A stretch of 64,000 nucleotides of DNA from Dimorphilus gyrociliatus (Eukaryota > Animalia > Annelida), in contig CAJFCJ010000046.1 of NCBI GenBank assembly GCA_904063045.1, forward strand, positions 40,692-104,691. Reading direction: 5' to 3'. A model generated the notes under the pieces. That model ran no database searches. It was not told the DNA's origin and saw nothing but the letters and a program-made list of their open reading frames with translations. The translations under genes were made by a program, and so were the position numbers. Positions 1 through 64,000 of the stretch are shown here, piece by piece (within the stretch, counting starts at the first letter, position 1; each line of letters begins with the position of its first letter).

Positions 1-2335
1 TTGAAGCAATCAGGTAACAATTAATTAATAACTCTAAAAAGTCAAATATGAAATATGACAAACAGATGTAGCAAGAGTATTACAGTTGAAACAATTGATA
101 GTGATGGTAAAGAGTGTAAAGTGACAGATAAATGCCTAAAAGTACCACAAAACTGCCATATTAAGGCAAAAGCAGATAATTCGGCCAGCGCAATGTATTA
201 TCCATTTAGTGGGGTTTGTATTGCTCTTTTATTGGATAAAGTATCATATTGTAATCTTAATGAATCTAGGCTACAAAGTTTTGTGATGATTCTAAAAATA
301 CTCCAGAAAAAGAAAGACATAATTCTGATGCTCCAACACCACAAAATTATTTCTGCGATGGCCAAAGTGCTTGGGATGTTTTAAGGGAATTGGATGATTT
401 TAAAAATGACAATAATCCACCGATTGCTGCACAAGAAAAGATTGATTTCACACCAAATTTTCTAATTTATCGGCAAACTTCAGACAAACTAAATATTGTG
501 CTAGTTCTTGATGTTTCAGGCAGTATGTCAAATGTACCGAGTGGAGCTGTAAATCCCTTAAGGCAGATTGTATATTCAGCCTGCATTGAGTACATAACTG
601 ATTATGTGGTTGCTGGTGATCGCATTGGTATTGTGCAATTTAATAAGCACTCCCTTCTCTTACAAAGTTTAATAACTGTAACGAGTACGAATAAAGCAGA
701 AATCCTACAGAAAGTTCCTAACTATGCTTCTGGTGGAACTTCCATCAAGTCTGGAGTACAAGGCGGAGTAGCGGCGTTAGGTAAGGCTGCTCGAGGAGGT
801 ATAATAATCCTCATGACGGATGGAGAATCCGACAATAACGATTTACAACAAGCGAAAAATATTGCTGATAGCTCAGGCATTACTGTCTACAGCGTGATGT
901 TAACGAGAGATGCGACGCCTTTTCTAAAGGCTATAGCAGACGCCACTGGTGGACAAACGTATTTTACAACTGGACAAACAGTATCCAATAATGAACAATC
1001 GGTTTCTGAAGTTTTACGTAGCATTGGGAATATTCAAGAAGGTCTCCGCTCAAGAACAAATTCCTACAGCCAAAGAGATATAGCAACACAAGTGTCGAAG
1101 AACGTTGTAAATATCCTACCAAGGCAAAAGCAGACGACCCAATTCTGGATTGATCAATATTCTATTAGCTTCTCCCTTATTATATCTACTCTTGTTCATC
1201 CTAATACTATTCAAATTGAGTTGATATCGCCAAATGGAAATCAAGTTGACATTAAAAAGTTTACAAAAATTGATTCCACATCTAATACTATAAAGATAAC
1301 AGTTTCGGCCTCTGTCGGTAAATGGAGATACATTGCTTCAAGTGTATCCGGAAGTGTTAATACGAGAATAAATGTTGACGTCATATCCTACACCAATAGC
1401 CCAAGTTCTCAAATTTCATTCACAGGAAAGTTTAAAACCACTTTTATCGACTTTAACAAAAATATCGAAGCTGTAAAGATCGAATCGATGCTGTTTATTG
1501 GAGATTACGCAATAAGAAAGGCTGAAGTTGTGGCACATGTATTCCTCGCTGGTATTCTTGTTGAAAAAGTTCAACTTAATGACGACGGTATTGGTGCCGA
1601 CGCGTTTGCTAATGATGGAATATACTCTGGATATTTTTCCAACATAACCAGCAATGGAAGATTTACTGCAAGATTTACCGCCATCAACTATGAATCAAAA
1701 GCATTCTACTCTACAATAAAACAATCTGATGGAATAAGTGACCACTCTAATGGCTGCTCTCCACCGTCATCAGAGATAAAACTTTTAAGTCCATTTGAAA
1801 GAATAACAGCAGGAAATTTTCTGGATGTTGAAAACTTCAAACAAGGAGTAGACTATTTTCCACCAAGTAAAGTTAAAGATTTAAAGTTCACTGGTGTGAA
1901 TACAAAAGAGCAAGTCATATCATTCGAGTGGACTGCTGTTGGTGACGACTGGAATTTTGGAGTTGGTAAGTTCAGTTTTAAATTGCTACATAATTATCGT
2001 TTTGATACAAGAAATACTGAAATGTAGCAACAAAATATGACCTCCGAAAATCATCATCGTCAAAGTCTCTAAGAGAGAGATTTAATTCAACTACACTACT
2101 CGAAGGTATTGAAAATTTAAAGCCAAGGAAATCAGGCGAAAAAGAGAAATTTCAAATGAAAATTTTAGAGAATTGCAAAGATAGCTTTTTCGTTGGGCTT
2201 ATGGTTATCGATGATGCTCATCGTACAAGTAAACTGTCTAACGTAGTATCAGTTCCATACCATTGTGGATCTAGTACCATTAATATCCAAATTGCGTCTA
2301 TTCTTGCTGTATTACTAAGTTATATCTTTCTGTAA
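1..2335 (+). CDS. CLCA: Calcium-activated chloride channel regulator-like protein (CLCA_N tail, vWA, beta-sandwich/FnIII region); 5' end outside window
   Basis: Splicing GT-AG introns 14-65, 214-269 and ~1967-2027 gives EAIRCS..., FCDD..HNSDAPTPQNYFCDGQSAWDV, the vWA MIDAS motif DVSGSM, LNDDGIGADAFANDGIYSGYF and DYFPPSKVKDL..WTAVGDD. All are CLCA hallmarks. The protein ends in a hydrophobic tail (LRLFLLLLLLSYIFL*). Confidence 0.85.
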
Positions 2336-2336
2336 T

Positions 2337-2518
2337 GGGGTCGACAGATAACATCCATAAATGACAAATTTCAAGGCTAGAATTTCGATTGAAATATGCT
2401 TAGCAAAACTGATTTCTACTTAGGAGGCTCTCCTCTATTGGAAAAGGTTAGGCACAGCCAAGCGCTGGGTTAGGGTTAGGGTAAAAGCAACAATTTGTGG
2501 ATGTTTTCTGTCGCGTCC
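2337..2518 (+). mobile_element. Mutator-type MITE with TTAGGG motifs (subfamily B)
   Basis: TIRs GGGGTCGACAGATAACATCC / GGACGCGACAGAAAACATCC (rc). Flanks TTCTGTAAT / TTCTGTATT form a 9-bp TSD with 1 mismatch. Internal GGGTTAGGGTTAGGG. Confidence 0.8.
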
Positions 2519-2661
2519 TTCTGTATTTTCTATTAACAATACTCTTTCCTCCTTTAATTTCTTTTAATAATAAATTGAGCGATCTAATGATAAAGAACAG
2601 CTTCACAATAGTCTCCATCGCAAAGAACATCTAAGAGAACAGAAATTCGGGACCGGTCAAA

Positions 2662-3728
2662 AATGAGTATGGGAAAACTCGTCCCCTTTTTGGGAAAACT
2701 CGTTCCTTTTTTTTGGGAAAACTCGTTCCTTTTTTTTGGGAAAACTTGTCCCCTTCTTTGGGGAAAACTTATCCCTTAAATTGATAAATAATGAAATAAA
2801 TAAAAATAAATGAAAAAATGACATATTGAATGAGAATTGGGTAGAAAAAAAAGTAGTTGCTCACTTCCTGTTGACAACTGTCTAAAGTGAAAAACCATAA
2901 TTTGATAATTTGGCTTAGTTATTAAAGGTCTGTTGAGAATAGAAATTTGTGAGTATATTGTTAAGATTATAGCTTATTATAAGTAGATTAGTTTATGTCA
3001 AATATGTGTTTTATTGCATTTTTTCAGTGAAACATCAAATTGAAAGATGGCTCCTGTTTGTTCAACCTGTAAAAATCGATTTTATGGCAGACAAAAAAGA
3101 ATAAAATGTGTTATATGCAATCAAATTCTTCATGAAAAGTGTCTTCAAAGTAAGTGTTACAATCTGTATAAACTGAGTATTATTATCTTCTTTTTTTCAA
3201 AGACCAGAGTCAGTTCATCTGCACCCTTTGTGAAACATTTCTAAAAAACAAATCAAGATACCTAATGAACCAGAAAAGAGTGGATCAAGATGAAAATATT
3301 GTAGCTTTGGGTGAGAATGGTCCCTCTGAAAATCCAGAACAGGGGGATACTGATACTTACACGAATCATGATGATAGCACACAAGACTTATTAGAGATGA
3401 GTGGTGAAAATGAAAATCATGCAGCTATGAATGAGAATCACTTGTCTGAAAATCAAGAACAAATGCAAATAGATACTAACATGGATCATGAGAATTATAA
3501 GGAGATAAATGAAGGAGAGGAAGAAGAAGAAGCAACATATGTAGATAAAGAGTTTAAAGTTTTGCTTGGTGGAAGTCAGAGAGGAAAGGATATTTTATAG
3601 ATAAATATATTATAACATTCTTTTCGAATTCTCTTACTATATAAGGGGACAAGTTTCCCCAAAGATGGGGACAAGTTTTCCCAAAAAAGGGGATGAGTTT
3701 TCCCAGGGATGAGTTTTCCCGTTCCCAT
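2662..3728 (+). mobile_element. Phantom-like MULE deletion derivative (subterminal repeat arrays, PHD exon, acidic linker, start of FLYWCH)
   Basis: GGGAAAACTCGTYCC repeats at 2670-2775 and inverted copies at 3644-3725. ORF 3047 has CSTC..CVIC..HEKC; ORF 3265 ends FKVLLGGSQRGKDIL. Confidence 0.75.
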
Positions 3729-3729
3729 A

Positions 3730-4650
3730 TGAGCATATCTTTATTCTCTCCCACAGTTCATTCTCTGAATTGAATTGTGCCCCATCATAAACCAAATTTT
3801 TAGTCAGGTGCCACACATTTTCTATTGGGCTAAGATCAGGGCTCTTTGCTGGCCAATCAATTGGATGTATGCCATTTGTCCTGAATGCTCTCCTGGTAAC
3901 TCTTGTTGTGTGACAACCTGCATTGTCTTGTTGGAAGATATAATTTCTCCCCATTTTATCTGAGATTTCTCCAATCACAGGGAGAATATCTTCTATAATA
4001 AAGCAAGAGTAATTTTGAGCATTTAATTTTTTGCTCACCCTCCAAACCTTGAACACCCCATCTGATGTTATTAGTCCCCAAACCATTACTCCACCTCTCC
4101 CCATATTTTTTGTTAACCTAAACTCATTTTCACTGCTATTTGTCCAGGTCCTGAAGTCATCAGGACCACTAAGTGAAAATCTGACCTCATCCATAAAAAT
4201 CACCCTTGACCAATCTATATTATCCCAAATGCTATCTAAACAATATTGTTTTCTGCGCAAGCAATTCTTGGGAGTCAAATCAACTCTTTGCCTTATCCTC
4301 TGTAGGTAAAATAGGTAATAAGTACAGAACTTAACTAAGAAAAGTAATATTGTTGAAAAAATTTCTGTTTCAGATGTCTATTTAAATGCAATTCCAGGAT
4401 GTCTGGTTTTTTTTTGTCTCACGGCCAAATAAAGAAAAAAAATTAAAAATTATTACAAAATTTTTGCTAATAATATTCACAAATTTGATGATTTTTCTCC
4501 AAGATTTTTTGGTAATATGTAAATATAACTCTTTTTTTGTGTAAATTTAGACAAAAAAAAGCAAATTTAAAACAAAGATAACAGTTTTCGGGTGTTTTAA
4601 AAATTGGCCTATCAAATTTTACAGTGTCCGGATATTTTTGTCCCTTACTG
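3730..4650 (-). mobile_element. Tc1-like transposon fragment (DD34E), N-terminal HTH deleted and 3' end truncated
   Basis: IFMDEVRFSL, GVMVWG, QQDNAGCH and WPAKSPDLSPIENVW, with 34 residues between D and E. Terminus TA-CAGTAAGGGACAAAAATATCCGGACAC at 4650. Confidence 0.85.
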
Positions 4651-4689
4651 TATATTAGTTGATTTTTTGAAACATGAGGCATCTTTAAT

Positions 4690-4923
4690 TGCAGTCTTTC
4701 AAAAGCTCAGATCAGAAAAGAAATTGAAAAATTGAATCTATTGGAGAAAACTGCCAATATTTATTCTCAATAGAAATCTCTTCAATTCTCTCAATTTCTA
4801 TCCATTTCCCTTTGAATATTTTACTTTTTTCTCTATTTATTAAATATATATTCACGTAGATAAATGTATCATAACATTCTTTTCAAATTCTCTTACTAAA
4901 TAAGGGGACTAGTTTTCCCATTC
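4690..4923 (+). mobile_element. MULE 3' end; 4856-4920 duplicates 3596-3660
   Basis: Encodes LLEKTANIYSQ*, like FLQKIALIYSN* at 48972. Ends GGGGACTAGTTTTCCCATTC. Confidence 0.65.
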
Positions 4924-6369
4924 CTGCCAATGAAATATTTGAAGGTTAGATTTCAGGCTGGGAAAAGGTTAGGATGAATAAGATAACTGTTAATTTGTTC
5001 TTAGGCAGGTCTCATCTAAGGGTTAGGGGCATTCAAAAAGGTTAGGCATAAACAAGGGTTAGGGTTAAGGTAAAACCATAGATTCGTGGCCATTTTCTAC
5101 CACATCCCAGAAATTCTCATCATCACCATTATTGTAGTTAATGTGCTGGCCGAGTTTGATTGCAAGCGAACTGAAAATGAGAGTACAACTTTACTATCTT
5201 CAATTGTGGAATGAGAACATTGGCTGAAAAATGATATTGAAGTTGAATCTTTTCTCAAAAGCATCATATCATTGTACTGAAAGTTGTACATCAATATTAA
5301 TATTATCTATACTTCTATTTACTTTGGACAAATAAATTTGGAAATAAAAGGAAACCTATACCCAATCCACAAAAAGAAAACCTTATCTCTTAAATTTTTA
5401 TAATAATAAATTTTGTAATTTTTTGTAATTGGCAAAAACCCACATAATCATTCACCAATAAAAAACTTGGAAACAAGAATTTGTATAAGAGATGAAATCA
5501 ATGACACCTGTTCAACAGATGGAAATTCATTGTACTCAATATAATATTATGTATCAATATAATAATGATATTAGAGACAATCATACTGAAAACATAAAAG
5601 CAGACAGTCAAAACAGGTAAAATATTTTGTGGTATGTTTTTAAAATAGAACACATTACTTTTGAGTGAGTTGTTTAAAAAATGTATTGTATTTTGAAATA
5701 TTTGAAAAATATTGAATACAAATTGTAAATAACAAACAATCAATTGTTAGAAATTAAATTTAAGACATGCATTCTCTTTTGCAGAGATTTTCTAATAAAA
5801 TTTCCATAATTGAAAATGTCTTTACTGGCCCTTTCTTCTGTTATTGGTAAATATTTTTCACAATGGAAATAATATTCAGATTTCTATAAAAAAAGGATCA
5901 AAATAAAGAATGTTTTTAATGTCTAAACAACTAAAAGTATCTTTTTATTACTCTGTAATAAAGAGAGTTTCCAAAATCATCATTACTAATTGCTAAACAA
6001 TCTTGATGAGTAGTTTTAACAAAATTAATCAAGTAGAAATAGCATTTCAGATATTTATAATTCTTGAAAAAGTTTTTATCAACCTGAAATTTGAAATCTT
6101 CCTTTGAAGAATATAGATAAAAAGAGAGTAGGTTGATATTATTATTTAGCAGTTTAACATCTGTTACAAATGAAACAAAAAGTTTTACATGAAAAAAACA
6201 TTTGGCAGAAAATATCCAATTTTTAGTGTGTAGAATAACAGTCTATTGGATGTTTTCTGTAGTCTGTTTTTTATACATTGCTGTGTTATATTGTTTTTTA
6301 AATTTTCCAACAGTTTTTTTCTGTAAATAGAAAAGATATTTCTGTTTGAGTAAATGAAAAGTGAAGATA

Positions 6370-9300
6370 TTATATAGCAAACTTTTTCTCTCTCTGATTG
6401 AAGCAGTGTCTTTTGTAACATAACTGCAAATGATTTATTATAAAAATATAAGGGTTAAGTAGTGAATTTAATGGGATAAGGCTAATGACAACTATAGTGT
6501 AAATATCATTTTTTATACTTAGAACAATTAATTTGGATAAAATTGCTGAGAATGTGAAAAAAAAATGAGTTAGATTTATAAGAAATTTATAAAATTTACA
6601 CTAAACATTCTTACAAAGAAGAGAAACCGGAAACCAGCATAAAACATTTGAAATTGTCATAAGAATAACATTTGTTGATAAACTATTTCTATTCTTTAAT
6701 AAACTAGTTGATTTGATTCTTAATGCTAATTTTCCATATAAAATGCATATAACAATGCTTAAAAAGAAAATAAATACTCCAAAAGTTAATAGTGAAAAAA
6801 TCCATCCTTCAGTCCTATCACTTCTAATTTGAATGTTAAAACATATTGTTGATTTTGAATAGTAATTCTATTTTAAATGAAAAAAATATAATCCAAAAAA
6901 TAATTTTTAAAAAATGTTTACACTATAAATGATAACTGGTAGAGTTGATATAAATATTAGCAAAGATGTTCCTACAAGTAGGATTATTCTTTTATATTTG
7001 ACTATAGCTGGAACTTTGAATAAATGCATGACAGCTTCGTAATGTTCCGTCGCTAAACCTAAAATTGAACATATTGAAAATAATAGTGAAAATGTTACCA
7101 GAGTGCCAAGAATTGAGCAAGTTGTACTAAATCTCCAATTATCCTCATTTTCTAAATAACTTGTACCAGAGAAATGAATATCGGCAATTGCAATAGAAAT
7201 TATATAAATTCCAGTTAATAAATCACCAACAGTTAGACAAATTCTAAATGATTTTGATTTCAATTTCACAAAAATTGATAAAAACAATGTGATTAAGTTT
7301 CCTATCACACCAAATGTTCCAAGAATCCAAAATAATATTCTTAAATAAATTGATGGAATTATATTTTCACAAGTCAGAAAATCATTTGGATTTGGTACAC
7401 ATTTCACTAAATTCTCTAAAACTTTCCATCCTAAACAACACAATTGGAAATTTTCATTTTCAATTTTATTCAACTTTTTCATATAATTTGTAAAATATTT
7501 TATATATTTCACTGGAAATTTTGTATTCTTCATATACAAAACTCTAAGATTTATTAGATTTTTAAATGAAAACTTTTCAATAAATTTTATAAAACAATTC
7601 TCCATTTTGAATATTTGTAAATTTTTTAAATATTTAAAAATATATTTTCTTGTAATTGAATGAATTTTTGTTGTTGAAATATCAAATATTAATAGATTTT
7701 TCATTGGAAATTTGAAAATTTTATCCAATTTTTCAATAGGATTATTTGATAAATTTAATTTTTGAAGAATGGTAAATTTGTTGTTGTTTAAAAATTGTAA
7801 TTTTGTTGAATTTGTATAGACAATATGTAATTGTATAACATTTGGAAAATATATATTTTTCCATCTATCTAATAGATTATTAAAAGAGATTTTCATGATA
7901 AAAATATTTGAGAGAATTTTCATATTTTCTATTCTTAACATAAAATCTCCATTTAAAATTACATGTTTAAAATTTGTATCTAAATTTATCATTTGTAATG
8001 ATTTTTTTGTTTGACAATCAATTGAAAATGGATTTAAATATTTGCAATTCTTCAAGGAATTTTGTTTAGGAAAATCACAAAATAATTCATCACTTCCTTT
8101 TTCACAATCTAATTTACCATTGCAAAATTGATGGTGTGCAATTATTTTACTCTCATTTCTACATTTAAAATATCCAGTTGGTGTGTAGCTGTCTATTTTT
8201 TAAAAGAAAAATGGATTTTTTATTCTACATGTTTAAGCAATATGGAATTTTTTTTATATTAACCACAAAATAATTCATCATCATTGTTATAGCAATGATT
8301 GATTCCATCACAAACTCTTTCAATACTTATGCAAAATCCAGAATAATAACATTTATATTGGAATTTTGAACAATTATGATTGTCACAATTTTTCAATAAT
8401 GAATAAGGATATCTAGCTTTTGTTATCATATTGCCTTTTGTATCATACTCTATAAAACACTTTTCAAGTGTTAGTATGTCTAATTTATCTTTTTTTTTAA
8501 AAACATTTTCACATTGATTTTCATCTTTTCCATCAAAACAATCCAACATAAAATTACATTGTTTCTCTTTAGTTAAACATATTCTGTCACATTTTAATTG
8601 ATATTTATCATTACAACCTATAAGAAATATTTATTTAAATAATTCATATTGCAGTTGGATTTTCAGAGAAAATATTCCCTATTTTTGGAACTAGATGAAT
8701 TAAAAAAAAAGCACACATCCTAAGAAATTCTCAATGGAGGTTTTTTTTTATTTTTTTACTGAAAAAAACTGGGAATATTTTATCTTTGTATTAAATATTG
8801 TATACTATTTTTATAGTATTTCTCTATTGCTTCCTCTTCATTACAAATCTCATCAGTTGAATCAAAGCAATTGATTTCATTATCACATATATTCTCAATA
8901 TTAATGCATTGTCCATTGTGGCATTGACTGCAAAAAAATGAATGATTTCTTTCTTGGAATGTTTTTCAAAGTTATTGTTAATAACAATTTATCTTTTCTT
9001 ACTAACCTTTCTCCACTTTCATTACACAAATGGAAATCTTTGAATTGGAGTGTTTTTTTTAAATATTAATTGCACTTTTTGTTTAATTAAAGAAAAAAAT
9101 ATTCTCACAACAAAACCTTTCATCTGATTGATCAGAACAATCATAAACAAAGTCACAAAGTAAAGAATAGCTAATCATTTCATTATTTGTTAAACATTGA
9201 ACATAATTGAATTTATTATGATCACAATCAATTTCGTCTTCATTAGAGATGCAATCATTTATTCCATCGCAAACGTAGACATAATTGATGCAAATTTTAC

Positions 9301-12086
9301 TCAATTTACAGAAAAACATTCTTTCAGAACAATTAAATTTCTCATTTCTTATATGAAAAAATCCATGGAAATTGTAATTCTCTGTTCAGATATCAAAAGT
9401 GTTGGTCTAATTTTGAAAATGTTGACATTTTACACCAATGTAACACTTTATTAATATACTTAATAAATATTGTTTCTGGCAAACTATCAAGTTTTGTTTG
9501 GATTTACAAGAAATTGGTTGTAATAGCATATTTTGTATTTCATTTCTTAATGAAGAAAAAATTATATTTACAAAATTAGAAAAATAGAAAAAATACCATT
9601 TTACTTTGCTAAGGAAACTGCTAAAGAAAAACATTCATCTAGTAATTTGTATCTTGAAATTTTTTTAAAATTGTTAGCCTCTTTCTCAAGTTCTCCATAG
9701 GTAATCATGCTATTTCTTTGTGAAATTTTATCAAATATTCCAAGCAATGAAAACTGGTAATTGCTTGTTGTGACTGTAATTTTTCTTTTCTTATGATATT
9801 TCTGTTTTAATTCTAATTGTTTTTTTTTTGTAAAGAAATCTTGTCTATTTCTTAAATAAATGTCTAACTTGTAAAAATATATTTTGTTTTTGTACTTGAA
9901 GAGAACATTTTCAACTTTTTCTCATTTAGTATAAAATGGCCAAAAATTTGTAAATAGTATGTTAGAAAAATTTGTTGATTTGTAGGGAAATCAATCAGTG
10001 TCATGTTTTTAACTGAGCAAAATTTTTCAAATTCTTCTATTGGTGTAGGAGTTTTCATCAAATACAATTTAAAGCATGTATTTTCAAATAAAAATGAATT
10101 ATTTTCCATACAATCTTCAACTATTTAGATGAAAAAAAACAACAAACAAACAAAACACATATCACAAATCTTTATAATAAAAAAAAACATTAACTGTTTT
10201 TAAAATTCTAACTTTCAAGTTTTGAATTTCTACAACTTAATTCTATTCCTCCAAATTGAGATGGAATCTGATTAATATTTCTAGTTAAAAACAAAAAAAG
10301 AATAGTCAATTGTTGAATTGAAATTGAAACAAGTTTTTTTGTTGTTTTATACAATTCAGTTATAATTTTACAATTTTCAATTATGTTACTACTGTTATCA
10401 TCACATTCAAAATGAGATAAAAATGAAGTAACTCTTGATGGATTATCATAATCTTGAAAGAGACTTTTTTGTGATATATTTGAAATTTCTCCAGATTTAA
10501 ATCCAAAATATTTGCAAATTAATTGACAAATTTTTAGTGTTAAAATTTTTATAATAAAAAACATATTTCTCATAAAAATGACAACTTTACCAGAAAATTC
10601 AGTTAGTGTATGATTGTATTTAAAATTGAGTATATTGCTATTTTTATCCAAAAAGAAGAATTTTTTATCTAGAAATTTATGCAAAATGTAATATTTAGAT
10701 TAAAAAAAAGTATTAAAAAATGAACTTGAATCAATTGTAGTGTTATGACAAAATTTAAAGCCATTTTCAATATAAACAAAGTTTTTAGAAGGGTATGGAT
10801 AAGTTAAAGCATGAAAAATGGGTAAAATATTCTTTCCAGTAGAAACTGTTGTAATCACCAGAAAAAGAGTCTAATAATAAGAAAAATATTTTTTTTTTGT
10901 TATATTTTCTAATCTAATCTTACACTCTCAGAGTTTATAACAAATTTTTGGGATTCTTTGAAATATGGTCCAAATACTTTAGACTCTATAGAACAAAGGA
11001 AATTATACATTTCAAAATTGTATAATCCAGTTTTTGTAAACACAAGAATTCTATATCCATAAATTTTTGATTTGATAATTGTTGATTGCTTAAATATTTT
11101 GGAAATTGGTTGAGAAATAGAGTACATATCACTGGCAAACACTTCTTTTGTAATCTCAATATCTGGAAGAAAGTTAAACAAGAGAAATCTTGAAAGGAGA
11201 AGAGGAGAATATGTAATAATTATACCATCAATTTCTTGAAAAGAACAATAAACTCTACTTTGAGTTTTATAGTATTTTGTTCTATTTATAATTAGTTCAT
11301 CTTTTCCTTTTATTATTAATTTAATAATAGAATCATTTTGTAAAATACTTTTTTGATCTTCTACTACAAAGTTGACTTTTTTACAAAAACTTTTTCTATC
11401 ATCATTCAAATTGGAAGAAATGTAAAAGTAGTCATTTTTATGGTTTATTATTAATAAATATTTGGAAATTCCTTCTTTCATTGCAAATAAAACTAAAAGG
11501 TTAAAATTGAGTAATAAAGAATTTCTTTCATTTTTTTTCTCAATTCTAATTTGTTTACCTGATGAATTGTTCTTTATACATTCCAAAAGTAAACGATATC
11601 TTATCATTTCATATCCTTTACTGAAAAAAAAACGATTTAGAGAAGTACATTAAGGATACAGGCCAACTAGCCCTCTTCCTCAATTTTCAATTATAGATTC
11701 ATTTTAGATATCTTATCCATATGCACAAAAAGGCTCTTTGTTATCATGCTATGCTAACAATCTATCCAAACTTATACTTACAATTTGCAACATGGAGTAC
11801 TATTGATAAGTTTTGTTCCACCTTTAATACTACCATCTATTGTAAATTTGATTTTTGCCAATAAAGGGTCAAATCCATTTTCTTTACAGTAAATAAACTT
11901 ATAATGTTCAAAAAATATTTGAGTCTTTTCATCATAAACAATCCGATATATCTGTCCATTATTTCTTTTTCCAAATATAAAACATTTATAAGAATTATCA
12001 TTTTCTTCATGTTTTTCAAAAATTAAATTTTCCACTTGTTTAGAAGTTTGAAATAAAAACATTAAGAGAAATATGCATTGGATCAT
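6370..12086 (-). CDS. GRL101-like LDLa/LRR class A GPCR with a long N-terminal extracellular region; 5' half partly degenerate or mis-assembled at homopolymers
   Basis: Signal-peptide exon 11778-12086, several LDLa repeats (CDGINDCISNEDEIDC, CDGINHCYNNDDELFC), LRR exon ~6924-8190, TM1-4, then TM5-6 (CWFPVSLLC) and TM7 (NSLLNPYIF) exons, with stop at 6370-6372. Confidence 0.7.
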
Positions 12087-12434
12087 GTTTTATAAATTTC
12101 TCCCCTGTGAATGTGTACATCTAAATGACAAACGTTTTTCTTTTTTTTAAAAAACAACATGGCTTAATTAAATTAAAAAAATACAAACTTGATATTTTTC
12201 TACTTTATATTATTATCTTAAATAATATAAACATTACATCTTATTCATACTTATTACAAACAATACAATAGGAAAAATAGGCCTAACAAATCAAAATAAG
12301 AAATTATTGTTCTTTCTATTGTTGATCATTTTCTGAAAATATTATTAAGTTTCCTTCCACCTGGATTAGAGATATTAAGAGGAATTTGGAAGAGAGGGAG
12401 GGGGAGGTAGTAGGTGGGGGCAATCCATTTTGAA

Positions 12435-12779
12435 CTAATTGAAATTGGAGAAAGTGAACCTGAAAAATATATTTCTAGGTTGACGCTTGTTGTTGAAAAT
12501 TATCTTGCATTTTCCACAGTGAAAAATCCAAGTACTTTCAAAATATTGCAGCAAATTTGAAAATTTTCTCTTTTCTTGCAGTTGACACTTCAAGCTAAAA
12601 AATGTTGGAGAGATAATATCTGAAGGTAAAAAAGGTAAAGCCATCAACTTTCTCAGATCTCTGCAGTCATCTCCTTTCTGATTACATAGCAAATAAAATT
12701 TTCTCTTCTGTCTTCCATAAACTGTAAATTTACAATGTTTAATACAATATTTGAAAAGCAGTGAAGAAATTTGAAGCAA
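12435..12779 (-). mobile_element. MULE transposase C-terminal fragment
   Basis: LRKLMALPFLPS..LLQYFESTWI motif, shared with fragments at ~52090 and 59406. Confidence 0.65.
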
Positions 12780-12838
12780 ATAATTCTAATACAATTTCAA
12801 ATTCATTTGAAGAAGTTTAGGTGAATGAAACTTTTGAA

Positions 12839-14945
12839 TTATAAATTTGAGAAATACAATTCACATGATAACTTTTCATTTAAATTTTTAAACTTTTTAA
12901 ACATAGCTTCAAGTAAAATAATTTTCCTTTGAATATCATTAAATGTTTTACAGAGAAATGTTATTGTTTTAAAAGTTGTGCCATTCAAATCAGCTATGCA
13001 ATAACTTTGAAAAATGATTACATCTTCTCCTCCAAAAGAATGCTCAAACGTTTTCAGAGTAGTTTCATTAGTGGAAAATTTCTTACTAATAAAGATCTTT
13101 GGATTTAAGAGATTTATCTTTATTTGGTCGTTGTCCTCGAATTGGAATTCGAAGTAGGATAATTTGGATTTTAAGGGAATACAGGTGTAGATATATTCGT
13201 CAAAGAAATTATAAATTGCGCAAAATTGATAATGAGTAGTGTCAAGGATAGAAATCCTTCTGCCACCTGAAATGAGTAAAGAATGGAAATTTCAATACAC
13301 GAGGAGTAGGAGAAGAAGAAGGGATAAACCTTTATGATTAATTTTAATATCATTGCTCAAATGTTGATAATAATTTCTAAAGAGAATTGAATCTACATGT
13401 ATAAAATAATCCATTTGAAGGGAAATGTAATCCAACGAAGTAGCAGTTGGCTTTTGAAAACCAAATTTAACTTGTCCAATTGCAAATTCAAACCAGAAAT
13501 AATTCCATTTATCGCAATCAATCAATGATTGCGAAATATTGAATAGTAGCTCATTTTCGAGAGAATCTTGCAGAGTGATTGACGAAACTTCCTGTTGATT
13601 ATCCCCTTTAAAATCTAGCTTTAGTACAAGATATGACTTTTTACTATTCTTAAAATGCAGAGAGAGAGAGGAACAATCATTTACGTCACCCCTAATTTGA
13701 CCTTTCACTTGGAAACTTAACATAGTGAAATTGTTAGATAAATTTGGGCATTGACAAAGAAGAATACTCCGAATGTTGAATACTATAAATCTTTTCGTCA
13801 ATACTACTTTTTACGAAAACATCTATCGTATTTAAACCAACTTTATTGGCTGAATAGTACTCTAAAATAGTCAGTTTAATCCATTGTTCAAAATTGGCAT
13901 TTCCGGTGTAATTGAAACAGTGCCTCTTTCCATTATTCCAAAGTTGAATTACATTTTTATAGCCAGAGCTCCATTCTACTAACAGAGATTTTATTCTTCC
14001 GTTGTGGCTTCTTCCCCTATCGGAATTAGAAACTGGAATTAGTTGATGCATTTTTGAAAGAACGATATTCTAGGCCTGATTACGGGTTAGAAACGCAAAA
14101 AAAGTCTGGCTTTACAGGAAATGCAAGTGTAACTTGTATAAATTGTCCTCGACATTGATCACCATCATCATCTGAGTAGCATTGCGGTGCCCAAAATTTG
14201 TTTACATTTTGATTGATTGCCATTAAGCATTGACCGCGAGACGCAGTACAAGAAGCTCCTAAACTATGAAAAGCTACATTTGCATAAGTTGTATCCTCAA
14301 CAGTTGATTCTTCTATGAAGATTCAATGAAAATATGAAAAATCACTTTTGAACTATTACTTAGTAGTTACTTACTATCATAGGCATATACAAGTATTGAC
14401 TGAAATCCAATATTTACCACTTGACTAGTCAGTTGACTGGGTTGAATTTTTAAACTGTAAGTGCCTTCTCCAATACCGTTCAATGGTAAGATGCATGTTT
14501 CATATTGATATAAATTAACAATCATTGATCTATTATCAAATTTAATCTCTATCATTGTAAGCTTTTTCTCATTTTCATTGACTCGTTGATTTAGGCACAT
14601 GTCTATAATATCGTATTCTTGTTTAAATTTAATTTCAATCCACTGATCCAAGCAAGAGTGACCCGCACATGTAGTTACCCAATTCAAATCATTTTGCCAT
14701 CTTTCTTCTAGAGCATTCTCACATAGAAAGGTAAAGTCATCAAATTTGGGAAATTCTGATGATGCTGAACAACTTGCATCATGTCTCACATTGGCAATAT
14801 TTACAAGCTTTCCACCTGGAAGTGATTTATTTGTAGAGAGAAAGACATGACCTTAAATTCTACTATACTTACCTAATGATCCAACCGATTTAATTTTCAA
14901 TATATACATCATATAGCATATGATGACAGATGGTAACTTGAACAT
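12839..14945 (-). pseudogene. Secreted F5/8-like x2 plus farnesoic-acid O-methyltransferase-like domain protein; frameshifted paralog of 54388-56532
   Basis: Signal exon from ATG 14945 (MFKLPSVIICYMMY..). Exons align with the 54.4-56.5 kb gene to the last residues (EKLSCELYFSNL* vs DKLSCTLYSSEL*). Frameshift at ~13735. Confidence 0.7.
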
Positions 14946-15189
14946 CTGTGTTCTAAATCCCTTCCTTATCAGTAAAGATACTGGTGGAATAATTTTAAAT
15001 GAGAGATCTGACTAAAAATTATTCTTTTTGAATACTTCATGACTACTCTTATTATTGGACTTGACAAATTTTTAACCAAGCCTGTCCTCTATTGAGTTGT
15101 CTACTGCAAAAGCATTGAATAAGACTTTTATGTCTGTATTGTTCAATATTTATTCTTTTTTGATGAGAAGCATTATTTTCAGCGCATTC

Positions 15190-15800
15190 AACTAAGCAAT
15201 AATAAATAAGTGAAAACAAATTTCAAAGCTATGAAACTGACTTTTATAAGCATAAACACATCCTTGAATCGTTGTTGTTGGAAACATTTCTTCAATAAGG
15301 CTGCCTCAAAGTCAACTACTATTTTTTTTGGTTGATGACCATCTAAAATATCAGCTAACACCTAAAATATATGTAGTGTAATTCATGAAAATGTGATATA
15401 TATATTTACCTTAAAAACAGCTTTATAAGATTTTTTCTTTCTTTGGCTCGTAAAAGCATAAACTAGAGGAACTTGCTTATAATTTCCATTTTTCTTTATG
15501 AATGCATGAACTGTGAAAAGCTGTTGAAATGGTTCTGAAATCACTTTGAAGGTTCCATCCATAAATAATATTTTTGCTTTTTTCAACAATTCGATTTGAT
15601 GATTATTACCAAAAATGATATATCTTGCATCATCCTTTTTAATATCCTTTATTGAAAAATTTTCAGGAACAAAATCATTGTTCAAAGTAAATGAAAGATC
15701 AGCTGGATAGCTAGGTCTCAATTTTCCTTTGTATCTGTCTGCTGTTCTTCTCATGCTCTCAATAAGTGGAAGTTTCTTACTTTGATCTAAAAATTTTCAC
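15190..15800 (-). mobile_element. MULE transposase fragment, copy B (catalytic core only)
   Basis: FMDGTFKVISEPFQQLFTVH..VPLVYAF; after an intron, KIVVDFEAAL. Confidence 0.75.
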
Positions 15801-15814
15801 CTGAATTTTTCTGT

Positions 15815-17724
15815 AAACAGCTTGATTCCAATGGAATAAACAGCCTGTTAGTGTAACACTTTCCCAATTGTCTAATGCAGCTTTCCATACTGCTCTTTCA
15901 TAGTCCAGAACAATTTTCTTTGGTGTTTTGTATTCCAAAAGTTCATTTAGTGTCTGTTAATAAAATGTTATTTACTTTGAAAAAATTGTATTTTTATAAA
16001 TACCCTTACCCTAAACAAAATATTGTATGCTTTTTTCTTCTTTGATGTCATAAAAGCAAAGAGTAGAGGAACTTGTTTTAATGCTCCCTCTTTCTTCAAA
16101 AATGAATGAATAGAAAACAGCTGTTTGAAAGGTTGTTTTACAATGCTAAAAGTTCCATCCACATACCAAATTTTTGAAACTGAAAGCAGATTGAGTTGCT
16201 TCAATGTGGAGAAAATAATGATTCTTTCACCATTTTCAAAAATATCTTTTCTTAAAAAATCATCTGGTATGAAAGTATTATTTAAAAGAAAATTTCTTCC
16301 AATAGGTTCAGTAGGCTGAGTTTTTCTTCTATGGTAATTAATCATTTCTTTACAAGTATCTACCTTCAAGATATTGCCCATATTTGCATATGGGAGTATA
16401 GCATTTTCAGCTAATCTTTTTCCACTTACATTAATATTACATTTTCCACTTTGTTTTGCTGTCAGTTTAATTTCAATGTTTTGCTCTAAGTTTTTTTTAG
16501 GTGGATGAATGTGTGATTTAGAACCTAAGTGAAAATTGCTACCTCTTTGAATTATACTGGCAGGGCATCTGATTTTCTTGTTCCTGACACTACATATCCA
16601 AATAGTACTACTTTTGTACTGTCCTTTTATAGTAAAAGAATTATTATTGTGTACAAGCAACTTTTTTTCTCTTTGACTTCCATTTTCAAATACTTTGAAA
16701 TGACCATCTGCCTCATCAATCTCCTCTGGTAAACTTTCAAAGGAATCCTCAACATCTTCAACAGTTGGTATTCTCTCATCATCCAAAGTTGCCTCCATAG
16801 TTGATGCAGCACAGTTGATTTCATCTGTGTTCATGTCTTTTAAAGGTAGCTCATTTGCTTCAATAGCATCTGCTGAGAAATGAGAAACAACTTGTTCATG
16901 ATCAACATCCATAGAAGTAACCGTAATGTTTGCTAATGTCTTATCTTTCTCTACAGCATTTTTTATTGGCTCTTTAATATTTCCCTCAATAGTAGATTCT
17001 TTAGTTGCATCTTTGATTGTACAACTATTATCACACCTTCTCAAAACAATTTTCAAACTTCTGATTTGAATAGATGAGCAAATGGAGCATAATCCATCTA
17101 ACAAAATTAAACATAAACATTAAGATTTAAATATGAAAAATCTAACCTGATAAGCATGTCCAATGAAGTTTGTGAGAACAATGAGAACATGTTCCTTGTT
17201 TTAGTTTATTAATTTTTTTTCTACATTCAAAGCAGAATTTTGCCATGTTGATAAATTTCTTTCAAATACCTGTTATGTCAAAGATCATGAGAATTAAAAA
17301 AAAATTGTAAGATATATACATGATTTTAAAGAGACTAATATTTTTATCAAAACAATTGTTACTTTTGAAGGATTACAATGCAGAAAATCACTTAATTCGA
17401 ATAGCTAACAATTCAATTTTCACAACAAATCAAGTGGTAAAACATTACTCTACAAAAAAAACTGGTAAAACAATTTCTTTCATTATCACTCAGAGATTAC
17501 AAATAATAAATACAAACTACTTCATAAATTATTTTCATATATTTTGCATTTTATTAAGCATACTGTAAACTTCTAGTACACTTCTGGGCGACTTCTGTCA
17601 TAGTCCTGGGTGACTTCTATCACACTTCTGGGCGACTTCTGTCACAGCTCTGGGCGACTTCTATCAATGTCTGGGCGACTTCTGTCCTGGGCGACTTCTG
17701 CCCTGGGCGACTTCTGTCGTATTC
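15815..17724 (-). mobile_element. Phantom-like MULE, copy A: PHD-FLYWCH-MULE transposase open for ~445 codons over 3 exons, 3' truncated
   Basis: Exon 17246-17147 plus a 49-nt intron completes a C4HC3 PHD. FLYWCH (WIC..C..HIH), YVDGTF, then exon ~15958-15817 with LDYERAVW..GCLFHW. Element end GTCGTATTC at 17724. Confidence 0.85.
17580..17720. repeat. Subterminal tandem array of CTGGGCGACTTCTRTC (~7 units)
   Basis: Direct repeats with short spacers immediately inside the MULE terminus. Confidence 0.85.
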
Positions 17725-18575
17725 ATTTTGTTTCACTATTGCAAAACTTTCATCATTTATTCTTAAAAGTGCAAGAGCTAGATTATTTGTGGAAATTATT
17801 TGAAGATAAATATCTAATTAAGTAGTAAAAAAATGAAATGGTATGATTAATTATTCAAATTTCAATATTTTCTTCTTCTAAAACTACTCACAAGCCTTAG
17901 AAGTTTTAAAACATTTGATACAAGTTGCAAAAATTTTCTTCTTTACAGTATTTAAAGTCATTTTGCTTTGTTGTTGCAAAAATGAAGGATTGTTGATATT
18001 AATTTTAATTATTTTTTACTACTTTCACCTGGAAAGTTTTAATATTTTGGACTGTTGAAAAATTTCATTCTGGAGTGACTCTGCCTTAAGACTTTTGTCT
18101 TTGAATGAGTTAGGATAATGATTAAAGCTATGAGTTTAAACTAATGATGACTGGAATTAGGTGTGTAACTGGGCCAGGGCTAAGGTAAAATCATATACAT
18201 CATCAAGCTTCAAGTCTTTCAAGCTTAATATCTCTTATTGTCCCCTCATAACCTCCTCTAAAGTTGCTATGTAACTTGGGTAAAGTGGAAGAGAGATCAT
18301 CGATTAAGATAATTTAAGAATTTTTAATTAACAATTAAAACTTTCCAGGTTTACCACAATAGGAATCTATAGGTATGGGAAAAAACATCCCAATATTGAG
18401 ATTTTAACCCTAACCTTATCTTATCAGTTGGCAAAGTTCTCTCCATTGTTAGGATGTTTTATCCCAATCCCAAAATCTATATGTAAGAAAACATCTTTGG
18501 TAAATATTAATTGAATTTTTTGTTATGAATTGATGTTGATGTATGCTTACATATAATTTTCTATATGTTTAAATC

Positions 18576-18905
18576 TTACAATGTGCAACATCCAATTGAA
18601 ACTTTAATTCTTGAATAATGCATTATTATTGAACCATAATCTTGTGGACATATCATTGCACCATTATAGAATGAATCATATTTGAAACTTTTACAAAATT
18701 TTTCATACTCTTTATATTTACAATTCTCATATTGAAGAGGTAGCAACTTTGTCATTTCTGGAAAATGTACAAATACCTTTCCAATTACATAATTATCATT
18801 CTCTTGTAAGATTTTCAATGAGACATTATGACTCATTTTCGAAATGATTATTTGACAATTTATGGATAGTAATAAAATGATTTGTGGCAAATGCATATTG
18901 CTTAT
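18576..18905 (-). pseudogene. Orphan signal-peptide exon resembling the first exon of the GRL101-like gene
   Basis: MHLPQIILLLSINC..ENDN..CC, ending at a GTAAG donor in the same position as the 11778-12086 exon. No downstream exons found. Confidence 0.4.
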
Positions 18906-19278
18906 ACAAAAATTCATATGTTTATCATTTTCTGTCAAATATTTATAATGCCTTATTAAGCAAAAATGGCTCAAAATTACAGTAAATTACATTAATAATC
19001 TTTCAAGAACAAAACTATCTTATTACATTAGTTCTAAACAAGTAAGTTGATATTGAAACCTGACAATTAGAATACTGAACGATCAGTTGTTGAATTTGTA
19101 GAGTTATTAGACTCTTCTTTCACAATATTCAAATTTTGAACATGTTTCAACTTATTTGTCAATATGAAGTATGACAAACAAATAAGACAGCTGGTAAGGT
19201 GGAAAAAAAGCCAGATGGCCTAAGATGAACTGGAAAGGGATTTAAATATCCCCAGGTCTTCAATGTAATATATTTGTG

Positions 19279-19445
19279 NNNNNNNNNNNNNNNNNNNNNN
19301 NNNNNNNNNNNNNNNNNNNNNNNNNNNNNNNNNNNNNNNNNNNNNNNNNNNNNNNNNNNNNNNNNNNNNNNNNNNNNNNNNNNNNNNNNNNNNNNNNNNN
19401 NNNNNNNNNNNNNNNNNNNNNNNNNNNNNNNNNNNNNNNNNNNNN
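19279..19445. other. Assembly gap
   Basis: Run of ~167 N. Confidence 0.99.
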
Positions 19446-20734
19446 ATAAATCATAAAGATTTCTATGATTTGAACAGTTTAAAGGTTTTTAAAGTTGAAA
19501 ACTGTTTCCTAAAAACAATAGCAGAACAATCATTTGGGAAAATGAGAAATGTTGAAATGTTACTTTTAGACAATACCATTTTCCCAACATCATCTATAAA
19601 ATATTTTACAAACTATATGCACAAGTTGAAAATTGTTGAAAGTGAAAGTTTTCATTTATGCTGTCTAATATGGAAAATGCTTGGAAAACATGTGAAATGT
19701 CAACCAAAACCATCTGGTTTCCTGACTTGTAAAAGTATCATACCATCATCATTTTTGAGAATACTCTTTTGGTTAATTGGAATAATTGGTGTAATTGGAA
19801 ATTTATTTGTTTTGATGATGACAATAAAAATAAATATGAAATCCAAATTATTTCGACTCTGTTTGATAATTGGAGATTTACAAACAGCAAGTTATGTCCT
19901 GTCTATTGCAGTTGCTGACTATTACTTTAGTTTTTCAAGTTATCTAGAAAATGAAGAAACTTGGAGGTTTAGCAATGGATGTACCCTCCTAGGTACAATT
20001 TTAACATTTTCACTATTACTTTCAATGTTTTCAGTTTTATGTCTGGCAATTGAACGTTATGAAGCAATCGTAAATCCATTAACATGACCTTTTATATTAA
20101 GATATCGAATTGCTGTATTAACTATTGGATTTTTCAGTGTACTTCTTTTATCAATAATACCAATAATATTTTTTCAAGTATTAGCAAAAACTATTCCTTT
20201 TTTTAGTTTTTAGATTTTTTCTTTTTGCCTTTAATGAACTTTTCTTTCCAGAAATTTTACACAAAATCAACAATTTGTTTTAATATACAAGTTCGAAGTG
20301 ACAAAACCAATGGTTGGGTTTATTCATTTCTTGTATTTGGTATATTGTTCTTTGCAATAAGCATTGTATTGTGTTGTTTGTATGGAAAAATTACTTTAAA
20401 AGTAAATAACATTGTTTTATCAAAAAAGAGATCTTTGTCAAAGAATATTTATATTCTAACAATCTCAAATGTTTTATGTTGGTTACCAATTTCAGTCTTA
20501 TGTGAGGGTTTTTTCTGTAACCCATTCAAGTTAACTTAATTAGTTTTCTATATTTTTTTTTTAGCAATTCTATCAAAACTGCTGTACATCAACATAAAAA
20601 ATGATGTGTACACAATTTTTGTCATATCCCTTATCCCATTAAACTCACTACTTAATCCGTACATTTTTTGTTTTGACCAATGCATGATTTGGAATAAAAG
20701 AAGAAAGTTGAGGAATACTCGAAATAAGTCTTAA
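19446..20734 (+). pseudogene. GRL101-like GPCR C-terminal half (LRR end plus 7TM) with an in-frame TGA
   Basis: Colinear with 6370-7600, with the same intron positions. TGA at 20085-20087 precedes TM4 and the frame continues hydrophobically. NSLLNPYIF; stop at 20732-20734. Confidence 0.75.
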
Positions 20735-23406
20735 TTTTTATAAATTTTTCCCAATACTTTTTTTACAAATGTAATTTATTTTGATAAAAACTTCCTTCAG
20801 ACAACTTCTCATCAAGTCAATAACTGATCAAATTAAAACTCAGTGTCTTTTTCTTTCTATTTTCTTCATCCCAACATACTCATATTTTTCCCTTTTTTTC
20901 AATCTTCAGATATACAATTCTTTAATAATAGGATCAAAGCAACTTCCAGTTTTCTAACTGCCAAAAGCTTTTCATACAGTGAAGAATTTTTTACAAATTT
21001 TGAATATTTGAAATGTTTTATATATTCAATCAAATTTTTAAAACATATCCATTCAAATTCATTAACATTTGCCAAAGAAGATTTTGAAAGTATCTTATAT
21101 TTAAAGGTTTCAATTTTTTTTCTAGTCTTAGTTTTTGAAAAATAAAAATATTCTTTTTATTTTGTTGATTTTAAAAGTTGGATCTTTATCAAAAATATGT
21201 CTACTTTATTCATTGTGAAGATTTTCAACTCACAGCAAATACAGATTTAAGTAAAGATATTATGAAGTTTGGAATCTTTGTTAGAAAATTTCTCCAAAGA
21301 AATATTCAATATAAAGTAAAAGAATGACTCATTTTCAGGTCTTGTAAAAACCTATTTGTTTTTTGTATCTTTCATGTAAAATACTACTAAATTTTTCTTA
21401 TGTATACAATAAACATTTTGAATATTTGTACTCAATAGACACTGGCAAATGTACATATTCATGTTTTTATTGTGCACTAGACATATACACTCATCAACAT
21501 ACAGGGTTTAGGATTAGGGTTGGGTTGGGGTTTGCCCCCTTCCCTTCCCTCTCTGTCATTTACCCATAGAGAAAAGCACACATTGCTCTAAGATACAGAT
21601 ACTACAGAAAACATCCTCAAATGTGTGGTTTTACCCAAATTTTTACCTAATTTTATTTCTTTTATTTATTAAAGATCTCTTCAAAAACATCTTCTTCTTT
21701 CATTTCATTATTTTCTTTTTTAACCTTTTTTTTTACTGTCTAATTGCCTGGAATAATTTTCTCAGAGATAATTTAGAGTTTCTAATTTTATTAATGAGTG
21801 CATTTATTGTTTCTAATTTATAATCATTTTCCATAAAGCTTCTGATATTCTCTTTTCCTTGTTCATAATTATAGATGTTCTCTTGTACTAGATAGATATT
21901 AGCATAAAAGAAATTGACTTTTTCCTTAAGTAATTGTTGTAATTCCACTTTGTGTTTTCTCAAAAGTAGTCTTGTAAGGGCATCCATATTATTTTTGTAC
22001 AACCTTTTTACCTTCTTTTCTCTCAAATTGTGTTCTTTTCTTTCTAGGTTGAAGAGAGCTGCATTAAAACTTTCAGTCTCATTTATATGATCTTAAAAAA
22101 GTGAAAGTAGAAAAAATAGCTACTTATACTTTCATTTATACTTTTACTTTTCTATTCACAGTTTTTTGTCTAAAGTACATTTTGTCAAGTTCAATATTGA
22201 TGACTCATCAGAGTCAACAAACTTTTACTTACAGAGAGGTTGAAGATTTCCAATATTTTCTTCTTTGGGTTTGATTCAGTATATATATATATATTGTAGT
22301 ATTAAAAGTACTATGGCAGAGATCATTTTTAAGGTAAATTTTCTGAAGTTGCTATGTTTGTTAAAGAGTTTTTAAAAATTTTTTGAAGATTCATCATAAA
22401 ATATGCAAATCTAAAAACTTTCTGGAATGTTTTCAAGGCCAAAAGCAATGTGTTGTACAAATTCTTGTAAAATCTGACCAAATCTAGTTTTTAACAATAT
22501 TATTTGATCTATTTTTTGTTAGGTCTAGCAGAAAGGAATTCTGCTTGATACAAGTCATAATATTCTCTCTGGCTGAGCTTCAAAGATTGTAAATTTTCAG
22601 ATTTCTGACTTTCCAATGTTGGGGCAAGCTTTGATTCAAGTCCAGCCTGGCACAGTGTTAGATTTTGGAGTTGGAAAAATTTCAGTAAGACTTTTGTTTC
22701 ATAGTGTTAGCTTTTAATACTTTAAAAAGAACTATATTTCGTAGCATTTCCCAGAGTCACCCTTTTAAATTAGTGTAGAAAATACCAACCAATATGACAT
22801 TCAAGGTGTTACAACCTCTTGTGAACCTTATTTTTTTTCCAACCATGCCAAATGGTTAGATTAAATTTCACCATTTTTTTGAATAACCAAAGATATTGAA
22901 AATCTACAGAATGAATGTTTTAATTTTTAAAAAATTGATTTTAAATGGAAAAAAAAATTTTTACTATACATTTTTCAAAAACAGAACAATTCTTTAAAAA
23001 TGTTATTCAAAAGTTTAAAAATTGCAAAAAATAAAAAATAGTAACTTTCAAAATTCAAAAAGATATATTCTCTTGATTCTTAAATACTTTACATGAGTTG
23101 TGTCTGAAGAAATGTAAAGTAGTACAAAATAGTCATTAATTTAAGAATATGTACACTGGTAAAAGCTTATCCCTGTTTAAATTTTCTAACATCACTCAAA
23201 TAAAATCACTGATCATTTGAAATTGAAAGTTTTCAATTCAAATTTAATTAAAATTTAAGAAAACTGGTAATATGATTGGAGATGCTATAAGTCTAAATTG
23301 ATTTGAACACATGTTCAAAATTCAAAATGAAAAATCTTTTTAGAAATAAAATTAAAGGTTTAAGCATTGTTTAGAAAACAATAACAAATTTTTGATTTTA
23401 CAATTA

Positions 23407-23840
23407 TCAATGAAAAATTTTATAGAATTTGTCTTGAAAACTAATTTGCCCTTGACCTCCCATGAGGAAAAATTTTGCCAAAGTTTTTAGAAAATGCTCA
23501 AAATATTGAAAAATTCTTTTCTGACACATCACTGAGCTGGGAGATGGATTCTCCTGTTGTAGTGCATACACTAGACAAAGTGATATCAGTACCATCTATA
23601 CCAGTCTAAAAACTTCACAAAACACTTTGAAAGATATCTAATTTATTGCCAGAAAAACAAATCAATGTACTGCAGTGTTTTGTAAACCTTTCTGCAATAT
23701 TCACATCATTTTGCAGTGCTACTCTAAAAGATTGATTCGAAAAAATCTGCAATGGTTTAGTAGCATGTTCTGATATTTTGGAACATATTACATTCAAACA
23801 CATTTCCCTAACTGCCAAACAGATTAAACTTACCAATTGA
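23407..23840 (-). pseudogene. Relic of the N-terminus of the RNI-like LRR family
   Basis: SLICLAVREM (BC-box-like). IDGTDITLSSVC aligns to FSCDILPLTSVT of the 35148 protein. Several stops. Confidence 0.4.
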
Positions 23841-24648
23841 ATTGTTGAGTAGTGCTTGTAAAAATTGTTAATTAACCCTAATTATTATATAATTATACCT
23901 CATTTGCATATTTAGTATGGAAAAGTTCTTCATTATGTAATAAAATGTAAATTGAATGATTATGTCATCATTTTGCACTTGAATTGTATTTTAATATTAA
24001 ATGCAATATTTTTACAGTTTCTTTTACATTCTCTCCTCTATACAAAACAAATCAATTAATAATAGATGCTTATTGTAAACAATGACAAATTTATGATATT
24101 TTATAACTGGTTGAAACCTATAGTCAGTAGGTGTTCACTTAGAAATAATAATGTAATAATATTCAGACTTTAGATTCCATAGAAGTTTTTTTTCTTTTTA
24201 ATTATAAATTTTTTAATGTTTGGAGGAATTTTGTTTTTATATTAAAAATGAATAAATGTCACTGACAAATGAAATTGGATTTTCTTAGAATGCCAGCCAC
24301 TGAAACAAAAATTTACTGTTGAATGCTGTTATTTCACAATATTATGCTTTTAATTATTGAAACAAAATGTTTCAACAAAGCATGATATTTACTTGAAATA
24401 TATTCAAAAAAAGTAAACCAATTGAACATTTAACCATAGTATCTCAATTATTCATTAACCCATTCTATTAAAGCGAAATTTATGAAACAACTTGAATTGT
24501 TGTTATACACTTATTCAAAGTATTGCTTAGTATTAATGTGACATTTACATCATAGTGCTCTAATTATTTTTAATAACATTGGGTGTGTAAATTTATGTTA
24601 TATCTTGGTAACAATTTCACACAACTTAAATAGCTTCAGTGATTCTTT

Positions 24649-25440
24649 TTAAAATATTTTCAAATTAATAAATTTTGTTAATGGACAAAAAAACTTGTAA
24701 TTTTCTTTTTCTTTGCACAATACAGAATTTTTATCATAGGCAAAAAATTCAGAATTATGTTCTTCAATATTCTCTCCATAAATTTGAAATTCTACAAAGT
24801 TGGTCAAACTTTCAATTGTCAGATGGAGAATCTTTCCAATGAAAGTTACACAAGTATCAGTTTTAGAATCAACTACTTCCAATTTAATTTTTTTCCACTT
24901 TTCCTGATTACACCAACATTTTTCAAATGGAAGTTGTAATGAAACCATAACCAGTTGAAACATGCATTCCAGTTTTCCAATTGCATATTTTGCTTTCTCA
25001 GAGGAATCATCAAGGTCACCAAGCAAAATTCTCTTTAAAGGTAGACTGTGTGATTTTACAGAGAAAGTTCCACTATAATCTACCCAAATGTACTGCTTTA
25101 TTGCATAACATTCTTCATTTGTATTTGACTCATGTTTACATCTAATGTCAGTAAAACATTTGCAAATTCCATTGGTAAAGTTATTTGCAGGTCTCAAAAT
25201 ATTATCCCAAAAAACATAGGCATGTGCTGAAGGCAATGAGTAAAGTGACAAGAAAGTTATATCTTGTGTACATGATGAAACAGTTTTTAAAAACTGATTA
25301 ACCCCTTTTTCAGAAAGATTTTCATACACAATATCTTTTACATAGGATTGAGAAAGAGCATATTGATTCCTGTATATCAAAGTCAGCTCTTCAGCATTCT
25401 TGTCAAGATAAGCTACATATATTCATCAGTGCCACGAAGT
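24649..25440 (-). pseudogene. CASPR/neurexin-IV-type fibrinogen-related domain fragment plus unknown C-terminal region
   Basis: GICKC..C..WVDYSG..LPLKRILLGD..AKYAIGKLEC resembles the CASPR fibrinogen-like domain. The frame is broken just upstream of 25380. Confidence 0.5.
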
Positions 25441-25936
25441 GTAAGGCAAAATGTTCTATTAATTTATTAACAAATTGGAGTTACCTTTTTATTGATGAAG
25501 AAAGAATTTCTATTTTGTATGAAATAGACTCTTTGACTGTAATGATGGTAATCAATATGCTGACCCTCAATTAAATATCAATTATGCTTAAATTCTAAGT
25601 TAATGCTAAATTAATATTTACAAACTTTCCTTTGTCTTAAAATGTTACTTTTGTTTTAGTGAACTGTGCACTTGGAAATATCAACATATTAATATTTAGA
25701 CTTTAGATATTATAGAACTTTAGAAAGGCTTTTATTTTGTAGCAATTTTAATGGGGGAACTATAAAAATGACTTTTATGTTTTTTCTTCCAATGAAATAC
25801 TCATGTTTTGTTTAATATGGAAACTTATCTTACCATTTAAACAAATCCAATAAGTTGAATGTTTACATAAAGAGCATACACCTTTTTTTTGTATTGTCGT
25901 ATTTTAGTTGAAGTATTGGGGGCTCTGTCAATGCAT

Positions 25937-26010
25937 GGATATGACAGAAAACGTCAAAAAATGAGTGCTTTCACTGTAACCCTAACCCAGTCCTTAGCTG
26001 TACCTAACCA
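25937..26010 (-). mobile_element. Partial MITE (one end only)
   Basis: GGATATGACAGAAAACGTC..ACCCTAACCCAGTCCTTAGCTGTACCTAACC matches the start of 51123. Confidence 0.65.
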
Positions 26011-26641
26011 GTGGAGGTTGTTTCCAGGTGGTCTTCCCATGTCCTTGGGTCCAGATAGGAGTGCTGCTTCAAATAAGAATAGTGAGGATTTATATACTTT
26101 GCCTCTGATATCCAATCATCACTTTACATCACTTTGCAGTTGCCAAAATGTGTAGTTCATATTTATGTTTAGTAACGGAATGTTACAAGGTTCAACATTT
26201 ACGAAGGCTAATTAAATTATAACTTGGCCAAACCTTTATTGGTAATTAAAGATGAGCCTTCAAGCTGACTAATCAGACATGTGTTTGGCCAATGTTGTAG
26301 CATTTTCTTGCATAGGTTTTAAGAAGTACAAGTAAAAGTTGCATAAAATAATAGAGTTCAAGCATGTAAAATCTAACCAGAGTTGTACAACATCTATTGT
26401 GGAAATATAATTATTCAATTTAGGGTTAGGGAAAATACATAATATAGATTTTACACTCAACTTCAGATATATTGAGGTAGGATTCAATCCTCCAAGGATA
26501 CGTTTGCACATCTATTCAATTATTTACTAATATTAAAAAATTATTAAATCTTTTCATGAAATGAAATAATCCTATCTTTCTTAATTAAGATAAACTTCAA
26601 ATCACTACTCTTTCAGTAAAATCTTCTTTTGCCAAATGGAT

Positions 26642-26759
26642 AATACCAGTTTTCTTTAATGGACATAATGATGTTTGTCAATAACTTAATAAAATATGTA
26701 ACTGAAAATTATATACATATGGCCCTAAACAAAAGTAGCTATTAACACACTGATAAATA
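26642..26759 (+). repeat. 118-bp dispersed duplicate of 47992-48109
   Basis: Direct comparison shows 3 mismatches. Confidence 0.85.
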
Positions 26760-27077
26760 CTAGTTCAATCAATACTACTGTAGAATAGTGTTGAGGAATA
26801 TATGTTAACACTTGTTTTTTGCTAGGTATCATATATTTTTATATTCTATCAAAAATATGAATTGAAAAGTATATTTTTATTATTTTAAAGAGTTGTCTGA
26901 AGGTTTTCATAGAAAAACTTTTTATTTTTTATTTTATTTATTTTTACTGTTTTAATTTAGTAGATAAATCAGAAAAAGAACTAAAATTAAGAATTCATTA
27001 AAAAGATTATCACTCAACTATTATAGAAGAGATATAGGAAACATCTCAGAGCAAGCATCTGTATTTAAACAGCTAGG

Positions 27078-27255
27078 TTTACATTTACAATCAGACAATC
27101 TACTCAACTTAAATTTTTCTTGGTGTGAGTTGAATGTTAAACAAGCAATAACACTTGGAGAAGCTTTTAATCACTGTTCTTCATTAGAAAATATAGAATT
27201 ATGTCATAATCCAAACATGAGAGATGGCTTTAAAATGATTTGTGATGGACTGTAA
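27078..27255 (+). pseudogene. RNI-like LRR relic
   Basis: LNFSWCELNVKQAITLGEAFNHCSSLENIELCHNPNMRDGFKMICDGL*. Confidence 0.65.
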
Positions 27256-27479
27256 ACTTTTTCAGCAGGTTAAAATGAGGTTGACAGAAAACGTCCATGA
27301 ACTGAAAGAAAACAAAACTTAAAATAAATTTCATTTAAATGTTAATATATGTTGAAAAACAAATTAATAGAAAAATTTTTATAATATGGAACTTTGGGTT
27401 TACAAAATAAATTGTGTATTGATTATTTGTAAACAACTATAAAACAAAGAAACTTTTTTTCAAGTTTTACAATGAATGA

Positions 27480-27680
27480 CCAGTGTTTTTCAAGTGAAGT
27501 TTATTGATATCAGCTCCAAAAGCTGTTTTGCATTAATTTAACCTTTTTTAAAATTTTTCAAAATCCAGATCATGTCTGCCTCCCTCTTTAACTCATCAAT
27601 CACTAAATAAAAAGAAACATTTTCTCCAACAATTTTATTGAGCCTTTGATGATAACCTTCCAAATCTTCTATATACTGAA
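27480..27680 (-). mobile_element. MULE transposase C-terminal fragment
   Basis: DLEGYHQRLNKIVGENVSFYLVIDELKREAD matches the (T)NNDxEGWHRR region at 48710. Confidence 0.65.
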
Positions 27681-28916
27681 TTTGTTGCAGAAGCATTTCT
27701 ATGTAAACAATTACTGTTGTTAGGCCTACACAGTATGTGTCAGCAAAATCATAAGAAAAGTACACACAACTAGCATCAGAGATAGGCAAATTCTTTCACA
27801 ATCTCTCAAACCTATTCGTATTAAAGTCGCCATTTGAAATATTTAAAATATCAAAGTTTATGGCATAGTATCTAGCATTTCTCAACACAGGAACTTTCAC
27901 AATTTGACCAGTAGGCCATTTAGGAGTTTGAATATCTAATAATGACTCTTTGAATGATATAAATTCATAATACTTCAAAAGATAAAAAATAGATAAGCAA
28001 TTTTTCAATATTATAAGATAAAAAAAACCTGGTTTTATTGAATTGAATAAAATGGCTAGAGATTGAAAAACAAGAAGAATTTGTAATCTTCCAATTGAAA
28101 CCATCTTTGCTGTTTTAAAGTTTTACCAGTTTACTTAGCTGATTTGGCTCAAATTTTGTATAGGTGTTCGTTTGTCCCATATCAAAGCCTAAACCAAATT
28201 TCAAGGGAATCTGAGCAGTTTGAAATTTTCGATAATTTCACTGACCAACTTACAAGTGGCAGACACTAACATTCGACCTTTAGGTATACCAAACCTATCA
28301 ATAATCAGTCTGGTGGCGATTGTATTGAGGCTTTTCCTCTCAGTTGACAAAGGAGGAATACCTTCGAATTCTTGTGAGATTTTAAAGAAGGTGAGAAGTA
28401 GAATTGCTGCAGTTCAGATTCTCTTCACTTTTGTTGAGAGTTTGAATTTGTGGTGTTGGAGATACAGCGTAGCTTAGGCTAGAAAGGACTACTTAAGATA
28501 GTCATTCCTAATAGCCACATTCACCAGAAACCTAAAAAGTTTGCATTGTGTGTGCTGTGTGTGCATTAAGGGGATTGCCAGTTGTTAATTCCCTAACACT
28601 TAAGAACTAACCTAGCTCTTGCCTCTCCCTAACCTTTTTGACTAGTATGGAAGCCTCCAAACTACAAATCAAAAGCTACTTTACTCATCATTACCAGTTT
28701 TCAATCTGAAATGTTACTATCAAAAATATCACGTGGAGGCTTTTGCTTTTAGTTGTTTTCAAGTATGACTATAAACTTATATTTTATAAGTTGTTTGGCT
28801 TTATTCATCAAATTACTTAATTACAATTAGACGCTCTATAGAGACGGTCTTAGAAATGAGTTGCATTAAAGAAACACAATTATATTTTGCCCTTTTATAG
28901 ACACGATTCTTTTCTT

Positions 28917-30460
28917 TCAATTAATATTTTTTATGTTATAATGGCATATTTTCATATTTTCTTCCGTAATTCCAAAAGCTTTGATGTATACCGCAGGACA
29001 ATAATCTTGTCCACAGTTACAGGAATATTTGCATGATTGATTGCCATCTCCACCAATTTGTTGGCAACTATAGTATTCCCCAAGAAAAGTTGGTTCTATT
29101 TGTAAATCTTTGGGAATGTATGCAATTACTCCAGAATTGTTTATACCTTTTTTTCCATCAATACAATTTTGTAGATTTTGGCCTTTTATTGTTATTTCAA
29201 AATTTCTCAATTCAGAATCAACTGATGGCCAAGGAATTCTCAAATTAAATACTTGATTTGTCAATACATCAATACAAGTTTCTGCTGCTTCGTCATCCAT
29301 TATTTTCTGCAATTTTTCATTCTTTCTACTTTTTACATTGTCAAAAATTGGTCCATTTGTACAAGAATGAGATTTTACATATTTCCTATTGTCAATGGAA
29401 TTATAGTCGCATGTCTCTGCTACAGAATTCAAAATTCCACATTGCTTTGACCTAGAATCTGGAATGTAAACAATCATATCACAATCTGGCTGATTATCAC
29501 ATTTCTCCTTGCATTCTATTATATTAGCTACTGTTTCCTGATCAGCCAATCCACATTGCGCCTTGAAGCAAGTTTGCGATTTTTGAGCCAGTCTGTGGTA
29601 GGTAACCTTGTTCATCATATTAACAGTACCAGTTTCATTGCAATATTCTGAAGATAGAATGCATAGAGTTGTTGACAAATCATATTGAAAACAACTGCAA
29701 TTTGATATTGCTAGACATTTTCTTGAACAATCATTCAAATTAATTGCACTGAAAGCAGACAATGTTGATGTTGTGGTTGTAGTTCTGGTGATCTTTATAA
29801 ATCCAGGTAGAAAAGTATTGTCATAGTGACATTTACCATCAACAAAACAACATCCGTATCCTTCGCAATGATCCTGATCCGTTGTCGATGATCCGCAAAG
29901 TTTGTCAGTAACATTTGTACACTGTTCATTATTAAATACAGGATCTGTTAAGAAAATATTCGGTGGGAATGACTAATGAAATACTATAGAGAAGAAGAAT
30001 TTACCACAGATTCCATCTTTTCTTCCGTAATAGGCAGCATAGGACCATTGTTCAAACAATTCAGGATTAGAGTACTTATCCACATAATTCAGGTTACAAA
30101 GCGATGAAAAGGAATAATAATCAATAGACCTTGAAAACAGTGAATTATTAGAATTATAATTTGCAGAAAAAATTTTCAAAAAAAAATAATTGATTACTTG
30201 CAATTAGAAGTTTGTAAACAACTCAATTTGCAGGTTTCCAATGTCACACCATGTAAAGGATCGCCAACATTGTGATTTTTATTCGATAACCAGAAATTTC
30301 TTCGGAAAAACACACTGCATTGCAAATGGAAAAATAAATTTAGTAATAATTAAAAGAAAAACTTAAAAAAGTAAATTCTACTGTTTCTCCTTGTAGAAAC
30401 TTTATCCAATGCAGCAAATAATACAATAAAAAGATAAGAAAACTTTGCAGTTTTTTTCAT
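28917..30460 (-). CDS. Secreted PAN/Apple - trefoil - PAN - PAN - Cys-rich protein
   Basis: ATG 30460 with signal peptide. Three GT-AG introns give one continuous frame: PAN (CKLSCLQTSNCKSIDY..C), trefoil (C..LCG..DHCEGYGCCF..CHY), two more PAN-like units, stop at 28917. Confidence 0.75.
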
Positions 30461-30948
30461 ATTTCTTTTACAGAATTTTTTTTTTTCTTAAAAATATGCT
30501 TTGATTTTAGGTTGAGTTTTTTTTTTGTTGGGGAAAATGAGTAATTTCTAATATTTATATCATTGAAGGTGTCAATGCGTAGGATGTCATGAATTTTTCA
30601 AAATTCTTTTCTTTGTTTTCTTTTGAATTAAAAATGACGCAATTTTCACTCGAAAATACTTCAATTATAAATTAGAAATGTTTTTATCAATTTGTATGAT
30701 CTATACAAAAATCATTGTCAAGTAATATTCATTGAAAGAATGAGATTTAATTAATTATTAAAGGAAACTTTCCTTTTGTTTAGGAAAGTGAGCAGAAAAT
30801 TAATGGCATACCACGCAATCCTTATCAAATCACTATGGAAAGTTTTATTAAAAAAGAAGACAAAAAAAAATACGAATTTTTATGACCTTTGAAAAGTAAT
30901 TAATAATTGATGAGCACAGAGCTATTGAATTAATCGGTGATGGAATAT

Positions 30949-31162
30949 GGGACCAGTCGAAAACGGCCATAAATGAAATATTTGAAAGTTAGGAAATAAC
31001 TTTCAGCCTGGGAAATGGCTAGGAGGAATAAGATAACTGTTGATATGTTCTTAGGAGGGTCCCATCTAAGGGTTAGGGGTATTCAAAAAGGTTAGGCAAA
31101 AACAAGGGCTGGGTTAGGGTTAGGGTAAAACCATACATTTATGGCCGTTTTCTACCACATCC
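30949..31162 (+). mobile_element. Mutator-type MITE with TTAGGG motifs (subfamily A), young copy
   Basis: Perfect TSD ATGGAATAT (30940-30948, 31163-31171). TIR core GAAAACGGCCATAAATG at both ends. Confidence 0.92.
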
Positions 31163-31371
31163 ATGGAATATAAATATGTATATATATATAAATATATATA
31201 AATATATATACATAGGTGAATGAACAACATCGAATCAGATTTGAGGGAAACAAAGAAAGATTATAAAATGAACATATGTAATAGATTTAAACGGGCCTCG
31301 TATTGTTTAGTTACGTAGACATAGAGTTTTGTTTCAAATCCAGCCCCGCTCACTTGTTGAAGTAGAAAGTC

Positions 31372-32548
31372 ATGTCTATTACCATTATTTTTGGAGCTAT
31401 TGTCCTACTTTTTATAATTATAAGGCATATAGAATGGTTTATAAGATCATTTTATATAGGTGATATCGAAAACAAGTTTGTTTTGATAACAGGATGTGAT
31501 AAGGGTGAGTAGTCTTATTCAATTATGTTTTTAATACTAAACGTTCCCTCCTTCCTTTCTCTCTCTCTCTCTCTCTCATACTCTCTCATTTAGGCCTCGG
31601 AAATATGCTTGCCAAGCGTTTAGATGGCAAAGGAATGAATGTCATTGCCACCTGCCTTACTGACCAGGCAGCCAAGGAACTCAGCGATTCGTGCTCGAAA
31701 AAGTTAAGAACTTTTGTTATGAATGTTGTTAACGAAGACGAAATTGATGAGCTAAAAGAGTTTGTAGAGAGAAGAGTAGGTAAAAATGGTTTATACGCTT
31801 TAGTGAATAATGCAGGAGTAGGTAGAAGAGGAAGTGGTTCTCTTGAAACCTATTTACAGAAGAATTTACAAGAAATGTTGGCAATAAATTCCATTGCACC
31901 AGCAGTATTCTGTTTTAAATTTCTCGAGTTGTTACATATAGGAAAAGGTAGAATTATTAACATGTCGTCAGCTGGTTCAAGGTCACCGGATATAGATTTA
32001 CTTTATGGGATGTCTAAACGTTGCCTCGAAGCTCTCTCCGACATCTTGGGGTAAATTTTTTCAATAATTACTTATTCATAAGAGTGAATGAATGAACAAA
32101 TAAGTTCAATAATTAATCAATAGATTTCTTTTGAAACGCCACAACTGGAATGTTTCCGTTCATACTATTCAACCAGGAAGATATGTAACTGACATCTACG
32201 GTGGAGACAGCCTTCTCCAAGACCTCGAAGAGAGCTATCAAAGAGCATCAAAATGGACCAAAGAAAAGTATCCAACACAGAAAGAATACTCCAAGGAATG
32301 TCAGTATTTATTTAGATTTTCTTTTTCTTTTCTAAAAAGAGATCAATGAAATTGCAGTTTCAAAAGAATACGAAGAGTTTCTTTATTTCGCTTCGAAAAA
32401 GGTGTACGAAATAACTGACGCCTACGAACACTCAATTCTTTCAATATGGCCAAAAAATCGTTATACCGTTGGTTTATTGGCGAAATATCTTATCATCCCT
32501 CTAAGCTACCTTCCAACTACAATTTCAGATTTTATCTATCTTCTTTAG
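31372..32548 (+). CDS. Short-chain dehydrogenase/reductase, retinol dehydrogenase (SDR9C)-like, 4 exons
   Basis: N-terminal membrane anchor, TGCDKGLG cofactor motif after splicing, NNAG, catalytic YGMSK, IQPG. Last exon ends ..YLPTTISDFIYLL*. Confidence 0.88.
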
Positions 32549-33267
32549 CCATTTTTCTTCATTTTTGTCTTTGTCTTTATTGTGTTTGGTCTGCAGAAAA
32601 TGTTGGAGTTAAGGTTTAAAGGGATTATAAAGCAAAAGAAAACAAGAATACACATGTTTTTGTAACAATTTTACATATTATAATTTTTTGATCGGCGATG
32701 ATAAGATAGATTATACACAGTTTATGAAAAAACTTTCCCCTATAATCGATATGATAAATTACTTTTATCATAATTCAAAATCTCTTCCCTTTTTTCAAAT
32801 CAATGTGGCGTAGCATCTGCTGTTGTTTGTTTAAACCGAAACAAGCTGTTGTTATTGTCAGATAGAGATAATGATATGACAAGGTCACTATTTTTCAAGA
32901 ACAGAAAGAATAAATTGAGCTACTGCCCAACAGTGGCAAAATGTTTAGTATTGAATAAAACTATTATCTCATCACCATTCTTCTTCCTCCTTGTTTATTC
33001 TATGAACAGAATTTAATAGGTTGCAATATTGCTGCTATAATTCATTAGGGCTAGGGTTAGTCAAGGTTAAGGTCAATATGTAATATTAAAATTTTATCAT
33101 TACTTTGTCAAGTAACCCTAAAAATTGGATAGTCAAGTTTCTTGCTTTTAAAAAGGTTAATTGAATTAATACTTTGTCAAAGGTTTTGTTCTTCACTTAA
33201 ACAATAAGACTTTAAATGAAGTTCCTAACCCTAACCCATTGAAAAATTATTTGAAATAAAGAATAAT

Positions 33268-33390
33268 GTAATAAAGAAAATTTGTGAAGGACTTGAAAAC
33301 TCATCAAATACTTTGATGAAACTTGATTTCAGTGTTTGTTATTTACATGAAAAACGTTGTAAAGTTATTGAAAATTCACTGGATAAAATA
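33268..33390 (+). pseudogene. RNI-like LRR relic
   Basis: KKICEGLENSSNTLMKLDFSVCYLHEKRC is one unit of the 35148 repeat. Confidence 0.55.
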
Positions 33391-33713
33391 TAAAAAAAAG
33401 ATCCAATCCACATGAAAAAGGCAAACAATATCCAAAAATTAAAGACTGAAATATTTTGAAGATGGATATATTTCTGACATATTGGGATCAAGCTACAATT
33501 AAAAACACTGGTAAATATCAATAAAGTCATTAATTTATAGTCCTTGAAATAGATGAATATTAATTCTACAGGCAAGGCTGACAGGATAAAACATATGTTA
33601 AAAGTAATGCTGAAAGTAATAAACAGGGTTAGAAACAACCAAAAATATAAAAATTTGATATTACAGTACTTTTTAGCATCATTATATCCAGTCTCATTAT
33701 TCCCGTGTAACAT
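33339..33713 (-). pseudogene. Multi-pass membrane fragment, possibly sterol-sensing-domain (Dispatched/Patched)-like
   Basis: Three hydrophobic segments with SSD-like spacing. No diagnostic GxDD motif is intact. Confidence 0.25.
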
Positions 33714-35147
33714 ATGTTCTATATAAGTATGAACATTAAAAAAAAAGAACCATCATAAATGGAGTTACACCTGTTGTTACTGATATCAAAAATGCCAACA
33801 ACATCTTAGTCTTTGACATATCTCTGAACTGACAGTTTTTGAATAAAAACTGATATAAATTTACAAAACAACCACTTTTGGGGAAATGTATCAAAGGTCA
33901 CGTGAAGTTTTGTATTGGAAAGCAACATAAAAAAATCATAAAGGCTCGGATTCCAATGAAAATTTTGAATAAACATTTCTGGAATAGATATGTCTCACCA
34001 GTCTAATGTCTTTTTTTGTTGTCTAATGAGGAAAAATTTGAGCTATTTGCATAAACTTATGAATATTGTGGAAAAGGGGTTAGGGTTAGGTCAGGACACT
34101 ATCTATTTAATATGTCTTGTAACCAAATCAAGAACAAGAATTTAAAAAAAATGCCCAACATATCTTCAAATTTTCAAGTCTAAAATGACAATATTTATAG
34201 GGTTATCAATTACGTAATACTTTAGGGTTAAAAGTAAGGGTCAGGGTAAAACTTTAAATTCATGCACCTTTTCTGTCATAACCTTGCCTAAATTTGGCAG
34301 CGAGCCAAACTATCATTACGTCAATATTGTTACATTTTTTATGACTGTATAGGGCAATACAGAATGGACTAATGACTGTTACTACTCAATAGGCAGTAAA
34401 GGGAAAAAGAAAGAGTGCTTATGTCAGAATATACAATTAACTTAACATTTCTTTTAAAATACTCTTTTTCCATGTAGCAAGTTCTTATTTTAATTGCTTT
34501 GGTAGATAAAATGGAGTTGGCTTGAATAATCCAGCATTCACAGCAACTTGTACAACTTCTGAAACATGTGTGACAAACATTTAACTCTGTTTAGATATCT
34601 AGCAGTTGTTTCAATGGCTGTCACTGTTGTATCAGTGACATCATTTTATGAATCAGTGATGCAGATTGTTATCGCATCTGTTAATGATACAGTTTATTTA
34701 TGGTCATCTATGCTTTTGTAATTAATCTTCCTCTCTTATAAAAATAAATGGTTTAACCTTTCATTCCTGGTTTAATTATCAAAATCAACATAGTTTTCAA
34801 TGAAAAGGTCTTATAAATTAGACTATAATCTTTTTCAAATTTTTCCCTACATGGAAGATACTTAGATAAATAATTAAAAAAATTTAATTATCAACCTATG
34901 GGGGAAAGATCAATGACTATTCTTTGGCTACAACGGAAATGATCCTCATTTCAGAGATGTTCATTAGAAAAAAAAATACAAAGATTATAAAAAAAAGTGT
35001 TACTAAATAATACAGTATCCACCAGTTTAACAATGGATATGCTGTACATTTTACAACCATATAACCATAAAACCATAGGCGTCTGCTTCTAAATATTTTC
35101 CAGCGTAATTTTATAAATCAAATACATAATTAAAAAGGATCCTTGTA

Positions 35148-37268
35148 ATGTCTGTTAGTTCACTAAAGAATATCTCAATTAAAGGTGTGAGTAAAAATTT
35201 AAACTCTATCATTGAATTCTGCAAGAAAGAAGATGTAAAAATACCTTTCAAACTCGGAAATGAAATATTTGAATATTTCTGCACTGATAATAGTTCACAA
35301 TCATACGGAAATGTTAATATATTTTCTTGTGATATTTTACCTTTGACCTCTGTCACCATAAACAATAAAGAAAAGCTGAGACTTGAAAATTTAAGATTTT
35401 TGAAAGGTCATTCATTAAAGACATTGAACATTTATAAAGGTTCATATAATGAATTACCAATCAGTTCAAATATTGAAAATTTGAAATTGGTGAGCACAAC
35501 ACTGCCTTCCAGTGTCTTTTGTCAATTGGGGAAGGATTTGGCAGATTGTTTCTGCCTAACATCAATAATAATAAGAGATATATATCATATATCTTTTTCT
35601 TCTTTTGAGAATTTATGTAATGGATTAAAATCTTCAAATTGTTCATTAAAAGAAATTGACTTTTCATATTGTGGATTATCAGAAGAAAATGGAAATCTGT
35701 TGGGTAATCTATTAACAGAATGTAAAACTGTAAATATAATAAACTTAAGTTATAATCAACAATTTAAAGATGAATGTAAAAAAATATTTTGTGGATTAAA
35801 ATCATCGTCTCTGTTCTTGCAAAATATCAAATTAAATAGTTGTAACTTATCGAAGAAACAAAGCTTTTGGCTTGCAGATTTATTATTTGAATGTAACGGA
35901 TTAACAAATATAAGTCTCAATGGTAATAGGCATATGTTGGAGGGATTTAAAAAAATATGTAAAAGATTAAAATATTCATCAAATACGTTAAATTCTATAG
36001 ATGTTGGTATGTGTAATTTGACAAAAGAGCAAGCATTTTGGTTAAGTGATTTACTCTTTGAATGTAAATCATTAAATTATATAGCTTTTAATAATAATAA
36101 TGTTATGAAAAATGGACTTCAGAATATATTTGAAGGATTAAAATCATCAGCATTCTCTCTACAAGAAATTTTATTTTTACAAGAAAATTTCAAAGAAGAA
36201 CAGGCCAGTTGGATGGGTGATCTATTAAAAGAATGTATAGGCCTTAAGACAATAAATTTAAACTTTATGAAAACTATTGGTAAAGGATTTGAAAGTATAT
36301 GTAATGGATTAAAATCTTCAGCCACTTCTCTGCAGAAAATGGACCTATGCGGTTGTAATTTATCAGAAGAACAAGGAATTTGGTTGGGTGATTTATTAAT
36401 TGAATGTAAAGTGTTTAATCATTTGCATTTGGGTTATAATAGCAATATAACAGATAATGGATTAAATAGAATATTTAAGGGATTAACTTCTTCATTAGAA
36501 ACTTTAGAGTATATTGATCTATCTGGCTGTAATATAACAGAAAATCAATGTTTTTGGTTAGGTGATTTATTACAGAAATGTATAGGAAAACTTGAAATTA
36601 ACTTGACTTCAAATACTCAAATGGGAGAAGGATTTAAGAGGATATGCTATGGATTGAAATCTCCTTCTCTACAAAGTATCCACTTCACTTTTTGTAATTT
36701 ATCAGAAGAACAAGGAATATGGCTCAGTGATTTATTATTTGATTGCACAATGCTAACTGCTATAAATTTAACACAGAATGGTACTTTGAAAAATGAAATT
36801 CTCAATGTCTTTAATGGATTAACATCTTCATGCAACTCATTACAACAAATTAGTTTGGCTGAATGTAATTTAACAGAGGAACAAGGAGTCCATTTAGGTA
36901 ATTTATTACTTAAGTGCAAAAGACTAACTCATATAAATTTGACTAATAATAAAATATTATCAAAAGGATTTAAGAGAATATGTAATGGATTGAAAATGTC
37001 ATGTTTTACTTTAAAACATATTAATTTATCATATTGTGATTTATCAGAGGAACAAGCATTTTGCTTAGGTGATTTACTATCAGAATGCACAGCTTTAAAA
37101 GATATACATTTGTGTTCTAATTGCAATATGAAAAACGGATTTGATAAAATATATTCTGGATTAAAATCATCCAAATTCACTTTACAAAACATCAGTATCC
37201 TTCAATGCGATTTGTCAGAAGAGCAAAAGCTTTCGTTAAACAATTTAGCACCTACAATACAAGCCTAA
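35148..37268 (+). CDS. Single-exon RNI-like leucine-rich repeat protein, 706 aa, with an N-terminal VHL-box-like motif
   Basis: Uninterrupted ORF with ten ~57-aa double repeats (GLKSS..L..I.L..C.L..EQ..WLGDLL..C..L..INL..N). N-terminus SLKNISIKGV..IPFKLGNEI. Confidence 0.9.
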   Translation: MSVSSLKNISIKGVSKNLNSIIEFCKKEDVKIPFKLGNEIFEYFCTDNSSQSYGNVNIFSCDILPLTSVTINNKEKLRLENLRFLKGHSLKTLNIYKGSYNELPISSNIENLKLVSTTLPSSVFCQLGKDLADCFCLTSIIIRDIYHISFSSFENLCNGLKSSNCSLKEIDFSYCGLSEENGNLLGNLLTECKTVNIINLSYNQQFKDECKKIFCGLKSSSLFLQNIKLNSCNLSKKQSFWLADLLFECNGLTNISLNGNRHMLEGFKKICKRLKYSSNTLNSIDVGMCNLTKEQAFWLSDLLFECKSLNYIAFNNNNVMKNGLQNIFEGLKSSAFSLQEILFLQENFKEEQASWMGDLLKECIGLKTINLNFMKTIGKGFESICNGLKSSATSLQKMDLCGCNLSEEQGIWLGDLLIECKVFNHLHLGYNSNITDNGLNRIFKGLTSSLETLEYIDLSGCNITENQCFWLGDLLQKCIGKLEINLTSNTQMGEGFKRICYGLKSPSLQSIHFTFCNLSEEQGIWLSDLLFDCTMLTAINLTQNGTLKNEILNVFNGLTSSCNSLQQISLAECNLTEEQGVHLGNLLLKCKRLTHINLTNNKILSKGFKRICNGLKMSCFTLKHINLSYCDLSEEQAFCLGDLLSECTALKDIHLCSNCNMKNGFDKIYSGLKSSKFTLQNISILQCDLSEEQKLSLNNLAPTIQA

Positions 37269-38559
37269 ATTAGAGAATATTTGACATTTTATTGGCATGA
37301 AATAGACATAAACATAAACACAAAAGATGCTTAAATAATAGCTTTGATATTATGTATCTTTCAAGGTTAATTGTTTTAATTTCTTATTAATAAATAATAA
37401 AATATAATTTCACTCTGTTATCGTTTCACCTTCCTGTCTTTACATTCTAGAATTTTTAGGATAATAATGATTTTTCAAAACTATCAATATTTAATTGTAA
37501 AATATTAAATAGCAATTTTGAACACTAACTTTATTACTGTTGACAGAAGTTTCTATTTTTAGAATCTATTGGGTAATACTTTGACATGTTAAAATCATGA
37601 TGTGACTTTCATGCATGATTATATCTTTTAGAGATATTGTTCTCTGAAGTAGTAGGCCAAATTTCAATATTATATTGAACAGTATTATCATTTATTTTAA
37701 CTAATCTGTTAAAAGATTAAGATTAAAATAATGTATTCAGTATTCAGTACAAAATCAGAAATTGCGTAATAAATAGTTTTGATTTTATTGGGCAATATTT
37801 CGAAATATTATGTTTTATGTCAATATTATGACGTGTATTTTATCAATATATATATATATAAAGAGAGTGAGAGAGAGACTCAGAGATATCATAGTCTATT
37901 TCAGTTGTAGTGTCAACAGCAAAGGAGGGAAATAATGGACAAAGCAGAAGCTTTGAAATGGAAAATTTGTCTTGGAGTAGTAGCGAATTCATTACAGGTT
38001 CCTGGAGAAAGTGGGAATACTGCTAAGTGGAAATATCAAAAAGAGAAAATATCACCAAATTGGCAAAAATATCCTAAGGAGAAGTCATTTACAATTTGGA
38101 GCAAACGTCCTCAAATAAGAGAAAAAGTCCCTTTGAGAAGACGCTCTGAACGAGGAAAAACTCAAAAGAAAAGATAATGCAATACTTTTTTACTTCACAG
38201 TTGACTGTATGATTCTAAACCTTGTTTACAATTGTTCTATTTGAAACATTTTGTGTGTTTATGATGTAAAACAATTACAATTTCGAAAAAAAAAATGGTA
38301 ATATGGACACTGTAAAAATTTCAGAATCATATTTTATTTTCTTTTATCAAGTCAACAGTGTATAGGCTTAAAAATAGGTATATAACAAGTTTATTCTCTA
38401 TATATTATAGAAAATGTTAAATCTAAATATATATTTAAAAAGTAATTTGAGCAGAGGATATATTTTAAAAGATAAATAGCATCGCAGACAAGTAGATTCA
38501 AGGGTTACAGGTGAAACCATAGCCATTGGTGGTGAATCTCTTGCTCTGACCAAGTAAAA

Positions 38560-39300
38560 CTGTTGCTGTTGATACATCATTGGAAGAACACTTTGTAGCT
38601 CTACAGAAACTTATGGAAAGAATCAAGGAAAAAGTCTTTAGATTTAAACTGAGCAAGTGTGCATTCTAACAATAATCAGTTCAATTCCTTGGTCATAGAA
38701 TTACACAGAAGGGTATTGAAACTGATCCTGAAAAGATTCAGAAAATAAAATATGCCAAATTACCTATGTTTGCAGATACTTTATTAAGTTTTGTAGCATT
38801 TTGTGGTTATTACAGAAGATTTATCAAGGACTTTGCAAAAATTACAAAACCTTTGAGAGAGTAATTAAAATTAGATCAAAAAACTGAAAAATTGAAATGG
38901 ACTAAAGAAGCAGAGGAGGCTTATCAGATACTAAAGAAATCCATGACAGAGCCACCTATACTTCAAATACTTGATTTTACCACACCATTTTATTTAACAA
39001 CAGATTCTTCCAATTATGCAGTTGGTGCTGTTCTGGAACAAGAATGGGAAGAAGATGGAAAGAAAATAAGAAAACCAATCTCTTTTGCTTCCAACCTTCT
39101 AATCAATACACAACTAAGATATGCAGCTTATCAAAAAGAATCTTTTGCTGTGTATAGGGCTGTAAAAAAATTCTCCCATTATTTGCAGTATAAGAAATTT
39201 TTTTTTATAGTGACCACCAAAGTTTAGTACAAACATTTGTACAAAACAAACTAAATTCAAGTACTGTTAAATGGGTTATGGCACTTTTGGATATGGATTT
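38560..39300 (+). mobile_element. Ty3/Gypsy pol fragment (RT thumb and RNase H), decayed
   Basis: KLSKCAF..VQFLGH..GIETDPEK..FCGYYRRFIKDFAKI..LTTDSSNYAVGAVLEQ..ISFAS, with in-frame stops. Confidence 0.85.
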
Positions 39301-39311
39301 TGAAATAATAT

Positions 39312-40729
39312 ACAGTACAGGTAACCTATTTTTGAATGCCCAGCTATTTTCTATATTAGTTAAATTATTTTTTATTTAACATTAACTTTACAATCCAATA
39401 ATTAGAAATGGCAATTGCCACTTTGTAATCAACATATGCAATTAATTAAATCTTCAAATTTCACTGTTTGAGTAACAAAAAAAATTTTATTCTGAAAAAA
39501 TCACGAAAATTTATTTCAAGAATTGAAGTAGGATAAGAATTTTAAAAAAAGTTAAAAAGTGCCCAGAATTAGTTTGGATATGAGAAAATTGGTTGTGGTA
39601 AAGAGGAAGGAGAAGATGTCAATGAAGGAAATTGCAAAACAATTAAAAATTTCCAAGGGATCTGTGCATTATATTATAAAAAAGTTCCAGAAACATGGAA
39701 CCATAAATAATTTATCCAAATTATGTACCCCAAGGCTTTTAAGAGAAAGTGAAGAGAGAAAAATTAATCAAATTTGTAAGAAAAATCCATTTTTAACTGC
39801 CAGGAATGTGCTTGAACATTCGGGACTAAACACAAAAATTTCACTGTCAACCTGCAAAAAGATTTTGCAGAAAAATGACCTTAAAGGCTATGTTGCAACC
39901 AGTAAGCCGGCACTAAGACCTTACCATGGAAGAAACAGAAAAGCATTTTGTAATTCGATGCTAGACAAGAGTCAAGAAGATATAAGTGAAATTATATTTT
40001 CGGATGAAAGTCGGATAGAGCTATATCCAAAAAGGAGAATATGGGTCCATAGGGGCATTGACAAACGGTATGATCCAAAATACACCAAAAAAGCTATTCA
40101 AACAGCTAATGCTTCAATATCAATATGGGGGTGTATAAAAGCTGATGGGACAAGAGCTATAAAGCTTTATAATGGGTATATGTACAGCATTCTATATCAA
40201 GAAATTATTGAGGAGAAGCTCTTTCCAATTTTTGAGGTAGGCAACCTGCTTATGCAGGATGGTGCCAAATGCCACACATCCGCCTCTACAAGGAGGTTTC
40301 TGGAAAGAATCAATATTGAAATTTTGGAAGACTGGCCTTCCAGAAGCCCAGAATTGAATATTATTGAAAATTTATGGGCTTACTTAAAAAATAAACTGCA
40401 GACCCATGTTTTACAGACCATTTGTGGAGGGCAGTAGAAGAGGAGTTTAATAACATACCAAACTCTTATATTACAAATTTATACAAAAGCTTCCATAAAA
40501 GAGCCAGATTATGTCAGAAAAAAAAGGATATAATATAAGATATTAAAGAAAAAGAAAAAGTGATTATTTGAAGTAGAATAATGTATATGTTAATAAAATG
40601 TAAAAATAAACATATTTCTTGCCTTTTCCAACAACAATTTTATCAGAATTTGTAAAGTTCAAAAATAGGATATCAGGCACTTTTTGTGATTTTTTCAGAT
40701 TACAAAGTGGCAATTGCCATGTCTAATTA
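39312..40729 (+). mobile_element. Tc1-like transposon, near-complete DD35E transposase with a C-terminal frameshift
   Basis: Paired-like HTH, FSDESRIEL, IWGC, QDGAKCH..WPSRSPELNIIE. 32-bp inverted repeats at 39399-39430 and 40698-40729 (1 mismatch). TA-CAGT start at ~39312. Confidence 0.85.
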
Positions 40730-40739
40730 ACCATTTCCA

Positions 40740-42841
40740 GATGTTTCATGAAGACAACTTGGACCAAATTATCTGGCTTTGCTAAATAATTTCACTAATA
40801 TGGTTCCCAGTAATGGGATGTATTATACTGAAGACGATTACACTGAAATTCAATTTAATGGTAATGATGAAGAATACGCCTTCTATGTTGTCGTTACAAA
40901 CTGTAAATTTGATTCAAACTTTCTAAAACAATTTTGCTTGTCAACATTTGAAAATGGTATTGGCCTTATCAAATTCTTTTTTCCAGCCAAAGGGGAATAT
41001 AGTATCAATATCTTTTCAGATAAAAGAAAAATACAATTTCCATGCAATTGTACATGTGTTGCCAAAGAAAAAAACCAAAGAAAATTAGCTATCCTTCTGT
41101 ATGTTCATATATTGTTGTTAGTACTCAACAACCAAAACAAACACCAACAATATTTCCTGAAAATGATGTATATACAATTGGTAAACAAAATCATTTTTTA
41201 AAAATGGGATTAAGAGTTGAAGATAATTTTCATTCATTTCAAAAATGTAGAAAATCAATTCAATTTCAATTTTTCAAAACTAAACCATGCCAATTCAATA
41301 TTGAATTATTTTCATTTAATGATCACGAAATGAAAATTGATAGAAGCCTTTATTCATTTATTCAAAATTCTATTTCATCTGTTCAGTTTTTTTTGAATTT
41401 TCCATCTAGAGAAATGTACAAATGTCTCATTTATGGAAAAGAATTAAATTCTAAAAAGAATAGCAAACTGCTCTATATTTGCTATTTTGATGTTATTGAA
41501 GAGTTTTCAGATGCTTTTCAATTTCCACAAACAACTGATCAATGGAGAAATAGTGAAATAAATTGCATCATTCAACCAAAATGGACAATTCATTGTACAA
41601 CAACTGCAAAATTCCAAATTCAAGGAGTTCAATGCTGGGAAATGATTGCTTATCTTTCCACCAACAAAAACCATGTATTAACATTTAGCTGTGACAATGA
41701 TATTTGGTCATGTGATGTGGATATTGGTGAAAAATTGGGATATTTAATAATAGGGATAATATTAAAAAAAAATCAAAGACCTTTATTGAAATTTTAAGAT
41801 ATAATATCTATGAGATGATTGCAGCAGAGTCTGAAATCAAAAGTGAAGAAGAGGAAGAAGAGGAAGAGGAGGAAGAGAAGGAAGAAGAAAATGAAGAGGT
41901 TGTTGAGACTGAGAAAATTTCAAATGACATTGTACCAATGGAAGAAATTGATTTTCTAAACTAAATGGAAAAAATTGTCTATATAAGTCCATTCATTGAT
42001 GAGGAAGGTAAAGAAGAGGAAGATGAAGAGGACACTAAAAATGAAATAGTTGTAAGTGCAATTATTCAATTCACCCAAAAATTTCTCTTAATTTCTGTCA
42101 ATATTAGGAAACAAGTACTCATTCTTTACAAGAACAAACAGCTGATGATGTTACTGATGATGAACCAATTGAAGTAGAAGACCCTGATAAGTTGAATGAA
42201 ATAAAGAAAAGTTTGTTTTTGTCAGTTTTTTGACTAATATTTGTTTTTAATTTGTGTGCCATTTTTTAGAATTGGCAGAAGCAGTTGACGATATAGATTA
42301 TGACGCATTGAAATCAATTTTAAAGATAGCATCAATTAAACCAATTTGCTATTCATTAAAGAATGAACTAGCAGAGGCAAACAAATTGATGGACAACTTA
42401 AAATCAATCAAAAGTTTACAGTATAGAATTCTTAAACTGGATCAGAGATGTATTGCTGAACTACACAATTACAGTACTCCACCGACAATTGTGCATACTG
42501 TTATGAAATCAGTACTACTCATCTTATCAGTTCCAGAATCGGAATCTGAACATTGGAATGAATGTCAAAAATATATTAAATTTGTTTCATCAAAATCTAT
42601 ATTAAAGAAGATAGATAAGTTGGAAATATTAAAATTGCACCCTAGTATTGTACTCAGGGCTAATAACATAATATCTTCTATAAATTTACAACAAGTAAAA
42701 GAAGCTAGTGCAGGTGCAGCTGCATTCTTTCTTTGGATTAGTCACAGTATATCAGTCTATACAAATGTTCATAAAGCAAGGATGTCAAAATTTCAACCAG
42801 CTGGCATTGCATTGCAAAAGCAGATATTTGGGATAAAATAG
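40740..42841 (+). pseudogene. Hillarin/KY-like protein C-terminal part (Ig-like repeats, acidic linker, hillarin-type tail)
   Basis: KY-like Ig segments (FFLNFP..MYKCLIYGK..FPQ). Tail IAELHNYSTPP..VHTVMKSVLLIL..W..ASAGAAAFFLWI. Frameshifts near 41060 and 41800. Confidence 0.6.
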
Positions 42842-43744
42842 GCCTACAAATACACTGTGATGTTTTGATTTTGATCAATTGATGAATAAGTTGATGATGA
42901 GAAGGATAGGGAATTTTTAAGAAATATAGAAAATATTGAAATGATAATAAATTATAGGCCTAATCTAATCTTTTTCACCTTAGTAAAACATATCAACATG
43001 TTTTAAATATTATTTTTCTTCATTAAATCATAACAACTAAAACAATAAAATTTATATAAATTATACTTTGTTGTATTATAAATGAAGGAATTTCTGCCAT
43101 ATCACAACTGCATTCGTCTTTTCAATCCCCTTCAGTCAATTGGTAATCCAATTTATGGAAAAAATTTCAAAACTAATAATATAAATAATTTATATCTAAC
43201 TGAGTAGTAGAAAATATATAGATAGTCTGTTCAGGTTTTCCAGTTAGATCATAACAAATATATATAAACAAAAGCTACATGTAATCAAGAGTGCTATAAT
43301 ACAATTGTTTGATCTTGTCTTTCACTTGTGGATAAAGGGGCATATGAACCAGATGCAGAAAGTTCTTGTTCACGTTGTCGAGTTGCTGAGGAAACTCTAC
43401 AAAAAAAATATCAAATTGAGTTAAGAGAAAAGAAAGAAAAGAATTTTAATTAAACAATGAAAGTGTATGAAGTTTTAAAAGAAAAATAAACTTTATTTTA
43501 CATTCACCAATTAATATTGTTGTTCATCTCCAGCATAGATGTTTGGCTTTTACTTGAAAATGTATTTGAAAGGCATTATTTGATTTTTTGATCATAATAA
43601 ATAAATATACGCTATTCCTGTTCAAATTGTGATGACTATTGAACTGTGCATTACTCACACATGGCGTTTTCAACAACCCACTTGGCTGATAAATGTTGAT
43701 GATATTTTAAAACCATTTAAAATATCCAAATATCTAGGTGTAAA

Positions 43745-43935
43745 ATAGCTTTTGATTTATAGTTAGCTGGGTTCCATCTAAGGGTTAGGGCTAGTCAACA
43801 AAGTTAAGGAGTGACAAGGGCTAGTTTAGGGTTATTTATAAATTTAATAGTTATATTCAAAACTTACTTTACTCCTCCTAACCATTTTTCAACCCGAAAA
43901 GTTGCTTTCAAAAATCTCATTTTGGGACATCCATT
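43745..43935. mobile_element. Decayed MITE pieces in both orientations
   Basis: TAGCTTTTGATTTATAGTTAG..CCATCTAAGGGTTAGGG matches the interior of 45732. No TSD. Confidence 0.55.
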
Positions 43936-44599
43936 CTAGACTAGTTAACATCTCAGGCTGACAGTAAACATTCTTTTGTTACATGTTTTGCAATTTAATT
44001 GTTTAAAAATGGTATACCCCTGCACTTTCTATTGAAAAGGTTGTTACAAAAACAGCATTTATGTATTGAGTGTGCTGAGCTTCTATCTTTAAGAAAGTAA
44101 TTAGAAAACTAAGCTATCAACCATTGATTAGGAGAAATTGGAACTGGTCCAAAAGTCAACAATAGCCAAGTTTGACCTTTTAATAACCTTAAGCTGGCTA
44201 GTAAATTAATGTTGGTAGGTAGTTGAAGTAAAACTAGTGTATTGGTGTGCTATTGTTAAGTATTCATAGGAAACAGTAATGAGTTTTATCTACAGTTTTC
44301 TTAAAGGCATCTTTATCAAACTGAAGTGCACATTTATTAAAAGATTTTTGATAAATATAGATTTAAACAATAAAACAAAACTGAAATTGCAGATATTGGA
44401 GTTTCTACTTTCATTATTTCATCACATATTTTATTATTCTGTACAATTTTATTAATCAAAAGCAATTGTGACTGTTATCAAATGGTTTATGGGCGTTTTA
44501 AAAAATCATAGGCCTAATCAAGTTTCTATATAAAATATCAGAAAATTTGTAGACTGTACAGTCAATCATGAGTAGACTAGTTCAATTTATGGAGAGAAC

Positions 44600-45400
44600 A
44601 TCAATGGACTGGTATGAATATGTTAATTCCTTAGAATATCGATTTCAATATTTGAATAAGAATTTTTTTTTAATTTGATAAAACGTCCTCAAAAATGTTA
44701 TGAAATACAATAGGAGTTGACTTTTTCACCATAATCCATGAAGTCAATGTGAATTTATCCTGAATGGTCCCAAAAAACTGTGCACATCAGTTTTTCAGCT
44801 GATTTAGTCATTTTTAGCTTTTTTCCAGGTGGCAATGATGTGTGTTTGTAGGTTAGGGAAGCCCTCTTTGACTCAGGCTCAGAGAGATGAACCCAATATT
44901 CATCCCCAGTTACTATTCAAAAAATGCTTCTTTTTCTGCCATGTACCAATTAAGTAGTTCAATACAATGGCTCACCCTTACCTCTTTTTGATCCTGATTA
45001 AGATCATAGGGGATCCATTTAGCACAAATTTTTCTGTACCCTAGCTCCTTAATCATCTTCCCAACAGCCTCTTGACCAATATCTAATTTTTTGGCAATTG
45101 CTCTCTGAGATGTGTTTCAATCTTTCCTGATAAGCCTATCAACTGATTCTTTATTTTGATCTGTTAGAGCTGTCTTTGGACGACCAGATCTTGGCAAGTC
45201 GTCAAGATTTTTTCTTCCTTTTTTTATTTTAATAGCCCACCTTCTTACTGAAGATTCACTCAGAGTTTCATCCCCAAAATAGCTTTTTAACCTTGTGTAA
45301 ATATTCTTTGAAGAGGCCTTCTCATGAACTAAAAATGCAATAGTTTTTTGCTGATCTGAACATGTAGACATAACCTGCTGTTGTTTGCACTGAAATAATT
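44600..45400 (-). mobile_element. Mariner transposase relic
   Basis: HTH ..LSESSVRRW..LDDLPRSGRP; IVTGDEYWV..EPESK; KLMCTVFWD, with stops. Confidence 0.8.
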
Positions 45401-45731
45401 TTGTAAAAGTAAAGAAGTTGTAAAGAAGTTAAAGAAAGTAACCTTGCCTATTGCAAAGGAATCAACAAAAGATGAGTAAAAGTTACCCACAAATTTGTTG
45501 AAGAAAAATTGTTGCCAAGAACAGATATTTGGTTCCAAGGACCTGAAGGAAAGCAGTTCAAGTTGACTAAAAGAAAATAGGATATATCCTACTAGAAAGA
45601 GTTATAAATACAAAAGAAGAAAGAGAGATAAAAATAAAAATCACCAAAGTGGAACAAGGGCACATGGAAGAACCTATAAATATTAAAATTGGTTGACAGA
45701 AATTTCATCAACTTGCAAGAAACTTTTAACC

Positions 45732-45938
45732 TGGGCCAACAGAAAACATCCCCAAATGAGATTTTTGAAAGCAACATTTCGGATTCAAAAATGGTTAGGA
45801 GGAGTAAAGTAGCTTTTGATTTATAGTTAGGGGGATTCCATCTAAGGGTTAGGAGCAATCAAAAAGGTTAAGGAGAGACAAGGGCTAGGTTAGGGTTAGG
45901 GTTAAACTGTGCTTTTGGGGACGTTTTCTGTCATATCC
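45732..45938 (+). mobile_element. Mutator-type MITE with TTAGGG motifs (subfamily B)
   Basis: Perfect TSD CTTTTAACC (45723-45731, 45939-45947). TIR core ACAGAAAACRTCCCCAAA. Confidence 0.85.
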
Positions 45939-46539
45939 CTTTTAACCAGCTCTCAAGAATGTTATGTAGAGCATTTGTGCAGAGGAATAGGATGATAACT
46001 TTATTAAGTCCTATCTTACCTCAGTTGTCTACAGTTTTATCTGAAGAAAAAGGAATACATAGCACTTGACTGGGAGACCTCACAACAATTAATTATTGTA
46101 TACAACACAAATCTATTAAGATCATATGTGACACAAACATTATTGTTAAATATCGTAAATGTTCAAAAACAGCTATTGGCCAAGTATATGGAGTTAATGC
46201 TCTCAGTGGAGCTCATAACCCATCAGATGCATGAAATCAGCCAAAAAGATATAATCTATGGCAAATGTAACACTGAACAAAATCTTTTCAAGGTAAAAGA
46301 TAATCCCTATGATAGTCAGAGTAACAACAAACAGCAAATATTTCTTCATTATTCTGCAAATGGATGTAAATTCAGGAAAGTGGCTGCTCAATCAATAAGA
46401 TTAAAGATTTCAAATAAGCTGGAAGAACACCAATTAGATATTGAAAGACTCTCAGAACTTTTGAAATTAGGCATTAAAGAAGCTGTTGGAAAAAAGGGTG
46501 TACAGCTACAGCAAGTATTTGATTATGTGACAAGTAAGA

Positions 46540-47703
46540 TTGATCAATATTGGTTCAACTTTCTCCACTAATACACATCAAACTGTGAATATTGCTCTAA
46601 ATCAAGTTTGTTATTCGTCTAGCAAAGAGAGCAACCAAAAAGGAAAACAACTGGCATTGGACGGATCTTTTGATCAATATTCATACTTTAGCTCTACTAC
46701 TAATCCTTTGGAAAATGAATGGTGGATGGTTGTATTTTCAAACAGTTATTTTGTGAGGACAATCAGAATTTTAAATCCTAAACATCATTCAATGTCAAAT
46801 GTTGCATTTTTGACTAGTATTGAAGATACTAACCCTAATAATATCAATTCTTTTACACTGTGCAATCAAGGTTCAGTTGGATCAATGCAATCTCTAACTG
46901 TTGATTGTTTGAATGGACCGCAATATTCCAAATTGACTGTTGTTAAACTTGAATCTGTCAATAAGAAATTAACTATATCTGAAATTGAAATTTGGACAAT
47001 GAGAGATATTGATAGGAATAAACTCAATGTCTTACCACTAATTGTCAATGAACAAACCGGGAATGATGGTCAAAGTTTCTCCTCTTGGGAGGATCCATTC
47101 TGTTCATGGACAGGTTCAATTGTTCCAAGTTGGTGGGTAATAGACTTGGAAATAGAGAGTGAAATATATGCTGTGTCATTGGTAAATAGAAATTACGCTC
47201 TTGAACGTCTAAGTCAATCAAAAATAATAATATCAAATAATGTTTTAACGAATCCTCCTTGGCAACCCGAAATATTATGTAACACAATAGATGACGCTAC
47301 TTTATACATGACCAGACGTTGTCCTAAATATACAATTGGTAGATATCTTGCTCTGTTCAAGCCATCTTATGTTTCATCTTCTGGTAATGGATTGACTATA
47401 TGTGAAATTGAAATATTTGGGTCAACTTTGAATGATACAGCTCAATTTACTTGGATAATAAATTCTTCATCTTCTACAATTCAAATAAATTCTAGAATGT
47501 TGTGTAACAATCAGAATGTCCAATCAATTGAAATTACTCAATATAAGAGTAAAATTGTATTGGTAGAAGTAAAAGGTATTCTTCTTTCGAAATCTTGCAA
47601 AAATGATGCTGTAAAATTGATTGCATCTCGGGGAAACAATATGGAGGAATGCCAATTGGAAGGTACTTTAGATGGATACTACTCTCAGTATGATATTTTG
47701 TGA
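46540..47703 (+). CDS. Tandem F-type lectin (FTP, F5/8-fold) domain protein; 5' exon not identified
   Basis: NIALNQ..ALDG..WWMV..LTISEIEI and WWVIDL..VNRNYALERL..GRY..LTICEIEIFG. 387-aa open frame with no signal peptide. Confidence 0.65.
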   Translation: MINIGSTFSTNTHQTVNIALNQVCYSSSKESNQKGKQLALDGSFDQYSYFSSTTNPLENEWWMVVFSNSYFVRTIRILNPKHHSMSNVAFLTSIEDTNPNNINSFTLCNQGSVGSMQSLTVDCLNGPQYSKLTVVKLESVNKKLTISEIEIWTMRDIDRNKLNVLPLIVNEQTGNDGQSFSSWEDPFCSWTGSIVPSWWVIDLEIESEIYAVSLVNRNYALERLSQSKIIISNNVLTNPPWQPEILCNTIDDATLYMTRRCPKYTIGRYLALFKPSYVSSSGNGLTICEIEIFGSTLNDTAQFTWIINSSSSTIQINSRMLCNNQNVQSIEITQYKSKIVLVEVKGILLSKSCKNDAVKLIASRGNNMEECQLEGTLDGYYSQYDIL

Positions 47704-47991
47704 AAATTCAAATTTTAAAAATATCCACTCTGAAATATATATCATAGGACTATGGAGAAGAAAAGTATGTAAAATTTTGACCACTTTTTAAGAAAAATCA
47801 CTTCAATAATTGTTTTGGCGTAGGATTGTTCTATAAATTCAGTTTTGCAAAAAATAAAAAAAATATCAACTTAAACACTAAAATAACTAAGCATTAAGTA
47901 TGGCATACCTCTTTCATATAACACAGTTTAGAATTCAAAATCTATTCAATTGTAAATAAACTACTCTTAAGTTAACTCTTCTCTATTTGAG

Positions 47992-48109
47992 AATACCAGT
48001 TTTCTTTAATGGACATAATGACGTTTGTTAATAACTTAATAAAATATGTAACTGAAAATTATATACATATGGCCCAAAACAAAAGTAGCTATTAACACAC
48101 TGATAAATA
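47992..48109 (+). repeat. 118-bp dispersed duplicate of 26642-26759
   Basis: Direct comparison shows 3 mismatches. Abuts the left array of the 48107 MULE. Confidence 0.85.
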
Positions 48110-49239
48110 TGGGGTGGGGAAAAAATGTCCCAGGGTGGGAAAAAACGTTCTAATTGTTGGGAAAAAACATCCTAATTGTTGGGAAAAAACGTCCTAAAGC
48201 TTGGGAAAAAACTTCCTATGCCTGGCTAAAGATATACTTGGCATAATTATTGATACTTTTAATCAGAAATGTTTTTCTCTTTTGCTGTTTACTTCATTTA
48301 TAGAATAAAATATTAATATTTTTGAAGAAAGGGATATGTATTGTGATGTTTTTACCAGTTTTCTCTGAATTATGTAATGCTATTAAAAGAGAAATGAATT
48401 ATTTCCTTGTATTGTCTGTAAGTGAAAGATAAATTTTGCAGTTCTTGGCATATTTTCAGGCTAATTTGTTTTTTAAGCATTGAAACTCTTGTATTGATTT
48501 GGTTTTTTTGAATATTACAAGATAATATATTTTTTTAAGAACCCTTCTCTCCTGTCAGTTATTATTTATAATTTTTGTATTGGCAGCCATGTTTGATATT
48601 TGAAAGTTAATTTATTTTTACAGAAACATTGAAAGTACTTGGATTAAGCATTCAATTTGGACACCAAATTGTTGGTCTGTATTTGGTCTTGCCATCAGCA
48701 CCAACAATGATGCTGAAGGATGGCACAGAAGAATAAATGAAAAGACTCCTGCAAAAGGCTCATTTTATATGCTCATAGATATTTTAAAACAGGAATCAAG
48801 TCTTATTCCAGTTGTAGAGAAACTTCTATCAGAAAAAAGGCTAAAGAAGTATCAGAAGAAAAGTGCCATCCAGAAGCAGAACCAAGTATTTGCTGTTTGG
48901 GATAAATACAGATTGGGAATGGTTACATCTGCTGTCTTCTTGCAGAAGATTGCATTAATCTATTCAAACTAATTCTCAGTGTCTTAGCATAATTTTTACT
49001 TTATTCTGGTAACTTTTAAACTTTGTATAACATTCTTAGCTTTTTTCATTTTTAAGACATTTTAATAAACATATATTCATTATTAATTATTATATTCTCA
49101 GTATATTGTCTTTGGTTCCCAAAATAGAGCAATCACTTTAAAATTCAAATATCTTTTCCCACTATTTGTTTTTCCCAACCTTAGGATGTTTTTTCCCAGG
49201 GATGTTTTTTCCCAAGGACATTTTTTCCCATACTCATTC
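48107..49239 (+). mobile_element. Non-autonomous MULE with inverted subterminal arrays and an intact last transposase exon
   Basis: GGGAAAAAACRTCC x5 on the left, inverted copies on the right ending CATACTCATTC. Exon ..STWIKHSIWTP..TNNDAEGWHRR..IYSN*. Confidence 0.8.
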
Positions 49240-49880
49240 AAGATGGCTACATGTAACAATTGTTGTTTTGAATAGTTGTATTTATTGTCTGTCATCGAAT
49301 TATTGTGTAGAAAACAGAATTGGAATTTACAATGAAACCAAGTTTCCAGATTCACAATTTTCTGATCATTTGCCTTATAGAGATAGAGAACCATATCATG
49401 CAAGAATTACAGATGGTAGATTGACATCATGGATGACTCTTCATTATGGAAATGGATGGCTTCAAATATATCTAGGTCAATATGAAATAGAAAATATTTC
49501 ACAATAGAACATATAATTGCTTTTCAGGTGAGATCTATGATATTCACAGAATTGAAATTAGAGGCGATTGTTGGTGCAGTGATGGAAACCATGAGCCATA
49601 TTATACATTAACTTTCAAATTATCATATTCATTGAATGGAGGTCAAATATTTAATTATGCAGATGAAAATGGAGGAGATAGAGTTGTTTTAAAAATTTAA
49701 ATTTCAAAAGTAATTTTAAGGATTAATAATTGGGTTATTATTATTTTTTTTTGAAACAGATCTTTCATGGAAATACAATAGCAACATAAAATATAATCAA
49801 TAAAATTAATTTCAACAAGAAAATTCAAGCTGATACAATAAGATTAACCCTAATGTCTGGTTTCTATGCAGCAACAGCTT
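49240..49880 (+). pseudogene. Coagulation factor 5/8 (FA58C) domain fragment
   Basis: C..IGI..KFPDSQFS..PYHARI..WLQIYLG..FKLSYSLNG..IFHGN..FELY, with stops. The 5' side is cut by the MULE. Confidence 0.65.
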
Positions 49881-50726
49881 TTGAATTATATTGATGTGGT
49901 AATTTTTTTGTTACTATTGGAAAAAAAAATTAGTTTATTTTAAACATTACACATTTGAAATAAGATGGCCTCTTACCATATTATTGATGGTTAATTAATT
50001 AAAATATTTAACAGCATCAAATGTAGAAGTTCTTTGCTTGCAAAGTCACAAAGCCAATGATACTCAACATATTGTATTAAACTTTTGCAAATGTCACTTA
50101 AAATCCATATAAAAAAAACACAAAAACATTCAGTCAAATATTAATTCAATTAGACTTCCTAAAAGTTGGACTCTGTAATGTTCATTTCTGGTTGATCTGA
50201 GAACAGATGCAGATGTGATAAAACCCCAAGTATTCAATGAGAAATATTCAGTTTATTTCATTAATATATTAAAAAATCAATAAAATGTCAATGTCCCAAG
50301 TGTTTGACAAATGCCAAGAATACTTTCCTAAAGTTTTATCTTGACTGTCATGCAAAAGAAAAATATATAATATACACATAGAATGTTCTTTGGTGAGAGA
50401 TACAGATATACATCTGTTTGCCTTAAGTATTTTTTTGACCATAACAGATGGGGCTACTATTGATTAACACAGGAACAAAGAACATAGAAAAGGCTCCTTT
50501 GTTTTTTTTTCAAATTTCCAACTTTGATGCTATAGTGATTGGGGTTGATAATTAATCATAACTTGGCCAAACCTGAACTGACACTTAAAACAATTGTATT
50601 GTTGAAATTGAAAAGTTAGCCTATATAGCAAATGCTCATTTAATGTTTAACTATAAATGAATCTCTATAACCATATATAAGAGGAAAATAATAAAAACAT
50701 GACCCAGTGAAATCTTAAATTCAAAG

Positions 50727-52440
50727 ATGGCTTCACTTTGTCCAAATTGTGACATTCGATTTTATGGCAGACAAAAGAAGATAAAATGTGTTGAATGTCA
50801 AAAATTTTGTAATAATTTTATAGAGGACTCATTTGAAATGAATGAGGAAGAAAAAGCAGATCCAAATGAAAAATTCACACTTCTCTTTGAAGGAAGCCAG
50901 AGAGGGAAGGATATTCTATCACGTGATGGATTTGCTTTCAATATAAAGAAATGAAGTGAGTATATGATAATTTGGAGAAATAAAAAAAATTTGTCTTGCA
51001 ACAATCAAAGAAAGAGGAAATATATTTGCCTCAAGTCATATACATCATAACCATGAAAAAAAGGAAGAATTTAATATCAAGTATAAAGGCAAGGAGAGAA
51101 CTAAGAAGTATTTGTACTAATGGGATATGACAGAAAATGTCCACAAATCAATGCTTTTGCCCTAATCCTAACCCAGCCCTTAGCTGTACCTAACCTTTTC
51201 CATTACCCCTAACCCTCAGAGGAGACCCTCCTAACTACAAATCAGTTGCTGTTTTCTTTCACCTAACCATTTCTCAATCCAAATTTTTGTCTTGAAATTT
51301 CTCATTTTTTTGTGGACATTTTCTGTCAACCCCGTACTAATGATGTCAGGTCATCAGGCAGAAAAATTGCTGAAGATATTTTATAAAAATGTTCAGCTTA
51401 GGAGAATAGTTTGCCAAATATGGAAAATTTGAGAAAATTAGCTAATATCACCAGACAGAAGAAAAGACCTATAACATCAAATGATCCTTTTTTTGAAATA
51501 AATATTGATTTTCTTCATGACAATTTACTGCAAAACGATGTTTCATTTGGAAATCAGAGAATAATCATATTTGCTTTCAAGCAACAGTGAAACCTTTTAT
51601 CCAAAAGCAAAGTTTGGTATCTGGATGGTACATTTAAGGTTGTCAAAGAACCATTTGTTCAACTTTTCTCCATCCATTCTTTTATTAAAAAAGATGAAGA
51701 AACAAAGCAGATTCCTTTTGGCATTTATTTTCATGACATCAAAGAAGAAGAAAGCATATAAACAAACATTAAGGGTAAGTTAATAAACATTTCATCTAAC
51801 CTCTAAATTTCATGATATTCTTTAGGAAATTCAAACAATTACAAATTATTCCAAACCAAAAAAGCTCTTTTGCTGATTATGAGTTAGGATTATGGACCAC
51901 TTTATTTTGTGTTTATCCGAATGTACCAATTCAAGAATGTGTTTTCCATTGGACACAAGCAGTTTTCAGAAAAATCCAAGTAATATATTATATTACATAG
52001 TTTTATTATATAATCATTTCATGTTTTTAGAATTTGGGATATGCAACTGACTATAAAACTAAGCTGGCCTCTAAAAATATGATGTGAAATTTATTGGCAC
52101 TTCCTTTTCTTCCTTCTCAAGTAATACCCCATATTTTTTCATCTTTACCACTTCTACCATCAAAAATCATTAAAGTTCATTCAAGAACTTGGAACAGACA
52201 ACTTCAACACGATTAGGACCATTTATTGATTACAAGAACCAGTGGTTATATTGATATTATCCACCGCATGCCTGGTCAATATATGGTAAAGCAATCAGAA
52301 CCAACAATGATCTGGAAGGATGGCGTAATAGGTTAAACAGGAATAATCATGCAAATTCTTCATTGTATGTGATCTTTGATGAATAAAAGAGAGAAGCAGA
52401 GTTCAAGAAAGAAATTATCAAGTAAGAAAAAAGATATGTA
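50727..52440 (+). mobile_element. Decayed PHD-FLYWCH-MULE transposase gene with a MITE insertion
   Basis: CPNC..CVEC, GSQRGKDIL, YLDGTFKVVKEPFVQLFSIH, ADYELGLW..CVFHWTQAVFRKIQ, RTNNDLEGW; many stops. Confidence 0.8.
51123..51333 (-). mobile_element. Mutator-type MITE with CCCTAA motifs (subfamily B)
   Basis: Perfect TSD GTACTAATG (51114-51122, 51334-51342). TIR core TGACAGAAAATGTCCACAAA at both ends. Confidence 0.92.
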
Positions 52441-52454
52441 GACAGCTAAGGAAA

Positions 52455-53444
52455 GGGACCCAGACAGAAAGTCCCCTGACAAAAATCTCCTGGACAGATT
52501 GTCTCTTGAGCTAGAAAAGTGAAATAATTTCTTTATTGTACTAAATAATGTTTTATTGAATTGCTAATTAAATATTAATATAAAAAGTGTTTCAAACTAT
52601 TTTAAATATACCTAAAATTAGAATTATTTGATTTAAAGAAAAAAGTACTAGTTTACAGGAAGTCTTGTCCACTTCCTGTTTTTAATTCCTGGTAGCCATC
52701 TTTTTTTACTACAATTATTATTCTTGGTGCTGTAACCATTGTTTCTGCTTTAAAACAGGGTGATTTTGGTATAGATATTTCATCAAAGACTTTCATACTC
52801 CCAAGGTATTTATTTAAAAAAAGTAAGTTATTTTCTTAATGTTTTTTTGGCCATTGTGTTATGTCAACTTTCTAATTTTTCATCAGGTGATGGCTCCCTA
52901 CTGTCAAATGTGTACATATAGAATATTTGGAAGAAAATTCACAAGGAAATGCTCACTCTGCTCTCATCAGTTTAACTTTCATAAAAAATGCATTTCAAGT
53001 CATATTCAAATTTATTATTTTATCATTTTTATTTATTTCTATGTATTTGCAGTGTCTGATGTATATTTATGTTCCACCTGCACTGATATCTCCAAAAAGA
53101 AATGCTTTGTCTCATTAAATAGCAGTACCTGTTCCAGACCTACATTTGTTCAAGATAACTCTTTTACTGGAGATAAAAATGGAAATTGTAGGGAATGAAC
53201 AAGAATTATCTGATCAGAGGAATAATGGAAACCATTCAACACATGTCTCTCAAGATGATTTAATAGAAAACTCTTTTGATAACTCAAATATTCAAGAAAT
53301 AGATGAAATAGACCCTGCATTCACAATATTGGAAGGAATGAGTCAAAAAGGAAAATTTCTCCTTTTGCATGAAGGATACAGTTATACTGTAAAGGAAAAC
53401 GTTTTGGGGGACGTTTTGTCCAGGGGACGCTTTGTCCAGCATTC
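52455..53444 (+). mobile_element. MULE deletion derivative with a two-exon PHD, acidic linker and FLYWCH start
   Basis: MAPYCQMC..CSLC..HKKC | ..CSTC; FTILEGMSQKGK. GGGGACGTTTTGTCC repeats at the right end, imperfect inverted copies at the left end. Confidence 0.7.
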
Positions 53445-54387
53445 ATTGGAACTTGTTTCATTTCCACTTTTATTGTGATAAATCCAAAAAAGGAGAAAAG
53501 TTAGTAAAGGGGTCTTTTATACATTTTAAATGTGCCATTCATAAGCCATATTTTACCTTCAGATAATAAGTCAATTTTTCTGTCAATTGTTTTTCTTTGC
53601 CCAAATCAACTTTGAGAAAAATCTTTTTTTTAAACCCAAACAATAATTTTTTAAAGTTTCCTTTCAGCTTGAAAATAGTCTTTGTCAAGGAATAGAAGAC
53701 CTAAGAAGACTGTAGAATTTGTCATCTCAATTATAGTATTGTTATAACTTTTTGCAATGTATTATTAAAGTTTACACACTCAACCTAACCAAAAAGGGTT
53801 GGAAAGGGTCAAGTATCAATTTTGTTGATAAGGATCTATGTGAAATAAGGAAGCAACTGCTGTAATTAATTTTGGTTTTATCTATTTGTTAGAAACATAG
53901 GCTTTGATATGTAAAATGAAAGGATTAATTTCTAGAAATAAAAGTGTTTTTGTGTGATGTTCAAGTTAATAAATCACTTGTGGATAGATAAAAATTACTT
54001 AATGTATTAACATAAACAGTATACTGGTTCCACTTGAATTAGTAAACAAATAAATTGAGAATTCTTTTTAATATAAACATGATTTCTTTATTAATTGAGT
54101 AATTGATTTTGTCAGACAGCTATAGTATTAATTTTTTGAACAAAGAGAGCTATGATAAATTAATTGTTGTTTAAAGAAAATTTTTAATTTTGTACAACTA
54201 TAGGCCAAATAGGCCTAATTTATAAATGTCAAATCAGAATTATGCATCAAATAGTCTTTTTTTTATTGTCCTCTCTAATTCAAAATTAAAGAAACAATAA
54301 ATAAGAATAGAATTTCAAATACAAAAAAATAATGTAAATTTAAATGTGTAGATAAACACATCAGCAAATATTCAAATATTGAAGATA

Positions 54388-56532
54388 ATGATTTGGTGTT
54401 ATTTAATATTATATTTAAAATTTTGCATAATTACACTTATAAATGGATCAAAATTAACTGGTATCAATTGAAATCTTTTATCTCTTTTAAAAGTAAATTC
54501 TTTTTTCATTTTAAACAGATGGAAAACTTATAAACATAGCAAACGAAATGGATTACTCCGCTAAATGCACTACATCGAATGAGTACAGCGCGTTCTTTAA
54601 TTGTGAAAATGTATTTTATCCTGTTTGGGAAAATATCAATCAATGGGCCACATCTTGCAGCTATCCAAATTGCATTAATCATTGGATTGAAATTACCTTT
54701 AGCAGACCATATGATATTGTTGATATATGCGTATATCAAAGACCTTTTTCGAAATTGATAACACTTTCCTCAATAGACATAACACTTGGAAGTTCAGATC
54801 AAATGAATATTCGTTTGAATTTGTATGAAACTTGTTTTCTCTTACTGTTTACAGTTGGATTTGGTGCTTCTAAAGCTAAATTTGTAACTTCTGGTCCTAC
54901 TGCACAATCAATAAATGTTGGATTTCAATCAGTACTTATATACAGTTATGATGGTAAAGAATTAGTATTGAATTTTATCATGTTAATCGACTTTTTTCAC
55001 TTATACAGATGAAGCAACCATTGAAAGTATACATTATATAAATATAGCTAATATGGAACATGGAGCCATTTGCTCTTCATCAAGTGGCACTGATTGTTTA
55101 GAGACAATTCATAATGAGTATCATACCCAATGGAATATGGAATGTCCCCTAATAAGTTCAACAGAGAAGTGTCAAGGACAATTTATAAATGTAACATTTT
55201 CTTTTCCTGCTAAGCCAAATCTACTTTGCCTAGCCAATGGGTACTTTGCAATAATTTTTTATTTTATGACAATAAACTTAGCATTTCGTTTGTCATTTCG
55301 ATAGTCATGCAGTACTGACTCATATAAAAACATTAAGAGCTGTTTGGAGTTCTGGTTATAATCAAGTACTTCAACTTTTATCCTCTGCTGAGAGAAAATG
55401 TTATGACTATGATGGAGATTTTGATATTGAATATTGGATTCAATTGGTAATTATAGATGGCTATTCCACTGCAAATAATGCTCTGAGAACAATAGAAGTT
55501 TTTGCAAAAGGTAGTTTATTCAATATTCTGTTCTTCTCTCCCTCCTCTTTCTTAACCATCTTTCTTTCCCCAACTAGAGGATAATCAGAAAATTTATAGT
55601 ATTCAACATCGTTCGTTTGTTGTTTATCACTTGCCAAGATATTTATGGAAGAATTTCACAACACTTAGCTTCCAGGTCAAAGGTCAAATTGTTAATCAAG
55701 ATACTGATTGTTCCTCCCTAATTTTGCGTTTTCGAAATGTTAATAAAACTTATTTTTTAGTGAGGTTAGATTTTAATGAAAATTCTGTAGAAAAATCATT
55801 TTTAAAGATATTCAGAACAACAATATATTTCCACTGGTTTAATAATTCACAGTCATTAATTGATTGTCATAAATGGAATTATTATTGGTTAGAATTCTCT
55901 CTTGGCCAAATAAAATTTGGTTATGGAAAACCAAGTGCAATGTCACTATCCTATTTTTCAGTTCAACAGGATTTGTTTGTGGATGTAGAAGAAATTATTA
56001 TAAGAAATTTACATGATGGTTTAATAAATAATTTAAAAATAAATCATCAAGGTTTGTTGATCAATTGCTCGATTGGTTTCCTTTTTCTAATTCTATTCAT
56101 ATTTTAGATGGTAGAAGAATTATATTTTTTAATTCTACTCATCATCAATTTTGTGCTGTCTACAATTTTTTTAATGAATTTATCTATGCTTGCATTCCTT
56201 TACAATCAAAATTATCATATTTTCAATTCAAATTAGAGATTGATGATCAATTAAAGATAACTCTTATCAATCCTGTTGTCATTATTGATAAACAATTGTC
56301 AATAAATGAAGATGTAGTTGGAAGATGGCAATATTCCTTAGAAAATAGACAATTTAATCAGTTTTATAAGCTTTGTTCTCTAGATTTGCACATTCAGATC
56401 TCCAAGAATATCACTTTCATTTGTAAGGGAATTAACATTGAAATAAAGTATATTATTTCAGATATAATAACTAAAAGAAAATGGAATTTCACCGACAAAT
56501 TGTCATGTACGTTATACTCTTCAGAATTGTAA
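54388..56532 (+). CDS. Secreted F5/8-like x2 plus farnesoic-acid O-methyltransferase-like domain protein
   Basis: Signal peptide MIWCYLILYLKFC... Five short GT-AG introns give one continuous frame. SFQVKG..LIDCHKWNYYWLEF..IKFG resembles Methyltransf_FA. Confidence 0.75.
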
Positions 56533-57494
56533 AGAAGAGAGAGGACAGTCAAAAATGAAAAATTGAATCTTGAACTTTTAAAATATTCAATTTTCAATTA
56601 TAATTTTTAATACATATATTTTTACAAGAGATAGGAAATTCTTGATAAATAGTTGTGTTCTATCATTAATACGTACAAGCTGTGTTCAAAGTTCTTGATT
56701 TAACAAAATTTGCCAAAGTTTAACAGTTGAAGATTTTGGTTTTGAATGTAAATCTTGAAACTAAATACAGTCTTATTAAATGTCTCTGGCAGGGATGTTA
56801 AAGAGGGAAAAAAAGGAATTATTTAAAATGATATCAAAGAGAAATCTGCTGATGATATTAAATCATCTGGAAAAAGAATAGCTGTGTAAATTCTTTTGAA
56901 ACAATCTCATGGAAAATGTCATTGGCACAATTGCAAAGAAGTAGTGATAAAGAATTTACTGATCAATAGATTTAAAATCTCTCTGTAGAAAAACAGAAAT
57001 GAAAATTTTACGTTAAGAAAAGCATAAGATTGATCAAAGAAAACCATAAAAAGGTTGAGGATATCATCTGGACCTAATGTTCAAGTAAATTTAGTATAAA
57101 GCTTTGAATGCACTTTGTCAATTTAGCAAAATTTCATTGTTTTTATTATTGCAGCCAAAAACACCAGATGTCACTAGTAGTTAGATATTTCTAAATAATA
57201 AATATTTTGTTTTTCTTTTGATATTACTCAAAAGCTTTTACTTTACTATTTAATTATTAATTGTAAATTTAATCTAAACAGATGAATTTGTATTTTTCTA
57301 TCATAAAATATAAATGAATATTTGACCCATAAAACTGTATAGAAAAATTATATAAATATAGACAAACTCTTTCATGGACTTGTTTGGGTTTTTGTTGTTG
57401 TTGGAAAGATATTTTATCAGTAAAATATGAGTATAGTTCAGAGAATTGTACTAGTTTTTTCATGATTAATTAAGATATATTCAAATTACAAAAG

Positions 57495-57900
57495 TTTGGT
57501 GTGACAGCTTTAACTTGTATAGATATTGTATATTCAATAAATTTTGCTTGCTTCTTTCTTCATCATAAACAAGAGACAAAATTAGTGTTATATATTCCCA
57601 TATTAAGAGCAATCAGGAAACATAGAAGAGCAATTTCTCATGTATTGCCAGCTTTTTATTCTGGAACAGAAGGAAGGAGATTCGAACTTTAACCTTATTG
57701 TTAATGTTCAACTGTTTTCTATGAGTTTGTGCCAGCTACAATCACAATTATAACTTATCATAGATGGGAAAATATATATTCCTTATCAGAGTAAGAATTT
57801 GAATTAATTGTTGATTTTCAAATTCAACAATAAATCCTCTTGTTCATGGGTTATACAAAATCATCTATAAGACTTCAAACCAAGTCTTGATCCCAACTCT
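57495..57900 (+). pseudogene. Internally deleted tandem duplicate of the 58142 GPCR
   Basis: Matches TM2 (FGVTALTCIDIVYS), then jumps to LYIPILRAIRKHRRAIS; INPLVHG region frameshifted. Confidence 0.75.
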
Positions 57901-58141
57901 GAAAACCTTATTTTCCAACTCAATATTTGCCTATCTACAATTTTTTGGTCTGTATTTTAGCAATACCTTTTTACTCCATCTCCATAAAACATAATATTCC
58001 ATAATGCTGTAGTTAATTATAATACAGTCATTTGTTAACTCAATAATTCATAGTCTTCTAATGCATCATTCAACATTTGATACGTTTAATTTTCATCTAG
58101 AGTTGCATTAGAAGAAGGAAATATATTTGCAGTGTAGAAAT

Positions 58142-59065
58142 ATGGTCTATTCAAACATTTACATCTTCAGTTTTGCAGTTTTTAATCAAGTTATTGGATT
58201 TCTTTTGAATAGTAATTTAATCCTTATCTCTTTTCTTAATAAAAATCTTTGGAAATTACATAATTTTGGTGTGACAGTATTGACATTCACAGATGTTTTC
58301 TACTCATTAAGTGTATTGCTCTTGATTTTGCTTTATAAGGAACAATTAAAATATTACCATTGTCTTATTGCAGTTCAATTTATATTTATGATAATTACAG
58401 TATCATCTTTAACCTTGACCTTAATTACATTTGAAAAGTTTGTGGCAGTTGTAAAACCATTAACATTCTATAAAAATTGGACAATGAAGAGAGCTTTTTT
58501 CTCACTTTTCTGTATATGGTCAATTAGCTTTGTCATTTGCTCATTACCTTTTATGGGTTGGAACAAATACAAGGCCATTTTGAAGGTCAATAATACTTTT
58601 CAATGTAACGCTTTCAGTGTTGTCTCTTCTTCTTATCTTTATTTATGGCTATTTACTACTGTTTTACCAAATTCAATTACCAGTTTACTATTATACATTC
58701 CCATTCTAAGAGCTGTACAGAGGCACAGACAAGTAATTTCTGATCAATCAAATAATGTTAATAATATAAATTCTGAAGGGAGTAGTATTGGAACTTTAAC
58801 CTGTCTCTTGGCAATTAACTGTTTCTCTTGTATTCTACCAGCAGTCTTTGTTGTTGCTAACAATAAGAGACTGACAGAAAATTATGGTTTATCAGAGGCT
58901 AATTATGATTTAATGGTTGATATTGCAACAGCAATTGGTGCTTTAAATCCAACAATACATCCACTTGTTCATGGTTATACTAAATCATCAGTAAGACTTG
59001 ACACAAAGAAATTTTACCTAAAAATACTTAGAAAGATTACTTGTAAACAAACATTCAGAAAATAA
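58142..59065 (+). CDS. Orphan single-exon rhodopsin-like GPCR
   Basis: Seven hydrophobic segments; TFEKFVAV at the DRY position, LPFMGWN, ECL2 Cys, HPLVHGY in TM7. Confidence 0.85.
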   Translation: MVYSNIYIFSFAVFNQVIGFLLNSNLILISFLNKNLWKLHNFGVTVLTFTDVFYSLSVLLLILLYKEQLKYYHCLIAVQFIFMIITVSSLTLTLITFEKFVAVVKPLTFYKNWTMKRAFFSLFCIWSISFVICSLPFMGWNKYKAILKVNNTFQCNAFSVVSSSYLYLWLFTTVLPNSITSLLLYIPILRAVQRHRQVISDQSNNVNNINSEGSSIGTLTCLLAINCFSCILPAVFVVANNKRLTENYGLSEANYDLMVDIATAIGALNPTIHPLVHGYTKSSVRLDTKKFYLKILRKITCKQTFRK

Positions 59066-59405
59066 ACAAACACAATTTATTATTTATGCTCAGCTATCAT
59101 TCTTTTAAGAAATTCAAATAAATTTTCACAATAGTTAGCTGTTTTTTTTGTGAGAGAAAATGAAAATGCAATTATTAGAAATATGTCACAGGTTATAATT
59201 ATATAATTAATATAATAACAGGAATTAAATATTCCAGAACTTGTTGTTCTGTTGCCAAACTTTGATGGAACTATCATTTATAGCTTCTACAAAATCAGAT
59301 TGTGAGAGAGAAAGTTATTCATTCAAAATCTTAAAGGGAATGAACTAGAAAGGAAAAGATTTGCTACTTATTTAATTTAGCATTTGAGCTCCAGATCTAA
59401 CTGAC

Positions 59406-59594
59406 ATGTTTATTTTCAGAAATTATGATTTTGTAAGATTTACAAAGCAGAAAAAAGTTGAATATAAAATCATGAAGAAATTAATGACATTACCATTCGT
59501 GCCCTCTGATCTGATAGAACCAACATTTAAGACTCTTAAAGAAATATATCCAATTGAAATGAAGTCTCTATTTAAAGAAGTGGGTTTAATATGA
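59406..59594 (+). mobile_element. MULE transposase fragment
   Basis: MKKLMTLPFVPSDLIEPTF motif. Confidence 0.6.
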
Positions 59595-59639
59595 TTTGTG
59601 GAGAACTTGAAGCCTCATGCAATACTTTGAAATCAATTA

Positions 59640-60910
59640 CTGTTGTTTAGGATAATTTGAATGATAGAGAAGAGCAATGATGCTTGAATATACATTTCAA
59701 ATCTGTTCATCATTAAATTTTATTAAATTATCTTGGAATAAGAATATGAGAGATGGCTTTAAAAATATTTGTGATGGACTCAAAAACCTTCTCTTATACT
59801 TTAAAATCAATCAATGTAGCTTCATGTGAGTTAAATGCTGATCAAGCTAAGATGTGAGGTGAATTATGAAAAAAGCTGTTCATCATTAAAAGATATTGGG
59901 TTATCTGGTAATGAGAAAATGGGATATGTATTTAGAAATATTTGTGAAGGACTGAAAGCCTGCTCCAACACTTTGAAATCAATAAATGTAGATTAGTGTA
60001 AGTTGAATATTAAGCCAGCCATGATGTTAGGGAAAATCAATTCAGAAATGTTAATGGAAAACATTTGTTTAACTGGTAATGAGAATGTTGGTGAAATATT
60101 TTAATTTATTTGTGAGGATTGCAATGTCTCCTCCAGGATTATTAAAACAATTGCAAATTGGTGTAATTTAAGTGCTGAACAGGCAATGATGTTGGAGAAA
60201 ACATTTAAAAACTGTTCAGCATTAGAAAACATTTGGTTATATAATAATGAGAATATGGAAGATGGATTCAAGTTTGTTTGTAAGGGACTCAATACATCTT
60301 CCAATACCTTAAAATCAATTGATATAAGTTGCTGTAACTTGAATGCTGAACAAGCAGAGATGCTTTGTCAAACATTACATAAGTCATCATTTTTAGAAGA
60401 TATTAATTTATCTTACAATGATAGCATGGGAAATGGATTGAAAGTGATTTGTGATAGACTCCAGTTCTCATTCAATACATTGAAATTAATTTATGTATCT
60501 TGCTGTAATTTGAATGTTCAACATGCAATGATACTGGGGCAAACATTTAAAAACTCTTTTTCAAACATTGAACACATTAAGCTAAATGACAATATAGATA
60601 TTGGAGATAAATTTAAAATGGATGTGGTAGAAAATGGCCATAAATGTATGGTTTTACCCTAACCCTAACCCAGCCCTTGTTTTTGCCTAACCTTTTTGAA
60701 TACCCCTAACCCTTAGATGGGACCCTCCTAAGAACATATCAACAGTTATCTTATTCCTCCTAACCATTTCCCAGGCTGAAATCTAACTTTCAAATATTTC
60801 ATTTATGGTTGTTTTCGACTGGTCCCATTTAAAATGATTCGTGAAGGACTCCACATCTCCTTCGATACTTTACAATTAATTCATATAGCTAGGTGCATGT
60901 TAAGCACTAA
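59640..60910 (+). pseudogene. RNI-like LRR pseudogene interrupted by a MITE
   Basis: Repeated GFK.IC.GL..SS.TLKSI....C.LN.EQA units, with several stops before 60186 and an open stretch 60186-60619. Confidence 0.85.
60620..60826 (-). mobile_element. Mutator-type MITE with CCCTAA motifs (subfamily A), young copy
   Basis: Perfect TSD ATTTAAAAT (60611-60619, 60827-60835). Nearly identical to the reverse complement of 30949-31162. Confidence 0.92.
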
Positions 60911-61414
60911 AACAAGCAATAATTTTAGAACAAATATGTAGGGGTTGTAAACAGACAATAATTTGTGACTTTTCATTTCTTCAATATAATGAAAACATTT
61001 TTATACTAAGCAACTAAAGATGATTATGTATTTAGTTAATTATAATATTGTATATACAGATGAAAAATTGTTATTGATATTACCTAAGATATTTTTGTCT
61101 CATCAAAATGCAAATGGAAATCTTATTTCTCCAAGTTACAAAGTTTCTAAGAAAAGCAATAAATGTAAAGCATTTTTTTGAATGTGTCTAGTGAGAAATC
61201 TGTTTAATTTGAATAATTTTCTAAAAAATCAGGACAAAAAGAATTTTTTAGGTATAATTTGAAATTAATTAACTAGAATATTTTTTATTAAAAAGGTGTT
61301 TGTACTTTCCTGCTGGTGGTTGTAGGTAAGTACTGGTCCAAATAGAATTGAATTAAGAGTAAGGCACTTAGAAGAAAGATGTAGACTCGAGGGAGGATCA
61401 ATATAGAACCAAAT

Positions 61415-61685
61415 TGTAAGAATAATATAACTGTATATTCTTAAGTAATATTAGACCTGTTCACTAAGAGGGTTCATTCAGCACTGAATGCCTGTTACTA
61501 CTTATGCCCTGCTTTTATACAATTCCTTATCAGTTGTTTATGCCTTAGCTTTTGCTAACAACAAGGGTCTAACCCCAGATAAGGATTGTTCACAACAAAC
61601 AGGGTCAGGGGTTATCATGTTATGCAGTAGTGATGTAAACAACAAAAACTTTGTGTAGTTGAACCATCAAGGGTCATTTGTTACA
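61415..61685 (-). mobile_element. Candidate LTR of a Gypsy-like element
   Basis: TGTAA...TTACA ends, TATAAAAG on the minus strand at ~61515, and TGG three bases after the CA end (PBS-like). No TSD or second LTR. Confidence 0.4.
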
Positions 61686-62532
61686 TCATATTTATGAAAC
61701 TAAACACTTGTTGTTGTTGTCAACATTTTTGGTTATGCAACATCCTACCCTTTGCCTATAAAAGGGGTTGATTATGTCAGTTCTGTACCATTTACCCTAG
61801 AGACAACTATTTATTGAATTTTCTTTGACAACTGACAGGTAAATGCATTGACACAGAAAAAAAAATATTATGCAAATACCTTTGATGAGTCATTTCTTTT
61901 GGCTTTTTCCATCATTAACCAATCAATTTTACCAAATGATCTTAAAAAAGAAGAGAATCAAGGTAGAATAAAAAATAGAAATTATAGTTAAAATCCTTTT
62001 TTATAATTCATTGTAATTGAAAAAAAAAATTTCATGGTAATGTAGGCCTAATTCTATTACAAATTCTATAAGGAAAGTAGGAAAAAATGAATCATTCACT
62101 ATTATTTTTAACAATAACTCTGGATCAACACCGTTAAAAAAAGAAATTATTGATTCAGTATAAATCTATATACTAGAAAAGTTTATATGAATTTCTCTCT
62201 TAAAAACACAATATTTTAACATTTAAAACACGTCTTTTTTTAATGAAACTCTAAAAATTTTCAACAAACACTAGTTTATTTGGAAAAAGTTTTAGATAAG
62301 GTTACAATATTGTTTAGAAATAATGTTGCACTGTGTTTATTACTGTTGACTTATTCATTGGATGCATACAGAGAAAAAAAAAGTTAATGTAAGGGTTAGA
62401 AATTATATCCGGTCTTTATGTTCATATTTTTCAATTGAGAATATTTATTGCTGTCTTAATAAAGTCCAAATGCTCTGTTATCTGTTTTTTGAGAAGAAAA
62501 ATTACTAATTGGTGAATGAAAAATAGAACAAA

Positions 62533-63480
62533 CTATACCCTAAAAAAAAATGATGGAATTGCCAACATTTTTCCTATACCAGAATGTATGAAGCCATATA
62601 TATGCCATTTTTCATCATGGAAACATGATAAAGATCCATCATGTCGTTTCTAAAATAAAAATGACTGAACTTCTGTTAATTGTGTAAAAAATGTTCTTAC
62701 AATATCAATAATTCTGCTTGATCCTTCAGGATTACTTGCACATAAAATATTTGAATACTTATTTTCAATTGAAATTGTATCTTCATCTGTAAGTTTGCAT
62801 TCTTCTTTTGTTAATAGTTTCACTTCTTTTTGATACATACTCCTCTTTAAAGGATCTATTTAAATGTTATGTTACATTACATTCTAAAATAAACAAAAAT
62901 ACTACCAGTTATTTCTTCATATTGAAAGTATGAAAATTTGCAAAAAACATTTTTGTTATTTTCAATATTTTTCAAATTGGGTAAACAAATTGGTTGAACA
63001 CTTTTATTAAATTCTAATGGAGATTTCAATTTAATAACTGAAATATCATATAGTTTATGATAGCTATAAAGTGATGGATATATAACATCTTCTATTGAAT
63101 AAAATTCTGAATATTTAAAATTCTGATTTACTTGTCCAACAACAACTTTTACTGATAAATAATTCTTCCTGAGTAAAATCAAATCAATTTTCTATTAAAT
63201 CAAAATTTGTAAATTAAAAAGTATACTTCTGAAAGCATAGGCGACTTGTCAGTAAATATTTCTTATCAATTATAACTGCATTACATAGAAAAATAGAAGA
63301 GACTGTCAGCATTGCCTTTTCAACAAGAAGAGAGATAATTATTATTTAATCAAAGAAATTTCACTTACTTTCCAAGGCATTTCTCCTAATTTTACTTGAT
63401 TTGTATCATAAAACAGACTAGAATAATTAGTATTTTTACCACATGAGTCACGTGACAAAATATCATCCAAATCTTTTATA
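62533..63480 (-). CDS. Trypsin-like serine protease homolog, catalytically dead; upstream exons extend toward or beyond the window end
   Basis: Spliced CG..GEMPWK|AML..CNAVIIDKKYLLTSRLC, YDISVIKL..VQPICLP, LCA, RHDGSLSC..WHIYG. Confidence 0.7.
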
Positions 63481-64000
63481 TGGTTAACAAAACCAATTCA
63501 ATAATATTACTTTTTTTTTATGCAATAAAATGAAAAATTTACCTGAATTTTTACATGCTTGTATTGATATTTTATGAATTTTAATTTCAAAGTGCTCTTT
63601 TGAATTGGCAGTTATAAAAATCTATAATTATGAATTGAATGATATATATAGTATTTTACACAAACAAAACTATTTCCACTTCTTTTATATTTTCATATTT
63701 AAATTCAACTTCAAGTTGTGGCATGTCTCTTTCCCTTTCAGAAATTATTACAATCTTTAGACATTGTTCTCCATTACTTGTTAATTTCAATTTTGGTGAA
63801 ATAAGTTGAGATTTGTATAAATCTTCTGAACTGATACTACAAATTCCAAGTTTGTCATCTAAAAGATTAATGAAAGCAAAAAAGATAAATAACTAAAAAT
63901 CTTTTGTAATTTTCAATTTTTTGTACAAACAGTGTGCTTCATATTTATATTTGTCAAATATATTTTTAGACCAACCATATCCTTGATTTAATGGATGATT

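Follow-up and report, generated by a model that had tools for sequence, protein, structure and literature searches.

Telomere-like blocks in a probable Mutator-type MITE family of the annelid Dimorphilus gyrociliatus

Introduction

Among the described Mutator-like elements (MULEs), the Phantom group contains the Muta1/Muta families of Aedes aegypti together with their non-autonomous derivatives (PMC5225508; PMC6446971), and Tm1 of root-knot nematodes is a Mutator/Foldback element of the Phantom type (PMC3169594). Both Muta1 and Tm1 have composite ends, target-site duplications (TSDs) of 8-9 bp and MITE-like derivatives (PMC5225508; PMC3169594). Rehavkus, a Mutator-related group with a PHD finger and a 9-bp TSD, is tabulated for arthropods and annelids (PMC6446971). 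MULE-derived MITEs are already known, so that the classification proposed here is in itself ordinary.

The window, a stretch of 64,000 nt from contig CAJFCJ010000046.1 of the tiny marine annelid worm Dimorphilus gyrociliatus, holds six MITE copies (c1-c6) and several relics. These very probably represent a family of non-autonomous, ~207-bp MITEs of the Mutator (MULE) superfamily. What is unusual is the pattern of constraint: telomere-like blocks that are absent from the autonomous elements are the best-conserved part of the MITE across its subfamilies.

Copies and relics in the window

All six copies proposed in the initial annotation were found at their coordinates and with their 9-bp duplications (8/9 matching in c1). 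Most of the relics it proposed, namely those near 21500, 25937, 28600, 34080 and 43750, were recovered by BLAST and direct reading; the site near 33050 has telomere-like motifs, but no tie to the MITE family was found there. The copies, the relics and the related elements are as follows.

2337..2518, + strand: MITE c1, old, outlying and shortened to 182 bp, with its affinity to the c5-type subfamily; TSD TTCTGTAAT/TTCTGTATT
2649..5107, + strand: MITE c2, of the c3/c6 type, split by nested insertions; TSD CAGAAATTC
2665..3722, + strand: internally deleted MULE-C nested in c2; terminal arrays of the GGGAAAACTCGTCCCC type, first exon with a zinc finger
3753..4206, - strand: Tc1/mariner DDE_3 transposase fragment nested in c2 (PF13358, 54.3 bits)
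15968..17724, - strand: truncated MULE-D, related to the autonomous group, with a FLYWCH ORF at 15968-17104
21604..21639, - strand: short terminal-repeat relic
25937..26009, - strand: truncated S3-like relic with a GGAT-type end and a telomere-like block
28607..28731, - strand: truncated relic with an S2-like interior
30949..31162, + strand: MITE c3 (S1, with a 7-bp insertion); TSD ATGGAATAT; carries the canonical G-quadruplex (G4) motif GGGCTGGGTTAGGGTTAGGG
34234..34282, + strand: decayed relic with a GGAT-type end and a degenerate telomere-like block
43736-43834, + strand, and 43857-43927, - strand: two S2-like fragments in opposite orientation
45732..45938, + strand: MITE c4 (S2); TSD CTTTTAACC; at least 40 copies in the genome, 92-96% identical
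51123..51333, - strand: MITE c5 (S3), inside a MULE-C-like transposase fragment; TSD GTACTAATG
60620..60826, - strand: MITE c6 (S1, the typical 207-bp form); TSD ATTTAAAAT

A degenerate telomere-like tract lies at 21505-21540, near the relic at 21604-21639. The terminal array of MULE-D (17584-17724) consists of CTGGGCGACTTCTGTC units and ends in GAATACGACAGAAG (reverse complement). No MITE copy overlaps the assembly gap at 19279-19445; the closest related feature is 1.5 kb away, and the finding is unaffected.

The hallmarks of a MITE are all present: lengths of 182-214 bp that are nearly uniform, imperfect terminal inverted repeats of ~27 nt, 9-bp TSDs, high copy number and no coding capacity. 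The best genome matches of c1 reach just 75-78% identity. The stretch at 2649-5107, previously read as a larger family member, is in fact a 2.46-kb composite in which nested elements disrupt a MITE. Only 2649 to ~2664 and 4921-5107 are MITE sequence, and the right 180 bp are 84-89% identical to c3/c6. The ORF of the nested MULE-C ends where the FLYWCH region begins, and its left terminus, GAGTATGGGAAAACTCG, is common to a MULE-C at another locus (L063). The stretch is not an autonomous element.

The MITE ends are imperfect inverted repeats of the form GGRNNNGNYMGAAAAYRNCCAYAAATG, each made up of a 9-nt outer motif and a single ~13-nt core, [ACG]GAAAAY[GA][GT]CC[AC]. The outer motif differs between the two ends (GGAT... 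vs GGG...). Mutator TSDs measure 8-11 bp and typically 9 (PMC6446971; PMC5225508), and duplications of 9 bp flank all six window copies. A count of TSDs in further copies, set beforehand as a test, gave 25 perfect 9-bp duplications among 30 genome copies and 4 more that match at 8/9. In addition, three paralogous empty sites each hold a single copy of the 9-bp target; the one paralogous to c5 (L063:4055-4463) has a single GTGATAATG.

Genome-wide abundance and age

The element's 27-nt telomere-like block occurs at 437 genome sites (control, 0). The MITE is therefore abundant, with at least about 440 genome copies (>=437), and its dispersal of telomere-like blocks, as first proposed, is borne out at no fewer than 437 sites. 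The low genome-wide copy number that had been named in advance as counting against the family did not occur. One copy per 5-10 kb, the density first proposed, holds only locally; the genome-wide mean is roughly one per 100-180 kb. Among the matches listed, copies are mostly on higher-numbered contigs. These contigs are transposon-rich where examined.

Three subfamilies, S1, S2 and S3, have at least 40 scored copies each, and most copies are 207 bp long. Mutual identity among the subfamilies is 74-77% (23-26% of positions differ). Copies of the main subfamily, S1, lie only 1.0% from their consensus, and this small distance supports the earlier suggestion that the MITE was mobile until recently.

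Telomere-like blocks and their conservation

The MITE interior contains six GGTTAGG blocks at spacings of 32, 22, 19, 22 and 6 bp, all in a single orientation, which a captured tract and a functional array would fit equally. The row terminates in GGGTTAGGGTTAGGG, adjoining the GGAT end, and its motif content comprises four single GGTTAGG blocks in addition to 2-2.5 units in tandem. The family makes up 2.65% of the window yet accounts for 19 of its 41 TTAGGG and 29 of its 38 GGTTAGG motifs. Each copy carries 4-6 TTAGG and 2-3 TTAGGG, the latter against ~0.1 expected from shuffles, an enrichment far beyond chance. TTAGGG is the telomere-type repeat of this genome (231 array windows vs 0 for the control), and one contig (C27) begins with a TTAGGG array in telomere orientation. 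The bare 15-mer is found in 846 genome windows, many of them within true arrays; the dispersed MITE-block sites number 437.

Between the subfamily consensuses, only 1 of 30 TTAGG-core columns varies, compared with 52 of 123 other interior columns (42%; Fisher P = 2e-5, block permutation P = 3e-4), in a test that covers three lineages only, the S2 and S3 consensuses being built from 3-4 copies each. The four longest invariant runs between subfamilies are, every one, TTAGG blocks. Within S1 the motif columns are unprotected, at 1.1% vs 0.5% in other interior columns. By this sequence comparison, the mobile lineages evidently changed less in the blocks than in their own terminal repeats, and inserted copies decay freely.

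Possible explanations for the blocks

Of the explanations that compete with a function in transposition, the one that survives best has a real, if below-even, likelihood and treats the TTAGG blocks as neutral passengers. A founder would have captured a telomeric or subtelomeric tract, or telomerase would have added one during repair, and it would persist for no other reason than its inheritance by all subfamilies. Such an origin suits blocks that all run in the same direction, like a captured tract, and that decay unprotected once inserted; vertebrates are known to have telomere-repeat insertions at repair sites (PMC8537989), and the blocks are absent from the autonomous MULEs (zero TTAGGG in MULE-A and MULE-B). 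Neutral passengers, however, are expected to diverge like their neighbours, so the low variation of the core columns relative to the rest of the interior counts against them.

It is improbable that a G-quadruplex, rather than the TTAGG sequence, is under selection. The four-run motif GGGCTGGGTTAGGGTTAGGG is intact in 24 of 31 S1 copies, but no G4 motif (four runs of at least three G, loops of 1-7 nt) is conserved family-wide: it is missing from all three S2 copies, from c1 and from at least two of the four S3 copies (5-6 of 7 for S2 and S3 together), although the TTAGG cores are invariant there. Moreover, of the six blocks, four are not part of any G4 motif.

Less likely still is co-option of the copies by the host as dispersed telomere-protein binding sites that act in chromatin or in regulation. 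Sites carrying 2-2.5 telomere units are scattered through the genome in their hundreds and could in principle serve in this way. Against this, motif columns in young inserted copies change no more slowly than other interior columns, and the listed copies are mostly on the higher-numbered contigs, transposon-rich where examined. Because the motif is not protected in inserted copies, nothing points to host use.

Taken together, conservation across subfamilies and free decay after insertion suggest a sequence that the element requires in order to spread and that its host does not require. One tentative explanation is accordingly that the blocks act as an accessory module with which the element transposes more successfully. 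The tract itself may have been captured or added by telomerase. As the most likely mechanism for such a module, a host telomere-repeat-binding or DNA-bending protein would bind the blocks in phase and help the short element to join its ends. The more specific proposal, that the GGTTAGG array recruits a host telomere-repeat-binding protein whose bending of the DNA would let a 207-bp element pair its ends or otherwise transpose better, is doubtful. If true, a transposon would be borrowing telomere machinery, with several hundred telomere-protein sites across the genome as a side effect.

Resident MULEs and superfamily assignment

Resident transposons of 2.7-2.9 kb encode FLYWCH and MULE domains that exceed the Pfam cut-offs (FLYWCH, 33-40 bits; MULE, PF10551, 41-57 bits). 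Their outer motifs are two-ended, as in the MITE, and are followed by 4-7 tandem copies of a related core; MULE-A to -F all have composite ends of this kind. The resident elements thus combine an N-terminal FLYWCH and a MULE domain with a terminal motif and subterminal tandem repeats, which is the definition of the Phantom/Muta type. A zinc finger in the first exon scores below threshold only (C1, 22.4; FYVE, 19.1; PHD, 16.6 bits; exons unjoined). One MULE-E copy (locus L060) has a perfect 9-bp TSD and a second shares 8 bp; no TSD was seen for a MULE-E-type copy in L057 or for the single MULE-B copy with readable flanks.

The MITE ends agree with those of MULE-A in 17-18 of 22 positions and are asymmetric in the same way. 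In a scan of 466 kb, matches of 17-18/22 were confined to MITE ends, MULE-A termini and one unassigned 17/22 match in a MULE locus (L033). The MULE-B core, AGAAAACGTCCAC, is identical to that of S3. The search for a MULE sharing the MITE ends thus succeeded in part: MULE-A and MULE-B have similar termini, MULE-A being the best-matching family, and no autonomous element with identical ends was found. By end sequence, MULE-A suits S1, and MULE-B suits S3 and S2. MULE-B is young and multi-copy (at least 12 copies, 97-100% identity). MULE-A copies are old (82-84% alike) with broken reading frames, and the driver of the recent S1 burst is therefore not pinned down. Since the MITE has no coding capacity, we infer that resident FLYWCH+MULE transposases must move it in trans, which would produce the 9-bp TSDs.

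Membership of Merlin (IS1016/IS1595-related) can practically be dismissed: Merlin elements likewise have 8-9 bp TSDs and G-starting ends, so that TSD length alone cannot separate the superfamilies, and the genome has abundant DDE domains of the IS1595 type (at least 119 matches), but the local Merlin-type elements measure ~1.1 kb and have termini such as GGGGCTCCTTAAGTTATTGTGCCACC and GGTGGGTGGGAAGTTCATTACCCC, all of them unlike the MITE ends, which specifically match MULE termini. The Merlin assignment is largely refuted by these unrelated terminal repeats. The 9-bp TSDs, the three empty sites and ends of the resident FLYWCH+MULE type, unlike those of Merlin, uphold the original classification as a non-autonomous Mutator-type element.

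Significance

With this pattern of constraint, the MITE family is a simple and testable candidate for a non-autonomous element that has evolved an accessory module of its own. It is also a major source of isolated telomere-like blocks in a compact genome, and needs to be allowed for when interstitial telomeric sequences or G4 motifs are mapped in this model annelid. The D. gyrociliatus genome paper contains no description of the family. The published repeat annotation includes only Mariner-matched MITEs and no Merlin elements, and so appears incomplete.

Comparison with described systems

The Muta family resembles the worm MULEs in its size of ~3 kb, its FLYWCH+MULE transposase and its terminal motif followed by tandem subterminal repeats of 9-15 bp, with 8-9 bp TSDs and no target preference. 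The likeness to Phantom/Muta is one of domains and end architecture. A further likeness is that Muta has given rise to non-autonomous derivatives by the hundred, their ends truncated and their interiors unrelated. The worm MITE differs in that it has one repeat unit per end, a uniform length of 207 bp and diversified subfamilies, and its phased, conserved telomere-like interior is not reported for Muta derivatives.

Tm1 resembles the worm elements in having short, asymmetric outer motifs, with tandem repeats of 13-15 bp arrayed immediately internal to them. Also shared are 9-bp TSDs that follow no target consensus, a FLYWCH+MULE transposase and MITE-like members. Neither the repeat units nor the outer motifs of Tm1 are related by sequence to those of the worm, and some of its members carry histone-hairpin motifs instead of telomere-like repeats. 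Rehavkus has annelid hosts and a 9-bp TSD in common with the worm elements, and the likeness may extend to a cross-brace zinc finger encoded in a separate first exon of the worm MULEs; the FLYWCH fingers of the latter are not given for Rehavkus in the published table (PMC6446971).

Interstitial telomeric sequences at double-strand-break repair sites (PMC8537989) are, like the MITE block, short telomere-type tracts at internal chromosomal sites, and by analogy such an insertion is a possible origin of the founder's 2.5-unit block. Unlike the repair-site tracts, the MITE tract sits in a mobile element, multiplies with it by transposition and forms part of a phased six-block array that has been kept between subfamilies.

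Copies of the Element in the Window

The initial annotation placed in the window six copies of a Mutator-type MITE, a non-coding element of about 207 bp with GGTTAGG blocks, each flanked by a 9-bp target-site duplication (TSD). All six are present at the coordinates claimed for them, and the listed duplications flank every one, with that of c1 matching at eight of nine positions. Their ends are imperfect inverted repeats of about 27 nt, of the form GGRNNNGNYMGAAAAYRNCCAYAAATG.

2337-2518: c1, a shortened, old outlier of the family
2649-5107: c2, the long copy, TSD CAGAAATTC
30949-31162: c3, subfamily S1
45732-45938: c4, subfamily S2
51123-51333: c5, subfamily S3
60620-60826: c6, subfamily S1

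BLAST of these copies against the window also recovered the proposed relics, at 21604, 25937, 28607, 34234 and 43736-43927. The long copy is not a larger member of the family but an S1-type MITE interrupted by nested pieces, and this nested-transposon composition rules it out as an autonomous element. MULE-C is one of the resident larger Mutator-like transposons, which are labelled MULE-A to MULE-F.

2665-3722: internally deleted MULE-C, nested in c2
3753-4206, minus strand: Tc1/mariner DDE_3 fragment, nested in c2
4870-4920: second partial MULE-C end, nested in c2

Elsewhere in the window, a 292-aa Tc1/mariner transposase ORF that seems to be open occupies 39559-40437 on the plus strand; its domains are HTH_Tnp_Tc3_2 and DDE_3. 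The assembly gap at 19279-19445 overlaps no MITE copy, its nearest related feature being 1.5 kb away, and is without effect on the MITE finding; none of the sequences compared spans it. Two LRR-GPCR paralogues, at 6907-8055 (minus strand) and 19446-20087 (plus strand), share 72% identity over 453 bp. The latter starts directly to the right of the gap, into which its 5' part may fall.

Transposition and Recent Amplification

A search of the 77,897,245-bp genome assembly of the annelid Dimorphilus gyrociliatus finds all three subfamilies to be abundant, with 40 or more scored copies apiece (about 500 candidates at first look). In a whole-genome pattern count, the 27-nt telomere-like block of the MITE occurs at 437 sites with up to two mismatches, and the control at none. 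Across 31 copies, S1 diverges by 1.0% from its consensus and by 1.8% pairwise, and these low values indicate a recent burst of S1 amplification. The spacing suggested from the window, one copy every 5-10 kb, does not extend to the genome at large. Low-numbered contigs C1-C26, several of them megabases long, account for 15 among the first 100 perfect matches to the block and for only 8 of the approximately 120 MITE copies among the matches listed, so the density in the window is local. This bias toward higher-numbered contigs fits the transposon islands described in the D. gyrociliatus genome paper (PMC7854359).

The 9-bp TSD proposed from the window proved consistent beyond it, being perfect in 25 of 30 genome copies and carrying one mismatch in four more; the target sites share no consensus apart from the AT-richness of the genome. 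Direct evidence of insertion comes from empty sites, for which the pre-insertion site was rebuilt from a copy's own flanks and an uninterrupted paralogue was then sought. Such paralogues were found for three copies, and the 9-bp target occurs exactly once in every one of these paralogues.

Filled sites and their empty paralogues
Filled site, target; empty paralogue, target
Window c5, GTACTAATG; L063, GTGATAATG
L024, CTAGTGAAG; L056, CTGGTGAAG
L007, AATGAAAAT; L055, AATGAAAAT

The host of the c5 insertion is a MULE-C-like transposase fragment at about 50923-51542 of the window, 77% identical to L063:4055-4463. Two further S1 copies, L028 (G000:C65:27103-27309) and L029 (G000:C65:22108-22314), are separated by 5 kb and inverted relative to each other. 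Their 9-bp TSDs are mutual reverse complements, which indicates an inverted segmental duplication after insertion rather than two separate insertions.

Kinship of the Ends With Resident MULEs

Transposase domains of both the MULE type (PF10551, at least 128 matches) and the Merlin type (PF12762, at least 119 matches) are abundant in the genome. Because TSD length alone does not discriminate between MULE and Merlin, the ends were compared. The Merlin-type IS1595 DDE elements are compact (about 1.1 kb) with clear terminal inverted repeats (TIRs; L043-L054, e.g., L049:1290-2431, L051:915-2066, and L052:1338-2439). The six Merlin-type loci that were read have ends unrelated to those of the MITE, excluding Merlin as the source superfamily.

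Several MULE elements of 2.3-2.9 kb share one architecture, in which a 9-nt outer motif at each end (GAAT/GAGT type at one, GGG type at the other) is followed by a 16-22-bp unit with a GAAAAC...CC core, repeated 4-7 times in tandem. FLYWCH and MULE domains exceed Pfam cut-offs in those that were checked, the queries being ORF pieces and single exons, unjoined; in these single searches, all matches of the first-exon finger to PHD fell below threshold. MULE-A (L055:1651-4336) ends in GAATATGGTAGAAAACAGCCAGG and GGGACTGGTAGAAAATGGCCAGG. Compared with the two S1 ends, which differ from one another, these agree at 17-18 of 22 positions and are asymmetric in the same way. A scan of both strands of 466 kb places matches this good at MITE ends and MULE-A termini, with one further, unassigned 17/22 match at another MULE locus (L033:35-56). 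The core of MULE-B (L056:2841-5587), AGAAAACGTCCAC, is identical to that of S3. At least 12 MULE-B copies are 97-100% identical; no TSD is visible at the single copy whose flanks were examined. For MULE-E, a perfect 9-bp TSD, ATTAAGGAA, flanks the L060 copy, 8 bp are shared at a second copy, and no TSD was seen at a third (L057).

The Mutator-type assignment made in the initial annotation is thus supported, since the MITE ends relate to those of resident FLYWCH-MULE transposons and differ from Merlin ends. In the best reading, the MITE is a derivative in which each end retains its outer motif together with one repeat unit. The transposases of resident FLYWCH-MULEs would mobilize it in trans, with MULE-A-like elements probably serving S1 and MULE-B serving S3 and S2.

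Two further MULE types have array ends:

Window 15968-17724: truncated MULE-D, the fourth type; its FLYWCH ORF reads on the minus strand, and seven CTGGGCGACTTCTGTC units make up its terminal array
L057:6390-8682: type F element with GGTTAAAAGGGTCC-type units and ends GAATATGG... and GGGAACCGG..., flanked by A8

More MULE ORF fragments lie at 15383-15754 and 12435-12779 of the window, and an S2-type MITE (L057:6453-6639) is nested just inside the left end of the type F element.

Conservation of the Telomere-Like Blocks

The MITE family makes up 2.65% of the window, yet contains 19 of its 41 TTAGGG and 29 of its 38 GGTTAGG motifs. Each copy has two to three TTAGGG, compared with about 0.1 expected from shuffles of that copy. 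Six blocks stand in the same orientation, at spacings of 32, 22, 19, 22, and 6 bp, and the row terminates in GGGTTAGGGTTAGGG beside the GGAT-type end. A lone TTAGGGTTAGGG occurs at 26420-26431 of the window, outside any recognizable copy of the family. TTAGGG is absent from MULE-A and MULE-B; consequently, their interiors are ruled out as the origin of the blocks, which are specific to the MITE.

TTAGGG is very probably the telomere repeat of the worm, as judged from its genomic arrays: 231 five-unit windows are found, compared with none for the reversed control, and contig C27 has an array at its very start in telomere orientation. Within one scaffold, two arrays are oriented toward each other, at G000:C23:755867-756527 (plus strand) and 757723-758684 (minus strand); the cause may be telomere-to-telomere joining or an error of scaffolding.

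Although the consensuses of S1, S2, and S3 are only 74-77% identical overall, the TTAGG core hardly varies among them.

Variation by column class
Class; variable between S1, S2, and S3 consensuses; changed within young S1
TTAGG core; 1 of 30 columns; 1.1%
Other interior; 52 of 123 columns; 0.5%
TIR; 19 of 53 columns; 2.1%

This conservation between subfamilies is significant (Fisher P = 2e-5; block-permutation P = 3e-4) in a test spanning three lineages, with S2 and S3 consensuses built from 3-4 copies each, and the four longest invariant runs are all TTAGG blocks. Differences within S1 reflect decay after insertion, and there the TTAGG columns have no protection. The conserved feature is not G-quadruplex (G4) formation, because the canonical G4 motif, intact in 24 of 31 S1 and 2 of 4 S3 copies, is missing from all three S2 copies, half of S3, and c1.

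Conservation of the blocks between subfamilies combined with their lack of protection inside S1 is what would be expected if they serve continued transposition rather than the host. The main rival, in which the TTAGG blocks are neutral passengers, is a serious possibility at rather less than even likelihood. The favoured though tentative reading, likewise at less than even likelihood, is that the phased array of TTAGG blocks makes transposition more successful. If the array does so, the likeliest route would be binding by a host telomere-repeat or DNA-bending protein, helping the 207-bp element to join its ends. The founder may have gained its telomere-like tract by capture or telomerase-mediated repair.

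Comparison With Known Elements

The D. gyrociliatus genome paper assigns 1.50% of the genome to MULEs and 0.08% to MITEs, the latter matched to Mariner only; its DNA-transposon table comprises Mariner, MULE, and Helitron, with Merlin elements unmentioned and the MITE family with TTAGG blocks undescribed (PMC7854359). A literature search of limited reach yielded no earlier example of a MITE in which telomere-like blocks are conserved. The end architecture of the worm MULEs is that published for two other elements. Muta1 of Aedes has a terminal motif followed by 12-bp subterminal repeats, TSDs of 8-9 bp, and hundreds of non-autonomous derivatives (PMC5225508), and Tm1 of Meloidogyne combines asymmetric outer motifs, 13-15-bp repeats, 9-bp TSDs, and FLYWCH and MULE domains with MITE-like members (PMC3169594).

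Follow-up and report, generated by a model that had tools for sequence, protein, structure and literature searches.

The open reading frame at positions 35148..37268 (plus strand) of the window, by which we mean the whole 64,000-nucleotide stretch of DNA analysed, encodes a 706-aa leucine-rich repeat (LRR) protein that is, in our judgement, a fairly probable candidate substrate receptor of the Elongin BC-Cullin-2-Rbx1 ubiquitin ligase (CRL2). Conservation, sequence homology and a fold match together indicate that its head (residues 1-62; 35148..35333, plus strand) is a ZYG11-type VHL box, a homolog of the module by which ZYG11/ZER1 dock on Elongin BC and Cullin-2. The protein most probably belongs to a set of putative ubiquitin-ligase substrate receptors that has expanded in this lineage, and for which we infer Elongin C and CUL2 binding, ligase activity, substrates and a biological role.

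The gene is unannotated, intronless and intact, and comprises the VHL-box-like head, a stretch of short LRRs and ten RNI-type repeats. Its ORF opens with an ATG, homologs begin at the same Met, and the frame of 706 aa is uninterrupted in a genome of 28% GC. Two contigs of run X1 (run type unrecorded; 35111-35891 and 35867-37372) stop just beyond both ends of the ORF, and the DNA run X2 extends past 37372, which suggests that 35111..37372 (plus strand) corresponds to a putative unspliced transcript of the LRR gene. The exact 706-aa product was absent from the public protein collection, where the best relatives found were Dimorphilus gyrociliatus proteins of 33-37% identity (E 1e-145 to 1e-57). 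The family is not mentioned in the genome paper of this species. The host is a miniature annelid whose genome is otherwise conservative and compact.

The original prediction had placed two docking motifs in the head, a BC-box (residues 5-14, SLKNISIKGV; 35160..35189, plus strand) as the putative Elongin C contact helix and a Cul2-box (residues 32-40, IPFKLGNEI; 35241..35267, plus strand) as the putative Cullin-2 contact. Both agree in their coordinates and with the published consensus, i.e. (S,T,P)LXXX(C,S,A)XXXphi for the BC-box and phiPXXphiXXXphi for the Cul2-box (PMC4878042), and the 17-residue gap between them, as well as the limits of the pair (35160-35267), are exact.

The motifs proved to be conserved across paralogs, as judged from a set of 123 relatives with pairwise identity of no more than 50%. 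Residue L6 was present in 121 of these (98%), position 14 was I, V, L or F in every one (123/123), and position 10 was C, S or A in 82% (C65/S27/A9), C being the commonest residue in the family and S the one carried by the window protein at this BC +4 site. The strict BC-box regex was satisfied by 60/123 members, and its failure in many of the others is mainly due to position 1 of the box, which is S or T in 62%. The second motif was more uniform: P33 was present in 117/123 relatives (95%), positions 32 and 36 were I, L or V (hydrophobic in more than 90%), position 40 was mostly I or L (I98/L20), and the Cul2 regex was satisfied by 115/123 (93%). An intronless, multi-copy family with an N-terminal VHL box preceding the LRRs, as originally proposed, is supported by several independent computations, among them this conservation across the 123 relatives; the lack of conservation that would have refuted the original prediction was not observed.

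Several comparisons detected homology between the head and ZER1/ZYG11 sequences. A profile built from eight head sequences matched the protein P0140 (E 1.3e-5) among 1.84e9 proteins. P0140 represents the first exon of a genuine ZER1/ZYG11 gene, since it matches Pfam LRR_Zer-1 with 39.2 bits (cutoff 27), and three exons downstream of it match ZER1-like_2nd collinearly (E 1e-10 to 6e-15). In BLASTP, residues 1-160 of the window protein matched P0140 with E 2e-5, in register over 95 aa and as far as residue 95. In hhalign, a 62-aa head profile matched P0140 with P 1.2e-5; this profile was made from long members only, because P0140 is itself a row of the full head profile and the comparison would otherwise have been circular.

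With a 123-sequence profile, human ZYG11B was the top natural protein in the PDB, at an E-value (7.4e-4) partly owed to the LRR columns. The alignment places the SL..C of the family on ZYG11B S17-L18..C22, the iP on F50-P51 and the Cul2-box on F50-P51..V54. In ZYG11B, L18 and C22 touch Elongin C, and F50, P51 and V54 touch CUL2 (bioRxiv 10.1101/2024.06.24.600508).

Other searches were less informative. Against the PDB sequences, the 62-aa head-only profile gave no significant match (Rad7 appeared at E 2.4), and an 8-sequence head+LRR profile gave noise alone. Rad7 is an Elongin C binder. By sequence alone, therefore, a head this short could not be assigned to a PDB entry. Only 3 of the 123 members matched Pfam LRR_Zer-1, all weakly (best E 0.0014), and the window protein did not; Pfam scans of the heads detected no F-box, SOCS-box or VHL family, only scattered LRR models. 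A language-model Atlas search with residues 1-100 returned a Zer-1-like LRR protein (0.83) and LRRC41 (0.82), which we treat as leads only. The family had been likened to both ZER1/ZYG11 and PRAME. The former kinship is supported by sequence and fold, but no similarity to the latter was found: PRAME/LRRC14 was absent from the protein, PDB-sequence and fold searches, a result still compatible with distant kinship.

The structural evidence comes from AF2 models, with a pLDDT of 91 for a 160-aa model and 73.5 for the head alone. The head was predicted to contain helices at residues 6-16, 18-28, 34-46 and 53-58. When the head alone was compared by VIA-align with 48,161 solved chains, ZYG11B (residues 13..79) ranked first, with 60/62 residues aligned at rmsd 2.9, and was the sole chain with Z of at least 5, although its Z of 5.4 is small in absolute terms. 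The third-ranking chain was APPBP2 (residues 8..63; Z 4.4), which is a CRL2 receptor, and F-box proteins were missing from the top 50 of this search. The 160-aa model aligned with ZYG11B 13..186 over 151/160 residues (Z 9.1, 18% identity), a score at which it is not distinguished, as many LRR proteins tie at Z 9. With the same model, no Foldseek match reached E <= 1e-3; the leading matches, all weak, were the F-box-LRR proteins SKP2, COI1, MAX2 and FBXL17, a ranking superseded by the exhaustive VIA-align comparison.

Downstream of the head, short irregular LRRs (residues 63-149; 35334..35594, plus strand) continue the ZYG11-like N-terminal module, as indicated by the AF2 model, with strands at 68-72, 92-99, 111-118 and 139-143, and by BLASTP. 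They are followed by ten units of approx. 57 aa of the RNI/NLR type (residues 150-706; 35595..37265, plus strand), the putative substrate-binding solenoid. The predicted ten RNI-like repeats were recovered in a repeat alignment anchored on GLKSS (residues 159..671), in which the final unit is incomplete and the consensus reads ..GF..IC.GLKSS..SLQ.I.L..CNLSEEQ..WLGDLL.EC..L..INL..N. The nearest named non-annelid matches were the LRRs of fish NLRP12/NLRC3 (E 6e-17 to 1e-4), and the resemblance to fish NLRs is confined to this part. In a Pfam scan of the 706-aa protein LRR_6 was the sole match, with neither NACHT nor ZER1-like_2nd (ARM) detected, and the ARM exons of L005 gave no tblastn match in the window.

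The family sharing this head amounts to at least 162 sequence clusters with varied repeat arrays, and includes tandem arrays and decayed copies. Its named members, six from the protein search and three among the 20 profile matches examined, are all from D. gyrociliatus; most members were drawn from Logan assemblies (SRR233722xx, ERR142247xx). Members of approx. 265 aa also occur, each of which may be either a whole gene or only a first exon. When the short genes arranged in tandem at locus L003 were searched by tblastn with ZER1 ARM exons, nothing was detected. One paralog, P0008 (26% identity, 84% query coverage, E 6e-55), has a RING finger before the same type of LRR, and this head provides a second route linking the LRR array to ubiquitin ligases.

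LRR relics were identified elsewhere in the window. A degraded paralog with RNI-type repeats, several stops and frame changes is located at 59582..60662 (plus strand; tblastn E 7e-20, in three frames), and a single-repeat relic of the same LRR family at 27028..27285 (plus strand; E 4e-9; translation FSWCELNVKQAITLGEAF...ICDGL*). A short LRR relic at 23715..23822 (plus strand) was matched weakly (tblastn E 0.36; plus-strand translation FEKICNGLVACSDILEHITF). A search of all six frames with the head profile revealed no second head in the window, the degraded paralog at 59582..60662 being headless as well. The original prediction had reported a relic at 23836 starting with SLICLAVREM. This turned out to be a minus-strand reading lacking a Met and antisense to the short plus-strand relic, SLICLAV being confined to the minus strand, where it lies at 23830; a second VHL box at this site was therefore rejected as an antisense artefact. 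The family may turn over rapidly and may act in immunity or transposon control, proposals for which the degraded paralog relics in the window are the whole of the evidence.

We considered several other explanations of the head. Two loose, short motifs might have been matched by chance and be biologically meaningless, and in 20,000 shuffles of the 706-aa protein the BC regex was indeed encountered 1.1 times and the Cul2 regex 0.26 times per protein. The regex by itself is weak on account of this frequency, and the signal is carried by position and conservation: both motifs occurred in order in 1.2% of the shuffles, but in order and starting within the first 20 residues in only 0.055%. Coincidence is already refuted by the conservation in the 123 relatives and by the homology and fold match to ZYG11B, and we give it next to no credence. 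It is also very improbable that the head is a divergent F-box and that the proteins serve SCF (Skp1-Cullin-1) ligases as receptors, in the manner of SKP2 and FBXL proteins. An F-box starts with LPxxLxxxIF, and the IPxxLxxxIF of the head (P33 with +3/+7/+8) matches the spacing of F-box helix 1; the weak Foldseek leaders, as well as FBXL17 with Z 9.2 on the 160-aa model, point the same way. However, IPxxLxxxIF forms the third helix of the model rather than the first, the conserved Trp of F-box helix 3 is missing, and 0/123 members match F-box Pfam models at E <= 0.1. Moreover, the alignments with F-box-LRR structures do not begin until residue 12 or 31, whereas that with ZYG11B begins at residue 1; the 50 rows of the head-only fold search contain no F-box protein, and the sequence homology points to ZER1/ZYG11.

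Two further possibilities were weighed. That the head binds Elongin BC and recruits Cullin-5/Rbx2 in a SOCS-box-like manner, as does LRRC41/MUF1, in place of Cullin-2, appears quite improbable. BC-boxes are common to CRL2 and CRL5 receptors (PMC4878042), LRRC41 is among the weak language-model look-alikes, and sequence is a poor guide to the choice between the two cullins. On the other hand, the second box has the form phi-P-x-x-phi-x-x-x-phi and does not contain the second proline of the Cul5 LPxP motif (position 35 is K/S/L/Y/E/N, with P outside the six commonest residues). In addition, ZYG11B, both the nearest homolog and the nearest fold, is a CUL2 receptor, and so is APPBP2. Somewhat greater, though still modest, credence is given to a head that is derived from a ZYG11-type VHL box and no longer docks a cullin, serving as an LRR cap or binding another partner, so that the proteins would be LRR binders or sensors uninvolved in ubiquitination; this, too, is unlikely. 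It would fit the observations that the conserved positions are mostly hydrophobic helix sites which any folded cap would retain, that fewer than half of the members (60/123) carry the strict BC motif, that the window protein has S at BC +4 and not the commonest C, and that the head-only PDB sequence search lacked significance. Against it, the positions corresponding to the ZYG11B contacts (L18, C22, F50, P51, V54) show the highest conservation of any columns in the family, S is permitted in a BC-box (PMC4878042), and helix 1 is hydrophobic on more than one face (6, 9, 10, 11, 14, 18), which would suggest an exposed surface retained for a partner.

Under the favoured CRL2 reading, residues 1 to approx. 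62 would form a ZYG11/ZER1-type VHL box, in which helix 1 (the BC-box, with L6, S10 and V14) would enter the hydrophobic pocket of Elongin C, and the loop and helix 3 (the Cul2-box, with I32, P33, L36 and I40) would contact the N-terminal domain of Cullin-2. The short ZYG11-like LRR stretch is predicted to hold the head rigidly and to run into the ten ribonuclease-inhibitor/NLR-type units, which would stand in for the ZYG11 ARM domain and capture the ubiquitination target. Several observations weigh against this reading: the modest fold Z-scores, the weak F-box-LRR leaders in Foldseek, the absence of a significant PDB match for the head-only profile, the strict BC motif in no more than 60/123 members, the few and weak LRR_Zer-1 matches, and the missing ARM domain, by which ZYG11/ZER1 are defined.

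Comparison with known systems brings out both shared and differing features of this arrangement. ZYG11B, ZYG11A and ZER1, like the window protein, have an N-terminal BC-box and Cul2-box in a three/four-helix head with LRRs directly after it; the first ~100-150 residues are detectably homologous, ZYG11B is the best fold match, and its contacts L18, C22 and P51 correspond to L6, position 10 and P33. The inter-box linker, however, is approx. 6 residues shorter in the window protein, its gene is intronless and is not an ortholog of ZYG11/ZER1, and ten 57-aa RNI/NLR-type LRR units occupy the place of the ARM (ZER1-like_2nd) region. The ARM domain of ZYG11B reads Gly/N-degrons. The array itself resembles the LRRs of ribonuclease inhibitor and of NLRs (NLRC3, NLRP12) in its alternating 28/29-residue units (57 aa) and LRR_6 signature, but the protein is without NACHT, PYD or CARD, a putative ligase-docking head replacing the nucleotide switch. 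F-box-LRR proteins (SKP2, FBXL17, TIR1/COI1) follow the same logic, in that an LRR solenoid carries a small helical head for docking, and give similar fold scores for head+LRR; they are also precedents of large lineage-specific expansions. In contrast to these, the window head has no F-box signature, matches a VHL box when searched alone, and has Elongin C, not Skp1, as its proposed adaptor. The TRIM-like RING-LRR paralogs (P0008) share the RNI-type array, their RING being a direct E3 as opposed to an adaptor-dependent VHL box.

Most animals have one or two ZYG11/ZER1 genes, in contrast to Caenorhabditis, which has 19-37 zyg-11-like genes, with tandem arrays and ZEEL-1 (PMC3144186). Like the annelid family of putative CRL2 receptors, this expansion (PMC3144186) is a lineage-specific multiplication with tandem arrays and new domain fusions. 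The nematode copies retain the LRR+ARM body, to which ZEEL-1 adds a transmembrane domain, whereas the annelid family retains the head and the first LRRs, with the body swapped.

In D. gyrociliatus, a ZYG11 docking head thus appears freed from its ARM body and multiplied on at least 162 clusters of LRR proteins, NLR/RNI-type arrays included. To our knowledge, the sole ZYG11/ZER1 expansion described so far is that of Caenorhabditis, the source of a toxin-antidote element. If the heads bind Elongin BC, the family would represent a large unannotated class of CRL2 receptors, a natural case in which sensor repeats and ligase heads are exchanged as modules, and a testable entry to the targets of expanded receptor sets. 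More speculative, and in our opinion distinctly doubtful, is a rapidly turning-over arsenal of NLR-type LRR sensors wired to the proteasome, and not to a NACHT switch, through swappable VHL-box or RING heads, so that proteins of foreign or selfish origin (effectors of pathogens, products of transposons or of toxin-antidote elements) would be recognised by the variable LRRs and destroyed. Such a link between sensors and the proteasome, if true, would provide this annelid with degradative innate immunity or genome-conflict control.

The LRR gene of the window, an intronless ORF at 35148..37268(+), runs from its ATG start through 706 codons without interruption. The residues named in the original prediction as a BC-box (SLKNISIKGV, 5-14) and a Cul2-box (IPFKLGNEI, 32-40) were found where claimed, and the coordinates proposed for the pair (35160-35267) are exact. 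Each matches the published consensus, (S,T,P)LXXX(C,S,A)XXXphi for the BC-box and phiPXXphiXXXphi for the Cul2-box (PMC4878042). The ten repeats of approx. 57 residues said to follow the head (residues 1-62) were also borne out: they start at residue 150, the last unit is truncated, and their consensus is ..GF..IC.GLKSS..SLQ.I.L..CNLSEEQ..WLGDLL.EC..L..INL..N. A Pfam scan of the protein detected LRR_6 only, and the protein was not found in the public protein collection.

Both expressions are loose, and the motif by itself is therefore insufficient for claiming a VHL box. Among 20,000 shuffles of the window protein, the BC pattern occurred 1.1 times and the Cul2 pattern 0.26 times per shuffled protein; the two followed one another in this order in 1.2% of the shuffles, and in 0.055% when starting within the first 20 residues. 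A second head start, placed at 23836 ('SLICLAVREM'), had to be abandoned: it is read on the minus strand, in a frame that lacks a start codon, and runs antisense to an LRR relic of the plus strand (23715-23822). A search of all frames of the window with the head profile revealed no other head.

The nearest proteins (six full-length from Dimorphilus gyrociliatus and two from Logan assemblies) are 33-37% identical and share the same Met start; all relatives with a named source belong to D. gyrociliatus. Among 1.84 billion representative proteins, an 8-sequence profile covering residues 1-100 matched 162 clusters at E <= 1e-3 (58 at <= 1e-10); the head domain begins at residue 1 in almost all of these matches, whose lengths group near 265 aa and 560-650 aa. 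In the alignment of proteins from 123 of the clusters, L6 is kept in 121 members, P33 in 117, F59 in 114 and N17 in 97; position 14 is I, V, L or F in all 123, positions 32 and 36 are I/L/V, position 40 is I (98) or L (20), and position 10 is C (65), S (27) or A (9). The Cul2 expression is matched by 115/123 members and the strict BC expression by 60/123, mainly because only 62% have S or T at the first BC position. It follows from the column counts that the BC/Cul2 motif is conserved across paralogs, a check proposed with the original prediction and now passed.

An intron-containing ZER1/ZYG11 gene on a Logan contig (L005:235-2841, SRR23372228) forms a bridge between this family and ZYG11. 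Its P0140 segment comprises a VHL box and LRR_Zer-1 (Pfam, 39.2 bits; cutoff 27), and three exons downstream match Pfam ZER1-like_2nd collinearly (profile 4-71, 112-178 and 265-314; E 1e-10 to 6e-15); judged by sequence, P0140 is the first exon of a genuine ZER1/ZYG11 gene.

The 8-sequence profile matched P0140 with E 1.3e-5 (profile 2-97, P0140 residues 25-117), and BLASTP aligned window residues 1-160 with it over 95 residues at 25% identity (E 2e-5), keeping register from V3 on. When the comparison was confined to the 62-residue head from the 85 members with 430 aa or more, leaving out P0140, whose inclusion made it circular, hhalign returned a probability of 81% (P 1.2e-5) and hmmsearch 18.9 bits. 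Against the PDB, the best natural protein for the 123-sequence, 160-column profile was human ZYG11B (E 7.4e-4, part of the score coming from LRR columns); the head-only profile, which is too short, gave no significant match. Profile 'SLkelClkkI' was aligned on ZYG11B 'SLLDICLNFL' (S17-L18...C22) and 'iP' on F50-P51. In the cryo-EM structure of CRL2-ZYG11B, Elongin C contacts L18 and C22, and CUL2 contacts F50, P51 and V54 (bioRxiv 10.1101/2024.06.24.600508). By these alignments we judge the head to be a homolog of the ZYG11/ZER1 VHL box.

Given the 123-sequence alignment, AF2 produced a confident 160-residue model (pLDDT 91.4) with helices at 6-16, 18-28, 34-46 and 53-58, followed by LRR strands. 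Foldseek found no match to it at E <= 1e-3, the weak best matches being F-box-LRR proteins. Exhaustive VIA-align gave a group of tied LRR matches (Z 8-10), of which ZYG11B in complex with EloB/EloC is alone in covering the model from its first residue (9lk2_A: 151/160 residues, model 1..160 on chain 13..186, Z 9.1, rmsd 3.2, 18% identity; 9bid_A is equivalent), while F-box-LRR structures align from residue 12 or 31 onward only. Modelled alone, the 62-aa head keeps the same helices (pLDDT 73.5). Among the 50 matches listed for it from 48,161 chains, the ZYG11B VHL box (13..79) ranks first and alone reaches Z >= 5 (Z 5.4, rmsd 2.9, 60/62 aligned), the APPBP2 N-terminus (8..63) in CRL2-APPBP2 is third (Z 4.4, rmsd 2.3), and no F-box protein appears. 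The absolute Z of this model-based match is small; its specificity is telling.

The head could instead be an F-box, as IPxxLxxxIF has the spacing of F-box helix 1; however, this stretch sits in the third helix, the conserved Trp is absent, none of the 123 members matches any F-box Pfam model, and sequence homology points to ZYG11. Recruitment of Cul5 by a SOCS-box type of head is argued against by the lack of the LPxP proline and by nearest kin that are CUL2 receptors, although sequence is no safe guide to the choice of cullin. A head that has lost ligase binding is a less probable reading; against it stand the columns matching the ZYG11B contact residues, which are the best conserved of the family. 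We consider the head very probably a ZYG11-type VHL box.

A paralog from Logan, P0008 (1156 aa), has a RING finger at 15-56 followed by an RNI-type LRR array like that of the window protein (E 6e-55), which links this repeat array to ubiquitin ligases in another way; from its sequence, P0008 is taken to join repeats of this family to a ligase head of a second kind. Another Logan contig (L003, SRR23372229, 24% GC) contains three tandem head-bearing genes, either complete or represented by their first exons, of 265-290 aa (1978-2775, 4891-5763 and 8001-8801). The window holds one intact family gene and headless relics with stops: an RNI-type LRR pseudogene at 59582-60662(+), broken by several in-frame stops and by changes of frame so that just the final 158 codons are still open, and a relic with in-frame stops at 27028-27285. 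This is consistent with birth-and-death turnover, no rate being implied. Contigs of one sequencing run (X1) stop at 35111 and 37372, just beyond the ORF ends, and those of the DNA run (X2) continue, which suggests a candidate unspliced transcript at 35111-37372.

The surroundings are AT-rich animal DNA (about 28% GC) with GPCR, VWA, F5/8-C and PAN exons and Tc1 and MULE/FLYWCH transposon ORFs. These include an LGR-like GPCR exon ORF (6907-8055, minus strand; LRR_4/LRR_8 together with the beginning of a 7TM domain of rhodopsin type), a complete 7tm_1 GPCR ORF elsewhere (58127-59065, plus strand), a FLYWCH zinc finger ORF (15968-17104, minus strand) and, 2.3 kb downstream of the LRR gene, a Tc1/mariner-type transposase ORF (39559-40437, plus strand; HTH_Tnp_Tc3_2 and DDE_3). 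Just downstream of the LRR gene, 38452-38800 is a very high-copy repeat, as indicated by a summed X2 contig depth of ~7,000-7,900 versus ~80-110 in adjoining bins.

The head of the window protein is a homolog of the ZYG11/ZER1 VHL box and is proposed to work like it, but the protein is not an ortholog of ZYG11/ZER1: it lacks the ARM/ZER1-like_2nd domain that defines them and has RNI/NLR-type LRRs in its place. As a precedent for the expansion, the zyg-11 family of Caenorhabditis comes closest (19-37 genes, tandem arrays, ZEEL-1; PMC3144186); there, by contrast, the ZYG-11 body is retained. The family studied here goes unmentioned in the D. gyrociliatus genome paper. A service of the family in immunity or genome conflict is hypothetical and rather improbable. 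For the window protein itself, we lean towards a putative role as a substrate receptor of CRL2, the Elongin BC-Cullin-2-Rbx1 ubiquitin ligase.
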